A stretch of 51,625 nt of DNA. It comes from Desulfobacterales bacterium. Its GTDB lineage: Bacteria > Desulfobacterota > Desulfobacteria > Desulfobacterales > C00003060. Location of the stretch: NCBI GenBank assembly GCA_023129535.1, contig JAGMBW010000040.1, positions 1-51,625 on the forward strand. The letters run 5' to 3'. The stretch's first letter is position 1, and every line of letters starts with the position of its first letter. Both the position numbers and the translations under genes were made by a program. Below the pieces are notes generated by a model. It saw only the letters and a list, made by a program, of their open reading frames with translations, was not told the origin of the DNA and searched no databases. Shown piece after piece: positions 1 to 51,625 of the stretch.

Positions 1-678
1 TGTCCCATGGTCCAGAGCAATTCTTATATGGTCCGTGTGGCCCACGGGATAGACATGTCATGCGTTTTGAGTCCGGTGATTCACCTGAAATACGATCCCG
101 ATACCCTGGCGCTTGAGATTTCAGAGCAAATACAATCGAAACTTGGCGTGGGCAAGGCTGAGATAAAAAAGGCCCTTTATTATGGCCTGGACAGGCAGAA
201 TCGATTTGACAGAGAACTTTACCAGAGAGGGCGAAAGATCCTTGATGATCAGGATCCCGACGAGCCAGTCGTGGTGGTGACAGGCCGGCCGTACAATCTT
301 TATGATGAAAGGTTGAATTTGAGGCTTGGTCAGAATATGGGCAAGATCGGAGTAACCGCGCTCCCCATGGATTTCATTGATGTGTCTTCGGTAGACCTTT
401 CAGATTTTCCGTCCATGTACTGGGGACTTGGCGCTCAAGTCCTGAGGACCGCCAGATTTGTGACGGCCCATCCAAACTATTTTGGTCTCCATTTGACCAA
501 TTTTGGGTGTGGGGCGGACTCTTTTATGGAGCATTTCTACAAGTATGTGATGGGAGACAAGGCATACCTGATCCTGGAGCTTGACGAGCACAGTGGTGTG
601 GCAGGTGTTATGACGAGGCTTGAGGCCTTTAAGAATGTCGTAGAGAATACTATGCAGAAATCATTTTTGGTCGAGTAG
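1..678 (+). CDS. C-terminal part of an acyl-CoA dehydratase activase-related protein (DUF2229-like), 5' truncated by the window edge
   Basis: GRPYN, MYWG, TNFGCGADSF and LELDEHS...TRLEAF motifs typical of CoA-substrate-specific enzyme activase C-terminal domains. Confidence 0.75.
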   Translation, partial: CPMVQSNSYMVRVAHGIDMSCVLSPVIHLKYDPDTLALEISEQIQSKLGVGKAEIKKALYYGLDRQNRFDRELYQRGRKILDDQDPDEPVVVVTGRPYNLYDERLNLRLGQNMGKIGVTALPMDFIDVSSVDLSDFPSMYWGLGAQVLRTARFVTAHPNYFGLHLTNFGCGADSFMEHFYKYVMGDKAYLILELDEHSGVAGVMTRLEAFKNVVENTMQKSFLVE

Positions 679-833
679 TTAAATGGTCGAGTAGTCGAGT
701 CGTAAGGTCCTTTCGACTAGGGTCGAGTAGTTAAATAGTCGAGTAGTCGAGTCGTAAGGTCCTTAAGCCACTCGACTACTCGACCACTCGACCACTCGAC
801 TACTCGACCACTCGACCACTCGACTACTCGACC
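669..833. repeat. Inverted tandem-array element, 8-mer RGTCGAGT (669-753) / ACTCGACY (768-833)
   Basis: Read directly; the left arm contains a 44-bp direct duplication (669-712 vs 721-764) and the upstream TAG lies in the first unit. Confidence 0.95.
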
Positions 834-847
834 AATTGTGGGGCAAA

Positions 848-2200
848 ATGGAATCACAAAGGGCTGCAAATTTTCAATCGCTCACTGAAAATGTGGGCCG
901 GTTCAGTGTTAAGAACAAGACGTTCCTGATTCCTGAAATGGACAGGATAGCTGCGCATCTTATCGCGGCAACATTCAGGGGGTTTGGCATTAATGCAAAG
1001 GTCATGGACACCTATAAGGGCCTTGACCTTGGAAAGGAATACACTTCCGGCAAAGAATGTTACCCCTGCCTGATCACTACAGGAGATATCCTCTATTTTC
1101 TGAAGAAAGAACATGAGAAGCTGGGGGAGGCTTTCAATCCGGAAGATTACATCTACTTCATGCCCGAATCGGACGGACCATGCCGTTTCGGCATGTACAA
1201 CAAGTACCAGCGAATTGTCCTCGATTCTTTTGCAGAGTTCAAGGGTATAAAAATCGGTTCCCTTAGCACAAAGGATGGTTACTCACTGGCCGGCATGATT
1301 GAGAGGGGACGGGTCAGGGATCTCAGGAAAGCAAGCTATTTTTCTATGGTGGTGGCCGACATCCTCGACAGGTTGCTCTGGAAAATCAGGCCTTATGAAA
1401 AGGAATCGGGGATGACGGATGATTTTATCGAGAGATCTATGGGCGTCATGGAAGATACCTTTGAGACGTATGGGGCCAAGAAGGATTTTGATAAGATTCT
1501 TGACAAACTGGACGAGATTATTGAAGAGGGAAAAACAATTATTGATTCCAACATTCCTCCCAAACCACTTATTGGGATCGTTGGCGAGATTTACTTGAGG
1601 ACACACGTCCACGCAAATCAGCATTTGATCAGAGTCCTGGAAAGGCATGGGGCTGAGGTGATAAATGCCTCCATGGCGGAATGGATCAACTATACGACCT
1701 ATGACAGGTTGAGAGAGGCTAAAATAGGATTTCGGTTGAATCTGAAACAGCTCCGACTGGGTCCGATGAAGGAGTATTTGGGAAAAATTCTCGGGTATTG
1801 GGGGGACCTTTTGTATCAGGAATTCAGACAGAAGCAGGCCTACAAGCGGGCGAGATCGCTCATTGACCTGGCCGAAGACCACAAAATAGCACATCTGGAA
1901 GGTATCCTTAAGGAAGATGACCTGTTTACTTTTGATGTGGGCACAGAGGCGTGTTTGAGCATTGCTGGAATCATAGAATATGCCCGTGGCGGATATAACG
2001 GCGTCGTGAATGTTTACCCTTTCACCTGTATGCCCAGCACGACTACTTCAGCCATCGTAATGCCTCTCATGAACAAACTCGGAGTTCCGTATCTGGATAC
2101 TCCCTACGACTCGGGCATCCAGCCCGGAAGGGAGGCGGCCATCAGGACCTTCATGTACCAGGCGTATCAGCACTTCAAACGGCATCCGAGAAAAACCTAA
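848..2200 (+). CDS. CoA activase / 2-hydroxyacyl-CoA dehydratase-related protein
   Basis: SGKECYPC, GPCRFGMY, IGIVGEIY and PFTCMP motifs; start moved from the TTG at 836 to the ATG at 848. Confidence 0.75.
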   Translation: MESQRAANFQSLTENVGRFSVKNKTFLIPEMDRIAAHLIAATFRGFGINAKVMDTYKGLDLGKEYTSGKECYPCLITTGDILYFLKKEHEKLGEAFNPEDYIYFMPESDGPCRFGMYNKYQRIVLDSFAEFKGIKIGSLSTKDGYSLAGMIERGRVRDLRKASYFSMVVADILDRLLWKIRPYEKESGMTDDFIERSMGVMEDTFETYGAKKDFDKILDKLDEIIEEGKTIIDSNIPPKPLIGIVGEIYLRTHVHANQHLIRVLERHGAEVINASMAEWINYTTYDRLREAKIGFRLNLKQLRLGPMKEYLGKILGYWGDLLYQEFRQKQAYKRARSLIDLAEDHKIAHLEGILKEDDLFTFDVGTEACLSIAGIIEYARGGYNGVVNVYPFTCMPSTTTSAIVMPLMNKLGVPYLDTPYDSGIQPGREAAIRTFMYQAYQHFKRHPRKT

Positions 2201-2211
2201 GTTAAGTGGTT

Positions 2212-2230
2212 CAATCGTAAATCGACAATC
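2212..2230. repeat. Short orphan right arm, 7-mer AATCGNN
   Basis: caatcgtaaatcgacaatc immediately before the pilC RBS; same family as 18584-18618 and 49840-49877. Confidence 0.6.
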
Positions 2231-2245
2231 AAAAGAGGGTGAACT

Positions 2246-3457
2246 ATGGCTGTCTATCTGTGGAAAGGAGAAGACAGGAAGGGGGCTGTCCAGAAGGGTG
2301 AAATAGAGGCCCCTGATGAGAGTAGCGTGCGTGCACAGTTACGTCGCATGCACATAAGAGCTACGAAGATAAAGAAAAAACCGAAGGATCTTTTTGGAAA
2401 CGTCTCCTTCATGCAGCCCAAGGTGACAACGGTCGATGTGGTGGTGTTTGCAAGGCAATTTGCAACCATGATCAATGCCGGACTCCCGCTGATTCAGAGC
2501 CTCGACATTCTCCAGTCCCAGCAAGAGAACAAGACCTTCAAGAAGGTTTTGAAGGAGATCAAGGAGAGTGTGGAAGAGGGCTCAACCCTTGCAGAGGCTA
2601 TAGGAAAATACCCGAAGATATTTGATGACCTTTTTATTAACATGGTTGCGGCAGGAGAGGTAGGCGGTATCTTAGATACCATTTTGAACCGTCTTTCGGC
2701 TTACATGGAAAAGGCTATGAAGCTCAAGAAACAGGTCAAGGGAGCCATGACCTACCCTATAATCGTCCTGGTTATTGCCTTTATAGTCATCGCTGTGATC
2801 TTAGTCTTTGTAATTCCGGTTTTTGAGAAGATGTTTGCTGATTTTGGGGGGGCCCTTCCAGCCCCCACCCAGATTGTGGTGAACCTGAGCAGGTTTGCCA
2901 AAGGGAATATCCATTACATGATCGGCGCGGTCATTGTCTTTGTTTTTGCATTCAAGAGATTTTATGGCACTGAAAAGGGGCGTGTCATTATGGACGACGT
3001 GATGCTCAAGCTGCCTGTCTTCGGCCCTCTATTGCGCAAGGTCGCTGTGGCCAAATTTACGCGGACCATGGGCACCATGCTCAGCAGCGGAGTGCCCATC
3101 CTGGAGGCGCTGGACATTGTGGCAAAGACGGCAGGAAATAAGACCGTTGAGGCGGCTATCTACAACGTCCGATCCGGTATCACCGAGGGACGCACCATGG
3201 CAGATCCTCTGGGTGAGAGTGGTGTGTTTCCATCCATGGTGGTTCAGATGGTGGCAGTGGGAGAATCGACAGGGGCCCTGGATTCCATGCTGGGAAAGAT
3301 AGCCGATTTTTACGATGATGAGGTGGATGCAGCAGTTGAGAGTCTGACATCCATGATTGAGCCTTTTATGATGGTCTTTTTGGGTACGACTATCGGCGGG
3401 CTGGTTGTTTCCATGTATTTGCCCATCTTCAAGATGGCGGGCATGGTTGGTGGATAG
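2246..3457 (+). CDS. pilC: Type IV pilus platform protein PilC (GspF family)
   Basis: FARQFATMINAGLPL, AGEVGG, AMTYP, GESTG and IEP motifs. Confidence 0.93.
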   Translation: MAVYLWKGEDRKGAVQKGEIEAPDESSVRAQLRRMHIRATKIKKKPKDLFGNVSFMQPKVTTVDVVVFARQFATMINAGLPLIQSLDILQSQQENKTFKKVLKEIKESVEEGSTLAEAIGKYPKIFDDLFINMVAAGEVGGILDTILNRLSAYMEKAMKLKKQVKGAMTYPIIVLVIAFIVIAVILVFVIPVFEKMFADFGGALPAPTQIVVNLSRFAKGNIHYMIGAVIVFVFAFKRFYGTEKGRVIMDDVMLKLPVFGPLLRKVAVAKFTRTMGTMLSSGVPILEALDIVAKTAGNKTVEAAIYNVRSGITEGRTMADPLGESGVFPSMVVQMVAVGESTGALDSMLGKIADFYDDEVDAAVESLTSMIEPFMMVFLGTTIGGLVVSMYLPIFKMAGMVGG

Positions 3458-3462
3458 GGCGA

Positions 3463-5136
3463 GTGTATAAAGCAGAAATTTCAGACAAATACTCGCCTGG
3501 AAGAGTCCAGTGGCTGATGTTTTTGCGACTGGTATTTGTCACCGTTCTTCTCGGTTCAAGCATCCTGGTCCAATTCAAGGAACGTGAATCCCTCATTGCC
3601 CCCCCTCTCTTAGTGCTCTATGGCCTGATTGCAAGTGTCTACATCATCACCTTTATCTACATTGTGGTCTTCAAGCTCCTCGGGTCCAGTCTCAGGTTTT
3701 CCTATATCCAAATCGGGCTGGACACCCTGTTTGTCACTCTTCTGATCTATGTGACCGGGAGCATTGCCAGTGTGTTTTCCTTCCTTTACTTAGTGGTTAT
3801 TGTTTACGCCAGTATTTTTCTTTACAAACGGGGGAGCCTGATTATGGCGACCCTTTGCAGCATACAGTACGGAGTCATGATAGATCTGGAATATTATGGC
3901 ATTTTGGAGCCGTTCTATACCTCGGCCAGCACAAGTATACAGGCATACGAGGAACCCTATGTGCTTTTTAAGATCATGATGACGATGGTGGCATGCTTCC
4001 TGGTCGCTTTTTTGAGCAGCTCTCTTGCGCAACAGACGCTCAGGACGGAGAAAGAGCTGAAGGCGAAACAAAAAGATCTGGAACAGTTGGAGGCCATAAA
4101 TGCCAGTATTGTACAGAGCATGGATAGCGGGCTTCTTACATTGAACCCTGCAGGCATCATCAGTACCTTTAACCCAGCCGCTGAGGTGATTACGGGGTTT
4201 GGTCGACAGGACGTGGTGGGAAAGCCCCTGTCAAGCATATTTTCCGATGTGGTTCAGCATATGGCCTCATCGGAGGCTGCCGTGAAAAGGAAACCATACC
4301 GTTATGATGTAGAGTTCAAGAGAAAGGACGGGACGGTGGGTTACCTGGGTTTTTCCACGTCTTCATTGAAGGAGCCTGATGGAAAATCTACAGGTAAGGT
4401 TCTCATTTTTCAAGATTTAACCGCGTTCAAAAACATGGAGGAGCATATCAAGCGGGTGGAGAAGCTGGCCGCGATTGGAGAGATGGCCGCTGGAATTGCC
4501 CATGAGATAAAGAATCCGCTGGCATCCATGAGCGGGTCGATTCAGCTGCTCAGCAAAGGAGTCGACATCACGCCTGTGGCCAGAAAACTCATGGGCATCG
4601 TGCTGAGGGAGGCCGACCGGCTTAACGCCCTGGCTAATGATTTTCTCCTGTTTGCACGTCCCGGTCCTGATAAAGTAGAACCTGTGGATCTGAGTTCAAC
4701 CATTGCCGACACATTGGAGCTTTTTAAGAAAAATAAGATTTGCCAGAACAGGATCACTGTGGACCAGGATCTTGCACCCGACGTGTGGACAGAGATGGAC
4801 CCCAAACATGCACGCCAGGTTCTGTGGAACTTATTTTTGAATGCTGCTCAGGCTATTGATGGAATGGGAACGGTGCAAGCGTCCTCGAGGACAGTTGACA
4901 ATATAGTTCAAGTCACTGTGAAAGACGACGGCTGTGGCATGTCCGAAGAGACGATCAGCAAAATCTTCGATCCCTTTTTTACTACCAAGACCCGTGGAAC
5001 TGGCTTGGGACTTTCTATTGTCCACAGGCTTCTGGAATCCTACAATGGACGACTGGACGTTCAGAGTCGACAGGGCCAGGGGAGCATCTTCACCGTACAC
5101 CTCAAGAGAATAGACCCACCGGGCCTTTTATCTTGA
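3463..5136 (+). CDS. pilS: PilS-like membrane sensor histidine kinase (TM-PAS-HisKA-HATPase)
   Basis: Multiple N-terminal TM helices, AHEIKNPL H-box, NAAQA, DDGCG, FFTTK and GTGLGL boxes; directly follows pilC. Confidence 0.8.
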   Translation: MYKAEISDKYSPGRVQWLMFLRLVFVTVLLGSSILVQFKERESLIAPPLLVLYGLIASVYIITFIYIVVFKLLGSSLRFSYIQIGLDTLFVTLLIYVTGSIASVFSFLYLVVIVYASIFLYKRGSLIMATLCSIQYGVMIDLEYYGILEPFYTSASTSIQAYEEPYVLFKIMMTMVACFLVAFLSSSLAQQTLRTEKELKAKQKDLEQLEAINASIVQSMDSGLLTLNPAGIISTFNPAAEVITGFGRQDVVGKPLSSIFSDVVQHMASSEAAVKRKPYRYDVEFKRKDGTVGYLGFSTSSLKEPDGKSTGKVLIFQDLTAFKNMEEHIKRVEKLAAIGEMAAGIAHEIKNPLASMSGSIQLLSKGVDITPVARKLMGIVLREADRLNALANDFLLFARPGPDKVEPVDLSSTIADTLELFKKNKICQNRITVDQDLAPDVWTEMDPKHARQVLWNLFLNAAQAIDGMGTVQASSRTVDNIVQVTVKDDGCGMSEETISKIFDPFFTTKTRGTGLGLSIVHRLLESYNGRLDVQSRQGQGSIFTVHLKRIDPPGLLS

Positions 5137-5165
5137 CACCTCCAGGCAAATACGTTAGCTCAATC

Positions 5166-5369
5166 GCAAAGCGCAGAGCGCATAGAGCATAGCGCAAAGC
5201 GCATAGAGCAGAGCGCATAGAGCAAAGCGCAAAGCGCAGAGCGCATAGAGCATAGAGCAAAGCGCAGAGCGCATAGAGCGAAGCGAAAGAACAAAGAATT
5301 CCGACGCCATGCGCTATGCGTAAAATAACGAATAACGAATAACGGATAACGAATAACGGATAACGGATA
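5166..5369. repeat. About 17 copies of 7-mer GCANAGM (5166-5284), short reverse arm CGCYATG (5305-5320), then an RATAACG array (5324-5369)
   Basis: Read directly between pilS and lysS. Confidence 0.95.
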
Positions 5370-5376
5370 CAGCATT

Positions 5377-6855
5377 ATGGATGAAACGAGTGAAGTAATC
5401 CGCCAGCGACATGAGAAGGCAAGGGCGCTGGCTGATCAGGATATTGAGCTTTATCCCAACGACTTCAAGGTGTCACACACGGTTGATGGACTAAAAAACT
5501 ACATTCATCACCACGCAGGGGCCGTGGACAGCGGGGCTGTCTTTTCCATGGCAGGCCGCATAACGGGGCTCAGGTGTTTTGGAAAGGCGACCTTCATTCA
5601 TTTCAGAGATTATACAGGACAGTTTCAGGCCTACATAAAACAAGACGGGATTGGCAAGGAGGCATACGCCTTATTCAAACAGTTTGATGTTGGCGACTTT
5701 ATTGGCATTAAAGGGAATGTGTTTCAGACCAGGACCGGTGAATGGACCGTTTTGGCCAAGGAGATTCGACTCCTTTGCAAGGCTATCAGGCCTCTTCCCG
5801 AGAAGTTCCATGGATTGAGGGATCCAGAAAAACGTTACCGTCAAAGATACCTTGATCTCATCATGAACCCGAATGTTCGCGACATCTTTATCAAGAGGGC
5901 TCAGATCATTCAAGCCTTCCGGGATTTTCTCTTGGGGCGAGGCTTCTTGGAGGTGGAGACACCTATGATGCAACCCATACCTGGGGGGGCTGAGGCAACC
6001 CCTTTCAACACCTTCCACGATGCCCTGGGGATGGAGCTTTTTTTACGGATTGCACCGGAGCTTTACCTGAAGCGATTAGTGATAGGGGGATTTGATCGAG
6101 TCTTTGAAATTAATCGCAGTTTTAGAAACGAGGGGATTTCAACTCAACACAATCCCGAGTTTACCATGTTGGAGTTCTATCAAGCTTACGCGACCCATAA
6201 GGACCTCATGGTCCTGACCGAGGAGATGTTTAGGTTCGTGACGCGGCAGGTTTTGGGACGGACGCATTTCACGTATCAGGGGAACACGATTGATATGACC
6301 GGGGCGTGGCGTCGGTTAACGCTGCTAAATGCTTTGAGCGAACTGGGCGGCATTGAAGCTTCCATGTTGGATGATCGACATCGTTTACTCGATTTTGCCA
6401 GATCAGAAGGGATTGAGATTAGAAAAACAAGGCGAGTTGGCAAGATCCTGACGAAACTATTTGATGTGTTGGTAGAACCAAAGCTCATTGAACCAACGTT
6501 TGTTGTGGGCTATCCTGTGGAGATTTCACCCCTTGCCAGGAGGAGCAGTTCAGACTCTAACATGACTGAGCGATTTGAGCTCTTTATTGGAGGGCGGGAG
6601 ATTGCTAACGGGTTTTCGGAACTAAACGATCCGGTTGACCAGAAAAGGCGCTTCCTGGATCAAGTCGCAGACAGAGAGGCTGGTGAGCAAGAAGCTCACT
6701 GTATGGATGAAGATTACGTCATGGCACTGGAATACGGGATGCCTCCGACAGCGGGCGAAGGTGTTGGGATTGACCGATTTGTGATGTTGTTGACCAATGC
6801 GGTCTCTATTCGTGAAGTGATCCTCTTTCCACAGTTGAAGAACATTGGTCATTAG
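5377..6855 (+). CDS. lysS: Lysine--tRNA ligase (class II)
   Basis: RYRQRYLDL, LRIAPELYLKRL, FRNEG, HNPEF and YGMPPTAGEGVGIDR motifs. Confidence 0.97.
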   Translation: MDETSEVIRQRHEKARALADQDIELYPNDFKVSHTVDGLKNYIHHHAGAVDSGAVFSMAGRITGLRCFGKATFIHFRDYTGQFQAYIKQDGIGKEAYALFKQFDVGDFIGIKGNVFQTRTGEWTVLAKEIRLLCKAIRPLPEKFHGLRDPEKRYRQRYLDLIMNPNVRDIFIKRAQIIQAFRDFLLGRGFLEVETPMMQPIPGGAEATPFNTFHDALGMELFLRIAPELYLKRLVIGGFDRVFEINRSFRNEGISTQHNPEFTMLEFYQAYATHKDLMVLTEEMFRFVTRQVLGRTHFTYQGNTIDMTGAWRRLTLLNALSELGGIEASMLDDRHRLLDFARSEGIEIRKTRRVGKILTKLFDVLVEPKLIEPTFVVGYPVEISPLARRSSSDSNMTERFELFIGGREIANGFSELNDPVDQKRRFLDQVADREAGEQEAHCMDEDYVMALEYGMPPTAGEGVGIDRFVMLLTNAVSIREVILFPQLKNIGH

Positions 6856-6997
6856 TCATTGGTGAATACTGGTAATTGGAGTATTGGAGTGATGGAGTAC
6901 TGGAGTGATGGGTTTAGAGGAACAGAAAAAACAATTTTTACCGCTTTTACCAGCCACTACTCCAGTACTCCAGTACTCCAATACTCCATTACTCCAT
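6843..6997. repeat. TTRGTCA stub over the lysS stop, then inverted element TGGAGTNN (6877-6912) / 46-bp core / NNACTCCA (6954-6997)
   Basis: Read directly; the core is homologous to 9051-9096 in inverted orientation. Confidence 0.95.
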
Positions 6998-7072
6998 CTG
7001 AATGGCATGAATCAATCGCCACCGAAAGATCTATAATCTTAATGAATTGTAGAATCTACGAGACATCGAGTT

Positions 7073-8302
7073 ATGTCATTTGAAGTCTTTGTCGGTCTTC
7101 GATATCTTCGGGCCAGACGAAAGCAGGCTTTTATTTCGGTTATCACATTCATTTCCATCGCAGGGGTGATGCTTGGAGTAATGGCTATGATGGTAGTACT
7201 GGCGGTGATGACCGGGTTCGGAGCCGACATCAAGTCCAAGATACTGGGTGCAAATGCCCATATTAGGGTCATGAGCCTCACTGGCAAGTTAGACAAACAT
7301 GATGAGGTCATGACAAGGATTGAGGCCGTGGAGGGTGTGGAAGCCACAGCGCCTTTTATCTACAGCCAGGTCATGCTGCGTTGTGGTTCCCGTGTTTCCG
7401 GGGCAATCTTGAGAGGGATTGATCCTTCGCGGGCCGGACGGGTCGTAGAGCTGGAAAAGAGTGTGAAGGACACAGACTTGCGGGCTTTGGGGGGCCCGGA
7501 TGTGCCACCCGGTATCATTCTGGGAAAGGAGCTTTCCCGGTTATTGATGGCCTTCACAGGAGACGAAGTCTACGTGGTGTCCCCCGTCGGTGGTAGCCTG
7601 ACACCCATGGGAGCACGCATACCCTATATGAAGAAGTTCAGGGTTGTGGGCCTTTTTGATTCAGGCATGTACGACTATGACACATCTTTTGCTTACGTTT
7701 CCATTGAGTCGGCCCGGCAGATTCTAAGACTCGGGCAGTCGGTTCATGGCATAGAGGTTAAGGTGGATGACATTTATAGTGTTACTAAGATCTCAAGGTC
7801 TGTACTCGATCGTCTCGGTACTGGTTATTGGACACAGGACTGGATGGAGATGAACAAGAATTTTTTCTCGGCCTTGAAACTGGAAAAGATCGTGATGTTT
7901 ATCATCCTGGTCTTGATTATTCTGGTAGCCGCCTTCAATATCATTAGTACCTTGATCATGATGGTCATGGAGAAAACCAAAGATATTGCTATCCTAAAAT
8001 CTATGGGTGCCACGAGTAAAAGCGTCATGAAGATTTTTATGCTGGACGGTCTTGTCATAGGCGTTGTAGGCACCATCTTCGGAATCATGGGAGGGAGCGT
8101 GCTTTGTTTCTTGTTGAAGCGTTACGAATTCGTGAAGCTTCCGAGCGATGTTTACTATATTTCTACGCTTCCGGTGAGGGTGCAGGTTTTCGACGTGGCC
8201 CTGATAGCCCTGTCTGCTATAGCTATCAGCTTTTTGGCTACACTCTATCCTTCCTATCAGGCCTCCAGATTGGACCCTGCGGCAGCCATCAGATATGAAT
8301 AG
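7073..8302 (+). CDS. lolE: Lipoprotein-releasing ABC transporter permease LolC/E
   Basis: RYLRARRK N-terminus, VMTGF, AAFNIISTL, IAILKSMGA and LYPS...LDP motifs. Confidence 0.92.
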   Translation: MSFEVFVGLRYLRARRKQAFISVITFISIAGVMLGVMAMMVVLAVMTGFGADIKSKILGANAHIRVMSLTGKLDKHDEVMTRIEAVEGVEATAPFIYSQVMLRCGSRVSGAILRGIDPSRAGRVVELEKSVKDTDLRALGGPDVPPGIILGKELSRLLMAFTGDEVYVVSPVGGSLTPMGARIPYMKKFRVVGLFDSGMYDYDTSFAYVSIESARQILRLGQSVHGIEVKVDDIYSVTKISRSVLDRLGTGYWTQDWMEMNKNFFSALKLEKIVMFIILVLIILVAAFNIISTLIMMVMEKTKDIAILKSMGATSKSVMKIFMLDGLVIGVVGTIFGIMGGSVLCFLLKRYEFVKLPSDVYYISTLPVRVQVFDVALIALSAIAISFLATLYPSYQASRLDPAAAIRYE

Positions 8303-8984
8303 CCAGCAGCCATTGATAAGTCTGAGAGATGTCAGGAAATCATTTATTACCAATGGTAATCGCCTGGATGTGCTGCAAGGTGTGGACCTCGACATTTATG
8401 AGGGTGAGATGGTCGCTATTGCGGGGGCTTCCGGTGTGGGCAAGTCAACCCTTCTCCATGTGCTGGGTACTCTGGAACGACCAGACCATGGCGAGGTCCT
8501 TTATCAGGGAGAACGAGTTTTCACTTACGATGAGCAAAGGCTTGCCTCTTTTCGCAATGAGACCATCGGTTTTGTGTTTCAATTTCACCACCTGCTGCCA
8601 GAATTCAACGCCCTGGAAAACACTATGATGCCTGCCTTGATTAAGGGTATGAATCCCAAAGAGGCGTGTGAGCTGGCCGAAGCGATCTTAACCTGGGTGG
8701 GCCTGAAGGATCGCCTGAGACATCATGTGGGGAAACTGTCAGGGGGAGAGCAGCAGAGGGTGGCTGTGGCCAGGTCTCTGGTATTGAAACCATCCATCCT
8801 GTTGGCGGATGAGCCCACTGGTAATCTGGATGTCAGGACTGGTGAGTCGATACATGATCTTTTGGTCTCATTGAACCGTGATGAGGGCATTACAGCGGTA
8901 GTCGTTACCCACAATATGAGGTTAGCTGAGAAGTTATCCCGCAGGGTGACACTGGTAGACGGAAAGGTAGTGGGAGTCGATTAA
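8295..8984 (+). CDS. lolD: Lipoprotein-releasing ABC transporter ATPase LolD
   Basis: GASGVGKS, FVFQFHHLL, LSGGEQQR and DEPTGNLD; overlaps lolE. Confidence 0.93.
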   Translation: MNSQQPLISLRDVRKSFITNGNRLDVLQGVDLDIYEGEMVAIAGASGVGKSTLLHVLGTLERPDHGEVLYQGERVFTYDEQRLASFRNETIGFVFQFHHLLPEFNALENTMMPALIKGMNPKEACELAEAILTWVGLKDRLRHHVGKLSGGEQQRVAVARSLVLKPSILLADEPTGNLDVRTGESIHDLLVSLNRDEGITAVVVTHNMRLAEKLSRRVTLVDGKVVGVD

Positions 8985-8985
8985 A

Positions 8986-9130
8986 TGGAGTGTTGGAGTA
9001 CTGGAGTGTTGGAGTACTGGAGTGTTGGAGTACTGGAGTGTTGGAGTACTGGATGGTAAAAGCGGGGAAAATTATTCTTGTTATTGCTCTAAACCCATTA
9101 CTCCATTACTTCATTACTCCATTACTCCAA
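8986..9130. repeat. Inverted element (TGGAGTGT TGGAGTAC)x4 / 46-bp core / ATTACTCC array
   Basis: Read directly between lolD and bamA. Confidence 0.95.
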
Positions 9131-9156
9131 TCGTGAGCGGAGCGAACAAAGTTCAG

Positions 9157-11808
9157 ATGACTATGTTTAAGAGGTGCTTTTTTTTTGTGTTGATGCTGCT
9201 CTCTTTTCGGGTCAGCGCAATGGCTCAGGAAGGGACTCGTGTCGTTATTGTTCCATTTGAGGTTCACGCACCGGAAAGGCTCGACGATTTGAGGGAGAAT
9301 ATCCAGGATCTTATTGAAAAACAACTAAGAGACCAGGGCATCGTGGTTATGGCGTCTGGCGAACCCCTTGAAGGGGTGGTTAGCATCGAGGAAGTCGGCC
9401 TGAGCCGTCTGCGGACATTGGGACTCAGTCTGGGGGCTGATTTTGTGATATGGGGGACTTTTACAAAGATTGGTCGTCACTTCAGTTTGGATGTCAAGGT
9501 GGTGGAATCTTACGGGGATGCTCCTGCAGAACCCGTGTTTGCGGAAGGTGAGTGCCTTGAAGCCCTGCCCGATTCTGTTCAAAGACTGGCCAGGGACCTT
9601 GGGATCAAGATGCTCAGGCGGGAAAAGGTGGCAGAGGTCATCATCACAGGAAACAAACGGATAGAATCTGAAGCGATCAAGAAAATCCTGAAGACCAGGA
9701 AGGGAGATGTCTATTTAGCAAGACATCTCCGGGATGATATAAAGTCAATCTATAAAATGGGCTATTTTGGTGACGTTCGTGTAGAGGCGTCCAGCACCCC
9801 AAAAGGGAAGGAGGTGAGTTTTCGGGTTACTGAAAACGAAACCATTCGCAACATCAGAATCAAGGGGAACAGAAAGTTCGAGGATAAAAAAATCAAAGAG
9901 GTCATCAGTGTCAGGCCAGGTTCCATCTTGAATATAAAGAAGCTTCAAGGCGACATGAGGCAGATTGAGAATCTTTACAAAGAAAAAGGATATCATCAGG
10001 TCAAGGTGGCCTATGAGACAAACGCTGTGTCAGAAAGTCGCGCTGACCTTGATTTTATCATCAAAGAGGGTGAAAAGGTAATAATCAGGGCCATTCGTTT
10101 CGAAGGGAACAATGCCTTTGAGAGTAAGACATTGAAGAAATTGATGAAGACTGAGGAGAAAGGTTTCTTCTCGTGGCTTACCTCGTCAGGAGATTTAGAT
10201 CGTGAAGTCTTGAGCCAGGACGTGTCTAAGATAGCTGCATACTATCATAATCACGGTTACATTGAGGCAAAAATGGCTGAGCCGGAGCTGACATATGAGG
10301 GAAAATGGATTTATGTGAAGATCAAGATAGATGAAGGGCCTCAGTTCAAGGTTGGCAAGGTAGACATTGAAGGAGATTTGATTGGGCCAAAAAGCGAATT
10401 GCTAAAAGAGATGAAGATTATCAGGGAAAAGGTTTACAATCGTGAACTTATACGAGAAGACATTTTGGTGTTACGAGACATGTACTCAGATGCAGGGCAT
10501 GCCTATTCAGATATTTCTCCACGCATTGACCTGGACCGCGAGAAACTTACGGCTAACGTGACATATCTGATTAACAAAGGGCCGCTGGTTTATTTCGAAA
10601 AGATCATTATAACGGGCAATACCAAAACGCGTGATAAGGTCATACGCAGGGAGCTAATGGTGTATGAGCAGGAATTGTTCAGCGGAAAGCGCTTGAAGCG
10701 TGGTGCACGAAATCTTTACCGTCTCGATTTCTTTGAAGACATCAAGGTAAATACCACAAAGGGCAGCGCTGACGACAAGATGATCCTCAAGGTCGATGTC
10801 ACTGAAAAACTGACAGGCGCCTTTAGCTTTGGCGGCGGATACAGTTCTGTGGACAATGTATTTGTCATGGCTTCGATCTCACAGCGAAACCTGTTTGGGC
10901 GTGGCCAGATCCTGAACTTGAGGGCCCAACTGGGCGGAAGAACCACGCGCTTTACGCTGAGCTTCACTGAGCCATGGCTCTTTGATATTCCCCTGTCGGC
11001 AGGTTTTGATCTCTACAACACGGTCTGGGACTATGACACCTATGACAAGGACAGCATTGGGGGCACCCTTCGGTTTGGGTATCCCGTTCTTGATTACACC
11101 CGGGTATACCTTTCCTATAACTATGACCGGTCTGACATCCAACTTCTTGAGCCTCACGACGCCTCCGAGTGGATCAAGGATATGCAGGGGAAAAACGTTG
11201 GACACACTTTGACTGCCACTATACGCCGTGATTCAAGAGACCGGGTTTTCAACCCTACCGAAGGCTCGGATAACAGCTTTACGATCAAGCATGCAGGAAC
11301 ACCTTTTGGTGGAGATATTGGGTATACCAAGTATATTGTGGATTCTGGATGGTATATTCCCCTTTTCTGGGATACAGTTGGCATGTTACATGGCCGCGGT
11401 GGTTTTATTCACGAAGACACGGTGGGCAAGGTGCCTCTGTGGGAGCGTTTTTACATGGGCGGCCTGGGGTCGATACGGGGTTATGAGTGGCGAGATATCA
11501 GTCCCAGAGATCCTCCGGTGACAGGTGATCAGATAGGGGGAAACAAGATGGTGCAATTTAATGTGGAGTTCATATTTCCCCTTGTAAAAAAGGCGGGTTT
11601 GATAGGACTCCTTTTCTACGATACAGGAAACGTCTATGACAGTGGAGAAAATATCAATGTCGGTGACTTCAGAAAGAGCATAGGGTATGGTATTCGATGG
11701 TATTCGCCCATAGGACCCATTCGTTTGGAATATGGCTACATTCTGGATGATAAAGAGGGGCGGAAAGGCGAAGGGGGCTGGGAGTTCACTATGGGGGCGG
11801 CATTTTAG
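9157..11808 (+). CDS. bamA: Outer membrane protein assembly factor BamA with an extra N-terminal domain
   Basis: Signal peptide, POTRA repeats (GNKRIE, GNTKTRDKVIRRE), SIRGY, WYSPIGP and terminal Phe; the ORF-track start at 9022 is repeat-derived, real ATG at 9157 or 9163. Confidence 0.93.
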   Translation: MTMFKRCFFFVLMLLSFRVSAMAQEGTRVVIVPFEVHAPERLDDLRENIQDLIEKQLRDQGIVVMASGEPLEGVVSIEEVGLSRLRTLGLSLGADFVIWGTFTKIGRHFSLDVKVVESYGDAPAEPVFAEGECLEALPDSVQRLARDLGIKMLRREKVAEVIITGNKRIESEAIKKILKTRKGDVYLARHLRDDIKSIYKMGYFGDVRVEASSTPKGKEVSFRVTENETIRNIRIKGNRKFEDKKIKEVISVRPGSILNIKKLQGDMRQIENLYKEKGYHQVKVAYETNAVSESRADLDFIIKEGEKVIIRAIRFEGNNAFESKTLKKLMKTEEKGFFSWLTSSGDLDREVLSQDVSKIAAYYHNHGYIEAKMAEPELTYEGKWIYVKIKIDEGPQFKVGKVDIEGDLIGPKSELLKEMKIIREKVYNRELIREDILVLRDMYSDAGHAYSDISPRIDLDREKLTANVTYLINKGPLVYFEKIIITGNTKTRDKVIRRELMVYEQELFSGKRLKRGARNLYRLDFFEDIKVNTTKGSADDKMILKVDVTEKLTGAFSFGGGYSSVDNVFVMASISQRNLFGRGQILNLRAQLGGRTTRFTLSFTEPWLFDIPLSAGFDLYNTVWDYDTYDKDSIGGTLRFGYPVLDYTRVYLSYNYDRSDIQLLEPHDASEWIKDMQGKNVGHTLTATIRRDSRDRVFNPTEGSDNSFTIKHAGTPFGGDIGYTKYIVDSGWYIPLFWDTVGMLHGRGGFIHEDTVGKVPLWERFYMGGLGSIRGYEWRDISPRDPPVTGDQIGGNKMVQFNVEFIFPLVKKAGLIGLLFYDTGNVYDSGENINVGDFRKSIGYGIRWYSPIGPIRLEYGYILDDKEGRKGEGGWEFTMGAAF

Positions 11809-11990
11809 TCATTAGTCATTAGTCATTGGTCATTGGTCATTGGTCATTGGTCAGTGGGGAGTCGGGAGTATGCAGTATGCAGTAACCTTCGATTTCGGAT
11901 TTCGGATTTAAAAGAAGCTGAAATCAATAACCAGTATCAAGTATCCAGCAACCAGCAACAAATGACAAATGACTAATGACAAATGACCAA
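11805..11990. repeat. Composite array: TTRGTCA x7, GGGAGTN/TGCAGTA, TTCGGAT, CCAGYAN, AATGACN
   Basis: Read directly; the outer arms are reverse complements and the bamA TAG is in the first unit. Confidence 0.93.
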
Positions 11991-12005
11991 GAGAGGAGGT
12001 TCTTC

Positions 12006-12575
12006 ATGAATATGCGCAACTTATTTTTAACGTTAACCCTTTGTTTGTTTGGTCTTAGCGGAATCGTTCATGGGGCGGAGGTGGCAAAGATAGGGATCAT
12101 CGACTTTCAGGAAATCTTCAACAAATCGAATCCTGGCAAGCGGTTAATAGATGAGATCAAGAGCCGGGGAAAAAAGATGGAACAGACTCTCAAGGAAAAG
12201 GGGGCTGAGATTGAAGAGCTAAGGAAGACGCTGGATCAAAAGGCCCTGGTCATCAGTAATGAGGCACGTGAGGCAAAGGAACAGGACCTACGTGCCAAGT
12301 TTAGAGACTTCAAGTCTCTCCAGGAGCGCTATCAAGATATTCTGAGAGAGCTCGAGATTAATAGTGTTAAGCAAGTCAGAAAAGATGTCATTGAGATCGT
12401 TGAAGCCATAGGGAAGCGGGAGGGCTACTCACTGATTGTTGATCGCCGTGTAGGGGGCGTGGTTTACGCACCCAACGCCATTGACATCACCGATAAGGTC
12501 ATAGAAACATATAATACCATGGATGCAAAGCGTGGCAAGAAAGAAGCATCGGCGGAGCCAAAGAAAAAGGAATAG
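12006..12575 (+). CDS. skp: OmpH/Skp periplasmic chaperone
   Basis: GAGGAGG RBS before ATG 12006, signal peptide, KIGIID and DITDKVI motifs; follows bamA. Confidence 0.9.
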   Translation: MNMRNLFLTLTLCLFGLSGIVHGAEVAKIGIIDFQEIFNKSNPGKRLIDEIKSRGKKMEQTLKEKGAEIEELRKTLDQKALVISNEAREAKEQDLRAKFRDFKSLQERYQDILRELEINSVKQVRKDVIEIVEAIGKREGYSLIVDRRVGGVVYAPNAIDITDKVIETYNTMDAKRGKKEASAEPKKKE

Positions 12576-12606
12576 GTGGTTAATCGCAAAGCGTGAAAAA
12601 ATTTAC

Positions 12607-12818
12607 CACGAAAACACGAAATAGGGAAAGCACGAAAGTAACATCTCAATCCATTTACCCCAAGTTATTGAGAAGATACGCACGAAAGACCTAACGACCT
12701 AAAGATAAAGCCCTTTTTCGTGCTTTCGTACTTTGCGGCGTTCGCCTTGAGAACAGTACGTGCTTTCGTGATTGGAGTTTAGTGAACGAATAACGAATAA
12801 CGAATAACGAATAACGAA
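12607..12818. repeat. Inverted element CACGAAAN (12607-12688) / NTTTCGTG (12716-12770) followed by an AATAACG array (12785-12818)
   Basis: Read directly; same family as 46793-47293. Confidence 0.92.
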
Positions 12819-12820
12819 AA

Positions 12821-13843
12821 ATGGAACTGCCTGTACATAAGATTGCCGAACTGGTCAGGGGTGAGGTTGTGGGTGATGGTGACTTCATCATTAGAGGTAT
12901 TGCTCCCTTTGATCATGCAGGCCCGGATGATATCACCTTTGCTGCAACTGTCAGCTACAAAAAGCGCCTTGATGAGACTGGGGCGGTTGCTGTGATTGTT
13001 TCATCTGAGGTTCGCAAATCTAATAAGATTCTTGTGCGCGTTGAGAATCCCTATTTGGCGTTAGCCAGGGTGTCTACCTTGTTCCATCCGGTTTGCCGCC
13101 CGGTGGTTGGGATCAGTCCGGATGCCCATGTAGGGAAGAATTTCAAATGCGGTATTGATGTTTCTGCATACCCAGGTGTGTTCATTGGAGACGATGTGAC
13201 CTTGGGTGACCGCGTGACCCTGCATCCAGGGGTGGTGATTGATAATCGTGTGGTGGTGGGTGATGATGTCGTAGTATATCCCAATGTATGCATTTTGGAA
13301 CGTTGTGAAATAGGGAGCAGAGTGTTCATCCAGGCAGGTTCTGTGATCGGGAGCGACGGTTTTGGATTTGCTTCCGATGGAGACTGCTATCATAAAATTC
13401 CGCAAAGGGGCATCGTGCGGATCGATGATGACGTAGAGATCGGCGCTTGCAATACGATCGACAGGGCAACCTTCGGGAGCACTTGGATCAAACGGGGCGT
13501 CAAGACAGATAATTTAGTACACATTGCTCACAATGTGGTGGTGGGTGAAGACACTGTGCTGGTTGCACAGGTAGGAATTTCGGGGAGTGTAACGATTGGA
13601 AACCATTCGATCCTTGCTGGCCAGGCCGGGGTAGCACAACATGTCACCATTGGTAACCGTGTAACTGTCGGAGGGCAATCCGGGGTTGGCAAGTCTGTAC
13701 CCGACGGCCAGATTGTCTCCGGGACTCCGGGAATGCCCCACCGACTCTGGTTGAAGGTTTCCAACATCATCCGCAAACTACCGGAGATGAAAAAAGGGAT
13801 AAGAGAATTGGAGAAACGTATCGAGAGACTGGAGAGGTCATAG
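12821..13843 (+). CDS. lpxD: UDP-3-O-acyl-glucosamine N-acyltransferase
   Basis: Hexapeptide repeats, IGSDGFGF, TIDRA and DNLVHIAHNV. Confidence 0.95.
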   Translation: MELPVHKIAELVRGEVVGDGDFIIRGIAPFDHAGPDDITFAATVSYKKRLDETGAVAVIVSSEVRKSNKILVRVENPYLALARVSTLFHPVCRPVVGISPDAHVGKNFKCGIDVSAYPGVFIGDDVTLGDRVTLHPGVVIDNRVVVGDDVVVYPNVCILERCEIGSRVFIQAGSVIGSDGFGFASDGDCYHKIPQRGIVRIDDDVEIGACNTIDRATFGSTWIKRGVKTDNLVHIAHNVVVGEDTVLVAQVGISGSVTIGNHSILAGQAGVAQHVTIGNRVTVGGQSGVGKSVPDGQIVSGTPGMPHRLWLKVSNIIRKLPEMKKGIRELEKRIERLERS

Positions 13844-13859
13844 GCACTTTAGCTCACTT
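13841..13859. repeat. Two-unit orphan CACTTTAG arm overlapping the lpxD stop
   Basis: taggcactttagctcactt, same family as 16273-16380, 23693-23735 and 27487-27541. Confidence 0.7.
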
Positions 13860-13875
13860 CTTAAAGGAATGAGAC

Positions 13876-14322
13876 ATGGAAACGGTTTATGACATTCGAA
13901 AGATCATGGAACTCTTGCCCCATCGGTATCCGTTTATTCTGGTCGATCGGATTATAGAAGTGGTTCCCGATGAACGTATTGTTGGCCTGAAGAACGTGAC
14001 TATTAACGAGCCCTTTTTCCAGGGCCATTTTCCAGGGACACCCGTTATGCCAGGGGTATTCATTGTTGAGGCCATGGCCCAGGCGGGAGGGATTCTTGTT
14101 TATGCTTCTCGTTCCGAGGAGGAGAGGAAAGGACTGATGTATTTTATGGGCATCGATAAGGCCCGTTTCAGAAAACCAGTGGTTCCAGGAGACCAGCTCG
14201 TCCTTGAGGTAATCTGGACTAAGAGGCGCGGCAATGTTTCCAAAATGTTTGGCAAGGCTACTGTGGATGAAACCCTGGTTGCAGAGGCTGAGATCCTGGC
14301 CATGACAGGACAAGAACCATGA
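13876..14322 (+). CDS. fabZ: 3-hydroxyacyl-ACP dehydratase
   Basis: LPHRYPF, FFQGHFP...MPGV..EAMAQ and RKPVVPGD. Confidence 0.96.
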
Positions 14323-15092
14323 TACATCCCAGTGCGGTGCTTGATTCCAGGGCCGAGATAGATTCCAATGTTGAGATTGGACCGTATTCGGTGATAGCCC
14401 GCGATGTTCAAATACATAGCGGTACGATCATCGGTTCTCATGTAACAATTGATCAATATACGAGCATTGGACCCGATTGTCACATATTTCAACACGCAGC
14501 CATAGGTGCTGTACCTCAGGCCCTGAAATTTAAGGGAGAGAAGACGCTTGTCAAGATCGGGCGGGGAACTACAGTGCGAGAATTTGTGACAATTCACAGG
14601 GGAACCGAGTTCGGCGGAGGAATCACCGAAATCGGCGACGAGAATTTTTTGATGGCGTACACCCATATTGCCCATGACTGCTTCACCGGGCAAAAGGTCA
14701 TCTTTGCCAATGTTGCCAGCCTTGGCGGCCATATCAAGGTGGGAGATTATGCTACTCTGGGTGCCTTTGTGGCTGTCCACCAATTTGTGCGGATTGGAGC
14801 CTATGCCTTTGTGGGTGCCCTGAGTGGTGTGACAAAGGATATCCCGCCGTACATGCTGGCATCGGGCACTCCTCGCGCCAAACTCCACGGATTGAATAGC
14901 GTAGGCTTGAAGCGGCATGGCTTTTCAACAGACACCCTGCTCGCCCTGAAGAAGACCTACCGAATCCTATTTCGACTGGGATTGACCTTGAACGAAGCGA
15001 TCGAAAGGGTCACTGCGGAGGTCGATCAGGTCCCCGAGGTTGTTAATTTTATAGATTTTGTCAACTCTTCTGAGCGAGGGATAACAAGGTAG
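14319..15092 (+). CDS. lpxA: Acyl-ACP--UDP-GlcNAc acyltransferase
   Basis: IHPSA, hexapeptide repeats, [20 protein letters not shown] and GLNSVGLKR. Confidence 0.96.
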
Positions 15093-15093
15093 A

Positions 15094-15297
15094 ATTTATC
15101 ATTTATCATTTATCATCTATCACTGGTTATTAGTGTCAATAGCCGATACCTGATACCCGATATTTTCTGCTCATATCCGGCATCAGGCATCTGGCATCAG
15201 TCGACTGGAAGTAAACCAATGACCAATGACCAACGACTAATAATAAATGATAAATGACCAATGATAAATGACCAATGACCAATGACCAATGACTAAC
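15094..15297. repeat. Nested inverted arrays: outer ATTTATC / AATGAYN, inner CYGATAC / ATCNGGC
   Basis: Read directly; the lpxI ATG lies in the last outer unit. Confidence 0.95.
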
Positions 15298-16101
15298 CAA
15301 AAGATTGGACTCATCGCGGGGAGCGGACAGTTCCCCGGCATTTTTGCAGAGACGGCCGGCAAAAAAGGGTTAAAGGTTTATGCAATAGCCCATGTGGATG
15401 AAACCGACACCCGACTGGAAACCCTCGTGGAGGCGATAAGGTGGGTGAAGATCGGTCAATTGAAACAAATTATCGCATTTTTCAAAGAAAATGGGGTCAG
15501 GGATGCAGCAATGGCTGGGGCCATTACCAAGACAAAGATGTTTTCAAAGGTGAGGCCAGATTTGAAGGCCCTGAAGGTCCTCTCTACTGTGGATCACACG
15601 CAGGATGACGGGCTCCTGCGGGCCTTTGCCAGCGAGATGGAAAAAGAGGGAATAACCATTTGCGCTTCTACTTTCTTGCTTCCCGAACTCCTGGCAAAAA
15701 AGGGATGCTTGACACGGCGGAAGCCGACAAAGGCCGAGATGGCCGATGTGCGTTTCGGGTGGGGTATCGTAAAAGAGATTGGAAGGTTAGATATCGGGCA
15801 GTGTGTGGTGGTTCGGGGCGGTTCTGTGATGGCGGTAGAAGCAATAGACGGCACTGATGCGACGATAAGACGAGGAGGAAAACTCGGAAAGGGAAAAGCG
15901 GTGGTGGTAAAAGCCAGCAAACCCAATCAGGATATGCGATTTGATGTGCCTGCCGTCGGGCTCAGGACCATTCGAGTTATGCGCGATGTTCGAGCTTCGG
16001 TTTTGGCGGTTGAAGCCGGCAAAACAGTGGTCTTTGACAGGCAAGAAATGGTTGCACTGGCCGATCAAAGCGGAATTGCGATTATAGGTGTAGAGCAGTG
16101 A
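15289..16101 (+). CDS. lpxI: UDP-2,3-diacylglucosamine diphosphatase LpxI
   Basis: IGLIAGSGQFP, DIGQ, AVEAIDGTD and KPNQDMRFDVP. Confidence 0.92.
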   Translation: MTNQKIGLIAGSGQFPGIFAETAGKKGLKVYAIAHVDETDTRLETLVEAIRWVKIGQLKQIIAFFKENGVRDAAMAGAITKTKMFSKVRPDLKALKVLSTVDHTQDDGLLRAFASEMEKEGITICASTFLLPELLAKKGCLTRRKPTKAEMADVRFGWGIVKEIGRLDIGQCVVVRGGSVMAVEAIDGTDATIRRGGKLGKGKAVVVKASKPNQDMRFDVPAVGLRTIRVMRDVRASVLAVEAGKTVVFDRQEMVALADQSGIAIIGVEQ

Positions 16102-16380
16102 GCTAAAGTGCCTAAAGTGAGCTAAAGTGAGCTAAAGTTAAGGAGTTTAAGAAACTTTTTTGAAAATTGGTCTTATTCTATTAGCCACTGGTTACATTAG
16201 ATTGGTTGAATTGGTTTCTAATCAATCGAACCAACGGAACCAATAAAACCAAATAAACGGCATTTCATTTTTTTAACTTTAGGCACTTTAGGTCACCCTG
16301 GCCCAGACCTGGATTAACAGCATTATACCTTACAAGAAGCTGAAGCGCCAGGGCGGGCTTTAGCTCACTTTAGGCACTTA
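16098..16380. repeat. Nested inverted arrays: outer CTAAAGTG 9/10-mer / CACTTTAG, inner 9-mer TTGGTT / AACCAA, with a 62-bp insert in the right arm
   Basis: Read directly; the lpxI TGA is in the first unit. Confidence 0.93.
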
Positions 16381-16395
16381 GAATGTGAGTAAACC

Positions 16396-17373
16396 ATGGA
16401 ACCGATACGTGTAGGAGTCATAGGAGTTGGATATCTGGGGAAGTTTCACGCCGAGAAATATGCGCGGATGGATGGGGTGGAGCTTGCGGGTGTGGTGGAC
16501 ATCATTCCCGAAAGGGCGAAAGGTATTGCAAAACGGCATGGCACAGCACCTTACACAGATTACAGAGATCTCATGGGTCAGGTGGATGCAGTAAGCGTGG
16601 CGGTACCTACCCCCCTTCATTTTCCCATCAGCAGGGATTTCCTGGAAAATGATGTGGATGTCTTGATCGAGAAACCGATGACAGAGACACTTGAAGAGGC
16701 AGATGCTCTCATAAAGATTGCAGATTCCGGCGGACCAATCATCCAGGTGGGGCATTTGGAGCGATTCAATCCTGCGGTGATAGCCCTCACGGAAGTAGTG
16801 ACCTATCCACTGTTCATAGAGTCTCACCGTTTGCATATTTTTAGGGAACGGGGAACGGAAGTGGATGTGGTTTTAGATTTAATGATTCATGACCTTGACA
16901 TCATACTAAACTTTGTGAAGTCCGAGGTTAAGAGCGTTCACGCTGCTGGTGTTCCGGTGGTATCCTCTCGTGTGGATATTGCCAATGCTCGGTTGGTCTT
17001 TAAAAATGGCTGTGTCGCCAATATAACCGCCAGTCGTATTTCGCTGAAAGATATGCGAAAGATACGTATCTTCCAGAAAGATACCTATGTTTCAGTCGAT
17101 TATGCGAATCATGAGATTACGATTATACGAAAAAACGGGAAGGGAATCGAGCTTCCTATCCCTGGCATGTCTTTGCAACGATCAAGTTTCGAGAAAGCGA
17201 ATTCCCTGGAATCTGAGCTGGAGGCATTTGTCCAGTCGGTAAGAAATCGTGAGGCGCCACTGGTATCGGGGAGGGACGGGCGGAATGCCCTGCGGGTTGC
17301 CCTTGACATCATGCAGCAGATCGAGGCAACCAACAAGAAATTTCAGGGAAGTAAGGGATTTAGGGATTATTGA
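16396..17373 (+). CDS. Gfo/Idh/MocA oxidoreductase, GnnA-like
   Basis: GVGYLG, EKP, VGHLERFNP and DLMIHDLD; located between lpxI and lpxB. Confidence 0.8.
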   Translation: MEPIRVGVIGVGYLGKFHAEKYARMDGVELAGVVDIIPERAKGIAKRHGTAPYTDYRDLMGQVDAVSVAVPTPLHFPISRDFLENDVDVLIEKPMTETLEEADALIKIADSGGPIIQVGHLERFNPAVIALTEVVTYPLFIESHRLHIFRERGTEVDVVLDLMIHDLDIILNFVKSEVKSVHAAGVPVVSSRVDIANARLVFKNGCVANITASRISLKDMRKIRIFQKDTYVSVDYANHEITIIRKNGKGIELPIPGMSLQRSSFEKANSLESELEAFVQSVRNREAPLVSGRDGRNALRVALDIMQQIEATNKKFQGSKGFRDY

Positions 17374-18536
17374 GGGATCAACCTATCAACGGAAAAGCTC
17401 TGGATAGAAAACGAAAAATCATGATCATCGCCGGAGAGGCCTCTGGTGACCTTCACGGGGCAAACCTGGTGAGAGCCATGCGGTCGCTCAACCCGGACCT
17501 TAGTTTCTTTGGCATAGGTGGCAATGCGCTTGGAGAAGCTGGAGTTCAGATAAAGGTTGATAATTCAAAAATAGCTGTTGTCGGACTTTCGGAGGCCCTT
17601 TCAAAGCTTAAAATCCTTCTCAGTGCCCTTCGGATTGCCAAGGAAAACCTGAAAAGAATCCGCCCCGATCTACTTATTGTCATCGATTTCCCGGACTTTA
17701 ATCTGCGCGTCGCCACGGTGGCTAAGAAACTGGGTATCCCGGTCATGTACTACATTAGTCCTCAGATATGGGCATGGCGTACCGGGAGGGTGAAGAAGAT
17801 AAAGAAGGTGGTCGATCATATGGTGGTTATCTTCCCCTTCGAGGTGGATTTTTATAAGAAGCGGAACGTACCGGTCACCTTTGTGGGGCACCCCTTACTG
17901 GACAGCATGCGACCCAGGGGAACTCATGAGAAAGCTGAGGACCTGAGGGGCAATGGTTTTCTCGTAGGCCTTCTGCCTGGTAGTCGGAACGAGGAGGTCA
18001 CACGCCTTCTTCCCACGATGGTAAAGACGGCAGCGATTCTCTCGGAACGGATTCCAGGTATCCGCTTTGCCATACCTGCGGCCTCTTCAGTGGACAGGAC
18101 CCTGGTAGAGACAATCGCACAGGAAGGAGCCGCAAAGTTTTTGGTTCTGTCAGACAGGCTTCGAGACATATTGGATGAGGCCACACTGCTCATAACAGCT
18201 TCGGGGACCGTTACCCTGGAGGCAGCCATAGCGGGTACGCCGATGATCATTGTGTACAAGGTGTCGGGTCTCAGTTACTGGGTTGGAAAGCGTTTGATTC
18301 GGGTAAAACATATTGGTCTGGCCAACCTGGTAGCCGGAAGATCGATTGTGCCAGAGCTGATTCAGCACGAAGTCTCAGCAGAAAAGATTGCCCATCAGGC
18401 ATTACGGATACTTAGAGACGAAAACAAGCTTGCTGAGATGCGGCACGAGCTGCGTCGTGTTGCACAGAGCCTGGGCCCTGCAGGAGCCTCGAAGCGGGCT
18501 GCTGAGGTGGCGATGAGGTTGCTTTCGAGGCAATGA
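17370..18536 (+). CDS. lpxB: Lipid-A-disaccharide synthase
   Basis: AGEASGDLHG, IDFPDFN, PQIWAWR, FVGHPL, LPGSR and SGTVTLE. Confidence 0.96.
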   Translation: MRDQPINGKALDRKRKIMIIAGEASGDLHGANLVRAMRSLNPDLSFFGIGGNALGEAGVQIKVDNSKIAVVGLSEALSKLKILLSALRIAKENLKRIRPDLLIVIDFPDFNLRVATVAKKLGIPVMYYISPQIWAWRTGRVKKIKKVVDHMVVIFPFEVDFYKKRNVPVTFVGHPLLDSMRPRGTHEKAEDLRGNGFLVGLLPGSRNEEVTRLLPTMVKTAAILSERIPGIRFAIPAASSVDRTLVETIAQEGAAKFLVLSDRLRDILDEATLLITASGTVTLEAAIAGTPMIIVYKVSGLSYWVGKRLIRVKHIGLANLVAGRSIVPELIQHEVSAEKIAHQALRILRDENKLAEMRHELRRVAQSLGPAGASKRAAEVAMRLLSRQ

Positions 18537-18618
18537 ATTGAATATTGAATATTGATAATTGATAATTGAAAGGCAATGAGGAATCAATCTTCAATGGTCA
18601 ATAGACAATCGTCAATCG
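18537..18618. repeat. Inverted element ATTGANN (18537-18570) / NNTCAAT (18584-18618)
   Basis: Read directly; the right arm lies inside the 5' end of the next ORF. Confidence 0.9.
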
Positions 18619-19280
18619 TATGGTGGGATAGATTCAAGTGGTGGCTGGTCGGGTGCTTAGGGAAAGGGTTGGTGGACCTGATTTGCAGCACCATGCGTAT
18701 TCAAGTCGTTGACTTTGAGAAGGCGCGGGCGGAGATCGGGTCAAGGAGATTCATCTTTGCCTTTTGGCATTCGAGAATAGTTGTGCTTAGCTACCTTTAC
18801 AGGGGGTTGGGCGCTGCCATCCTCGTCAGTAAATCCAAGGATGGGGAGATTATTGCACAAATACTTCAACGCCAGGGTCAGGAGACCATCCGCGGATCTA
18901 CCTCACGGGACGCTGTTCGAGCTCTGGCAAGGTTAATCAAGACCCTTAAGGAGGAGACTTGTCCTGGAGTTGTGGTTCCGGACGGTCCAAGGGGACCACG
19001 GTTCAAGGTTCAGCCAGGGGTCATTACCCTGGCAAAAAAGACCGGCTATGCTATTGTGCCGGTCAGCTACAGCGCTAACAGATTGAAAATATTTGCCAGT
19101 TGGGACCGTTTTATCCTGCCCTATCCATTCACCGAGGGCCGAGTTATATACGGCACACCTATTTCGGTCCCAGGCGACATTGATCCCGATGAAGAAGATG
19201 CCTATCGCATAAGGCTGGAAGCCGAACTTAATCATATCACAAAAACAGTGGACCGCTACTACGGGCATAGAATAGACTAA
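18576..19280 (+). CDS. DUF374 lysophospholipid acyltransferase-family protein (LpxJ-like); start uncertain
   Basis: FAFWH, SKSKDGE, RGS, PDGPRGP and SWDRFILPYPF motifs. Confidence 0.82.
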   Translation: MRNQSSMVNRQSSIVWWDRFKWWLVGCLGKGLVDLICSTMRIQVVDFEKARAEIGSRRFIFAFWHSRIVVLSYLYRGLGAAILVSKSKDGEIIAQILQRQGQETIRGSTSRDAVRALARLIKTLKEETCPGVVVPDGPRGPRFKVQPGVITLAKKTGYAIVPVSYSANRLKIFASWDRFILPYPFTEGRVIYGTPISVPGDIDPDEEDAYRIRLEAELNHITKTVDRYYGHRID

Positions 19281-19289
19281 CATCTCACC

Positions 19290-19330
19290 TGGAGTGATGG
19301 AGTGATGGTACTCCATTACTCCAACACTCC
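19290..19330. repeat. Collapsed TGGAGTNN / NNACTCCA element with no core
   Basis: tggagtgatggagtgatggtactccattactccaacactcc. Confidence 0.9.
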
Positions 19331-19354
19331 TTTTTTCCCTACTTTGTGTACGGT

Positions 19355-21151
19355 ATGGCTAAGAACCAACGCGACACCGACTTGCCAGAGATATACCGCC
19401 GGATTTTTGCGCTCGTAAAATCCCAGTGGGTACGTATGCTCTGGGCCATGTTTTGCATGATGATGGTGGCGATGCTCACCGCTGGGACGGCCTATCTTGT
19501 AAAGCCCGTACTGGACGAAATTTTTGTCAAAAAAGATGTGACGATGTTGAAACTCCTCCCCCTTGCTATCATTATCATCTACGTGTTGAGAGGGGCTGCC
19601 TACTTTGGACAGGCATATTTGATGAATTATGTGGGGTTCAGCATTATCAAGCGGTTGCGTGACGAGCTGTACAGTCACATTCAGATGTTGCCGTTGTCGT
19701 TTTTCCACAAGAATGACACCGGCGTGCTGATGGCAAGGATTATGAACGACGTTAACATTGTAAAGGGGATGGTATCCGATGCTGTTACAGGGGCGCTAAA
19801 GGATTCTTTCACCATAATAGGCTTGCTATTCGTCATCTTTTACCGGGACTGGGTGCTGGCTTTGATTGCAGTCACTATTTTACCTGTGGCTGTAATCCCC
19901 ATCGTGAAGTTTGGCAGGCGGATGCGCAAATTCAGTACCCGGTGCCAGGAAGCCATGGCCGATATGAGCTTCCTTCTCCATGAGACCCTTACAGGCGGGA
20001 GAATCGTAAAGGCCTTTGGGATGGAGTCGTATGAGAATAAGCGTTTTTTTGAAAAAACGAGTCGGTTGTTTAAGTACGAGATCAGGAAGGCAATCGTCAG
20101 ATCGATGTCTTCACCTGTCATGGAACTGTTGGGAGGCCTTGGTATTACGGCTATTATCTGGTACGGCGGATACAAGGTCATCATGGGGACATCCACACCG
20201 GGCACGTTCTTTTCGTTTATGGCAGCGCTCATAATGCTGTATGCGCCGATCAAGAAGCTCAGTCCACTGAACAACGTTATCCAGGAAGGGATGGCTGCAG
20301 CGGTTCGGGTCTATGATATCCTCGATACCGGCTCGGAAATTGAAGAGCGTCAGGACGCTGTGATGCTTGAGCCGGGGCATCACTCAGTAGTTTTTGAAAA
20401 TGTGTTTTTCAAGTACGAGGAGCAGATGGTCCTGAGAAACATTAATCTTGAGGTTAAGAGCGGGGAGGTCGTTGCCCTGGTGGGCATGAGCGGTGGGGGC
20501 AAGACTACCATGGTGGATTTGATTCCTCGCTTCTATGATGTAACCGAAGGGGCGATCCTCATCGACGGCCGTGATATTCGGGATGTGACACTAAGTTCAC
20601 TTCGGAGCCAGATCGGGATCGTGACCCAGGACCCCATCCTTTTCAATGATACCATTCGAAAGAATATTGCCTATGGCAATCTCGATGCCTCGGAGTCGGA
20701 CATCATTGCGGCTGCTAAGGCCGCCTATGCTTATGATTTCATACAAAGGTTTTCCAACGGGTTCGATACGGTGGTGGGCGAAAAGGGCGTTCGGCTTTCC
20801 GGGGGGGAAAAGCAGCGCATTTGTATTGCCCGCGCGCTTTTGAAGAATGCTCCCATCCTGATCCTGGATGAAGCCACCTCGTCATTGGATACTGAGTCGG
20901 AACTGGCTGTTCAGCGCGGCCTTGACAACCTGATGATGGGTCGTACCACCTTTGTGGTCGCCCACAGGCTTTCAACCATTCGGAATGCCGACCGGATTAT
21001 AGTGATCGTGGATGGGAGGATTGTGGAGGGGGGCAAGCATGAGGAACTTCTGGCCCTTCAGGGAGAATATCATAAGCTTCACCAGATGCAGTTTGACAAC
21101 AAAGCATGGAGCAGGGAGCATGGAGCAGAGAGCATGGAGCATAGGGCATAG
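19355..21151 (+). CDS. msbA: Lipid A flippase ABC transporter MsbA
   Basis: TM domain plus GMSGGGKT, LSGGEKQR and DEATSSLD; the last 15 aa are repeat-encoded. Confidence 0.9.
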   Translation: MAKNQRDTDLPEIYRRIFALVKSQWVRMLWAMFCMMMVAMLTAGTAYLVKPVLDEIFVKKDVTMLKLLPLAIIIIYVLRGAAYFGQAYLMNYVGFSIIKRLRDELYSHIQMLPLSFFHKNDTGVLMARIMNDVNIVKGMVSDAVTGALKDSFTIIGLLFVIFYRDWVLALIAVTILPVAVIPIVKFGRRMRKFSTRCQEAMADMSFLLHETLTGGRIVKAFGMESYENKRFFEKTSRLFKYEIRKAIVRSMSSPVMELLGGLGITAIIWYGGYKVIMGTSTPGTFFSFMAALIMLYAPIKKLSPLNNVIQEGMAAAVRVYDILDTGSEIEERQDAVMLEPGHHSVVFENVFFKYEEQMVLRNINLEVKSGEVVALVGMSGGGKTTMVDLIPRFYDVTEGAILIDGRDIRDVTLSSLRSQIGIVTQDPILFNDTIRKNIAYGNLDASESDIIAAAKAAYAYDFIQRFSNGFDTVVGEKGVRLSGGEKQRICIARALLKNAPILILDEATSSLDTESELAVQRGLDNLMMGRTTFVVAHRLSTIRNADRIIVIVDGRIVEGGKHEELLALQGEYHKLHQMQFDNKAWSREHGAESMEHRA

Positions 21152-21235
21152 CGCATGGAGCATAGAGCATGGAGCATGGAGCAGAGAGCATAGGCCAGAG
21201 GGTTGTCGCTATGCGCTATGCGCTCTGCGTTCTGC
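21103..21235. repeat. Inverted element AGCANRG x13 (21103-21194) / CGCTMTG (21207-21235)
   Basis: Read directly; overlaps the msbA 3' end. Confidence 0.93.
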
Positions 21236-21262
21236 AATCATTCAGCCAGCCTTTGTACATAG

Positions 21263-22441
21263 ATGAAACTCAACGGCCTCATTAACAGATACCTGTTCAG
21301 GGGAATGATACCGCTGTTCGTTATCAGCCTGCTCTTATTTACTGTCATTTTCTTGATGGCCAGGATACTCGATATCACGGATCTGATCGTCAACCATCGA
21401 GTCAGCGTTTCGTCTGTCCTGCTCCTGTTAATGTATTGCATACCCTCGTTCCTTGTTTTTGTTGTGCCCATGTCTATCATGATGGGTGTGCTTCTTGCCT
21501 TCCTGAGATTGTCAGGTGACAATGAGATCACTGCCCTGAAAGCAAGCGGAGTCAGCGTCTACAGTCTTCTTCCTTCGGTATTCGTCTTCTGTCTCATGGG
21601 ATTCCTGATAACCGGTTTTATGTGTATACATGGCTCGCCGTGGGCGAGGCTTTCTTTCAAGGACCTGCTGTTTGAAACGGCGAGGTCGAATATTCACATA
21701 GGGCTGAAAGGGAGGACATTCAACGACAGTTTTGATGATGTCATGCTGTATGTGGATAAAATCGATGCCAAACAAAGGATGGTGACCGATGTATTTGTGG
21801 AAAACAGGCGAAAGCCCGGAATGCTTAGCACAATAGTTGCGCCCATCGGAGAGTTTCTTTGCGATCCGGACAGACTTGCCTTCCAGTTGAGACTGTATAA
21901 CGGGATTATCAATCAGCTCAGCCAGGACAGGAAGACCATACATTCTGTTAGGTTCGACACCTACGATTTTTATCTTGATCTTGCACCGATTCTGTCTTCA
22001 ATAAAACATGGCCGAAAAAGCAGGAAGGAGATGAGTCTGGCAGAATTGCGCCAAAGATTGAATGAGGCCAACCAGAAGGATACCAAATACTATTTGACCT
22101 CGATGGAATATCACAAGAAATTTTCCATTCCCATCGCATGTTTTGTCCTTGGGTTCATGGCTGTCCCATTGGGAATCCAGCCAAAGGGCGCAAAGCCATC
22201 TTTTGGGATCGTTCTCGGCCTGTTCTTCTTTGTCATTTACTACGCATTGATGTCTGCAGGTTGGGTTCTTGGCGAGGCAGGAATGTGTGCGCCTGCGGTT
22301 GCCATTTGGGTTCCAAATTTGGTTATAGGCGTTATTGCCGCCTATCTATTGTTTATGACGGCCAACGAGCGGCCTGTAAAGACAGTCATAGTTTGTCTTC
22401 AGGTCTTCAAATGGTTGAGGTCGATTTGGAAAAAACAATAG
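21263..22441 (+). CDS. lptF: LPS export ABC transporter permease LptF
   Basis: RLSGDNEITALKASGVS, YjgP/YjgQ topology and WVPN motif. Confidence 0.9.
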   Translation: MKLNGLINRYLFRGMIPLFVISLLLFTVIFLMARILDITDLIVNHRVSVSSVLLLLMYCIPSFLVFVVPMSIMMGVLLAFLRLSGDNEITALKASGVSVYSLLPSVFVFCLMGFLITGFMCIHGSPWARLSFKDLLFETARSNIHIGLKGRTFNDSFDDVMLYVDKIDAKQRMVTDVFVENRRKPGMLSTIVAPIGEFLCDPDRLAFQLRLYNGIINQLSQDRKTIHSVRFDTYDFYLDLAPILSSIKHGRKSRKEMSLAELRQRLNEANQKDTKYYLTSMEYHKKFSIPIACFVLGFMAVPLGIQPKGAKPSFGIVLGLFFFVIYYALMSAGWVLGEAGMCAPAVAIWVPNLVIGVIAAYLLFMTANERPVKTVIVCLQVFKWLRSIWKKQ

Positions 22442-22442
22442 A

Positions 22443-22506
22443 TCGAGTAGTCAAGTGGTCGACCACTCGACTACTCGACCAATTGCGGAGCGAAGCGGAG
22501 CAATTG
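22443..22506. repeat. Collapsed RGTCGAGT / ACTCGACY element plus caattgcggagcgaagcggagcaattg
   Basis: Read directly between lptF and lptG. Confidence 0.88.
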
Positions 22507-22508
22507 CT

Positions 22509-23597
22509 GTGCAGATAATCCACAAATCCCTAATCAGAGAAACGCTGAAGATGTTTACGATTGTCCTGGTAGGGGCAATGAGCATCTATTTGGTAGTCGA
22601 CTTTTTTGAAAAAATCGATGATTTCCTTGAGTCCGCCGTGCCGATATCGGAAGCACTCATCTTCTTTCTGTTCAGGCTTCCCTTAATTGTTGTTCAGGTA
22701 ACGCCGGTCGGGGTGCTGTTAGCTGTGCTTCTGGTCCTTGGCCTTATGGCCAGAAATAATGAGGTCGTGGCCTTGCAAAGTGGCGGGATAAGCACCTATT
22801 ATCTTTTGAAACCCCTTCTTGTTCTGGGTTTGGCTTTTGGTCTTTGCCTTTTTTTCTTTGCTGAGGTCGTGGTCCCGATCACCATGGCGAAGGCCAACTA
22901 TATTTGGAAGGTGAAAGTGAAGAGCAAGGAGCAACTGGCGAGCTTTAGACAAAAGGATATCTGGATCAAAGGACATCGGGCCATTTATCATATTGCCTAT
23001 TTCAACCCGGTTGACAATAGCATATCTGGGGTTACTTTCAACTTCTTCGACGACAAGTTCAACATGGCTAAACGCATTGATGCAAAAAAGGGAATCTATG
23101 AAGATGGCCAGTGGCTCCTCCACGATTGTGTTGAACAGATTCGGCTCAAAAATGGAAGTTACCAGGTGGCCTATCCCTCCCAACGCATCCTGAGGATAGA
23201 TCTTGCTCCTGAGAATCTGAAAACGCTTGTCAAGACATCCGAAGAGATGAGCTTCAACGAATTGTCAACCTATATAGAAAAAATAAAACAGGAAGGATAT
23301 GACCCCACTCCCTATCAAGTGGACTGGCAAGCCAAGCTGGCCTTTCCGTCTGTTTGCCTTGTCATGACGCTAATGGGAACGGCCATTGCCCTCCGGAAAA
23401 GGAAAGGGGAAGGACTCGCCACTGGTGTCGCCTATGGTATCGGAGTCGCTTTTTGCTATTGGGTCCTTTACGGTTTTTGCCTGTCACTGGGGTATAATGG
23501 CGTGCTGCGGCCATTTGTGGCAGCCTGGCTCACGAACACGATCTTTGTCCTCCTGGGGATTGTGATGCTGTTTCACTCAGGGGCTTCGCCCCAATAG
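22509..23597 (+). CDS. lptG: LPS export ABC transporter permease LptG
   Basis: VDFFEKID, NNEVVALQSGGIS and AAWLTN; GTG 22509 follows a GGAG RBS (the ORF-track start at 22455 is inside the repeat). Confidence 0.88.
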   Translation: MQIIHKSLIRETLKMFTIVLVGAMSIYLVVDFFEKIDDFLESAVPISEALIFFLFRLPLIVVQVTPVGVLLAVLLVLGLMARNNEVVALQSGGISTYYLLKPLLVLGLAFGLCLFFFAEVVVPITMAKANYIWKVKVKSKEQLASFRQKDIWIKGHRAIYHIAYFNPVDNSISGVTFNFFDDKFNMAKRIDAKKGIYEDGQWLLHDCVEQIRLKNGSYQVAYPSQRILRIDLAPENLKTLVKTSEEMSFNELSTYIEKIKQEGYDPTPYQVDWQAKLAFPSVCLVMTLMGTAIALRKRKGEGLATGVAYGIGVAFCYWVLYGFCLSLGYNGVLRPFVAAWLTNTIFVLLGIVMLFHSGASPQ

Positions 23598-23598
23598 T

Positions 23599-23735
23599 AG
23601 TGATGGAGTACTGGAGTGATGGATTGATAGAACCTTGCTTGCTGCCCACTACTCCAATACTCCATTACTCCATCACTCCGTCAACGATTACAACTTTAGG
23701 CACTTTAGTTCACTTTAGGCACTTTAGCTCACTTT
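23599..23735. repeat. TGGAGTNN / NNACTCCA element (23599-23679) followed by an orphan CACTTTAG array (23693-23735)
   Basis: Read directly. Confidence 0.92.
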
Positions 23736-23745
23736 CGGTTCCAAG

Positions 23746-26190
23746 ATGATCCTCTTATACAATATTTTGTTCTTGCTCGGAAGCCTTGTAATGCTCCCTT
23801 TCTTTGTGGTAAAGGCCCTCACGCTTGAAAAGAGACGAACAACGGTCCTGAAGAGGCTGTATCCAGGCTTCCAGATGCCCCAATTCCCGGGAAAGCCGAT
23901 ATGGATACACACCGTGTCAGTTGGAGAGGTTCTGTCGGCCACCACCTTGATCAAGGGGATCAAAAAGAAATATCCCGATCGGGCTCTTGTCTGTTCGGTT
24001 TCAACCCAGAGCGGCTACCAGATAGCCACCCAATCTTTGTCCAAAGAGGCCGATTTCGTTTTTTTCTTTCCTTATGATTTTTTGTGGGCGGTCAAGGACG
24101 TTTTTCGTAGAATTGACCCTTCCCTTTTTCTTCTTGTGGAGACCGACCTGTGGCCCAATTTCCTGCATGAAATGGCAAAGTTCCGTGTGCCTGCCATTTT
24201 TGTAAACGGCAGATTCTCACCCCGTTCCTACAGGAGATACAAGCGGTTCTCTTTTTTCACAAAGCCACTGGTTTCAAATTTTGCCTGTTGTTGCATGCAG
24301 ACAGAGATAGACGCCAGGCGGATCATATCCCTTGGCGCGGCCAAAGAGAGGGTTGAGGTCACTGGAAACATCAAGTTTGACCAGCCCTTGATGCCTGCAT
24401 GCGAGGAGAATATCAATGAGCTAAAGGCCTCGATGAGAATTGGAGGGGATGCGAGGATATTCCTGGCCGGTAGTACCCATGAGGGGGAAGAGGCAATTCT
24501 CTTGCGTTGCTTTGAAGCCCTGAGGGAAGGTTTTCCTGATCTGGTTCTGGTGATGGCACCGAGAGATCCCGGACGTGCCTCTTCCGTTCAACATATGTTT
24601 AAGAAGGCTGGCCTGGTGGCCCCTTTGAGGACCGAATTAGACAAGATGGATGCTGGCATCACACCCGATGCCATCATTGTGGATACCATGGGGGAACTGA
24701 GGCGGCTATACGCTATTGCTGATGTGGTCTACGTGGGAAAGAGCCTTGTCAATCTCGGCGGGCAAAACCCACTCGAGCCTGCTGTTTTCAAAAAGCCTAT
24801 TCTCTTCGGGCCGTATATGTTTAATTTTGAGCTGATCGCTGAAACGCTTCTCCGAGAAGGTGGGGCTGTTCAGGTGGCAAACGGGGATGGTCTCCTGGAG
24901 GAAGTTGGGGCCCTCCTGCGCGACACCGATCGTTCTCATCTGATGGGACAGAAAGCCTATGAGGTTTTCTGTATGAACCGGGGCGCGGTTAACAGGGTGT
25001 TAGGAGTTGTTGAAAGATTTCTGAGCTGCAATCCGCAATCCCTGCCCGCCAGTCGCCTTCGCTCCAGGCGATGGCAGGCGGGCGCAATCCGTAATGCCAT
25101 ACAAGAGGTGATGATCAGGGGAGATATAACTGATCCAGCGTTTTCATCACCCCTTGAATGTGTGCTTTACGCGTGTTCAAAGATTTACCAGATGGCGGTG
25201 GCAGTTAGAGTTCGCTTGTATGAAAAAGGTGTTCTCAGGTCAAAAAGGCTGCCATGTAAAGTGATATCTATTGGCAATATGACAGTAGGAGGGACGGGAA
25301 AGACCCCCATGGTCCACTACGTGGCAAATTTGTTGAAAGGTCTTGGTCTTGAGGTAGCAATCATCAGCCGGGGCTATAGGGGGTATGCGCAGTACGCAGG
25401 GGGGATCGTTTCAGACGGAAATAAGATTGTCATGGGACCCCGGGCCTCGGGTGATGAGCCCCATCTCATGGCATCAAAACTAAAAGGGATTCCTGTGCTG
25501 GTTGGCAAAGATCGTTATCAGGCCGGGAGACTGGCTATCAGCAGGTTCGGCTCATCGGTGTTGGTTCTTGATGATGGCTTTCAGCACCTCTCCTTAAGAC
25601 GGGACTTGAATTTGTTGCTTTTGGATAGCACGTGTCCCCTTGGCAACGGACATTGTATTCCAAGGGGCACACTCCGGGAGCCAGCGGAAGAGCTGAAGCG
25701 TGCCAGCGCCCTCATCCTGACCCGATGGACGAATGAGAGCGATCTGGCTCAGGTGAGCTCCATGATCGAGGCCCATGCCCGCGGACGTCCGATTTTCAAA
25801 TGCACGCACGTCTGTGACAGTCTGTTTGTGGCCGGACAAAAAGAGTCCCCCGGTTTAGCGATGCTAAAGAGGCGAAGGCTTTTTTTGTTTTCCGGTATTG
25901 CTCGAAATGAGAGTTTCCGTGAAACCATTTCCGGACTTGAAGGCGATATCGTTGGCTTCCTTGAGTTTCCGGACCATCATCGGTATTCTCAACACGATCT
26001 GAGGATTATCTGGAAAAGGGCCAGGGAGTTGAACGTGGACAGCATTATCACCACCGAGAAGGATTACGTGAATATTCTGACTGAGATTCCATCAACGCCG
26101 CAACTCCTCGTCCTGACCATTGGGATTTCCTTTGGCGATGATGCGGAACCCTTTGACAGCTATATCAAAAACTGGGCATTGTGCCCTTAG
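23746..26190 (+). CDS. waaA-lpxK: Fused Kdo transferase (WaaA) and tetraacyldisaccharide 4'-kinase (LpxK)
   Basis: N-half WIHTVSVGE, GSTHEGEE and GGQNPLEP; C-half GNMTVGGTGKTP, SRGY, LDDGFQH, GTLREP, FPDHH and TTEKD; single frame. Confidence 0.9.
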   Translation: MILLYNILFLLGSLVMLPFFVVKALTLEKRRTTVLKRLYPGFQMPQFPGKPIWIHTVSVGEVLSATTLIKGIKKKYPDRALVCSVSTQSGYQIATQSLSKEADFVFFFPYDFLWAVKDVFRRIDPSLFLLVETDLWPNFLHEMAKFRVPAIFVNGRFSPRSYRRYKRFSFFTKPLVSNFACCCMQTEIDARRIISLGAAKERVEVTGNIKFDQPLMPACEENINELKASMRIGGDARIFLAGSTHEGEEAILLRCFEALREGFPDLVLVMAPRDPGRASSVQHMFKKAGLVAPLRTELDKMDAGITPDAIIVDTMGELRRLYAIADVVYVGKSLVNLGGQNPLEPAVFKKPILFGPYMFNFELIAETLLREGGAVQVANGDGLLEEVGALLRDTDRSHLMGQKAYEVFCMNRGAVNRVLGVVERFLSCNPQSLPASRLRSRRWQAGAIRNAIQEVMIRGDITDPAFSSPLECVLYACSKIYQMAVAVRVRLYEKGVLRSKRLPCKVISIGNMTVGGTGKTPMVHYVANLLKGLGLEVAIISRGYRGYAQYAGGIVSDGNKIVMGPRASGDEPHLMASKLKGIPVLVGKDRYQAGRLAISRFGSSVLVLDDGFQHLSLRRDLNLLLLDSTCPLGNGHCIPRGTLREPAEELKRASALILTRWTNESDLAQVSSMIEAHARGRPIFKCTHVCDSLFVAGQKESPGLAMLKRRRLFLFSGIARNESFRETISGLEGDIVGFLEFPDHHRYSQHDLRIIWKRARELNVDSIITTEKDYVNILTEIPSTPQLLVLTIGISFGDDAEPFDSYIKNWALCP

Positions 26191-26220
26191 CCGGCCGAAC
26201 GGACTCAACACGAATTAAAC

Positions 26221-26254
26221 CCATCACTCCAGTACTCCATTGCTCCAATGCTCC
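26221..26254. repeat. Orphan NNACTCCA right arm
   Basis: ccatcactccagtactccattgctccaatgctcc, preceded by taaacc as at 9090-9096. Confidence 0.85.
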
Positions 26255-26283
26255 GGTAGGGCGGAGCCCCGGACGTTCGCCTG

Positions 26284-27345
26284 ATGATACAAAGAAGACT
26301 GAATTCTGGCGAGATCAAACGCATCCTCATTCGTTCCACCAACTGGGTTGGAGACGCCATACTGACTACACCAGCAGTTCGCGCGGTTCGAAAAAATTTT
26401 CCGGACGCACGGATCAGCCTCTTGGCCAAGCCATGGGTGGCGCCCGTTTTTTACAATAATCCCTATGTGGATCAAATCATACCGTACGATTTGGCAGGAA
26501 GACATGCGGGATGGTTGGGAAAAGCTCGGCTGATCAAAGAATTGCGCAGGACCAAGTTTGACCTCGTCGTCCTTTTTCAAAACGCCTTTGAGGCGGCCCT
26601 GCTGGCTTATTTGGCCGGGGTCCCGAAGAGGCTTGGGTACGATACCGATGGCCGCCGTTTTCTACTTACACACAGCATTCGTCTTGAGCCAGGTCGTAAG
26701 CTGGGCCACCAAATTGACTACTATCTCGGGATTCTAGAAGGGGCTTCTCTGAAGCTTACCGGCAGGGGTCTTACCCTAATGGTGACTGACCAGGAGCGCA
26801 GCCGGGCAGAAGATATCCTGATGAGACACCACGTAACGGGACAAGGGAGATTAATAGGCATAAATCCTGGGGCTACATATGGATCGGCCAAGCGATGGGC
26901 TCCTGAACGGTATGCAGCTCTCTGTGATAAGATACAGGACTCATGGTCAGCTCACATTATTATCTTTGGCGGACCTGCTGAAAAGGCGATTGGGCGGCGA
27001 ATTTCTGAGCTAATGAAAAAGGACTGCATCAATCTTTGCGGCAAGACTAACCTTCGTGAGGCCGTGGCCTTAATTGAAAGATGTCGACTTTTTGTTACAA
27101 ACGATTCTGGCCTAATGCACGTAGTAGCAGCCCTTGATATTCCACTGGTTGCCATCTTTGGCTCTACTGATCCTGTGGCAACAGGTCCTACCAGTCCGAG
27201 GAGCCACATCGTCAGGGTGCGGGTGCCATGCAGCCCATGTCTCAAACCGGAGTGCCCCACGGACCATAGGTGCATGAGAGAGATTACTGTGGACAAGGTA
27301 TATGCTGTGGTCGACACATTGCTTGGGGAGACCAGTAAGGAATAA
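26284..27345 (+). CDS. waaF: LPS heptosyltransferase II (GT9)
   Basis: NWVGDA, NPGATYGSAKRW, NDSGLMH and FGSTDP. Confidence 0.9.
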   Translation: MIQRRLNSGEIKRILIRSTNWVGDAILTTPAVRAVRKNFPDARISLLAKPWVAPVFYNNPYVDQIIPYDLAGRHAGWLGKARLIKELRRTKFDLVVLFQNAFEAALLAYLAGVPKRLGYDTDGRRFLLTHSIRLEPGRKLGHQIDYYLGILEGASLKLTGRGLTLMVTDQERSRAEDILMRHHVTGQGRLIGINPGATYGSAKRWAPERYAALCDKIQDSWSAHIIIFGGPAEKAIGRRISELMKKDCINLCGKTNLREAVALIERCRLFVTNDSGLMHVVAALDIPLVAIFGSTDPVATGPTSPRSHIVRVRVPCSPCLKPECPTDHRCMREITVDKVYAVVDTLLGETSKE

Positions 27346-27349
27346 ACGG

Positions 27350-27541
27350 AGTGCCTAAAGTGAACTAAAGTGCCTAAAGTGCCTAAAGTTTAATGATGAA
27401 AACATTTGTAATTCAGGAATTGTGAATTGATGAGGTGAAGGAATTCTCTTTGATTTTAAACCCTTAATGCATGAATCCCTAAATTTTGCTCACTTTAGCT
27501 AACTTTAGGCACTTTAGCTCACTTTAGCTCACTTTAGTCAC
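27350..27541. repeat. Inverted CTAAAGTG (27350-27390) / CACTTTAG (27487-27541) arrays with a degenerate inner GAATT / AATCC pair
   Basis: Read directly. Confidence 0.92.
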
Positions 27542-27548
27542 TGGTTTT

Positions 27549-28586
27549 ATGAACATACTGGTTGTCAAAATGAGTGCCATCGGAGATGTCATCCATACGC
27601 TCCCGGCAGCGAATGCGCTCAGAAAGCACTTTCCTGACGCCCATATTACCTGGCTGGTGGAGGAGACAGCCTGTGGAATCGTCGAATCCCATGAGGCGGT
27701 GGACCGGGTCCTTATTTTGAAACGGAGATGCTGGCTAAAGGGGCTGCTAAGCCCCTGCTGGCTTGAAAACCTGACAAGCATCTTTCACTTCGTAAAGGAG
27801 ATCCGGGATACGACCTACGACGTGGTGATCGACTTTCAGGGACTACTCAAGAGCGCGGCAATAGTTGGTCTGTGCCGAACGAAGCGCAGCATGGGCTATA
27901 ACAAGACCCGTGAATTCAGCTTTATGGTTCTGAGTGATCGCATGCCCCCCTTTGATATGGACAAGCATGCTATTCTTAGATATTCGAACCTGATCAAATA
28001 TTTGGGTGTTAACTCGAGCGAAATAAAGTTTAATGTCCCCTTTGGCGATAAGGAAAGGTCGGATATCAGGTCCATGCTCCGCCAAAAGGGATGGCACAAG
28101 CAGTCTATCATTGCCATGAGTCCGGTGGCAAAATGGCTTACCAAGCTCTGGGATGTTGACAAGTTTTGCTGGTTGGCAGACAGGCTCATTGAAGAGTTGG
28201 GTGTTTTTGTGGTTTTTACCGGAAGCGACACAGACAAAAAAGAGGTTGCAAAGATCATCTCCAGGATGCGCCATCCATGCACTGACTTTTCGGGCCAAAC
28301 CGATTTGAAGCATCTGGCTGCCCTGTACGAGGAGTGCAAATGTCTGGTATCCACAGATACAGGACCCATGCATCTGGCTGCAGCAGTGGGAACACGCGTA
28401 GTTGCTCTCTTCGGCCCCACAGCCCCCTGGAGAACAGGTCCCTTTGGTGAAGGCCATGAAGTTTTGCGTGTTGACTTGTCTTGCAGTCCGTGCTTCAAGA
28501 AGAAGTGTGATCGTGGTGACTGTATGAGGGATATCTCTGTTGAGCAGGTTTTTGGTTCTGTTGCAAGGATTCTGAGAACACGATAA
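27549..28586 (+). CDS. waaC: LPS heptosyltransferase I-like (GT9)
   Basis: KMSAIGDVIH, DFQGLLKS, DTGPMH and FGPT. Confidence 0.75.
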   Translation: MNILVVKMSAIGDVIHTLPAANALRKHFPDAHITWLVEETACGIVESHEAVDRVLILKRRCWLKGLLSPCWLENLTSIFHFVKEIRDTTYDVVIDFQGLLKSAAIVGLCRTKRSMGYNKTREFSFMVLSDRMPPFDMDKHAILRYSNLIKYLGVNSSEIKFNVPFGDKERSDIRSMLRQKGWHKQSIIAMSPVAKWLTKLWDVDKFCWLADRLIEELGVFVVFTGSDTDKKEVAKIISRMRHPCTDFSGQTDLKHLAALYEECKCLVSTDTGPMHLAAAVGTRVVALFGPTAPWRTGPFGEGHEVLRVDLSCSPCFKKKCDRGDCMRDISVEQVFGSVARILRTR

Positions 28587-28612
28587 ATGGTCAAATTCGC
28601 ATTTTGGTTTTT

Positions 28613-28786
28613 CCCAAACTTCGCAAGACTCTCAAGATGTCATTGCGAGGAGCGGAGCGACGTGGCAATCTCGGTACGCCACAAAGACGGCGGACTTTCA
28701 GCACCTGGAGATTGCTTCGTCCACCTGCGGTGGACTCGCAATGACAGGATTGGTCATGTTTTTCAAATGACCTTGCGAAATTCGGG
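28613..28786. mobile_element. MITE/REP-like element with outer IR cccaaacttcgcaag / cttgcgaaattcggg and inner tgtcattgcgag / ctcgcaatgaca palindrome
   Basis: Outer IR 13/15, inner IR 12/12; the inner part is related to 45325-45359 and 48485-48619. Confidence 0.7.
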
Positions 28787-28833
28787 TTCATATCAGTGTA
28801 TACACGAAAGATTGGCATAGTAGGGGTGGCGAT

Positions 28834-29775
28834 TTGAGGATTTTAGTGACAGGGGCAGCAGGGTTTATTGGGTCGCATTTATGTGAATATTTGATTGAGA
28901 AGGGATGCAAGGTTGTTGGGATCGATAATTTTATGGATTACTATCCCAGAACCATAAAGGAATCAAATATTGCTGATTTAAGAAAACACCGAGATTTCGA
29001 CTTTATTGAAGAGAGTCTTCTTGGGGTCGACTTGAAAAAACTTGTATGTGGGGTCGATGTCATTTTTCATCAGGCGGCCCAGGCGGGTGTGCGGGCAAGT
29101 TGGGGTCAGAACTTCAAGATTTACTCTGATAACAATATCCTTGTCACCCAAATGCTGCTTGAGGCATGCAGGCAAAGACCGGTCAAGAAATTCGTTTATG
29201 CCTCCTCGTCTTCGATTTACGGAGATACCGAAGACCTTCCCATGAGAGAGTTCTCGCTCCCTTGTCCTGTTTCTCCCTACGGCGTCTCCAAGTTGGCTGG
29301 TGAACACCTGACCTGGCTTTACTTCAAGAATTTTGGGATACCGACAGTTTCACTGCGATATTTCACGGTTTACGGGGCCAGGCAGCGGCCAGACATGGCC
29401 TTTCATCGCTTTTTCAGATGGGCACTGGAGGACCAACCGATTAAGGTGTATGGCGACGGCAAACAGAGCAGAGACTTCACTCACGTGGACGATATTGTGG
29501 AGGCCAACTGGCTGGGCTTTGAAAACGCCCTGCCAGGAGAAGTATTCAATATCGGCGGAGGCTCGCGGATTACCGTAAATGAAGTCATAAAGATTATAGG
29601 AGAGATCGTGGACCGAGAGCTTAAGGTGGAGTATCAAGCCACCCAAAAGGGGGATGTGCGGCATACCATGGCGGAGATAACCAAGGCAGAAGAGAAACTG
29701 GGATATAAGCCGAAAGTGTCAATTCAAGATGGTCTGCAGACGGAATATGAGTGGATCAAGGAGTTAGTTGAGTAG
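28834..29775 (+). CDS. NAD-dependent nucleotide-sugar epimerase/dehydratase
   Basis: TGAAGFIG, AAQAGVR, YGVSK and RYFTVYGARQRPDMA. Confidence 0.9.
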   Translation: MRILVTGAAGFIGSHLCEYLIEKGCKVVGIDNFMDYYPRTIKESNIADLRKHRDFDFIEESLLGVDLKKLVCGVDVIFHQAAQAGVRASWGQNFKIYSDNNILVTQMLLEACRQRPVKKFVYASSSSIYGDTEDLPMREFSLPCPVSPYGVSKLAGEHLTWLYFKNFGIPTVSLRYFTVYGARQRPDMAFHRFFRWALEDQPIKVYGDGKQSRDFTHVDDIVEANWLGFENALPGEVFNIGGGSRITVNEVIKIIGEIVDRELKVEYQATQKGDVRHTMAEITKAEEKLGYKPKVSIQDGLQTEYEWIKELVE

Positions 29776-30051
29776 TCGAGTAGTCGAGTGGTCAAATAGT
29801 CAAATAGTCGAGTGGTCGAGTGGTCGAGTAGTTATTTGAGAATGGAGAATGAGACAAATGCGGAGTGCGGAATGCGGGGATGTTCTCAAGCCGACAGGCG
29901 CTATGCGGATCGAAAGCGCAGAGAGCAAAGGGCATAGGGCAGAGCGTAAAAGAAAAAACGCTATGCGCCATGCGCTATGCGGAGCGAAGCTCCAATGACA
30001 AATGACAAATGACAAATGACCACTCGACCATTTAACCAATCGACCACTCGA
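29766..30051. repeat. Multi-family nested array: outer RGTCRART / ACTCGAC enclosing GAGAATG, TGCGGAR, a GCANAGN / GCYATGC pair and AATGACA
   Basis: Read directly; the epimerase TAG is in the first unit. Confidence 0.93.
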
Positions 30052-30077
30052 TCGTTTCTACGAAAGGAGGTAACAGG

Positions 30078-30251
30078 ATGGCAATCAGCCAGGAGTTATT
30101 GGATATCTTGGCCTGTCCCAAGTGCAAAGGGGACATTTATCTGAATGAAACAAAAGATGGACTCATCTGCGACAGATGTAAACTCCTTTATGAAATCAAG
30201 GATGACATTCCCATCATGCTCATCGATGAGGCAAAGCCGATAGAAAAGTGA
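30078..30251 (+). CDS. Trm112 family protein (57 aa, missing from the ORF track)
   Basis: AGGAGG RBS; translates to MAISQELLDILACPKCKG...YEIKDDIPIMLIDEAKPIEK. Confidence 0.92.
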   Translation: MAISQELLDILACPKCKGDIYLNETKDGLICDRCKLLYEIKDDIPIMLIDEAKPIEK

Positions 30252-30254
30252 CCG

Positions 30255-30632
30255 GTGAACAAAGAACCGACATATGATTACGATAAAGAAGCAGATGTGT
30301 TGTATATCTCCTTTTCACCGGGAGAGAAAGCAACAACAGCGGTTGAATTGAATGATAACATATTATTACGTTTTAACCGTGCCGAGAAGCGTGCAATTGG
30401 TTTAACCCTCATGGATTTTTCAGTGTTGGTGCAATTAACCAATTTGGGGCCACGTAGCTTTCCCTTAAGTGGGTTAAGTGAACTGGAAACGGAGTGGCAA
30501 GATACAGTTATTGAAATTATCACTAAGCCACGGGTAAACCAAATTTTGAAAGTCTCGGTTTATACCCCATCTTTGGCCGAAACCGTACCGATTGCCCAGG
30601 TCGAGAAACTGCCAACTTCTTTAGCAGCATGA
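30255..30632 (+). CDS. DUF2283 domain protein
   Basis: YDKEADVLYISF...AIGLTL signature. Confidence 0.75.
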   Translation: MNKEPTYDYDKEADVLYISFSPGEKATTAVELNDNILLRFNRAEKRAIGLTLMDFSVLVQLTNLGPRSFPLSGLSELETEWQDTVIEIITKPRVNQILKVSVYTPSLAETVPIAQVEKLPTSLAA

Positions 30633-30976
30633 TTTCAATGAGTCTTTGGTGAAAGGTGGACTTCCTCTGACATTCTTGTGCTCTGAATTTCGACTATTGT
30701 AAACGTTCTGTAAGTTGTACATGTTAGCCCAGCAACAGATTTCTCGCTCTGCTCGAAATGACAGGAATGGATGGTTTTCGTTCAGCCACTATAGCCCTTT
30801 TTATATGACATGATACTATATTTCGTATGTGCTATCCAAGAAACCCCTATATGCAGTGCATCTGCATGTTTATTTGAGGTATCAACTCATATGAAAAACT
30901 CTATAGGTAAATCCTGTCTAACCTATAAGGATTAAAGACGTATGGAGCTAAGAGTAAAGGATTAAGGTGAATTATT

Positions 30977-31189
30977 ATGACGAAGTCGCAAGAATGGATT
31001 ACAGAAAATTTTGAGTCTCTCGTTTCCAAATACGGGGGGAAATACATTGGTGTTCTCGATGAAGAGGTGGTATCAGTTGCTTTAACCCCTCGGGAAGTCC
31101 TGGAAAACGCCAAGAAGGCACACAAAGAAGAGGAGGGAATTTCTCTTTTAAAAGTTCCCACAGAGGAAGAGTTGATATGCATTTTGTAG
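30977..31189 (+). CDS. Small DUF5678-like protein
   Basis: AGGTGA RBS and W..ENFESLVSKYGGKYIGV pattern; overlaps the protease gene. Confidence 0.65.
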   Translation: MTKSQEWITENFESLVSKYGGKYIGVLDEEVVSVALTPREVLENAKKAHKEEEGISLLKVPTEEELICIL

Positions 31190-31572
31190 AGTTCAAGTAT
31201 GCCCTTCATAGGCGGAGAGATGTTCCTCTCATCCCAGTTGGCCTCAGGACGAAAGGAAAGTGGAAAGAAGTTTGGGCCTATGTCGATTCTGGCTGTTTCT
31301 ATAGCATTTTTGATGATAAGGTTGCTGATATATTAGATATTAACCTCACAGCGGGCAAGAAAGTTTTGGCAGTAGTTGGTGATGGTAGCTTTATTCCAAT
31401 CTATTTGCATACGGTGGGTATAAGGATAGGAGAGGATGAATTTGGCATGAAGATAGGCTTTTCCTCAAAATTAGGGGTGGGTTTCAACCTACTTGGGATG
31501 GATATTTTTGACCGATATCGAGTGACATTTGATAACAGAGCGAGGAAAGTTATATTCGAAAGTTACACGTGA
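31177..31572 (+). CDS. Retropepsin-like aspartyl protease
   Basis: AYVDSG catalytic motif and LLGMD motif. Confidence 0.75.
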   Translation: MHFVEFKYALHRRRDVPLIPVGLRTKGKWKEVWAYVDSGCFYSIFDDKVADILDINLTAGKKVLAVVGDGSFIPIYLHTVGIRIGEDEFGMKIGFSSKLGVGFNLLGMDIFDRYRVTFDNRARKVIFESYT

Positions 31573-31602
31573 TGATCTTGCTGACATTGGAGAAGACAAA
31601 TA

Positions 31603-31869
31603 ATGCCGAAAACAAGAAAATGCCCAGAGTGTAAGGGGATAGTAAAGGAAGGGCAGACTCAGCTTAGTTATGAGTTGGAGGGTATTAATATTATCGTGAA
31701 AAACATTCCAGCAAATATTTGTGAAAAGTGTAGGCAGGCTTTTATCACCGGACATGTTGCGGAAGAAGTGAATCGTTTGGTTAACAGGCTGAGTGAGGAC
31801 ATCAATAGTTTTGCTAAAACCCAGCCTCAGATTGGCAAAAGGCAAAGGGAGGTTGCCATTGCAATATAA
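31603..31869 (+). CDS. YgiT-type zinc finger protein (MqsA N-terminal-like)
   Basis: CPEC...IIVKNIPANICEKC. Confidence 0.8.
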   Translation: MPKTRKCPECKGIVKEGQTQLSYELEGINIIVKNIPANICEKCRQAFITGHVAEEVNRLVNRLSEDINSFAKTQPQIGKRQREVAIAI

Positions 31870-32308
31870 GAAAACATAGCTCCGCTTCAGTACGTCCGCT
31901 ATGGGCACGAACTCTTTGTCAGGGATCAATCTGCAAAAGTGGAATTTGAGACGACTGTCCCGTACAGGTACTTCGATATGAAACCATTCTTGTCTTTGTA
32001 CTATTCATTATTAGAGGAGAAGATAAGAAGCTCAGGCTGATGAAAATACTGAGAAAAGAAAGGATATTAGAATACCTTGACAATCTCCAGCGCCAATTGT
32101 CGGACCTGGAAGCTATGAAGGTGCCTGGGCCGGAAAAAAACTGTTAAGTCGTGAAGAAAGGTGAGTTCGGTCAGGAGAAACGAAACCCGACTTTGAATGT
32201 GACCAAATACTTTAACCTGAAAACGAGAATCTACTCCAGTGGAATGATAGAGTTTCCTTTTGAAGGTCACGCTCGTAATCCCTGAGGATAAGGGCCTGAT
32301 GATGCTGG

Positions 32309-33019
32309 CTATAAGTGTCGGTATTTCTTAGGTTCGCCTCTAAGATCTTTTTTTAGTTTCCGGTAAGCCCGCTTGATCCAGCGTGACACTTTCTCCACCA
32401 CTGTTCTGTTGTAGTATTGCCTGTCTTCATCGACTATATTTTCGAACTTTCGGTTATACTTCAACTTCACCCAGGCGTTGAAATCAAATTTCCTTGCAAG
32501 GTTATAGAGATAGCGATTTAGAGGTGCAAAACCAGGTTTACTGACGATAGCTACGCCAAAATCGATCATACAGGGCGCCCGTCCTTTGACGACGAGAAGG
32601 TTGTCCTTTTTCTTGAGATCGCCATGCGCCACACCCGCCTTGTGCAGCCCTTTGATCAGGTTCAACAGTTTTTCGAAAAACATGCCGCGATCCGTAATCC
32701 GGGATCTTCGTAGCGGAACCCCGTTGATGCATTCAAGCACCAGGTAGCGCCCATCCAGAATGCCGTAACAGCGCGGCACACCGCGTACTTCAGATAACCT
32801 GGAGTAGGCCCTGTACTCGTTGCGCAACATCACCCGCCGGATGAGCCCGCCTAACCCCCACCCCACAGGAGCCTTGAGTATTAGACGCTGACCTTTGCCT
32901 TTATACAGATAGACATGGCCCTGACTACCGCGGCTAAGAATGTTCGATTTGGTTTTGACGCTGCTCCTGACCCACTTAAGGAGCTCGATTTCGGTAAGGT
33001 TATCCAGCTTCTTCAACAT
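32309..33019 (-). CDS. Kdo/WaaP/RIO-like kinase
   Basis: HGDLKKKDNLL and IDFG; start reassigned to the ATG at 33019 to avoid overlap with the next gene. Confidence 0.75.
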   Translation of the reverse strand: MLKKLDNLTEIELLKWVRSSVKTKSNILSRGSQGHVYLYKGKGQRLILKAPVGWGLGGLIRRVMLRNEYRAYSRLSEVRGVPRCYGILDGRYLVLECINGVPLRRSRITDRGMFFEKLLNLIKGLHKAGVAHGDLKKKDNLLVVKGRAPCMIDFGVAIVSKPGFAPLNRYLYNLARKFDFNAWVKLKYNRKFENIVDEDRQYYNRTVVEKVSRWIKRAYRKLKKDLRGEPKKYRHL

Positions 33020-33035
33020 CGACGGCACGGCGGGT

Positions 33036-33608
33036 TCAATGCAGCCCCATCCAGAGGAAGTAGAGCCAAGACAGTAAAAATAGGGCGATAATGGGCTCAC
33101 CGTTATCCCGCAGGCTTTGCATGAACGACCAACTGCCACGTTGGCCGGGCTGATAGGGGGTAAGGCGTGGAATAAGCCCCTGGGTCTCTTTGCGCCATTG
33201 TTCCCACTCCTCTTTAAATCTGCGATGAAGCTTTTCATCTTCTCGACGGATGGCAGGAGGATAAAAGGCGAGCAACATCCCTATCAACAGTGGGAGACTC
33301 CACCATAAGCTGGAGGCAAGGGCAAAGCCAAATCCCAACGTGAGGTTGCCCACATATAGAGGGTGCCTGACATAGGCGTAAGGCCCGTCGGTGGCAAGGA
33401 TCTTGTTCTTTTTAATATGCCCTGATGCCCACAGGCGCGCTGCAATACCCAGGATAACCAGCGCTGCACCAGCAACGAACAACATTTCCTTTGGTTCGCC
33501 TGCAACACTGGCCAGGATGATAAAGGCGATGCCAAGGAATTGGCGGAAGCGTTCCCGGTGGTATCGGAGATCGTGAAGAAATCGTTGCAACCCGAAAGCT
33601 GTTGCCAT
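33036..33608 (-). CDS. Isoprenylcysteine carboxylmethyltransferase / phospholipid methyltransferase family membrane protein
   Basis: LATDGPYAYVRHPLYVG motif and TM helices. Confidence 0.85.
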   Translation of the reverse strand: MATAFGLQRFLHDLRYHRERFRQFLGIAFIILASVAGEPKEMLFVAGAALVILGIAARLWASGHIKKNKILATDGPYAYVRHPLYVGNLTLGFGFALASSLWWSLPLLIGMLLAFYPPAIRREDEKLHRRFKEEWEQWRKETQGLIPRLTPYQPGQRGSWSFMQSLRDNGEPIIALFLLSWLYFLWMGLH

Positions 33609-33627
33609 TGATTCAGTCCTCCTCTGT

Positions 33628-34335
33628 TCACCCCACTTCGTAATCCTTCCGAAGCCCTGCGCACATCATGTCGCAGAGCATCTCCGGCAACCGATGCTTG
33701 ATTACAGCACGTCGCCAACGACTAAGGTAATGATCTCGTAACTTATTTTTATTGTGCCGAGGAAGACGGGCCTTGTCAAAATCAACGAGAAATACCCGGT
33801 CACGACTGTCCACTAACACATTGCCAGGATGCAAATCGACATGAAAGATATTGTTATTGATAAGAGTGGAGACCTGATCGACGACCTTTTTCATCGCAAT
33901 GTGAGCATGTTCCTCATCTGCACAACTGAGTTCAGCAAGTGTTTGTTTCTGTTTAATCTCTCTGGTTACCAGCCACGCTTTATAGAACAAACTGCCCTGG
34001 GAAGCATAGGCAATCGGCTCGGGGGCATTTACACCGAGGCTCCTTACTTTCTGCAATATCTCATACTCAATCTGACAACGCGTTTTGCCCCACTTCAGGT
34101 ACCTTCGTTTGACCAGGTATCGAATAAGCCCTCCACGGGTATAATATTTGATGACTACCGATCCTACCCCTTCAAGCTGAGCAATAGTAACCGAGCTTCT
34201 TCCGCCAAGGACCGAATCAACAGTATTTGTAGGGGTATTAAAGAGTCTGATGAGTTGCTCCAATTGTCGGGCAGTAAGATCAGATGACGATCCGAAATGA
34301 TACGAATCATATATTTTGGTTAGTGCCTTACTCAT
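33628..34335 (-). CDS. Kdo kinase-like LPS kinase
   Basis: LGGR, KYYTRGG, HVDLHPGNVL and VDFD. Confidence 0.78.
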   Translation of the reverse strand: MSKALTKIYDSYHFGSSSDLTARQLEQLIRLFNTPTNTVDSVLGGRSSVTIAQLEGVGSVVIKYYTRGGLIRYLVKRRYLKWGKTRCQIEYEILQKVRSLGVNAPEPIAYASQGSLFYKAWLVTREIKQKQTLAELSCADEEHAHIAMKKVVDQVSTLINNNIFHVDLHPGNVLVDSRDRVFLVDFDKARLPRHNKNKLRDHYLSRWRRAVIKHRLPEMLCDMMCAGLRKDYEVG

Positions 34336-35339
34336 TGAATATCTAGCAATTTCTCAGTCGCGCTTATTACTTCAAGATGTGAAAGTTCCTTCATGCAAGC
34401 CTCAGTCCCTGTCGGGCACGTTTTTCCCCCGTGTCGGCTGCAAGGCCTGCAAGGAAGGTCCTTCTCCACCACAACTGCCTTATTCTTCCAGGGATAGAAG
34501 CCAAATTGCGGGGATGTCGCACAAAAAATCGCAACGTTCGGAACCTTAAATGCAGAAGCAATATGAAGGACCATGCTGTCGTTACACACAACCAGCCTTG
34601 CATTTTTTATGATGTACATCGTGTCTGGAATACTCGTTTTTCCTGCAAAATTGCTGACTTCAAGTCCCTGAGCCACCATGGCGTTTACCTTTTCATCTGA
34701 CGGCGCTCCCAGGAGAACGACCGCAAAGCCTCGTTTGAGCAAGAACTGAGCTACCTCACGATACCCCTTCCAGTGCCACATCTTGGTTTTCCAAACACTT
34801 CCGGGCACAAGTACCACATAACCACCAGGCTGAGGCAACATTCTGTTAACCTCATTGTCAAGCTCGTTTCTCAAAGGCGGGAATAAACGCAGCTCCGCTT
34901 CCAGTGACTCGAGAGGAACCTCCCCGGAAAGCAATGACAGGTTGCGAACCACGTCATGGTCGCCAGAATTTCGTTCTCGTATCTCATGATAGAGAAAGTT
35001 AAGCTTGGCATTCGCAAATCCGATGCGAACAGGAATGCCGCAAAGCCAGAGCAAAACCGATGTGCGGGGAGAACGATGAAGCGAATACACCCTGTCAAAC
35101 CTCATCGCCATGATTCGACGTTTCATTCGCAACAGACCGGAGAATCCTGCATCCTTCCCTCGTTTATTGTATGTAAGAACTCCAGCAAGAAGTGGATCGC
35201 GCATCACCAGCGACGAGGCAAGTGGCGTTGTCATCATCCAGAGCTCAGCATCGGGATAAATCTTTTTGATGCCAGAGATAACAGGAGTAGAAAGAATTGT
35301 ATCTCCCAGGAAACTTGTCTGAACGAGAAGTATCTTCAT
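34332..35339 (-). CDS. Glycosyltransferase family 9 (heptosyltransferase-like)
   Basis: QTSFLGD, PGSVWKTK, NDS..LH and CRPCSRHG. Confidence 0.88.
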   Translation of the reverse strand: MKILLVQTSFLGDTILSTPVISGIKKIYPDAELWMMTTPLASSLVMRDPLLAGVLTYNKRGKDAGFSGLLRMKRRIMAMRFDRVYSLHRSPRTSVLLWLCGIPVRIGFANAKLNFLYHEIRERNSGDHDVVRNLSLLSGEVPLESLEAELRLFPPLRNELDNEVNRMLPQPGGYVVLVPGSVWKTKMWHWKGYREVAQFLLKRGFAVVLLGAPSDEKVNAMVAQGLEVSNFAGKTSIPDTMYIIKNARLVVCNDSMVLHIASAFKVPNVAIFCATSPQFGFYPWKNKAVVVEKDLPCRPCSRHGGKTCPTGTEACMKELSHLEVISATEKLLDIQ

Positions 35340-35364
35340 TTTGTGAGCAGGTTATCCATCCATT

Positions 35365-36441
35365 CTATTTCATTCGTGCAAGGAGTCTCTCAACGGCACC
35401 CAAAACATCCTCCACCTCAACCGCTGCCATGCACGTCCGAACCCGGCATCCCATTTTCCGGCAGGGGCTGCAATCGACACTTCTCCGCACGACCTCGTGG
35501 GGGGAGTAGGGACCGGGTTCGTTCTCGGTAGGATCCGTTGGCCCCCAAATTGCCACCACAGGGGTACCGACAAGGGTTGCCATGTGCATGGCGCCCGTAT
35601 CTGATCCGATATAGACATCGCTCTGAGAAAGAATGTACGCCAAATGCAGCGGCGTTTCCGTCTTTGGCGCGATGCGCACATCCTCCCTGCTTATCTCAGC
35701 TATCTTGGATACGAAGTCGAGTTCGTCCGGTGCCCAGGTGAATAATATCCTCCCGTTGAAACGTATCACAATTTGGTCGGCAAGACTTGCATAGCGGTCT
35801 GAAAACCACCTCTTGTAGATGGCCCGGGCACTGGTCCCGGGATGAATCGCGAAGATATGACCCCCTGGGGGAAGTTGATCGAAGAAAGGCGAAAGCTCAC
35901 CTACAATACGGGATGGGAAGTGAATAAGCGCTTTCGGATTCGGCTTGCATCCGCCGAGATACTCCGCAAGCGCCATATTCCTCTTGTACCTGGAAAGTTT
36001 CCCCTCCGGGAGACTCACCTTCTCGGTGTTGGCCAGGTGGCTGAACTCCTTCGTGCCTGTTGCGTCGTAACCGATTCTGCGTCCAGTTTTTGCAAGCAGA
36101 GATACGGCGGCGCTCTTCAGCACCCCGTGGAAGTCAACGACCATATCGTAGTCGGTAGACCTGAGCCTCTTGACAAAGGAGCGAAACTGACGCGCGGTGC
36201 GTATAAATCCCGCAGGAGTGAGGAAAATCCTGCGCCACAGCCGGGTTGCAAAAACGAGGACCTGATGTATGGCAGGGTGTCCGTTGAGGAAAGATGCCCC
36301 AAGGGTCTCGGTTACCCACGTGATCTTGCTTCCCGGGAAGGCATTGGATATGGAAACCACGGCAGGCAGCGTACGGACAACGTCTCCAAGCGCGCTTAGC
36401 CTGATCACCAGGATCTTTACCGCGTCATCGCCATTTTTCAT
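35365..36441 (-). CDS. Glycosyltransferase family 9
   Basis: RLSALGDVV, DFHGVLKS, DTGAMH and WGPT; start reassigned to ATG 36441. Confidence 0.85.
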   Translation of the reverse strand: MKNGDDAVKILVIRLSALGDVVRTLPAVVSISNAFPGSKITWVTETLGASFLNGHPAIHQVLVFATRLWRRIFLTPAGFIRTARQFRSFVKRLRSTDYDMVVDFHGVLKSAAVSLLAKTGRRIGYDATGTKEFSHLANTEKVSLPEGKLSRYKRNMALAEYLGGCKPNPKALIHFPSRIVGELSPFFDQLPPGGHIFAIHPGTSARAIYKRWFSDRYASLADQIVIRFNGRILFTWAPDELDFVSKIAEISREDVRIAPKTETPLHLAYILSQSDVYIGSDTGAMHMATLVGTPVVAIWGPTDPTENEPGPYSPHEVVRRSVDCSPCRKMGCRVRTCMAAVEVEDVLGAVERLLARMK

Positions 36442-36596
36442 ATCAGTATGTAATTGAGCTTGTCGCAAATACAGTCGTCGAGGAGTTTCTTGAATGTCTC
36501 CATCTCCATCAATTGAATCTTGCTTGTCAGCTTCTCGCGGGGGCAGATCGTGCAGCGCGCTGGGACGATCCCGTAGCATTTCGGGAGTTTGTTCAT
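36438..36596 (-). pseudogene. 52-aa chimeric remnant: KdsB-like N-terminus joined to a radical-SAM-like fragment
   Basis: AAGGAG RBS; MNKLPKCYGIVPAR-CTICPREKLTSKIQLMEMETFKKLLDDCICDKLNYILI; stop overlaps the next ATG (ATGA). Confidence 0.55.
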
Positions 36597-36643
36597 TTAT
36601 GTACTGCTCCTTGGCTTTTTTCAGTTGTAGAAATCCCGAAACG

Positions 36644-38128
36644 TTAAATTAAGTTCAACTGCTTAAATTTTTTACGAAAAAGCATGTTAACATCTGAGTC
36701 GTTATCCCATCCCTGCAAGAACTCCAAAACCCCCTTGGCCACGCTGGAACGGCTGAAAAATGCCGCCTGGTTCAATTGCACGACATCTAGAAATATGGGC
36801 TCTAGATCTGAAATAAGAATATTTGTGCTGTGCACCCCGCGAACGGCGATACCGGTTTGTTTCATCGCAAGAAAAACTTTTGCAATCCGCTCCGTTACAG
36901 AGTCCTTATCGTCGTCCGACACAGAATCAGACGCGAAAAAATCCCGCGCAAGGATTCCATCGCAGGATTTCACTATCAAAAAAGCACGCCATATTCTACT
37001 ATTTTCCCGTTTCTCAATCAGGGCAATCGGACGAGGGGTATGTATTCCGAGCCGGTTGAGCCGCAGTGCGTTTCGCCATCTTCGGGAAATAATACCGTGT
37101 CGCCTAAACAAACGATTGCCGAAAACACGGACCGAATACAAGGTAATCGGTACGGCGTCAATCGACAGATGGCAACAATGATTACTATCCAACTGCTGGC
37201 CATTAGTGTCGGATATAAATCGTTCTGGATTCTCGCAAACCAACGTGAATTCATCGTTCCAAACTCTACGATCACGCACTGAAAAATAATCGGGCGCTTT
37301 GCATACCAAGAACGGATCCCGTGAGCGAAATATCTTTCTCATGTATGTCGCCAGGTGGCGCTTCCGCATGCGTTTGACTATTCCAATTAGCTTTTGGGTA
37401 TCCCCTCCAGTCACGTGCCACCCTCTTACCGAACAATAAGCCTGGTAATGCTCAGCAATCGCGGCATCATGGATTGGCGAAAAATAGGATAAGAATGCGG
37501 CCAGATTTGCCAGTGAGGGGCGTTTACTTAAGGGGTGCAAATAGATACGTACCTGGTCCCCATCAAGCGAGTAAATTTCCTTGCCTTGCAACAAGAAATT
37601 TCCCATGTGTACATCATTTTGAACTATCCCTTGTTCATGCTGTCTGGCCAAACATGCCATGAGCTGATCAAGCAATTGTTGCCTTTGAGCCTCATCAGGA
37701 GCGTCGGCTAAAGCTGTATCAAACCGAACGGCATTTTCAATATACTCGAATACCATCACGTAGAGGTCATGTTCAGAAAGATACCCGGAAAACAGTATCT
37801 TCGGGGCAGTGAGGGAGCACTCAACAAATACTCGACAACCCCTATCACTTCGCTGCCAGTGGATCTTCGCTCGTCGAGGATCGAAATAGAGTTTTACGAC
37901 GACTTCATTGCCGCCAATCTCACCCAGACAAACAATCCGCTTACCTCGGATGGCTCGAAAAACCCGAGTACAGGTGATAGTCCCGATGGATGGTACGTCG
38001 AAGGCGAATGACGCTGCCCTCCCGGTTCGAACATGGTCCTGGGTTACGTTGGCAAGGGCGCTCTTTATGGACATAACTGCCATTCCACTGTTGCAATTGT
38101 GAGCAAAGCGAACTAAGTTTTCGAGCAA
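36644..38128 (-). CDS. Two-domain LPS kinase (InaA/Kdo/WaaP family)
   Basis: VVVKLY, QNDVHMGNFL, SLDGD and a second degenerate kinase module (TPRPIAL, TNILI). Confidence 0.72.
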   Translation of the reverse strand: MLENLVRFAHNCNSGMAVMSIKSALANVTQDHVRTGRAASFAFDVPSIGTITCTRVFRAIRGKRIVCLGEIGGNEVVVKLYFDPRRAKIHWQRSDRGCRVFVECSLTAPKILFSGYLSEHDLYVMVFEYIENAVRFDTALADAPDEAQRQQLLDQLMACLARQHEQGIVQNDVHMGNFLLQGKEIYSLDGDQVRIYLHPLSKRPSLANLAAFLSYFSPIHDAAIAEHYQAYCSVRGWHVTGGDTQKLIGIVKRMRKRHLATYMRKIFRSRDPFLVCKAPDYFSVRDRRVWNDEFTLVCENPERFISDTNGQQLDSNHCCHLSIDAVPITLYSVRVFGNRLFRRHGIISRRWRNALRLNRLGIHTPRPIALIEKRENSRIWRAFLIVKSCDGILARDFFASDSVSDDDKDSVTERIAKVFLAMKQTGIAVRGVHSTNILISDLEPIFLDVVQLNQAAFFSRSSVAKGVLEFLQGWDNDSDVNMLFRKKFKQLNLI

Positions 38129-38152
38129 GTCAATCTGACACTCGCCGGTACT

Positions 38153-39232
38153 TTACTGGTAAGGTCGGGTTAACTTGCGATATACATGATCATAAGCCTT
38201 GGCCATTAAAGGGACATTAAAGTCTCGTTCCACTAGACTATAAGCCTGTGTGGTACAACGACGACGCAAATCCGGATTGTCCAACATTCGAAGCAAATCT
38301 TGCGCAACCTTCTGCGGGTTTTTCACCGGGGCTAATAATCCTGTTTGCTCATTTACAACGAGCTCGGGTATTCCGCCGGCCGCAGTCGCGACAACTGGTA
38401 CACGATAGAAAAATGCATCCAGAATGGCGCTACCCAACCCCTCTGCCTTGGACGTCATCAGAAAAACGCCAAAAATCGGATAATAGGAGTAAGGATCATC
38501 CTGGTAACCTTCGAATACAACGTTATCAAGGCCCAGTTCTTTGGCCTGAGCCTCCAGCTTTACTCGAAGAACGCCGTCTCCGATCAATACAAAGACGACG
38601 TCATTACGCTGTTTATTAACAAGGGCCGCGGCATCCAATAACGTAGTATGATCCTTACGGCCTTCTAGTGACGCTATACATCCCACAACCTTGCGGCCTG
38701 AAAACCTTTTTTTTAACTCCTGCACCTTAGCAGGTTCGGCCTTGTTTTCTAAACTGATCGCACTATGAATTACAGTGATAAGGGCGGGATCAAAACCCCA
38801 ATCAACCATGACCGACCGGATCTTCCTGGAGATCGCGATTAGTCGGTCCGCTTGTTTGTATATAAAACGCGTGAACGCGTGATGACTCGGCATATTATCA
38901 ACGCGCCGCGTAAGAACGAGGGGTCGCCCGTGGAAAAATTTCCAGAACGCGGCAAGTTGAAGACCCCGGACTTCATGAAGTTGAATAATATCAAAATGGC
39001 GGAGGAAAGGGCCGTGCAACAAGAATGGCTTATTGATGCTTTTTACGCTAAAGCCGCATTTTAATGCCCGTTGCACGAACAAATCGTTTTTGCGCGCTAG
39101 TAGATGGTTTTCATAGCCTATATCTCTAAGGCCCTTCATTAGATACAAGGTTTGTCTTTCGCCGCCTCGCCAACCACGCTCGAGATTGATGTGCAGGATT
39201 CGCATCGGACTATCGATTACGTCGATTTTCAA
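38153..39232 (-). CDS. Glycosyltransferase family 4
   Basis: WRGGERQ, EGLGSAILDA and GGIPELV. Confidence 0.88.
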   Translation of the reverse strand: MKIDVIDSPMRILHINLERGWRGGERQTLYLMKGLRDIGYENHLLARKNDLFVQRALKCGFSVKSINKPFLLHGPFLRHFDIIQLHEVRGLQLAAFWKFFHGRPLVLTRRVDNMPSHHAFTRFIYKQADRLIAISRKIRSVMVDWGFDPALITVIHSAISLENKAEPAKVQELKKRFSGRKVVGCIASLEGRKDHTTLLDAAALVNKQRNDVVFVLIGDGVLRVKLEAQAKELGLDNVVFEGYQDDPYSYYPIFGVFLMTSKAEGLGSAILDAFFYRVPVVATAAGGIPELVVNEQTGLLAPVKNPQKVAQDLLRMLDNPDLRRRCTTQAYSLVERDFNVPLMAKAYDHVYRKLTRPYQ

Positions 39233-39989
39233 TTGTTATTTGAGTTAATTTTGCCGCCATTACCAGCTCAGCAAATGAAGACATGGCCGCGATCAGGAAG
39301 CCGCGCCACCCATCGAGTATACCCAAACGGAGCACGAAATCCTTAAAAAAACGATACGGGGGACGCAACACCAGGTGCAGAACCGGCGCCGTCACTCCTT
39401 TCTCAAACTTATCTTCCGCCTTCCACGACGAATAACGGTTGATCTTGGCTACCCAGGCTGCCATGGAAGAAACGGTATGGTGATCAAGACGAGCCGTGAG
39501 CACTCCCGTATTTTCGAGTTCTACCTTGGCGTGGACACGCTTCTTCTGATAGCGCCCAAGACCCCTACGAAATAAACGGAGCACACTGTCATCGCCCCAA
39601 CCAGAATGTTTGATGCACTTACCCATGAGATGATTATTTCGCCTGATCAAATATCCGTCCTTATCCGGGCCTCGCCGCAATAGTTCCTGAATCTCATCGC
39701 GCAGTGCCGGGGTTACCCGTTCGTCACTGTCCACGATCAAAACCCACTCGTGTTTCGCTTGGGGAATCGCCCAGGTATTCTGTGCGGCGTAATTGATATA
39801 TTCATGCTGTAAGATTCGATCGGTATATTTCCGGGCAATATTCAAAGTCTGGTCAGTGCTGAAGGAATCTACTACGAGGATCTCGTCCGCCCACATCACA
39901 CTTTGAAGACAGACTTCGATGTTTTTTCCCTCGTTGTAACACGGGGTAATCACCGTGAGCTTTTGCTGCTGATTCTTTTTAACGCTCAT
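39210..39989 (-). CDS. Glycosyltransferase family 2 (LPS core glucosyltransferase-like)
   Basis: VVDSFSTD, DSDER, RLFRR and DGWRG. Confidence 0.88.
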   Translation of the reverse strand: MSVKKNQQQKLTVITPCYNEGKNIEVCLQSVMWADEILVVDSFSTDQTLNIARKYTDRILQHEYINYAAQNTWAIPQAKHEWVLIVDSDERVTPALRDEIQELLRRGPDKDGYLIRRNNHLMGKCIKHSGWGDDSVLRLFRRGLGRYQKKRVHAKVELENTGVLTARLDHHTVSSMAAWVAKINRYSSWKAEDKFEKGVTAPVLHLVLRPPYRFFKDFVLRLGILDGWRGFLIAAMSSFAELVMAAKLTQITIENRRNR

Positions 39990-40144
39990 AAAGTGGTCTT
40001 AACCTCTGTATTTGTCTTTCCTCTGGGATAGCAGAAATGGTGAACAGGGCATCCTGTTCGTTCTTCTATCTCGGCCTTTGATAAGGAAAGCTCCTCGCGC
40101 AACTGATGCCCTGGGAGCCTGTCGAGGTTCCCAATTTTCTGAAA
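39986..40144 (-). pseudogene. Polysaccharide deacetylase internal fragment
   Basis: Frame lacking an ATG reads NLDRLPGHQLREELSLSKAEIEERTGCPVHHFCYPRG, resembling the NodB-domain FxYPxG region. Confidence 0.6.
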
Positions 40145-40909
40145 CTAATCTCGATAATTGATGCCTACATCTTTCAATAGGCCCCGAAACAAAGCATCAG
40201 CCTCAGGATAACGTTGCCAACTTTTCATTAACGGTCGCCAACAATTCCGGTAAGCACGTCTAAACGTGAACAACCACCGATGTACTTGGATAGCATCCAA
40301 GTCTATCATCACAGGTCCCTGCGGCGATATGATGAAATTCTTTGCTTTTGTATCCCGCTGAACAATACGGGCCTGCCCCATTCGAACGATGAGATCTACC
40401 AACGCCTGCCCCATAACTTCCTGTTGATCAGGGTCAAGCTCAGGTGACGTGAAATATGTCAATGCGTCCGGCCCGGCTACCTCCTCAGCGAGAAAATAAG
40501 CACGTGAACGCAAAGGGCCGTAGCGTTCCTCAATCATGCCGACTGGAGGTGCGGTGGGAACGCCTATGAATTGTAATAAGTGGGAATTACGCCAAGAAAT
40601 CGCAGCACGCGTGGGTTGTATTGCTCGTTTCAGTCCATGCCCGAAATTCTTTATATTGTATCGTTTCAAAACCAAGCGACGACCATCCACCTCCACGAGC
40701 GCCACTGTTGCCGAATGTCCCCGCTTCAACCTTGCTATCGCCACTTGCATATGCGCATCCGGGTCTGTCAACAAGGAGCTTAATGCGTCGGATTCATATT
40801 CTCGCCGGTAAAGAGTCAGGCGACCAAAAGACTGACTACAAGCAACAGATGCACTTTCTCTGAAGACTTCGCTGAGATAATTCTGCACCAGGTCAGTCAT
40901 GGATATCAC
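40145..40909 (-). CDS. LPS kinase (InaA/Kdo/WaaP family), single domain
   Basis: LKRGHSATV, LKRYNIK, DTKAKNF and IDLD. Confidence 0.75.
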   Translation of the reverse strand: MISMTDLVQNYLSEVFRESASVACSQSFGRLTLYRREYESDALSSLLTDPDAHMQVAIARLKRGHSATVALVEVDGRRLVLKRYNIKNFGHGLKRAIQPTRAAISWRNSHLLQFIGVPTAPPVGMIEERYGPLRSRAYFLAEEVAGPDALTYFTSPELDPDQQEVMGQALVDLIVRMGQARIVQRDTKAKNFIISPQGPVMIDLDAIQVHRWLFTFRRAYRNCWRPLMKSWQRYPEADALFRGLLKDVGINYRD

Positions 40910-40986
40910 GGATACGCTTCGTCGTCACCACCAATAATCGCATTAATGATAAATGAAATGATAAGAATTCCCTTTTGGGTCATATG

Positions 40987-41015
40987 ATTATAGACAAATA
41001 AGGCTTGTGTGTCAA
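40987..41015 (-). promoter_or_regulatory. Sigma70 promoter for the minus-strand LPS cluster
   Basis: Perfect TTGACA-N17-TATAAT on the minus strand. Confidence 0.8.
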
Positions 41016-41047
41016 GCAGGTAATCGCCTGTTGTAAAGCTGTTTCAC

Positions 41048-41076
41048 TTGACACACAAACAACTTTATCCTATAAA
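41048..41076 (+). promoter_or_regulatory. Sigma70 promoter for the divergent membrane protein gene
   Basis: TTGACA-N17-TATAAA. Confidence 0.65.
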
Positions 41077-41143
41077 GCCTTTGCCAAAAAGAAAATTCTT
41101 ATCACTAATAATCAACATAAGCCAATTTCCGAGCAGATTGTCA

Positions 41144-42676
41144 ATGAAAGATTTTATGCAACGCGGTATTTACTTTATTAGTCAGCTTAAAGATGTTCGT
41201 CCCGTTGCGGCGCTATTGGCCGTGGTAACATTGTTCATCGCTGTCAGCATCCGAAATCCCTTGAACAGTGATGGCATACTCTATTTACAAACTGCCGATG
41301 CATTCACCCACTCTGGGTGGCAAGCAGCCATGAAACTCTATTGCTGGCCGTTTTATTCCGTACTGATCGCCTGGTTAGGCAAACTGGCCCATTTATCTTT
41401 CGAGCATAGTGCTTATGTATTGAACGCCGCTCTGTTAGTTGTCATCGTCACAACCTTCATTACTCTGATCAAGGAATTAGGCGGTTCTCGCACCGTGCAA
41501 TTTTTTGGCGCTATCATCATTCTCAGCCACCCACGCCTAAACCACTATCAAAACTACATAATTCGTGATTTTGGCTATTGGGCATTCAGTTTGTTATCGG
41601 TATTATACTTCATCCGCTACTATCGCAATCTACGCTGGCGCTATGCCTTAGGCTGGGGTATATGTATTAGCTTTGCCACATTGTTTCGAATTGAGGGTGC
41701 CGTGCTGTGCTGCTTGAGCCCTCTCGTGTTACTAGTTCGCTCGAACACAGGGCTATGGAGCAGATTAGGATATACACTCAAAGCATATACTGTCAACATC
41801 ATAACTCTAGCTATTCTATTGACTTGGTGGTTCTGTATGCCACATGAGTCAAGCGAGCAACTTGGCCGACTCAGCGAGTTCTGGAATCAGTTGCAAAATG
41901 GCTTAATGTTGTTAAGTAACAATCTGCATAACAAAGCAGCACTCATTAGCCAAACTGTACTTGATGACGCGTCAAAAAAGTGGGGCTTAATCATGACCAT
42001 CTCTGGGCTTGCTGGAATATATCTCTACAGATTGGTTACCACCCTTTGGCCACTCCATATCTTACTTTGTGCCTATGGTGTTTGCAAAAAGCTGATGCCA
42101 ATAGAGGATGGTGCCAAAAAGGTGCTGATGTACTTTACATTATTAAATCTACTGATTCCAGCCATATTCTTAGGGCAACAGTTTTTCATCTCACACCGTT
42201 TTTTGATGCTATCAAGCCTATTACTTCTCCTTTGGTCGCCCTTCAGCTTACACACGATTTATCAGCACTGGCGAGATAAAAAAACAGTGCTAACAGGTAA
42301 CTCTTTATTATTTCCTTTCCTCTCACTTGTGTTTCTAATCATGTTTGTCTATGCCTTTATTCCACCTAAACAATCCAAGATATACGTGGTCTCAGCTGGT
42401 ATATGGCTAAAAGAGAACATGCCTGAGCAGGCAAAACTCTATAGCAATAAGCGGCAAATTGCTTTTTACGCACAACGACAATTTATGTCATGGGATATTT
42501 CTGAAAACCTCAGTATACCGGAGTGGGCATCTGATGATGTTGTTGCTTTAAGAGTGCGTAAAAAGAATTATGAAAAGGTTAGAAAATGCTTAATACCGTT
42601 AAAACTCAAGCCTGTCAAAGTTTTTGCAGATCAAAAAGGTGATAGAGTTATCATTTTTAAAGTTTCTGAAAGCTAA
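41144..42676 (+). CDS. Polytopic membrane protein, GT-C/ArnT-like
   Basis: Many TM helices, NSDGILY, IRDFGYW and RIEG; the ORF-track TTG start coincides with the -35 box, so ATG 41144 is preferred. Confidence 0.6.
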   Translation: MKDFMQRGIYFISQLKDVRPVAALLAVVTLFIAVSIRNPLNSDGILYLQTADAFTHSGWQAAMKLYCWPFYSVLIAWLGKLAHLSFEHSAYVLNAALLVVIVTTFITLIKELGGSRTVQFFGAIIILSHPRLNHYQNYIIRDFGYWAFSLLSVLYFIRYYRNLRWRYALGWGICISFATLFRIEGAVLCCLSPLVLLVRSNTGLWSRLGYTLKAYTVNIITLAILLTWWFCMPHESSEQLGRLSEFWNQLQNGLMLLSNNLHNKAALISQTVLDDASKKWGLIMTISGLAGIYLYRLVTTLWPLHILLCAYGVCKKLMPIEDGAKKVLMYFTLLNLLIPAIFLGQQFFISHRFLMLSSLLLLLWSPFSLHTIYQHWRDKKTVLTGNSLLFPFLSLVFLIMFVYAFIPPKQSKIYVVSAGIWLKENMPEQAKLYSNKRQIAFYAQRQFMSWDISENLSIPEWASDDVVALRVRKKNYEKVRKCLIPLKLKPVKVFADQKGDRVIIFKVSES

Positions 42677-42836
42677 AATCAACCAGGTAAGAAATTCTTT
42701 CGTGGTAGACATTTTTTGAAGACAGCTCTCGTTGAAATATTTTGTTTTATAGAGTGAACATATTACAGATTGGTAGTATAGGAATTCCCTTTTTTTAGCG
42801 GCGTAGCCGCATTATATAAAATCGCTTCGCGATTTT

Positions 42837-43841
42837 ATGACAAAGTTGAGGATATGTATGGCAGGGAAAGGAGAAGAACAGGGACAACAGAGATCGAGGA
42901 AACCACATGGCTTTTTCGGCACATTTACAGCTTTCATTGCAAGTATGCCACAAAAGCATATTGCCGGTGTTGGCAAGTTAGTAGGGACACTTGCATATAT
43001 CCTGGATAGACGTCATCGGCGCATCGTGAAGCGCAACTTGCAATTCACCCATCCTGAATGGTCCCGGGACCGCATCCAGAGACTCTACAAACGTGTTTTC
43101 CAAAACATGGGGGTTACTGTTCTGGAAATCTGTCAGATGATGTGCTTTTCCAGGGAGGATATACTGCGCAAAGTCCGAATCAGGGGAAAAGAGAATCTGC
43201 TTAATGCTATGAAAAGTCCAAAAGGCATTATCATGATTTCAGCTCACCTGGGGAACTGGGAAATGGCTCACCTATTTATTTCTTGCTATCTCCAGAAGCC
43301 CTTATTATTGGTGGTTAGACAGATTCAGCCCAAGGTTCTTAATCGGTGGATTCACAGACTTCGGAGTAATTTTGGGAATATTCTCGTATATAAGAAACGG
43401 GCATTACCCAAAATGGCTCGGACGCTACTCCAGGGGAAAACGCTGGGATTATTGATCGACCAGGGAACCAAACTCTCACGAGGAGTTGAGGTTACTTTTT
43501 TCGGCCGTGCCGCTAATACGACTCCCGCCGCTGCTTTACTGGCAAGACGATACGACAGCCCAGTCCTGCCAGTTTTCTGTATCAGGGAAGCAGACGCCGG
43601 GCTTACCCTGATTGTAGAACCACCTCTTACCCTGAAGAGAACAGACGACCTGGGTGCTGACTTGAAAGTAAATACACAGATTATGACTTCGGCTGTCGAA
43701 AAAGCAGTGAGGGCATATCCAGAGCAGTGGTTTTGGTTTCACAAACGCTGGAAACGGCACTATCCATATCTGTACCCCGAAGATCTGGCCAGGCGACAAC
43801 GTCGCAGAGAAAAAAAGAGAGCGCGATTGAGAAAGGTGTAA
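42837..43841 (+). CDS. lpxL: Lipid A late acyltransferase (LpxL/HtrB family)
   Basis: SAHLGNWE, LIDQG, FFG and PEQWFWFHKRWK. Confidence 0.85.
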   Translation: MTKLRICMAGKGEEQGQQRSRKPHGFFGTFTAFIASMPQKHIAGVGKLVGTLAYILDRRHRRIVKRNLQFTHPEWSRDRIQRLYKRVFQNMGVTVLEICQMMCFSREDILRKVRIRGKENLLNAMKSPKGIIMISAHLGNWEMAHLFISCYLQKPLLLVVRQIQPKVLNRWIHRLRSNFGNILVYKKRALPKMARTLLQGKTLGLLIDQGTKLSRGVEVTFFGRAANTTPAAALLARRYDSPVLPVFCIREADAGLTLIVEPPLTLKRTDDLGADLKVNTQIMTSAVEKAVRAYPEQWFWFHKRWKRHYPYLYPEDLARRQRRREKKRARLRKV

Positions 43842-43859
43842 GACTGGTGTCTATGTAGC

Positions 43860-43891
43860 ATTTCGGATTTTGGATTGCGGATTGCGGATTT
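43860..43891. repeat. Orphan left arm ATTKYGG 7-mer
   Basis: atttcggattttggattgcggattgcggattt. Confidence 0.8.
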
Positions 43892-43961
43892 AGTCTGAAA
43901 TTGTTTATCTGAAAATCTATAAAAGGCCCTAATTGGGGGTTGTGGCTGCGAAGTAGCATAT

Positions 43962-45125
43962 ATGGCCATGAAGATTTTACATCTGCTCAGCAATCGGAGG
44001 TGGACCGAACGATCTGAGCCCGCGGTGGACCTGGCTCTTGCGGAAAGAGTGCTGGGGGCGGAGGTCACATTCGTGTGCGGGCGGTCGCCTGAAGGGTCTG
44101 AACCGGGTGTGGCGTTTCATGCACGGCGCAAGGGACTCGATCCAGTAGTAGCGCTTGAGATGCCGAAGCATTTCCGGGTGCTTTCCGCCTTTCGGGATGT
44201 CGGCAAGCTGCACGAACTTATGGCAGACTTCAATCCAGAGGTTATTCATTGTCACATGCCGAACGCCCACCTGCTGGGAAGCATGGCCAGAGGCAGGCCG
44301 AAGCCTCCATTCGTTGTTAGAAGTTGTTATGATCCAGACGGACCCAAGGGTGATCTCAGGTCGAGATTTCTATACAGACGCTGTACCGATGGACTCGTTG
44401 TCATCAGCAGGGCGGCCAAGAACAAAGCAATGAGGAGATACAGGTTCCGTTCGGATGCGATCCAGGTGGCAGAGCCGGGAATAGACCTGGGCCGATTTTC
44501 CCGTGACAGGAAAATATCCGAAGCCAGGAAAGATTTTGGGTTGAAGGAAGAAGTCTTCGTGGTTGGAATGGTGAGCAGAATACGGGAGAGTCGGCGTATC
44601 GACATTCCGTTGACCGCTGTGCAAGCTCTTTCAAAGGAATTTCCGCAATTACGTTTGCTATTGGTCGGGCGCGGGCGCAAAAACGCTATGCAGGAGGTGG
44701 TGAAAAAACCCTCGACGGAAATGGGAATTGCTGACAGAGTGATCCTAGCAGGATACTGCCGCAATGATGGGCTTGTCGCGGCCTACCGGGCGATGGATGT
44801 GCTGGTCTATCCTATGCCGGGAACGGATAAATCGTGTCGGACAGTGAGGGAAGCTATGGCGTCGGGAGTGCCGGTAATCGCATCGAGAATTGGATTCCTG
44901 CCGGAACTGATAGAAAACGGCGTGAATGGCCGTCTCATGGATTTGTCGCCAGAGAGTCTGGCGCACATTCTTTCGGACCTGATGAGAGATCACGACAAAC
45001 TGGACAGAATGGCAGGCCGCGCATCCGAAACAGCGAAAAAAAGGTTCCCCACAACTCTCCAGGCAGAGAGAACGTTGTCGTTTTATAGGAGACTGCTGGG
45101 TGCGAAAGAGGATCACGTTCTTTAA
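43962..45125 (+). CDS. Glycosyltransferase family 4
   Basis: IHCH, GIDL and REAMASGVPVI...LPELI. Confidence 0.82.
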   Translation: MAMKILHLLSNRRWTERSEPAVDLALAERVLGAEVTFVCGRSPEGSEPGVAFHARRKGLDPVVALEMPKHFRVLSAFRDVGKLHELMADFNPEVIHCHMPNAHLLGSMARGRPKPPFVVRSCYDPDGPKGDLRSRFLYRRCTDGLVVISRAAKNKAMRRYRFRSDAIQVAEPGIDLGRFSRDRKISEARKDFGLKEEVFVVGMVSRIRESRRIDIPLTAVQALSKEFPQLRLLLVGRGRKNAMQEVVKKPSTEMGIADRVILAGYCRNDGLVAAYRAMDVLVYPMPGTDKSCRTVREAMASGVPVIASRIGFLPELIENGVNGRLMDLSPESLAHILSDLMRDHDKLDRMAGRASETAKKRFPTTLQAERTLSFYRRLLGAKEDHVL

Positions 45126-45250
45126 TTCATTAGATCAACAAGCAAGCGTCGAGTCTTTATGAAAATCCTTATTCCCTGATAAAAAGCCGGGCAGGTAGAG
45201 GCCGCACAATGAATAGCATATTGAAAGCAGCGTCGCGCCCGTGGCCCAGA

Positions 45251-45393
45251 CCCTGGCCCAGACCCGGATCATAGGCTTGGCAGATTAATTCAAGCACGTC
45301 GCGCCAGGGCGGGCTCCAGGCGATGAGATTGCCACGTCGCTTCGCTCCTCGCAATGACAGCAAACGAACTACCCGGACTTATTGGGAACTTAC
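45251..45393. mobile_element. Left-truncated copy of the 48456-48665 MITE
   Basis: Near-identical to 48510-48626 and ends in a matching terminal repeat (ccggacttattgggaacttac). Confidence 0.8.
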
Positions 45394-45809
45394 TCTTCAA
45401 CCGGGAACCGTGAACGTTGAACCGCTCAATCTAGGTTATAAGACGGCATCACTTCAAGGGCCTGTTCATTCACTGCATCTACGATCCCCTGGAGCCATTT
45501 GGTTCCCATAGCTGACCAGATCTTGTCCAATCCCTGGATGACTGCCACATAGCCAGTCCCTTTTTCCTTAATATGTTTGTTGAGCCGCTCCAAAAAAGGT
45601 TCCCGGACAGAGGGATCACCCGGGTTCTCCAGGCTGCTTGACAAAACGGCCTCCACGTCCTGCCACCTGTCAAACAATTCCTGCTTTTGCCTCAGGAGTT
45701 TCTCGTTTGCTTGCTCCTTCACGATCGCTCGGTATCTCCTGGCCGATTCAGGCATCTTCTGGGCCAGTGCCTTAAAGCGCTCGATGCGTTCCCTAATGGC
45801 CATGTCTAG

Positions 45810-45927
45810 GAGCGTGTCCGAGAATGGGAGACCCTCTTTTTCGTATACAACATAGAGTGTATCTCCTGCCAGATTGGCACAACATAATGTGGTCAAAATC
45901 TCGAAACCTCTATTCTCGGACAGCCTC
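45810..45927. mobile_element. 118-bp MITE with 16-bp TIRs and a CTAG target duplication
   Basis: gagcgtgtccgagaat / attctcggacagcctc (14/16); CTAG at 45806-45809 and 45928-45931. Confidence 0.9.
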
Positions 45928-46098
45928 CTAGCTTGTCCAGGACACCTTCATACAACATCTCAGCCATGGAGTCGCCTCTGAAAAACAGGGAGCGAACCTC
46001 CAAATACCAGCGCCTGAGTGCCACGAGGTTCGCAATGTAATTGATGTTGTTGATTGCCCGCCTTTTAATGTGCCAATAAATACCTGGGGAAAAACTCG

Positions 46099-46218
46099 TA
46101 AACCCCGCAGCCTCCGGCCCATAGGGGCCTACGCACTCTCCGAGGCGTAGGCTCGTGCCTCTACGAGCCGGAGGCCGGAGGGCAAGCTGCGGGGAATGCG
46201 CTCGTTTTTGCGGTTCAA
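46099..46218. repeat. Nested GC-rich palindromic insertion lying in frame in the GlmU-like gene
   Basis: ccccgcag / ctgcgggg enclosing cctccggc / gccggagg enclosing ggctcgt / acgagcc; boundaries approximate. Confidence 0.75.
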
Positions 46219-46792
46219 CACACTGGCGAGACGGGTCTTGGGCCAGTATGAGGTTGCTGCCATTAAGGAGGTCTGTTCGACAAACAATCCCTGCCGGAAT
46301 GACCATGCCGTATTCCACCCGTACAGGCCCAACCAGGCCCCCCTGACCTCCCAGAAAGATGGGGGGCTGATTCAGCATCACGCCCCGAGGGACGTCGCCA
46401 ATCAAAGAAGGGGTGGCTTTATCCTGGTTCGGTCCTATCTGGCAATCTTCGACCGTCACCGGTCCCTCATAGCCGAGTCTGGCCCCAGGCATGATCAGGG
46501 TCTTTTGGCCCAAGATCTTGCAGCCCGGATAAATAACCACGCCATCGCCTGCAATGCGATCCAGGCTAACCTTTTCTCCGATGAACACACTGTGGGGATT
46601 AGGTATGGCGACCCCTTTTTGAACAAGCCGCTTTACTCTGGCCCTGGATTCAGAATGCATTCGAGTAACCCCCTCCGCGATCACGTATACTGCGCACGGC
46701 CATAAATTGAAATCGACCCGTTGTCAAGCGCTTTCAGGAACGCAGGCCGCGTCTTAAGGTTGACACTTTGCGAAACGTTCTGTTAAAAGTTT

Positions 46793-47100
46793 TCGAGCTG
46801 TGCGATTAGGACTATTCAAATCAATCACGAAAACACGAAAGTACGTAATGTTCTCAAGGCAAACGCCGCAAAACACGAAATGAACCATACCAAAAAGATA
46901 TTCGGAATTCTGTTTGTCAAACAAGTACTGATTTATCAGCAGCTTAGCATCCTGAGAGATGAGCATAAGAATGAACCTGCAAGAATCTAACAATCAAGCA
47001 AGTCTTTAGGGCCTTTTTCGTGCTTTCGTCTTTTCGTGCTTTCGTGATAGTTCTTTTGAGCGCTTTTGCTTAGAATTCAATATGTAACCGTACAGATCGA
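46793..47100. mobile_element. 308-bp element with imperfect 17-bp terminal IRs and internal CACGAAA / TTTCGTG arrays
   Basis: Ends tcgagctgtgcgattag / gtaaccgtacagatcga, flanked by AAGTTT on both sides. Confidence 0.8.
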
Positions 47101-47106
47101 AAGTTT

Positions 47107-47293
47107 TGGAGCTGTGCAGTTACGAAACTAGTCAAAATTAATCACGAAAACACGAAAGTACGAAAACACGAAATAAGACCCGGAAACTAAGTTGCTAACG
47201 TTCTTTTTCGTGCTTTCAATCTTTCGTGCTTTCGTGATAGTTCTTTTTTTTGCTTCTCTGAGACTAAATCCAATATCTAACCGCACAGGTCGA
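47107..47293. mobile_element. 187-bp second tandem copy of the same element
   Basis: Ends tggagctgtgcagttac / ctaaccgcacaggtcga, flanked by AAGTTT on both sides. Confidence 0.8.
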
Positions 47294-47310
47294 AAGTTTT
47301 TAAGAGGTGT

Positions 47311-48414
47311 GTGATTTTGGGAGAGACGACACGTAACCGGCTGGCAAGATTCAGGGCACGCCTCCACGACCAGGCCCTTGATACCTTCTTGGTATTACAG
47401 GACGAGAACCGTCGTTATTTGAGCGGCTTTACCGGCGAGGATGGTCAGTTTAACGAATCTGCCGGCGCCCTTTTTGTCACGTCCGAGCGGCACTTGCTTG
47501 CCACCGACTCTCGATACGAAACCCAGGCCCAGATTGAAGCGCCTGAATTTGAGATCTATCGCTACAAAGATGGCCTGGCTTCATCGTTGCCGGAAATCCT
47601 GACAATGCTCGGAGCCGAGCGTCTTGGTTTTGAAAGCGCCCGGCTATCGTATGTGCAGTTTGAGAAATTCCAGGAGCATCTGAAGAAGAAGGCCCTGGCG
47701 GTGTCTCTGGTTCCCACTGAGAACTTGATCGAAGAGCTCCGTATGACAAAGGAGCCCGGAGAGATAGAGGCGATCCAGGAATCGCTTGGTCTTTGCGAAT
47801 CAGTATTTGAAACAATTATTAACAGCCTCCGTGTTGGAGCCAGTGAGAAAGATCTGGCCTGGGCCATAGAAAAGGGTCTGCGGGAAAGTGGGGCAGAATC
47901 TGTCGCCTTCCCGCCCATTGTGGCCTCGGGGCCCAACGCTGCCCTGCCCCATGCCATCCCCACAGATCGAGCTGTGAGAGAGGGTGAGCCGATCCTGTTT
48001 GACTGGGGGGCACGCCTGAACGGCTACTGTTCGGATATTTCCCGCACCATTGTGCTTGGCCCCCCTGATGACACTTTCAAAGACGTCTATCAGGTGGTGC
48101 GCGACGCGCAATTGATGGCAACAGAAGCGATCAAGCCTGGAATAAGCACACAGGTTGTGGATAAGATTGCACGAGATCATATTGCTGCCAAGGGGTTTGG
48201 CGACCACTTTGGACACGGTCTTGGACACGGCGTGGGATTGGCGGTCCATGAAAAACCGAATCTGAGTCCACTCCGGCCGATGAATCTGGAAATAGGAATG
48301 GTTACCACTGTGGAACCAGGTATCTACCTGCCTGGATGGGGCGGCGTGCGCCTGGAAAATATGGTGGTTGTAAAAGAAGATGGAGCGGTCGTCTTGAACA
48401 GGTATCCGGTTTAA
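47311..48414 (+). CDS. Xaa-Pro aminopeptidase (M24B family)
   Basis: YLSGFTG, DWGA...SDISRT, HGLGHGVG..HE, TVEPG and GVRLE. Confidence 0.92.
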   Translation: MILGETTRNRLARFRARLHDQALDTFLVLQDENRRYLSGFTGEDGQFNESAGALFVTSERHLLATDSRYETQAQIEAPEFEIYRYKDGLASSLPEILTMLGAERLGFESARLSYVQFEKFQEHLKKKALAVSLVPTENLIEELRMTKEPGEIEAIQESLGLCESVFETIINSLRVGASEKDLAWAIEKGLRESGAESVAFPPIVASGPNAALPHAIPTDRAVREGEPILFDWGARLNGYCSDISRTIVLGPPDDTFKDVYQVVRDAQLMATEAIKPGISTQVVDKIARDHIAAKGFGDHFGHGLGHGVGLAVHEKPNLSPLRPMNLEIGMVTTVEPGIYLPGWGGVRLENMVVVKEDGAVVLNRYPV

Positions 48415-48421
48415 TGGACAT

Positions 48422-48757
48422 AACATTTATCATTTAACATTTATCATCGATCATTGTAAGTTCTCAAAAGGCTCGGTTTTTTTCGTCATTGCGAGCAGAG
48501 CGAAGCAATCCCTGGCCCAGACCGGGCTTCATAGGTTTGGCAGATTAATTCAAGCACATCGCGCCAGGGCGGGCTCCAGACCATAAGATTGCCACGTCGC
48601 TTCGCTCCTCGCAATGACAGCAAACGCCAGTGTCAAGGAATTACCCGAACTTTTTGAGAAGTTACCGATCATTCCCCATTGAGTATATACGACGGGAAAT
48701 TTACCAGTACCCAATGACAAATGACAAATGACAAATGATAAATGATAAATGATAAAT
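48422..48757. repeat. Inverted CATTTAW (48422-48455) / AAATGAY (48711-48757) element interrupted by a MITE
   Basis: Read directly; the xerD ATG is in the last unit. Confidence 0.9.
48456..48665. mobile_element. 210-bp MITE with 21-bp TIRs and an 8-bp target duplication CGATCATT
   Basis: gtaagttctcaaaaggctcgg / ccgaactttttgagaagttac (18/21); CGATCATT at 48448-48455 and 48666-48673. Confidence 0.9.
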
Positions 48758-49648
48758 TCCCTGGATCAGCTGGCAGACCAGTTCATCAACTACCTGGTGG
48801 TGGAAAAAGGGCTTTCAAGAAATACCGTTGTTGCTTACAGCAGAGACTTGATCTTGTATCTGGATTTGTTGAGGGCACATGGTATTTCCAATATCGTCCA
48901 TGCTGACACCACCCTTGTTCTGAAGCACCTGATTGACTTAAGAGATGCAGGGCTTGGGCCCAGGAGCAGAGCCAGGCATCTGGTGACGCTGAGGGGGTTC
49001 TATCGTTTCTTGCTTCAGGAAAAGGTGCTTGAGACCAATCCGGCTCGGGTGGTGGACATTCCAAAGTCCGGACGAAGACTACCTGCTGTTCTAAAGGTGG
49101 AAGAAGTGGTAAGGCTTCTCGAGGGACCTGATACTTCGAAACCTCTGGGGGTGCGAGATGCAGCCATGCTGGAACTTTTGTATGCAGCGGGTCTTCGGGT
49201 CTCAGAGCTTATCAAAGTGGGAATGGCAGACATCAATCTGGAGGCCTGTTTTGTCCTTGTTCTCGGCAAGGGGTCTAAGGAGCGAGTGGTGCCCATTGGC
49301 CAGATTGCTAAGGAAAAGGTCAATGTGTACCTTGCATCAGGACGTCCGGTTCTATTGAAGGCTCGGCCGAGCCGGTATCTCTTTGTAACGCGTTCGGCGA
49401 CCCCCATGACACGCCAGGGATTCTGGAAACTGCTGAAGAAATATGCCCTAATGGTGGGGATTTCCTGCAAAATTGCCCCACACACCCTTCGACATTCCTT
49501 TGCTACTCACCTTTTGGAACGGGGAGCAGATCTCCGCTCAGTACAAGTGATGTTGGGCCATGTGGATATTAGCACCACCCAAATTTATACCCATGTTGCC
49601 CAGGAGAAACTGAAAGCGGTTCACACCCAGTATCATCCCAGGGGATAG
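48749..49648 (+). CDS. xerD: Tyrosine recombinase XerD
   Basis: VEKGLSRNT, GLRVSEL, GKGSKERVVP, TRQGFW, HTLRHSFATHLL, LGH, TQIYTHV and HPRG. Confidence 0.93.
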   Translation: MINSLDQLADQFINYLVVEKGLSRNTVVAYSRDLILYLDLLRAHGISNIVHADTTLVLKHLIDLRDAGLGPRSRARHLVTLRGFYRFLLQEKVLETNPARVVDIPKSGRRLPAVLKVEEVVRLLEGPDTSKPLGVRDAAMLELLYAAGLRVSELIKVGMADINLEACFVLVLGKGSKERVVPIGQIAKEKVNVYLASGRPVLLKARPSRYLFVTRSATPMTRQGFWKLLKKYALMVGISCKIAPHTLRHSFATHLLERGADLRSVQVMLGHVDISTTQIYTHVAQEKLKAVHTQYHPRG

Positions 49649-49655
49649 GGGTTTG

Positions 49656-49877
49656 GATTGACGATTGACGATTGAAAATTGACAATTGAAAACCTTTTTC
49701 AGGTTTCAGGGGAATGTTCATAGCTCATAGCTCATAGCTCATAGATTTCAGCTATTAACTATTAGCTATCAGCTATCAGCTTAAGATTTGACACCCGAAT
49801 CAATTGAATATTGACGATTGAATATTGACGATTGTTTTTTTCAATCTTCATTTTTCAATCTTCAATCGACAATCAAT
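49656..49877. repeat. Nested arrays: ATTGANN, TTTCAGG, CTCATAG / AGCTATY pair, second ATTGANN, NNTCAAT
   Basis: Read directly between xerD and purA. Confidence 0.93.
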
Positions 49878-49879
49878 AA

Positions 49880-51193
<1,314 letters not shown>

Positions 51194-51223
51194 CTCAACC
51201 GGCTCAACGGATTCACATGCACC

Positions 51224-51252
51224 TTGACAGCCTAAAGCAACTGGCGTAAAAG
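51224..51252 (+). promoter_or_regulatory. Possible sigma70 promoter for the tRNA
   Basis: TTGACA-N17-TAAAAG; the -10 box is imperfect. Confidence 0.4.
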
Positions 51253-51271
51253 AGTTATGATAGTTTTGGTT

Positions 51272-51303
51272 AAATCCGAAATCCGAATTCTAAAATCCGA
51301 AAT
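51272..51303. repeat. Orphan right arm AAATCCG 7-mer upstream of the tRNA
   Basis: aaatccgaaatccgaattctaaaatccgaaat; reverse complement of the family at 11888-11909 and 43860-43891. Confidence 0.8.
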
Positions 51304-51314
51304 GTCGTTGGTGT

Positions 51315-51391
51315 CGGGACGTGGCTCAGTCTGGTAGAGCACAGCGTTCGGGACGCTGGGGTCGCTGGTTCAAATCCAGTCGTCCCGACCA
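51315..51391 (+). tRNA. tRNA-Pro(CGG)
   Basis: Acceptor stem cgggacg/cgtcccg, anticodon stem cagcg/cgctg with loop ttCGGga, GGTTCAAATCC T-arm and encoded CCA. Confidence 0.96.
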
Positions 51392-51430
51392 CCTTATATA
51401 AAATCGCACTAAGTACAGGGCAAAAAAATT

Positions 51431-51491
51431 AGACAGAATACACAGGATGAACAAGATTATTTTTATTTTAAATTCCTGTTCATCATTAATC
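51431..51491. repeat. Degenerate inverted 9-mer element ACAGGATNN / NTCCTGT
   Basis: agacagaatacacaggatgaacaagatt ... ttcctgttcatc. Confidence 0.55.
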
Positions 51492-51625
51492 TTTAATTTT
51501 AGCAACTTAGATATCGTTACGATTTGACATGACTGGTGCCGGCGAGTGTTACTTTACTGAAGACGCGATTGAATCACACCTGTCTCCCATACCGTCAAAA
51601 TCCTGCAGGTTATTAATTTTATTGA

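Follow-up and report, generated by a model that had tools for sequence, protein, structure and literature searches.

The stretch of Desulfobacterales DNA analysed here, 51,625 nucleotides long and hereafter called the window, raises the question of what the short tandem arrays are that occupy the gaps between its genes. The original prediction described such an element in essentially every intergenic gap between 669 and 30051, and took these elements to be empty or collapsed cassette sites of a mobility system. Tandem Repeats Finder (TRF) returned 87 rows for the window, nearly all of period 7-10, and of the 18 gaps between 679 and 30254 that exceed about 20 bp it detected an array in 15. The description therefore holds apart from three exceptions: gap 2201-2245, where only about three degenerate AATCG-type units are visible by eye; gap 13844-13875, with about two units of the CTAAAGTG complement, also by eye; and gap 28587-28833, which carries a different element, palindromic and not tandem, as had been claimed for 28613. 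Arrays are absent from all 10 gaps between 30633 and 42836, and TRF found further ones at 43860, 45399, 47015-47236, 48421-48757, 49656-49867 and 51272. The predicted recurrence at 43860, 46793-47293, 48422, 49656 and 51272 was thus borne out, while an array expected at 51431 gave no TRF row and no clear repeat by eye. The density of arrays in the window is far above chance, since in the orthologous 20 kb region strict arrays number 14 here and 0 in all 32 sampled genomes of the class that lack the four-helix-bundle gene described below. No cargo-bearing cassette was found within the window, every copy there being cargo-less. The elements are listed below; no strand is assigned to any of them, and they were detected by TRF unless otherwise indicated.

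670..834: two left blocks of the GTCGAGTA type (670-700 and 722-752; TRF, sequence and gap display) opposite a right array of the CCACTCGA type (768-834)
5165..5369: long GCANAGN array (5165-5289), short complementary remnant at about 5309-5320, and orphan AATAACG array (5324-5369) 7 nt before the lysS start
6875..6996: TGGAGTNN left and NNACTCCA right arrays in the lysS-lolCE gap; RNA fold -64.7 kcal/mol, z -10.8
8986..9129: TGGAGTNN pair (8986-9053 and 9095-9129) in the lolD-bamA gap
11808..11987: composite beginning at the bamA stop codon, with outer GTCATTR left and CAAATGA right arms and AGTATGC and GATTTCG blocks nested within them; relatives L009 and L003 have a related unit in the orthologous gap
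12600..12818: degenerate CACGAAAN left units and TTTCGTGC right array (12716-12734; TRF and gap display), then orphan AACGAAT array (12785-12818) 2 nt before the lpxD start; its CACGAAA-type unit matches GxxExxY-cassette arms of relatives and a remnant at C31:32831-32938
15094..15293: composite with an ATTTATC array on the left, blocks of ATACCCG and ATCAGGC, and on the right a long ACCAATG/ATAAATG array from which the next ORF takes its ATG
16097..16380: CTAAAGTG(N)N pair whose inner sequence is also found in L002 and L006; in the window copy an additional GC-rich segment (ctggcccagacc ... cgccagggcgggc) is inserted
18536..18619: ATTGANN left and TCAATNN right arrays, the right arm within a 5' overextension of the following ORF (alignment to homologues begins at residue 18); folding energy -19.9 kcal/mol (z -2.1)
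19290..19335: short TGGAGTGA pair separated by a loop of 4 nt; folding energy -29.0 kcal/mol (z -8.0)
21103..21235: AGCATRG/GCANAGN left array, which shares sequence with the 3' end of the ORF before it, and CGCTATG right array; a contig from run X7 has one 7 nt unit fewer at 21100, an array length difference between populations
22459..22481: short right-type array of TCGACCAC units at a gene junction of 13 bp
23599..23735: TGGAGT pair (23599-23679), then orphan right-type ACTTTAGNN array (23693-23735)
26226..26258: ACTCCAGT array, orphan, right-type
27350..27542: CTAAAGTG(N)N pair whose arms are 94 nt apart
about 28613..28800: palindromic element with GTCATTGCGAG ... CTCGCAATGAC ends, not tandem (gap display)
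29765..30051: nested composite with outer TAGTCGAG left and GACCACTC right arms, enclosing G-type blocks (AATGCGG, AAAGGGC) followed by C-type blocks (CGCTATG, AATGACA)
43860..43891: ATTTCGG/GATTGCG array, orphan
45399..45424: orphan AACCGTG array adjoining a gene end, with a GTCATTGCGAG-type element in the same gap
46830..47236: two successive CACGAAAN / TTTCGTGN pairs with spacers of about 230 nt and 33 nt; 31-32% of their 7-mers are found in the library of relatives' GxxExxY arms
48421..48757: ATTTATC left and AATGAYA right arrays enclosing a palindromic element of the GTCATTGCGAG type, directly upstream of the XerC/D-type gene
49656..49867: composite of GATTGAC, TCATAGC, TCAGCTA and ATTGACG blocks, then TTCAATC
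51272..51303: AAATCCG array that stops 11 nt short of a tRNA gene (51315-51388)

Among the proposed names of the neighbouring genes, lysS, lolCE, lolD, bamA and lpxD were confirmed; the match to skp was weak and far below cutoff. The longest bamA ORF starts at 9022, inside an array, so the true start probably lies further downstream; the BamA match begins at residue 162 of the 9142 ORF. A XerC/D-type recombinase was confirmed as well, and in a scan of the window ORFs other than those at 13876-28586 and at 49892 it was the only transposase-like gene, the prediction having been of a window without a mobilising enzyme. In the whole genome, rated 98.45% complete, there was no RVT_1 match for a reverse transcriptase; three Y1_Tnp matches were present, and no link from them to the arrays was made. 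We found no target duplication or insertion junction for arrays or cassettes. The core of the GTCATTGCGAG palindromic element occurs 157 times in the genome, and elements of this type also sit at the centre of array pairs, which is equally compatible with the pairs being insertion targets and with their being cassette arms.

The array system is real and extends well beyond the window. A scan of the whole genome (2.9 Mb in 230 contigs, 81% coding) gave 2,465 tandem arrays of period 6-11 bp, 373 of them within ORFs, with 85% of arrays lying outside ORFs or at ORF edges; together they occupy 2.65% of the genome, are present in about 60% of gaps longer than 100 bp and comprise 814 unit types of periods 6-10, units of 8-10 bp being common as well. 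Among 326 arrays the unit had no variable column in 71, one in 126, two in 98 and three in 31. The layout that had been proposed, an array (X)n followed by a spacer and (revcomp X)m, was recovered clearly, as 765 of 1,823 arrays had a reverse-complement partner at most 500 bp away, against 45 when the sequence was reversed and 42 when it was only complemented. The inverted pairs number 510, with a median spacer of 37 nt; nested pairs and lone arms exist beside simple arm pairs around short spacers, and cargo-less composites are dispersed in multiple copies, as in one case of 7 copies with common non-array sequence. The two arms of a pair differ independently in length (rho 0.13) and in unit order (0.050 vs 0.043 shuffled).

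Polarity, which was predicted to be fixed for each family, is indeed far from random: in the 52 families with at least three pairs, 368 of 389 pairs keep the family's major orientation. The 5' arm has more G than C in 410 pairs and the opposite in 72, and inside gaps G-type arrays precede C-type arrays in 333 transitions vs 47. Because this handedness is about equal in co-directional (318:51) and convergent gaps (35:4), it is not visibly tuned to context. The pairs form very stable stems, the 444 that were folded having a mean energy of -47.7 kcal/mol vs -25.0 for shuffled sequences (median z -7.3). A comparison of sense and antisense fold stability gave 162 vs 176 (p = 0.58), that is, no strand-specific RNA signal, and T-runs after the stems showed no sense enrichment (27/391 sense, 36/391 antisense).

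Small genes were found between such arms, as the original prediction had suggested for other genomes. The genome has 19 TIGR02436 matches, and all 15 intact PF05635/TIGR02436 four-helix-bundle genes (PF05635 match 5.5e-39) had inverted 7-mers spanning the gene (controls 1-2 of 15); the best TIGR02436 loci of other genomes of the class had them in 25 of 29 cases (controls 7/29). GxxExxY (TIGR04256) loci in relatives gave 21 of 24, with controls at 11-13 of 24, and many of them have clear CACGGAAA-type or CACGAAGG-type arms. Cargo-filled copies thus exist in relatives and reach two other phyla, Cyanobacteria and Bacteroidota, with arms on both sides of the four-helix-bundle gene in Stanieria, Anabaena sp. 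90 and Riemerella plasmids. In 13 of 14 cases the cassette gene has the orientation of the gene to its left, and in 12 of 15 that of the gene to its right. Arm words were held in common by 16 of 28 protein pairs of at least 60% identity vs 1 of 752 below 60%, and the observed correlation of arm and protein divergence was reached by none of 2,000 permutations; a TTAGC core is common to 54-62% identical proteins of Pseudanabaena and genomes of the class. The outer flanks of related cassettes are unrelated, homology beginning and ending at the arrays. Decayed genes between arms include one frameshifted copy, two halves and one fragment, and a GxxExxY remnant lies between CACGAAAG arms.

Comparison of orthologous gaps showed absent, empty and filled states, the cheA-cheR gap having all three across genomes, and the positions of the arrays were not conserved. 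The gap after ORF 14319-15092, filled here by the composite at 15094..15293, is 7 bp in L001, L006, L008 and L009 and carries other unit families in L002 and L003. Strict arrays were present in the 20 kb region in 10 of 26 sampled genomes with at least five four-helix-bundle gene copies, a link between arrays and gene that is drawn from one region and from sampled genomes related to each other.

From these observations we consider it fairly probable that the arrays are mostly cargo-less arms of small hairpin gene cassettes of the STRR type. A full cassette would comprise an array of 7-10 bp units, usually G-rich, a promoterless small gene and the reverse-complement array, wedged between two genes and mostly co-directional with them; its cargo would be a PF05635/TIGR02436 four-helix-bundle protein or, in relatives, also a GxxExxY protein. 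The cargo-less form, to which most genome copies would belong, may consist of two arms separated by a short spacer, of nested arms or of one arm alone. By analogy with the 23S rRNA intervening sequences that carry PF05635, the complementary arms may pair into a long stem and so remove the insert from the path of the transcript or DNA, which would allow operons to tolerate it. Each arm would lengthen or shorten separately by slippage, cargo would frequently be lost while the arms persist, and the cassette may move, presumably towards gene boundaries, by recombination between like arrays or by an enzyme acting in trans. A C-rich, G-poor stretch is a loading site for Rho; with the G arm first and the C arm second such a stretch would never be exposed without its partner, and the order may be favoured for that reason. 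The earlier notion of empty or collapsed sites stands in part: filled versions exist elsewhere, and the window arrays themselves may be collapsed cassettes, but most arrays have no traceable cargo. Gene remnants number only about 5 genome-wide, among about 500 pairs, and only 235 of 1,718 arrays (14%; control 7) have a unit family in common with resident cassettes. Arms of 53 cassettes from relatives cover 61 of 1,768 arrays (control 33).

The arrays might instead have arisen in place by slippage and been kept as useful hairpins, for instance with roles in the stability, processing or coupling of transcripts like those put forward for STRR hairpins and REP/BIME, the small genes being unrelated passengers with a preference for hairpin tips as insertion sites. 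The high stem stability fits this, as do the many pairs without cargo or remnant (86% of arrays belong to families without a resident cassette), the nesting of pairs and the other element at their centres; slippage also predicts the independent arm lengths and unit orders, a 7 nt unit difference separates populations, and hairpins of the STRR kind, of unknown function, are reported from between the genes of operons (PMC2670836). Nevertheless we judge this unlikely, for slippage alone leaves unexplained the opposite-orientation units on both sides and the 95% kept handedness; the arms accompany the gene into unrelated contexts, with homology stopping at the arrays; neither sense-strand pairing nor T-runs favour an RNA role; and arrays are missing from 32/32 sampled gene-less genomes. 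Moreover, orthologous gaps are often 7-60 bp and hairpin-free, so that the site itself carries no conserved function.

Still less probable, in our estimate, is that the arrays are putative binding sites at which ring-forming four-helix-bundle proteins, and possibly others, recognise a 5-6 nt core every 7-10 nt in DNA or RNA, forming a regulatory or packaging network and not mobile relics. A fixed core with one or two variable columns would suit such recognition, and unit families follow protein subfamilies, including the TTAGC core; the closest solved homologues, 2gsc and 2rld, have 5 chains each, and the cargo family resembles Avd (PF22296 at 1.9e-7, below cutoff), a nucleic-acid-handling DGR protein (PMC10053308). 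However, 814 unit types face only 15-19 four-helix-bundle genes, only 14% of arrays match resident cassette arms, dissimilar proteins have similar units (Riemerella and Anabaena sp. 90), and common descent of gene and arms explains the co-divergence equally well. An artefact of assembly or binning of this metagenome-assembled genome would fit its 230 contigs and the breaking of public-run contigs at arrays, but we give it next to no weight: many independent assemblies show this layout too, among them complete chromosomes and plasmids from cultured Nostoc, Anabaena, Stanieria and Riemerella, and contigs from other studies' runs, anchored on unique sequence, extend into the arrays, where most of them stop.

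The cassette reading can be set against several known systems. Like MITEs such as Correia elements, the elements are enzyme-less, with inverted ends, dispersed between genes and multi-copy in cargo-less form, and like integron cassettes they combine a small promoterless gene with a hairpin-forming site. Unlike MITEs they have no parent transposon or target duplication seen here, unlike integron cassettes they are scattered and not stacked beside an integrase, and unlike both they end in tandem arrays, one side varying independently of the other. With REP/BIME they have in common hundreds of short palindromic stem-forming intergenic elements, often in operons, and a similar genome share (1-3% for REP/BIME, 2.65% here); REPs, however, are single imperfect palindromes of one or few families with a Y1 (RAYT) transposase, in contrast to the hundreds of tandem-array unit families here, and it is the GTCATTGCGAG element that looks more REP-like. 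The TAACTGA heptamer repeats of marine Beggiatoaceae are described as abundant, intergenic and near gene starts, and as common to Beggiatoaceae, Cyanobacteria and Bacteroidetes, with one unit in 2-6 direct copies towards the downstream start and one inverted set among 170 (PMC4679880). Two cassettes of this genome (C179 and C208) use TAACCTG/TAACTGG units; the arrays here differ from the Beggiatoaceae repeats in their many units, inverted pairs and lack of gene-relative orientation.

Intervening sequences of rRNA are excised by RNase III. Those of 23S rRNA share with the present elements the PF05635 cargo, a small ORF, complementary stem-forming ends and a transcribed location; the elements here lie instead between protein-coding genes and between tRNA genes, and end in tandem arrays. 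Both the name of PF05635 and its link to 23S intervening sequences are given in the source cited above for Avd (PMC10053308).

The arrays are also akin to the STRR (short tandemly repeated repetitive) sequences of filamentous cyanobacteria, which likewise are mostly 7 bp tandem units, intergenic and of many unit types; cyanobacterial plasmids even hold the same four-helix-bundle gene between such arrays. The TTGGTCA-type unit of the window presumably corresponds to a classical STRR unit. Facing STRR arrays are reported to be able to form hairpins between hupS and hupL of one operon (PMC2670836). Unlike STRR, the arrays here belong to a relative of Desulfobacterales MAGs, often have 8-10 bp units and reach the high gap occupancy given above. 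A literature search found no paper stating fixed handedness or a cargo gene for STRR; both are documented here, and a long-unexplained kind of bacterial repeat would thereby be tied to a mobile gene cassette.

Tandem Repeats Finder (TRF) returned 87 rows for the window, nearly all with a period of 7-10 or multiples of it, and these rows were placed over a simple gene model to assign arrays to the gaps between genes. The original prediction had put arrays in nearly every gap from 669 to 30051; among the 18 gaps that exceed about 20 bp (679-30254) we observed them in 15, the three exceptions being listed below. Arrays were also found to recur after 43860, as had been claimed, and the one proposed at 51431 was supported neither by TRF nor by inspection.

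Gaps free of TRF arrays, and copies of a separate palindromic repeat, in the window
2201-2245: gap free of TRF arrays, with a few degenerate units
13844-13875: gap free of TRF arrays, 32 bp long, with about two units
28587-28833: gap free of TRF arrays, with the separate palindromic element instead
28613-28800 (approximate): palindromic repeat
16270-16350: palindromic repeat
45200-45390: palindromic repeat
48470-48650: palindromic repeat

The palindromic repeat has GTCATTGCGAG ... CTCGCAATGAC ends and often an inner ctggcccagacc ... cgccagggcgggc part, and is situated in the window either alone or centrally within array pairs. Across the genome its 10 nt core was counted 157 times, and the repeat looks REP- or MITE-like. 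Between 30633 and 42836 none of the 10 gaps carried an array by TRF and the gene model, and GC content was 41.6% at 30001-32300 and 42.8% at 40910-43841 as against 48.7% at 1-30000; the stretch 30633-43841 may be a later acquisition which the arrays have yet to colonise. This array-free stretch harbors an LPS-core cluster (heptosyltransferases, Kdo-type kinases and glycosyltransferases) with low coding scores, as well as small DUF2283 and DUF5678 genes. The genes around the arrays are ordinary housekeeping genes such as pilC, a histidine kinase gene, lysS, lolCE, lolD, bamA and lpxD, together with skp, for which the match was weak. The closest relatives are MAGs labelled Desulfobacterales, with at most 84% identity for the ORF 14319-15092, and the public runs which contain the stretch come from metagenomes of cold seeps and marine sediments. 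The longest-ORF starts of bamA (9022-9129) and of the ORF at 18576 (18576-18619) extend into arrays, and at 15289 an array supplies the start codon with its final unit. Start positions called automatically are likely to be displaced in this genome. An AAATCCG array from 51272 ends 11 nt before a tRNA gene (51315-51388), which was the sole match when the window was searched for RNA families. A XerC/D-type tyrosine recombinase gene (Phage_integrase and SAM-like N-terminal domains) at 48749-49648 has array-bearing gaps on both sides, and no tie between this recombinase and the arrays was found.

The arrays of the window are part of a genome-wide population. In the 2.90 Mb genome (230 contigs, rated 98.45% complete) we counted 2,812 merged TRF arrays, with period 7 in 1,157, 8 in 543, 9 in 457 and 10 in 182; those with periods of 6-10 represent 814 canonical unit types and occupy 2.65% of the genome. 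Periods of 6-11 account for 2,465 arrays. Of these, 1,626 are intergenic, 305 fall where an ORF start is over-extended, 161 at the 3' end of an ORF and 373 within ORFs, so that 2,092 are outside ORFs or at their edges in a genome which is 81% coding. About 60% of the gaps longer than 100 bp bear arrays (236/408 at 101-200 bp, 239/389 at 201-400 bp and 185/308 at 401-1000 bp). For arrays 0.6-3 kb apart the unit family was shared in 10.1% of cases, and for arrays on different contigs in 5.1%.

Reverse-complement units lie within 500 bp of 765 arrays, out of 1,823 that have 2.5 copies or more; control searches for the reversed and the complement-only sequence gave 45 and 42 respectively. The 510 pairs have spacer quartiles of 14, 37 and 103 nt, and in the 52 unit families that have three pairs or more, 368 of the 389 pairs keep the major orientation of the family. 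The 5' arm contained more G than C in 410 pairs and less in 72, with a tie in 28. Since an array followed by its reverse complement is identical when read on both strands, this handedness is a property of the element itself, not of its placement with respect to genes. Within gaps, transitions from a G-type to a C-type array numbered 333 and those in the reverse order 47, and single arrays also tended towards the matching side of their own gap. Tuning of the handedness to gene context was rejected, because the rule hardly varies between co-directional (318:51), convergent (35:4) and divergent (31:12) gaps. For the 444 pairs not longer than 260 nt, the mean folding energy is -47.7 kcal/mol as compared to -25.0 after shuffling, and z is below -3 in 95% of them. 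Selection on a strand-specific RNA was rejected, as sense and antisense fold stability prevailed in 162 and 176 cases respectively (p = 0.58), and so were intrinsic terminators, a T-run following only 27/391 pairs in sense and 36/391 in antisense. Exact palindromes made by arm-to-arm copying could likewise be discarded, for the order of units is unmirrored (0.050 vs 0.043, p = 0.83); arm lengths within pairs are weakly correlated (rho 0.13). We also rejected the idea that the 5' arm is selected to contain stop codons, as these occur in 1.52 frames compared to 1.37 in composition-matched controls. Fold-out of the stem may be the reason why operons tolerate the elements, and the handedness may have a Rho-based reason.

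The original prediction had named TIGR02436 genes of other genomes as flanked by similar arms, and such arms were found here too, as all 15 intact genes of the host genome are located between an array and its reverse complement. This genome has 19 TIGR02436 matches, none of them in the window, comprising the 15 intact genes, a copy with a frameshift, two half genes and a single fragment. At 15/15 intact loci inverted 7-mers spanned the gene, compared with 1-2/15 in controls. The cargo gene is directed as its left neighbour in 13/14 cases and as its right neighbour in 12/15, mostly at 35-190 nt from the neighbours. Its protein (one copy searched) matched PF05635, '23S rRNA-intervening sequence protein', at 5.5e-39, with a sub-threshold match to a bAvd-like profile, and each entry of its solved homologues has five chains; according to a review (PMC10053308), PF05635 resembles Avd. 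The family occurs in 76 of the 121 sampled genomes of the class, and 25 of the 29 best loci from other class genomes have inverted arms (controls 7/29), the G-rich arm being nearly always on the left. A search of plasmids gave 49 records with the gene, 22 of them from Nostoc; arms were visible around the copies of Stanieria, Anabaena sp. 90 and Riemerella, a single arm was visible for the Nostoc PCC 7120 copy, and the arrangement of the Pseudanabaena copy is more complex. On the Anabaena sp. 90 and Pseudanabaena galeata plasmids the gene and its arrays are positioned within a CRISPR-Cas operon, with cas6 on one side and cas4 on the other. Two four-helix-bundle cassettes of the host genome (C179:2933-3253 and C208:5743-6063), 94% identical, lie between tRNA genes with their handedness reversed, the C-rich arm coming first, and their units TAACCTG/TAACTGG are similar to the TAACTGA repeat of Beggiatoaceae.

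For the second cargo named there, TIGR04256 (GxxExxY), the claim was upheld at many loci of the relatives, where clear arms of CACGGAAA-, CACGAAGG-, CACAGAGA- or CGCAAAGG-type were noticed; the host genome has only two fragments, one of them flanked by CACGAAAG arms. The GxxExxY protein, which we take to be a PD-(D/E)XK nuclease, is found in 54/121 class genomes, and 21 of 24 loci showed inverted 7-mers, with controls as high as 11-13/24. The CACGAAAN elements of the window are of the unit kind seen at TIGR04256 arms.

Gene and arms appear to travel together. Arm words are shared by 16 of 28 protein pairs at 60% identity or more and by 1 of 752 below it, and the correlation between protein and arm similarity was not reached by any of 2,000 permutations; protein similarity thus predicts arm similarity. 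In six related cassettes the homology starts at the G-rich array and ends past the C-rich array, in four of them also taking in a short conserved hairpin after the latter, and the outer flanks of related cassettes gave no tblastx matches to each other. This hairpin (TTCTCCCAAC ... GGGAGAA) is placed directly outside the C-rich arm, on the 3' side of the cassette, in L083, L086, L087 and L092 (AGGATTC-type cassettes from four genomes). A role as terminator or as recognition site is possible. A cyanobacterial protein 54-62% identical to two class proteins has the TTAGC unit core in common with both. As counter-examples, the arms of Riemerella and Anabaena are similar to arms of dissimilar proteins. 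Seven copies of cargo-less composites share conserved non-array sequence, which indicates that empty forms also disperse or get copied.

Turnover of the elements was evident in relatives with conserved synteny. After ORF 14319-15092, four relatives have a gap of 7 bp and two have one of 117 bp with a family of 9-10 bp units, and the window has 196 bp with different families; in the following gap a CTAAAGTG element is common to the window and two relatives, with nothing comparable in four others. One relative, by our reading of its sequence, has a putative decayed four-helix-bundle gene between TAGTCGAGT arms. The cheA-cheR gap carries a filled cassette in the host genome, and among 10 metagenome loci it is short without arrays in five, has arrays without a gene in four and another gene in one. 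Over the orthologous 20 kb, arrays by a strict criterion were present in 0/32 sampled genomes lacking the four-helix-bundle gene and in 10/26 genomes with at least five copies, the host genome having 14; related genomes being non-independent, we regard this co-occurrence as a lead rather than a test. No insertion junction or target duplication was found among same-genus genomes, which are only 65-79% identical, or in the metagenome scan, whose best locus reached 74% protein identity. The public runs consist of contigs which break at arrays, and word depth on some units was in the thousands as against 10-30 on unique sequence, which points to a high abundance of these units in the sampled communities, possibly from other organisms. 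At window positions 15672-16338 and 23676-24342 contigs of three metagenome runs stack on CTAAAGTG arrays at a mean word depth of 1,147-19,898, compared with about 10-30 on unique sequence, so that this unit is very abundant in those communities. As to copy-number heterogeneity, only a 7 nt loss at 21100 in one run (X7) and gapped contigs in another (X5) were seen, in runs whose contigs break at arrays; one RNA run (share 0.04) gave contigs on a few coding stretches only.

Taken together, we think it fairly probable that the elements are STRR-type hairpin cassettes accompanied by far more numerous cargo-less arms. Several results limit this reading. Remnants were only about five among roughly 500 pairs. 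A unit family is shared with the genome's own cassettes by only 235 of 1,718 arrays (control 7), and an arm library from 53 cassettes of relatives covers only 61 of 1,768 arrays (control 33). No mobilising enzyme was found, and no reverse transcriptase was present genome-wide. A bolder proposal, to which we give little credence, is that facing arrays would be the recognition and homology sites of a transposase-free homing-type system, with specificity set by the cargo and one system operating across phyla. Ring-forming Avd-like four-helix-bundle and GxxExxY proteins would supply the specificity. Their target would be the palindromic junction between two empty arms, after which the arrays would provide the homology for copying in the cassette; STRR arrays of Cyanobacteria and their look-alikes in Bacteroidota and Desulfobacterota would be footprints of the same system.

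Literature searches returned nothing for TIGR02436 or for 'intervening sequence protein' with 'heptamer', and nothing on flanking repeats for GxxExxY and PF05635. Judged by the papers found, the link to a cargo gene, the rule of handedness and the layout across phyla appear undescribed in print; going by the original prediction, database family notes may already mention flanking repeats. The cassette reading matters since this genome, in which heptamer arrays are very dense, ties them to a definite genetic unit, a small 23S-intervening-sequence/Avd-like or GxxExxY gene inside opposed arrays of one unit, with fixed handedness and a layout common to three phyla. If true, it would explain a widespread class of bacterial repeats, give the large uncharacterised PF05635 and GxxExxY families a testable context, and alert annotators to the frequent displacement of ORF starts and gene junctions by arrays in genomes of this kind. 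The genome also offers a natural system for the tolerance of operons to insertions at tight gene junctions.

In cyanobacteria, heptamer STRR arrays have served as fingerprinting targets for decades, and we know of no accepted origin or function for them. The present arrays agree with STRR sequences in their short tandem unit (classically 7 bp; period 7 is the commonest here, 1,157/2,812) and in being mostly intergenic (2,092/2,465 outside ORFs or at edges). The host is not a filamentous heterocystous cyanobacterium, its relatives being Desulfobacterales MAGs; nevertheless, the same gene-plus-arms layout was found in cyanobacterial plasmids. With 23S rRNA intervening-sequence elements the cassettes have in common the PF05635/TIGR02436 ORF (19 matches) and complementary, stem-forming ends (15/15 own and 25/29 relatives' loci), but the rRNA elements sit in a 23S rRNA helix and are excised by RNase III, whereas the 15 intact copies are inserted between protein-coding or tRNA genes. 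A retroelement, or a diversity-generating retroelement with Avd and a reverse transcriptase, was rejected, for this genome, at a rated completeness of 98.45%, gave no RVT_1 match, and variation between unit copies is not adenine-specific (variant rate by consensus base: A 0.107, C 0.142, G 0.095, T 0.102). The REP/BIME unit is a single imperfect palindrome of 20-40 nt, whereas here there are tandem 7-10 bp arrays of 814 unit types; as for the RAYT of such systems, three Y1_Tnp matches were obtained in the genome, at places where the gene model has no gene, and they were not linked to the arrays. Like the terminal inverted repeats of MITEs, the arms are inverted and bound the homology of the cassettes. 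Finally, the TAACTGA-type repeats, as described in PMC4679880, consist of a single heptamer whose direct repeats point to the start codon downstream, whereas the present arrays comprise hundreds of units in inverted pairs, with a handedness which is not gene-relative.

Follow-up and report, generated by a model that had tools for sequence, protein, structure and literature searches.

Two TGGAGT-array hairpins sharing a loop core in opposite orientation beside lolC/E- and lolD-like genes of a Desulfobacterales genome

Background

In a contig assigned to the Desulfobacterales, the spacers on either side of a lolC/E-like and a lolD-like gene each hold an inverted pair of tandem TGGAGT arrays, and the locus raises the question of how two such structures with related interiors came to lie so close together. 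An earlier note on this DNA proposed that arms plus a 46-bp core form a dispersed element that inserts in either orientation, rather than arising locally by slippage. We addressed this question in the whole stretch of 51,625 nucleotides (hereafter the window) and in public sequence data.

The two structures, El1 (6869-6996) and El2 (8986-9129), are imperfect hairpins of 130-145 nt with asymmetric 52-nt loops. The 5' arm of each stem consists of tandem 8-nt units that follow the consensus TGGAGTRN, and the 3' arm of their complement. They bracket the lolC/E-like and lolD-like genes (7073-8984), which are co-directional with lysS and bamA (Table 1). The left arm of El2 begins 1 nt past the lolD stop codon, and its right arm stops 27 nt upstream of the bamA ATG (9157).

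Table 1. Hairpin parts, neighbouring genes and further TGGAGT loci in the window
Feature	Position	Strand	Description
El1 left arm	6869..6906	+	degenerate outer unit CTGGTAAT, then 4 tandem NNTGGAGT units; pairs with right arm in the fold
El1 loop, 52 nt	6907..6958	-	includes 46-nt core 6910-6955, minus strand relative to El2
El1 right arm	6959..6996	+	5 tandem ACTCCANN units, an inverted copy of the left arm
lolC/E-like permease gene	7073-8302	+	TIGR02212 (LolC/E), 401 bits, above cutoff
lolD-like ATPase gene	8295-8984	+	LolD is the best family, score under the curated cutoff
El2 left arm	8986..9047	+	8 units, in which the 16-mer TGGAGTGTTGGAGTAC is repeated 4.2 times without a mismatch
El2 loop, 52 nt	9048..9099	+	includes 46-nt core 9051-9096
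El2 right arm	9100..9129	+	4 ACTCCANN units, one a TGAAGT variant
Third TGGAGT hairpin	19290..19331	+	2+3 units, 6-nt loop, coreless; -29 kcal/mol, z -7.5
Fourth TGGAGT hairpin	23599..23680	+	3+4 units, 25-nt loop, kinship to core unconvincing
Single ACTCCA arm	26215..26258	+	3-4 units behind the arm-tip motif TAAACCC; without a partner arm

Results

El1 and El2 are related over their whole length. The earlier note had aligned the reverse complement of 6910-6955 with 9051-9096 at 37 of 46 positions without gaps, and our recount agrees; in direct orientation only 17 of 46 positions match, and the next-best 46-mer match to the El2 core in the window reaches 26/46 on either strand. None of 20000 dinucleotide-preserving shuffles, scored in both orientations at offsets of ±4, attained 37/46 (maximum 28, mean 17.8). 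The similarity extends past the core, with 6875-6996 and 9010-9131 being 84% complementary over 122 nt without a gap, and beyond the arms the sequences are unrelated. Sequence comparison establishes common ancestry of El1 and El2 as whole units, with arms and loop in register. Within the core, the outer portions are more conserved than the centre: the central 26 nt alone match at 18 of 26 positions, a value attained by 111 of the 20000 shuffles, and the ends, TGG(T)AAAAGC and TGGGTTTA, are similar to motifs seen repeatedly at arm tips in unrelated genomes.

The arms of the two copies differ in length, and here the choice posed at the outset breaks down. As had been noted, the numbers of TGGAGT units differ, with 4 left and 5 right in El1 versus 8 left and 4 right in El2. 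The 16-mers of the El2 left arm are 100% identical over all 4.2 copies, which points to recent local expansion by slippage. Because that arm consists of perfect 16-mer copies, arm length does change locally, and dispersal and slippage are not true alternatives.

Both elements fold as hairpins. The predicted energy is -64.7 kcal/mol (z -9.9) for the whole of El1 and -62.3 kcal/mol (z -7.0) for the whole of El2, and the cores folded alone have no significant structure (z -1.3 for El1 and -0.95 for El2). A consensus scan for promoters and terminators found neither a promoter nor an intrinsic terminator (a G+C-rich stem with a direct T-run) at El1 or El2. At the gathering score, Rfam 15 gives a tRNA only for the whole window, and a relaxed scan of 6800-9200 returned only sub-threshold matches to generic hairpin miRNA models. 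These observations bear on the idea that the core is kept as a functional site, either protein-binding or encoding a small RNA, and not by selfish-repeat descent. The better conservation of its outer parts would fit such a role, and the paired octamer sites of Geobacter have been proposed to be bound by global regulators (PMC2700814). However, within one co-directional gene cluster the core lies on opposite strands at the two loci and would be transcribed in sense from one and in antisense from the other, so that an RNA would differ between them; the lack of core structure, of an Rfam family and of a promoter consensus counts against this idea as well, and the conserved ends are the arm-tip motifs common to unrelated genomes. 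We regard a functional core as very doubtful.

The window holds two full copies of the core, inverted and 2.1 kb apart, and searches with blastn-short and an nhmmer profile found no third copy in the window or in at least 121 loci from other genomes. This arrangement would fit a single local duplication-inversion, with the family otherwise restricted to the El1 and El2 sites, the scenario that the earlier note had named as refuting its proposal. Against this explanation, the flanks were not duplicated along with the elements, and public data hold homologous cores within TGGAGT-type arms that have different flanks (see below). The window also offers a parallel at a far greater distance: a 30-nt non-array insert lies within TTTCGTG arrays at 12724-12773 and again at 46831-46880, which makes a second case of this kind. 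These two copies share 88% identity, are oppositely oriented and are separated by 34 kb. We find a single duplication-inversion barely credible.

Copies of the core outside the window were sought with a profile made from both elements in translation against 1.84 billion proteins. The first search returned 566 proteins at E<=0.001, mainly ORFs that read through the arm repeats; among the best 150 of these 566, the core (KSGKN...SS.KPITP) is clear in P0110 and P0112 and probable in P0136, P0143 and P0121. A second search, which covered ORFs of up to 104 aa and a part of the reading frames of the core, added P0151, P0152, P0153 and P0154, with matches recorded on 1 to 19 contigs each and with flanking peptides that mostly differ. 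Together these make about nine clusters of spurious ORFs in public (meta)genomes in which TGGAGT-type arms surround a homologous core, two of them clear and the rest probable. All of these outside copies are known solely as translated spurious ORFs, with the arms supplying much of the score, and some of them may represent one site in related strains. When the 14-residue middle is scored alone, only P0110 (38) and P0112 (33) exceed all shuffled controls (top score 32). The identity of P0110 is 68% with El1 and 65% with El2; between the two elements in translation it is about 65% (22/34, counted by hand), which puts P0110 about as near to each of them as they appear to be to one another. At the level of translated sequence, these matches demonstrate homologous cores between TGGAGT-type arms at further loci in public (meta)genomes, and because of them the core is not confined to El1 and El2, which goes against the two-locus scenario of the earlier note. 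A suggested orthology of P0112 with El1, from a flank resembling the antisense of the lysS 3' end, was not accepted, the match being weak and gapped. Plasmid and phage collections gave chance-level matches only (E 0.1-0.4).

A contig scan with three arm units found at least 121 loci, among which a contig of the Metamycoplasmataceae holds an array of 8 kb. Across at least 120 loci of other genomes the polarity is nearly uniform, with 39 convergent hairpin pairs versus 1 divergent. Among the matches listed, 375 of 402 units have a purine at position 7, which is conserved across more than a dozen phylum-level labels; other 7-10-mer arrays stand nearby in 68 of 120 loci, and TGGAGTRN occurs with the same polarity in metagenome-assembled genomes carrying the labels of many phyla. 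Loops measure 6-225 nt among the matches listed in other genomes, and 52, 52, 6 and 25 nt in the window. An open-frame test, too crude to rely on, placed 29 of 72 arrays among the matches listed within open frames of 150 aa or more. The proteins of the window, compared by tblastn with the fetched loci, revealed no orthologous loci. Two loci of the scan, L034 and L037, look like orthologous sites. An 88-nt loop shared by L009 and L022 at 98.9% identity does not make a clean test, since the homology continues 317 bp into the flanks, and a match of L118 to 23599-23679 involves the arms only.

Within the window, all five TGGAGT loci sit in spacers of co-directional genes. The hairpin at 19290-19331 is the only one followed directly by TTTTTT. 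The loop of the hairpin at 23599 was considered as a deletion derivative of the core and rejected for want of a convincing alignment. The single arm at 26215-26258 lies in a region that is not significantly structured (z 0.39), and a 39-nt stretch of it, 26216-26254, has 92% complementarity to 6878-6916. The taaaccc that the earlier note saw reappearing in front of this orphan arm is indeed present (26215-26221); it is not a remnant of the core, because TGGGTT commonly ends arrays in unrelated genomes, where it is the joint commonest continuation past the last TGGAGT unit (10 of 173 arrays, among the matches listed). Over the first 30 kb of the window, arrays take up 47% of the intergenic bases, and about a dozen unit families occur within 51 kb. 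The family of El1 and El2 falls within a wider class: tandem arrays of 7/8-mers, frequently as inverted pairs, fill the intergenic spacers of this genome. Some arrays in the window stand just 5' of start codons.

Discussion

We think it probable, though far from certain, that El1 and El2 belong to a single family of small palindromic, non-coding repeats with a family-specific core, of which they are two diverged copies. Such "junk" repeats are ordinary in bacteria, and what is unusual in this family is that the stems are made of tandem 8-nt units. Of the earlier proposal of a dispersed element inserting either way, the dispersed unit is borne out by the shared ancestry of arms and loop and by the cores found elsewhere. 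The argument from orientation does not hold: the arms are inverted repeats that could recombine or convert, flipping or copying the loop, and for this reason the opposite orientation of the two cores proves little about insertion.

New copies of such a family would arise non-autonomously, and two routes can be envisaged. Elements might transpose in trans in the manner of MITEs or REPINs, or gene conversion might be primed by the abundant identical arms, with the loop copied or flipped either way. No transposase was found in the approximately 43 window ORFs scanned, and inspection by eye found no consistent target-site duplication at El1, El2, 19290 or 23599; El1 has TGAAT near both ends, which does not abut them equally. 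That each family should have an enzyme of its own is made less likely by the presence of a dozen unit families in 51 kb.

These observations are also compatible with a history in which the loop moved without any transposition, the TGGAGT hairpins being resident and the core either copied in inverted form by conversion or template switching, or flipped in place. Near-identical inverted arms at five loci within 20 kb would provide homology for conversion in both senses, the two elements are only 2.1 kb apart, and another genome has at L066 two TGGAGT hairpins separated by 0.8 kb with short, similar loops; the window, moreover, shows neither target duplication nor transposase. On the other hand, the core is 20% diverged and El1 and El2 are no nearer to each other than to P0110, which is unlike recent local conversion, and core-bearing copies are found on many distinct contigs. 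Loop transfer also fits dispersal, and is in part a variant of the reading as one family of diverged repeats and not its opposite. We consider loop transfer in this strict form possible but unlikely.

Under the reading as a dispersed repeat family, any effect of the element would come from the stem and not from the core. At gene boundaries the stem-loop could act in RNA as a REP-like barrier at the 3' end or as a partial terminator; alternatively, an architectural protein might bind the stem as DNA, which has been proposed for Geobacter.

The architecture has a precedent in a related host lineage. In Geobacter metallireducens, three classes (1-3) of paired tandem octa- or heptanucleotide sites were described, with 24, 21 and 8 pairs, respectively, having the units GTTGCTYN, TCTCCGTS(Y) and MTYCTGA, and each site comprises 3-5 tandem units of 7-9 nt. 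They were interpreted as sites for regulators of the IHF/HU type, and insertions of ISGme8 and ISGme9 at a constant distance from them were reported (Aklujkar et al. 2009, PMC2700814). As far as the available sections of that paper go, the Geobacter sites resemble El1 and El2 in their tandem 7-9-nt units (here 4-8 units of 8 nt per arm), in forming opposite-strand pairs at variable distance and in lying mostly beside genes. The units differ from TGGAGTRN, so that the architecture is shared but the family is different, and those sections report no common loop sequence, whereas the loops of El1 and El2 share the core. On the part of the record available to us, El1 and El2 are of an architecture already described in 2009, and the TGGAGTRN family with its shared core is a new member. 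Among the literature accessible to our search, PMC2700814 was the only source found on TGGAGT arrays or tandem-octamer hairpin pairs.

Other small repeats share some of these properties. MITEs have terminal inverted repeats and a short non-coding interior, fall into subfamilies that differ by indels, and occur in either orientation. El1 and El2 are MITE-like in their inverted arms and hairpin fold, but their arms are tandem arrays of variable length; the target-site duplication of MITEs was not found here, and no parent insertion sequence with these ends is known. As for dispersed copies with a conserved interior, there are two in the window and about nine ORF-derived ones in public data. Elhai et al. 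in 2008 are said to have described cyanobacterial STRR heptamer arrays with small dispersed repeats embedded in them. TAACTGA heptamer repeats form 169 direct sets and one inverted set, and a translational role was proposed for them (MacGregor 2015, PMC4679880). To the extent of the available accounts, such arrays are like those of the window in comprising several intergenic tandem 7-mer families, patchy across phyla, with unique sequences nested in them; they are mostly direct repeats of other units, in contrast to the hairpin pairs of El1 and El2. REP, BIME and REPIN sequences are short extragenic palindromes associated with RAYT transposases (Bertels and Rainey 2011, PMC3116915), the REPs being single 20-40-bp palindromes tagged GTAG or CGTC (Di Nocera et al. 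2013, PMC3733652). In the parts of these papers at hand, they share with El1 and El2 the inverted halves and short spacer that form a hairpin, and a dispersed, non-autonomous occurrence between co-directional genes. Where a REP is a single palindrome, El1 and El2 are tandem TGGAGTRN arrays without a fixed GTAG or CGTC end. The window ORFs include no RAYT gene.

A bolder reading takes all TGGAGTRN inverted arrays as one cross-phylum, self-propagating hairpin family, spread horizontally and handled by dedicated machinery that reads the unit in one sense only. If true, this would explain the 39:1 polarity, in which TGGAGT forms the 5' arm and ACTCCA the 3' arm, as well as the purine at position 7 and the common arm tips, and loops such as the 46-nt core would be lineage-specific cargo. 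We consider it improbable.

For the locus itself the import is very small: a conserved gene cluster for outer-membrane biogenesis carries two non-coding repeats in its spacers. The array class was noted in one genome paper of 2009 and, in the literature available to us, has apparently gone unexplained since; if one common mechanism underlies it, these arrays would represent a neglected form of bacterial repeat dynamics. El1 and El2 can serve as strain markers, and they call for caution in assembly and gene prediction: hundreds of spurious ORFs through TGGAGT-type arms sit in public databases, and at this locus a GTG at 9022 would falsely lengthen bamA through El2.

Common descent of the two elements

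The gene content of the window is that of a co-directional outer-membrane biogenesis cluster (in order lysS, lolC/E, lolD, bamA, skp, lpxD, lpxI, lpxB, an msbA-like ABC exporter gene, lptF, lptG, a kdtA-lpxK fusion and heptosyltransferase genes). The two TGGAGT hairpin repeats that bracket lolC/E-lolD, El1 and El2, share one build, in which tandem 8-nt units NNTGGAGT lead into a 52-nt loop that is followed by tandem ACTCCANN units. As single strands both are predicted to form long imperfect hairpins (El1, -64.7 kcal/mol, z = -9.9; El2, -62.3 kcal/mol, z = -7.0, against shuffles), and the folding model thus shows strong hairpin potential. A consensus scan found no promoter or terminator consensus in either element, and an ORF scan found no transposase gene in the window.

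The earlier note had matched the reverse complement of a 46-nt core in the El1 loop to the El2 core, and we obtain the same 37/46 positions, together with the difference in arm copy number that it described. In direct orientation the pair gives 17/46, the next best 46-mer in the window gives 26, and none of 20000 dinucleotide shuffles reaches 37 with both orientations and nine offsets allowed; the middle 26 nt alone match at 18/26, a level attained by 111 of 20000 shuffles. The homology spans the whole element (122 nt ungapped, 84% complementary) and ends where the arms do, since no alignment extends into the flanks. As far as alignment can tell, El1 and El2 are shown to share common descent as units. 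The opposite orientation of the cores, which had been taken as evidence of insertion in both senses, is insufficient alone: each arm is an inverted copy of the other, and recombination or conversion between them could turn or replace the loop.

We also observed that a GTG opens a frame through El2 into bamA (928 aa versus 883), by which gene callers could wrongly extend bamA.

Copies of the core in other genomes

Neither the window nor the 121 TGGAGT loci listed from other public genomes yielded a third copy of the core. Both elements were then read in the frame in which the core encodes GKSGKNCFFCSSKPITP (alignment A1), and this profile recovered 566 of 1.84 billion representative proteins at E <= 0.001. 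Nearly all are spurious ORFs across arm repeats (WSxGVLEY). Public protein sets contain hundreds of spurious ORFs read through TGGAGT-type arms. Among the best 150 of the 566, the core is unmistakable in two proteins (P0110 and P0112), where arm-derived peptides flank it, and their 14-residue middles alone score 38 and 33, above all shuffled controls (top 32). Against the same shuffled top of 32, the middle scores 31 in P0143, 26 in P0136 and 24 in P0121, and these three probably carry the core only if its position between arms is counted. A second search, with a seven-sequence alignment (A2) and proteins of 18-104 aa only, scored 108 candidates and returned 8, of which four were new and have a middle resembling the core (P0151, P0152, P0153 and P0154). 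P0155, also matched by A2, has a different middle.

The peptide copies form three subfamilies set apart by short insertions. Their flanking peptides mostly differ, and most of the outside copies are therefore separate loci; some of the ORFs could represent one and the same site from related strains. Identity to P0110 is 68% for El1 and 65% for El2, and El1 and El2 agree at 22/34 residues of the same stretch (manual count), which argues that the pair, set beside outside copies known as peptides only, is not a recent local duplicate that excludes other copies. A core confined to these two loci and explained by one local duplication-inversion does not agree with the homologous peptide cores found elsewhere, by which the core family is shown, on sequence evidence, to extend beyond El1 and El2. 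A dispersed element and slippage are not exclusive alternatives, since the repeat pattern shows slippage to act in the arms: the El2 left arm consists of 4.2 perfect copies of a 16-mer, indicating that arm length changes locally.

Copies probably spread non-autonomously, through transposition in trans or arm-primed gene conversion, and any effect would reside in the stem, as a 3'-end RNA hairpin or a protein-binding DNA array. That the core acts as RNA is unlikely: the two sites lie in a single co-directional cluster, yet the core reads as sense at one of them and as antisense at the other. It also shows no structure when folded alone and matched no family in Rfam scans.

Immediately beyond the right arm of El2, atcgtgagcggagcgaac reads IVSGAN and resembles PIAKRSGA, a peptide found after the right arm in P0110 and P0155, ORFs whose loops differ; this sequence may be part of an adjacent repeat family.

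TGGAGT arrays and arm tips across phyla

At least 121 public-genome loci carry three TGGAGT units, a sample rather than a census, of which 120 were usable. By manual count of the record titles, about 37 of the 121 listed are Desulfobacterota or 'Deltaproteobacteria', about 27 Verrucomicrobiota, 11 Bacteroidota and 5 Planctomycetota, with the remainder spread over more than 10 other labels. Within the 120 listed loci, adjacent arrays are convergent (TGGAGT arm first, ACTCCA second) in 39 pairs versus 1 divergent, and 68 loci also contain other 7-10-mer arrays. A purine occupies unit position 7 in 375/402 units of the listed loci and in 21/21 in the window. The polarity of the arm arrays across phyla is the more curious lead, El1 and El2 themselves being of modest interest. 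In a Metamycoplasmataceae contig (L101; CBDHHR010000034.1, 8001-16000), TGGAGT-type octamers run in tandem on a kilobase scale.

The 'taaaccc' end of the core does reappear before the single arm at 26221, as had been reported, but as an arm-tip motif that occurs elsewhere. Among the 120 usable listed loci, NNTGG continues 80 of 173 arrays after the last unit, and the hexamer TGGGTT, complementary to AACCCA, ties for the commonest there (10/173); TGGGTTTA is also present in L057 and L073, both from other genomes. These observations argue that 'taaaccc' belongs to a grammar of arm tips rather than being a piece of the El1/El2 core. The other core end, TGGTAAAAGC, is similar to a common arm tip, TGGAAAAAGC.

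Comparison with known repeats

The observation of the earlier note is confirmed and its interpretation partly supported; this kind of intergenic repeat is known but poorly understood, and we found no literature on TGGAGT arrays. El1 and El2 have hairpin, extragenic position and probably dispersal in common with REP/REPIN and MITE elements, but lack the defining tags; inspection by eye showed no consistent target duplication, and no parent gene of either kind was found in the window. Heptamer arrays of cyanobacteria, in which small repeats are nested and which were reportedly described by Elhai in 2008, are a further analogue. The closest description found is from the Geobacter metallireducens genome, where 24 pairs of four tandem octanucleotides GTTGCTYN lie on opposite strands at variable distance, alongside two further site classes (9-mers and heptamers), all taken by the authors for IHF/HU-type regulator sites (PMC2700814); El1 and El2 share this architecture but are built from another unit. 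The TAACTGA repeats (PMC4679880) are another analogue.

Other repeats in the window

Between 1 and 30.3 kb, 47% of intergenic bases lie in tandem 7- or 8-mer arrays of about a dozen unit families; the share is 2% between 30.3 and 45.1 kb and 21% in the remainder, and many arrays are nested inverted pairs across an entire spacer. A-rich heptamer arrays terminate at a start codon or a few bases from it. The stop codon before them is often followed by complementary arrays, and the entire spacer thereby folds into nested hairpins. One TGGAGT hairpin is followed by TTTTTT; no other TGGAGT locus in the window resembles an intrinsic terminator. Further repeats and a fused gene are included in the table.

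Coordinates of repeats and associated features in the window
Feature	Position	Unit or property	Gene context
El1	6869-6996	4 units left (plus 1 degenerate outer), 5 right	lysS (stop 6855) / lolC/E (start 7073)
El1 core	6910-6955		
El2	8986-9129	8 units left, 4 right	lolD (stop 8984) / bamA (ATG 9157)
El2 core	9051-9096		
Frame from GTG at 9022	9022-9156		into bamA
IVSGAN stretch	9130-9150		
Folded spacer	11805-11992	-64.7 kcal/mol, z -7.4	bamA-skp
A-rich array	5324-5369	AATAACG	lysS start
A-rich array	11958-11987	ACAAATG	skp start
A-rich array	12785-12818	AACGAAT	lpxD start
A-rich array	15215-15293	ACCAATG	lpxI start
A-rich array	18536-18571	AATTGAA	DUF374 gene start
A-rich array	48713-48757	AATGACA	xerC-like gene start
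Second unique-insert-in-array pair	12724-12773, 46831-46880	~30-nt non-array insert within TTTCGTG/CACGAAA arrays; opposite orientation, 34 kb apart, 88% over 50 nt	
98-nt dispersed repeat	45269-45366, 48529-48626	95% identical; non-array, different family	
35-nt portion of 98-nt repeat (GAGATTGCCACGTCGCTTCGCTCCTCGCAATGACA)	28638-28672	inverted, 97% complementary	
Array-poor region	30301-45100	G+C content similar to rest	minus-strand LPS-core kinase and glycosyltransferase genes
Terminator-like TGGAGT hairpin	19290-19337	near-perfect, -29 kcal/mol	between DUF374 and msbA-like genes
52-nt tandem duplication	669-764	44 nt 98% identical; within GTCGAGTA array element	upstream of gene at 836
Fused ORF	23746-26190	814 aa	Kdo transferase N-terminal domain plus complete LpxK kinase domain

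Follow-up and report, generated by a model that had tools for sequence, protein, structure and literature searches.

A tandem pair of putative MITE-type foldback elements sharing one 8-bp target in a Desulfobacterales genome

Introduction

Insertion sequences of the IS6/IS26, IS1595, ISL3 and IS66 families make 8-bp target duplications. In eukaryotes, foldback elements and the hAT and CACTA transposons carry terminal inverted repeats (TIRs) followed by inverted subterminal arrays of short repeats, and the hAT duplication is likewise 8 bp long. A different geometry is found at the core sites of tyrosine recombinases (Xer/dif-type sites, integron attC), where inverted arms surround a short asymmetric centre.

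Bacterial MITEs include, according to the available parts of a primary report and a review, a Porphyromonas gingivalis MITE that contains a minisatellite (PMC4596501; review PMC3184786). Short tandem repeats of another kind, the intergenic TAACTGA heptamers, are described in the available portion of their report as direct repeats of Beggiatoaceae, Cyanobacteria and Bacteroidetes that often abut start codons, with distant phyla having one unit and no known transfer mechanism; almost all of these arrays are direct, with one inverted set of 170 (PMC4679880). The same portion of that report contains no occurrence of Desulfonema, Deltaproteobacteria or Planctomycetes (PMC4679880), and a literature search on heptamer or tandem repeats of Desulfobacter found nothing relevant.

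This study examined two small adjoining elements, El1 and El2, within a 51,625-nt stretch of DNA from a Desulfobacterales bacterium (GCA_023129535.1 JAGMBW010000040.1:1-51625; hereafter the window). They are read here, with moderate confidence, as foldback-type, non-autonomous MITEs of one family that made two insertions into one 8-bp target, and they are classed as a new MITE family of a kind that is itself already known. With bacterial MITEs, as portrayed in the available parts of the literature, they have in common a small size, the lack of coding sequence, TIRs, a target duplication, an intergenic position and internal tandem repeats. Unlike the minisatellite of the P. gingivalis MITE, as far as its available description goes, the repeats of El1 and El2 form two octamer arrays that face each other and turn the body into a foldback hairpin; unlike known MITEs in general, this hairpin also exists without terminal repeats in several phyla, and no parent insertion sequence is known.

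The 8-bp duplication and the short TIRs are also common to the insertion sequence families named above. Unlike those families, El1 and El2 have no detected transposase, and because none was found no insertion sequence family can be assigned to them. The eukaryotic foldback, hAT and CACTA elements offer an analogy of architecture only, with another host domain and no common protein known. The internal CACGAAA arrays resemble the TAACTGA arrays, as the latter are described in the available portion of their report, in their 7-8-nt units, intergenic position and presence in distant phyla; unlike those direct arrays, they face each other and are bounded at this locus by terminal repeats and a duplication. 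The junction between El1 and El2 is like a Xer/dif site in its arms and asymmetric centre, but the copies differ in their core, transposon ends make up the arms, and the recombinase encoded nearby is a housekeeping XerD.

Structure of the locus

The window is a housekeeping chromosomal stretch that encodes Omp85/BamA-like and OmpH/skp-like proteins, lpxD, fabZ, lpxA, lpxI and lpxB, in addition to an ABC exporter, lptF/G, a Kdo-transferase/lpxK fusion and heptosyltransferases. Among the housekeeping genes before purA, 1.4 kb downstream of the elements, is a gene for a tyrosine recombinase. No transposase was detected among the 41 ORFs scanned in the window, and a consensus scan of positions 46600-47400 returned 0 promoters and 0 terminators, with the TTGACA hexamer not scored as a full promoter. 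An insertion between this hexamer and the ribosome-binding site of the peptidase gene had been proposed in the preliminary description of this DNA; that placement is borne out, with AAGAGG confirmed at 47302-07. The genes and sites surrounding the elements are as follows.

45893..46684, minus strand: 263-aa gene, divergent, without Pfam family; the strand on which the elements fold better is directed towards it
46760..46765, plus strand: TTGACA hexamer upstream of the insertion site
47302-07: peptidase ribosome-binding site AAGAGG, directly after copy 3 of the direct repeat, which ends two bases before
47311..48414, plus strand: M24 peptidase gene (Creatinase_N + Peptidase_M24), GTG start at 47311
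48749-49648: tyrosine recombinase gene, 358 bits against an XerD equivalog cut-off of 329.6

The two elements lie in the same orientation between three copies of a direct repeat.

46786..46793, no strand: direct repeat copy 1, AAAGTTTT, left of El1 (target duplication)
46794..47099: El1, 306 bp, non-coding; minus is the strand with the better RNA fold
46794..46809, plus strand: El1 left TIR, CGAGCTGTGCGATTAG, 12/16 against the right end
47084..47099, minus strand: El1 right TIR
47100..47107, no strand: direct repeat copy 2, AAAGTTTT, common to El1 and El2
47108..47292: El2, 185 bp, non-coding, oriented as El1; minus is the strand with the better RNA fold
47108..47123, plus strand: El2 left TIR, GGAGCTGTGCAGTTAC
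47277..47292, minus strand: El2 right TIR, whose 15-mer TAACCGCACAGGTCG is identical in locus L102 of another genome
47293..47300, no strand: direct repeat copy 3, AAAGTTTT

At 8 bp, AAAGTTTT is the longest direct repeat present at all three borders, and it occurs seven times in the window on both strands, three of these being the element borders. Three copies of AAGTTT around two related bounded elements had been described previously, and sequence inspection confirms their coordinates (46787-92, 47101-06 and 47294-99). Two elements are indeed present, but the sizes first given for them, 308 and 187 bp, become 306 and 185 bp with the 8-bp repeat. AAAGTTTT is nearly self-complementary and, from the window alone, is readable as part of a palindrome.

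The terminal inverted repeats are imperfect, as originally noted, and extend over 16 nt rather than 17 bp, with 12/16 positions matching in El1 and 12/16 in El2 (binomial P 3.8e-5 each). The left ends are less conserved (10-12/16) than the right ends (13-15/16). With 0-1 mismatch allowed, a degenerate end pattern matches the 51.6-kb window at 46793+, 47085-, 47107+ and 47278- only, which are the four ends; at 2-3 mismatches there are seven further matches, where about 4.8 are expected by chance. Bounded copies are therefore found at one locus of the window, in agreement at the level of the end pattern with the earlier statement that no other array of the window has such ends, one weak match aside, and copies with ends occur in 4 other assemblies. 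The weak match, at 12581-96 (inverted, three mismatches), adjoins the other CACGAAA locus of the window and was taken as chance because it would set an element inside the OmpH/skp-like coding region. The G+C content of the elements is 38.9%, compared with 48.4% for the window.

The interiors of both elements are dominated by tandem copies of CACGAAA and its complement, located as listed here with the third such locus of the window.

46824..46848, plus strand: El1 left CACGAAA octamer array
46843..46872, plus strand: El1 interior module, absent from El2, common to window positions 12732-12761 (reverse strand, 28/30) and to locus L118
47015..47048, plus strand: El1 right TTTCGTG array, complement of the left array
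47141..47173, plus strand: El2 left CACGAAA array, 4 units
47206..47238, plus strand: El2 right TTTCGTG array
12607..12770, no strand: third facing CACGAAA array locus, between the OmpH/skp-like gene and lpxD, without terminal repeats

CACGAAA is threefold over-represented in the window (22 occurrences against 7.3 expected), and 12 of the 22 fall inside the 500 bp of El1 and El2, with an 8-nt period and facing complements; the octamer unit of the facing arrays is CACGAAAN. Facing CACGAAA and TTTCGTG arrays around different middles had been reported for each element, and this is what was found. A hairpin family is defined here by an ATCACGAAAR-CACGAAA arm opposite its complement, the flanks being A-rich on the left and T-rich on the right; its 17-mer is matched by each of the four arms in El1 and El2. 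The elements contain seven ORFs of at least 25 aa, of which three were tested and none had a Pfam match.

Related loci in other genomes

Relatives were collected by a scan of genome contigs keyed on the 17-mer arm common to all four arrays, a search that misses copies with diverged arrays or with none. The arm was present at no fewer than 123 loci in at least 87 assemblies; the 123 loci listed do not include that of the window itself. Among the matches listed, 77 loci belong to Desulfobacterota or 'delta' records and 23 to Planctomycetota, with the remainder in Acidobacteriota, Armatimonadota and others. A facing partner array within 700 nt was recorded under a strict rule for 60 of the 123 listed loci, within 300 nt in 58 of the 60, and 20 of the 123 are compact hairpins with 50-130 nt between perfect 17-mer arms. 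In the Planctomycetota copies the stem is prolonged beyond the arms by bases that differ but are complementary, an A-run and a T-run lying on opposite sides. Gene orientations around the 66 loci with long flanks fell into all classes, as judged by crude ORF calling. A distant-mode BLAST of positions 46780-47310 against plasmids and phages gave no match.

Uniqueness of the terminal ends to this locus, which the preliminary description had named as counting against its own reading, is contradicted by the recurrence of the El1 and El2 ends in 4 of the 123 listed foreign loci (L102, L034, L108 and L030). The 15-mer of the El2 right end was searched with mismatches over all fetched loci and the window (227 kb). 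At up to two mismatches it was found seven times, each time beside CACGAAA arrays, namely at the four window ends and in L034, L102 and L108; L102 has no mismatch, L034 and L108 have one each, and the more degenerate L030 has four. At three mismatches, four matches lie away from arrays and look like chance. When aligned, these loci have a common layout of array, GATAATTCTTTT-like stretch, about 30 nt, end and flank. No cargo gene was found in the TIR-bearing loci L102 and L108, and no recombinase gene in the loci carrying the ends. Neither the window nor the loci listed yielded an autonomous copy or a transposase between such ends.

L102 is a complete copy of 317 bp with TIRs matching at 10/16 positions, flanked on the left and right by CACTTTTT as a direct repeat that is not complementary. 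The offset of the direct repeat is alike in El1, El2 and L102 (30-33 nt left of ATCACG and 51 nt right of GTGAT), while direct repeats of at least 8 nt at unrelated offsets arose by chance in 4 of 23 other loci scanned. The duplicated flanks thus differ between copies, AAAGTTTT in the window and CACTTTTT in L102, these being two independent sites only, both of 8 bp. The right flanks elsewhere are AAAATTCG in L034, CAAATTGC in L108 and TTTTTTTT in L030, and an AAANTT core is common to three of the five distinct flanks. A flank search detected no direct repeat of at least 7 nt at the borders of most compact hairpins; the duplication therefore belongs to the TIR-bounded form, and to one further locus (L083) described below, and not to every hairpin.

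GxxExxY nuclease genes between the arrays

To survey what the arrays enclose, 934 six-frame segments of at least 70 aa from the locus flanks were clustered. Apart from the overlapping loci L076 and L077, the sole protein cluster recurring in more than two of the 123 listed loci was a GxxExxY family (TIGR04256, 1e-43; PF13366, PDDEXK_3, 5e-41), present in L083, L071 and L012. In L083 the ORF fills the hairpin loop exactly: 6 nt separate the left array from the ATG, and the right array begins immediately behind the stop codon. This cassette has an 8-bp direct repeat of its own, TGAAAAAT, at both borders, and by reading of the sequence its removal would let the stop of one neighbouring gene overlap the start of the next again. 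At L071 several arrays are nested around the ORF. The ORF of L012, beside a compact hairpin, is flanked by arrays that run in direct orientation. Although L083 is a 'delta' record and L012 comes from Pirellulales, their arrays are identical at 33 of 34 positions while their ORFs are 57% identical in both nucleotides and protein. One assembly carries both L083, with its ORF, and L099, a compact hairpin without one. No GxxExxY gene is present in the window, where a tblastn search for remnants found none beyond array-encoded peptides, and none of the ORF-bearing copies has the terminal repeats of El1 and El2; the link to the present locus thus runs via the hairpin only.

The association was also examined in plasmids, where eight GxxExxY genes were found by protein sequence alone and their flanks compared. 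Facing arrays of 8-9-nt units surround the ORF in four of the eight.

Bernardetia: facing arrays, unit CACAGAGA, 86% complementary over 28 nt
Gemmatirosa: facing arrays, unit CGCAGAGG, 100% complementary over 25 nt
Bacteroides finegoldii: facing arrays, 90% complementary over 30 nt
Sphingomonas: facing arrays, unit CACGCGAAG, 92% complementary over 25 nt
Treponema: a single 16-nt inverted repeat
Fusobacteria bacterium and Prevotella: flanking direct repeats
Persicobacter: no flanking repeats

Several of these plasmid genes have co-oriented housekeeping genes on both sides, fabD and fabG being one case.

The GxxExxY family is large, with 19,638 cluster representatives at E<=1e-3 and 5,158 at E<=1e-10. 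An alignment of 48 sequences shows no variation at G42, G44, E47 and Y50 and conservation of at least 90% at D86, E96 and K98. A structure model (pLDDT 90.8) matched only generic PD-(D/E)XK cores (Cas4, lambda exonuclease, RecE) with TM of about 0.5; the sequence had no PDB match at E up to 1, weak partial matches only in PADLOC and none in PHROGs. Among 150 family representatives, one (P0007) has an N-terminus that translates CACGAAA arrays, and by eye other N-terminal extensions resemble translated purine-rich repeats. A literature search found no account of GxxExxY/PDDEXK_3 function or of flanking repeats, and one survey, in the part available, lists PDDEXK_3 as 'Unknown' with multiple transfers between divisions.

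From these observations a broader proposal can be made, though its probability is low. The CACGAAA hairpins, and by extension many of the facing 7-10-nt arrays with which the intergenic regions of this genome are filled, may be ORF-less relatives of selfish, cross-phylum GxxExxY PD-(D/E)XK cassettes that carry the nuclease gene in the hairpin loop. Each nuclease lineage would have its own unit (CACGAAA, CACAGAGA, CGCAGAGG or CACGCGAAG), and the nuclease or a partner would recognise, spread or process the arrays. Conservation of the 17-mer arm, which is present in at least 87 assemblies from several phyla, far exceeds that of the GxxExxY gene that it sometimes encloses.

Origin of the tandem pair

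The arrangement of the locus suggests the following course of events. A postulated transposase supplied in trans would cut with an 8-bp stagger and the target would thereby be duplicated. One element would have entered AAAGTTTT where it forms part of TTAAAAGTTTTTAA, an A/T-rich near-palindrome with the 263-aa gene on one side and the ribosome-binding site of the peptidase on the other, and a second element of a different sublineage would later have entered one of the two resulting AAAGTTTT copies, giving the order target, El1, target, El2, target. Each element follows one plan, in which a 16-nt imperfect TIR and a short subterminal spacer lead into facing CACGAAAN arrays that form a long hairpin around a variable middle. 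The transposase chemistry, the order of the two events and any effects on transcription or translation of the neighbouring genes are what we infer from this arrangement, together with a bias towards A/T-rich sites resembling AAANTT or towards the edge of a copy already in place. Repeat insertion into exactly the same 8-mer would be improbable without strong targeting, and targeting is assumed here.

The preliminary description had instead pointed to a tyrosine recombinase acting at a constant AAGTTT core between inverted arms, and had proposed a comparison of flanks as the means of separating the two mechanisms. Integration and excision by such an enzyme would fit the 17-6-17 geometry of the junction and the presence of a tyrosine recombinase gene (48749-49648) 1.4 kb downstream. 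However, the flank comparison, now run, speaks against a recombinase core: the flanks are not constant, with CACTTTTT found twice at L102 and other right flanks at L034, L108 and L030. This variation among copies indicates target duplication by a transposase-type event, in a case that rests on one complete outside copy and three right flanks. The imperfect palindrome with its 6-bp centre at the junction is real, but it arises automatically where a right end and a left end abut across the common duplication, as a by-product of two inverted-repeat ends. Furthermore, the nearby recombinase passes the XerD equivalog cut-off in housekeeping surroundings, and none of the TIR-bounded copies has cargo or a recombinase gene; integration by a tyrosine recombinase is accordingly considered highly improbable. 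More weight was given to a single insertion followed by tandem duplication of element and target, through unequal exchange or slippage between AAAGTTTT copies, with later divergence and replacement or deletion of the interior. Such a duplication would need no targeting assumption and would agree with three identical target copies, with directly adjacent elements in the same orientation, and with arrays next to the ends that are 91-94% alike between El1 and El2. Against it, all 24 target bases agree although the ends and subterminal parts of the two elements are only 72-79% alike. The right 56-61 nt of El2 have 81% identity to L030, a locus of another genome, and 72% to El1; between the left ends of El1 and El2 the figure is 79%. 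The El1 interior module is also found in other family members and is missing from El2. Because El1 and El2 thus resemble different relatives, as sublineages would, two successive insertions appear to be favoured over local duplication, in line with the earlier view that diverged copies make sequential integration likelier, which gains from both the El2 right end and the El1 module. The sublineage comparison spans short samples of about 60 nt and is not decisive, and identical 8-mers beside ends that are 72-79% alike are possible after an old duplication; for these reasons duplication is retained as an unlikely explanation.

Two further explanations were weighed. The elements could be duplicated structured-RNA or regulatory hairpins, for example the 5' leader of the 263-aa gene, a processing site or a terminator, that are not mobile and in which AAAGTTTT is the base of a stem. 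Both fold far better than shuffled sequences and best on the minus strand, with -90.9 kcal/mol (z -4.7) vs -83.7 kcal/mol (z -2.45) on the plus strand for El1 and -71.1 kcal/mol (z -6.9) vs -58.2 kcal/mol (z -4.2) for El2. The asymmetry stems from G-U pairs whose counterpart on the opposite strand is A-C, and it suggests that a transcript is under selection. On the plus strand AAAGUUUU can also pair with itself, and the Planctomycetota stems extend outward by complementary bases that differ. The better-folding strand, however, leaves the AAAGTTTT bases unpaired, the flanks of L102 are direct and not complementary, and the mismatches of the terminal repeats show no compensation between El1 and El2. 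Rfam searches returned one tRNA only at the gathering threshold over the whole window and, at a permissive threshold over 46600-47450, only sub-threshold miRNA-like hairpin matches; nor was a terminator- or promoter-like site found in the consensus scan. An immobile RNA element is therefore quite improbable; a transcript-level role after insertion, for instance in the leader of the 263-aa gene, may coexist with mobility but leaves the borders unexplained. Alternatively, the family might be moved or processed by the GxxExxY PD-(D/E)XK nuclease in place of a classical transposase, with El1 and El2 as its ORF-less passengers. The ORF lies among the arrays in 3 of the 123 listed loci, exactly in the loop at L083, where the cassette also has its own 8-bp direct repeat, and an ORF-bearing and an ORF-less copy (L083 and L099) occur in one assembly; in addition, arrays nearly identical between L083 and L012 accompany diverged ORFs, and the D and ExK positions are conserved. 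Set against this are the lack of El1/El2 terminal repeats in the ORF-bearing copies and of a GxxExxY gene in the window, the lack of a flanking duplication of at least 7 nt in most compact hairpins, the generic fold matches and the lack of any activity of the family in the literature searched, so that movement by the nuclease is judged distinctly unlikely. Overall, two insertions of non-autonomous MITEs remain the preferred account of the pair.

Conclusions

Under the preferred reading, one bounded form of the array elements of this genome enters DNA by an 8-bp target duplication at A/T-rich sites and not through a recombinase core. Such an insertion can part the upstream region of a gene from its ribosome-binding site by a hairpin of 500 bp, as appears to have happened at the peptidase gene. 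As a pair of MITEs the locus is nothing out of the ordinary; the wider lead from hairpin to nuclease matters more. The link between the hairpins and the GxxExxY nucleases is possibly new. If true, El1 and El2 would provide, with their clean ends and 8-bp duplication, a first handle on the insertion chemistry of this class of cassettes, and the short tandem arrays, so far unexplained, that occur in Desulfobacterota, Planctomycetota, Bacteroidota and perhaps Cyanobacteria would have a source. Should the link hold, a nucleic-acid partner open to testing would be available for the GxxExxY family, which has no known function and 19,638 cluster representatives, and the short intergenic repeat arrays of several phyla would have a candidate origin.

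Nuclease genes among arrays

Open reading frames of the GxxExxY family of PD-(D/E)XK nucleases (TIGR04256/PF13366) lie among the CACGAAA arrays of other genomes at the following loci:

L012, 440-1030: GxxExxY open reading frame with arrays
L071, about 1000-1700: GxxExxY open reading frame with arrays
L083, 301-796: GxxExxY open reading frame with arrays

The L083 cassette is bordered by an 8-bp direct repeat, TGAAAAAT, and by our reading of the sequence its removal would restore the overlapping stop and start codons of the flanking genes. Additionally, facing arrays of other purine-rich 8-9-mers enclose plasmid-borne GxxExxY genes in Bacteroidota, Gemmatimonadota and Alphaproteobacteria, at these plasmid loci:

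L124, 408-858: GxxExxY gene wrapped in facing arrays
L126, 250-861: GxxExxY gene wrapped in facing arrays
L129, 325-796: GxxExxY gene wrapped in facing arrays
L130, 362-798: GxxExxY gene wrapped in facing arrays

Other repeat modules

A motif resembling GGTTCCGG-TTGTCCGGGTTAGG often adjoins the CACGAAA hairpins of other genomes (L064, L104, L039, L032, L016, L122, L084, L113 and L099) and may represent a different outer module. A short CCCAGACTTATTGAGAAGTTAC-like module was recurrent beside other repeats, both in the window and at Desulfobacterota loci (L030, about 936-972; L017; L100); at L030, the outermost 4 nt of the left terminal repeat seem to have given way to this module. Reading by eye also suggested a second repeat family in the window, with long inverted arms (GTCATTGCGAG...CTCGCAATGAC) and a common middle.

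about 28639-28746: second-family copy
about 45241-45365: second-family copy, seemingly partial
about 45373-45396: CCCAGACTTATTGAGAAGTTAC-like module
about 48484-48621: second-family copy
about 48643-48666: CCCAGACTTATTGAGAAGTTAC-like module

Genes and short-unit arrays of the window

Within the interior of the first tandem element, El1, a 36-aa open reading frame matched no family and is unlikely to be a gene. The window also encodes an XerD equivalog, which is preceded by a heptamer array, and a tRNA at its end.

46880-46990, + strand: 36-aa ATG open reading frame
48713-57: AATGACA heptamer array
48749-49648: XerD equivalog gene
51315-51391: tRNA-Pro(CGG)

Tandemly repeated 7-10-nt units pervade the window, forming arrays in nearly every intergenic region (87 TRF rows) that frequently abut stop and start codons. 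AACGAAT/AATAACG heptamer arrays directly precede two start codons, resembling the published start-codon-proximal heptamer repeats of Beggiatoaceae:

5324-5369: array before a lysyl/aspartyl-type tRNA synthetase
12785-12818: array before lpxD

Many of the window arrays form facing complementary pairs, with unit sequences that differ between pairs, for example:

670-752 and 768-834: facing pair
6875-6911 and 6954-6996: facing pair
8986-9053 and 9095-9129: facing pair
16097-16138 and about 16270-16380: facing pair
27350-27389 and 27484-27542: facing pair

The CACGAAA elements are one instance of this genome-wide array habit.
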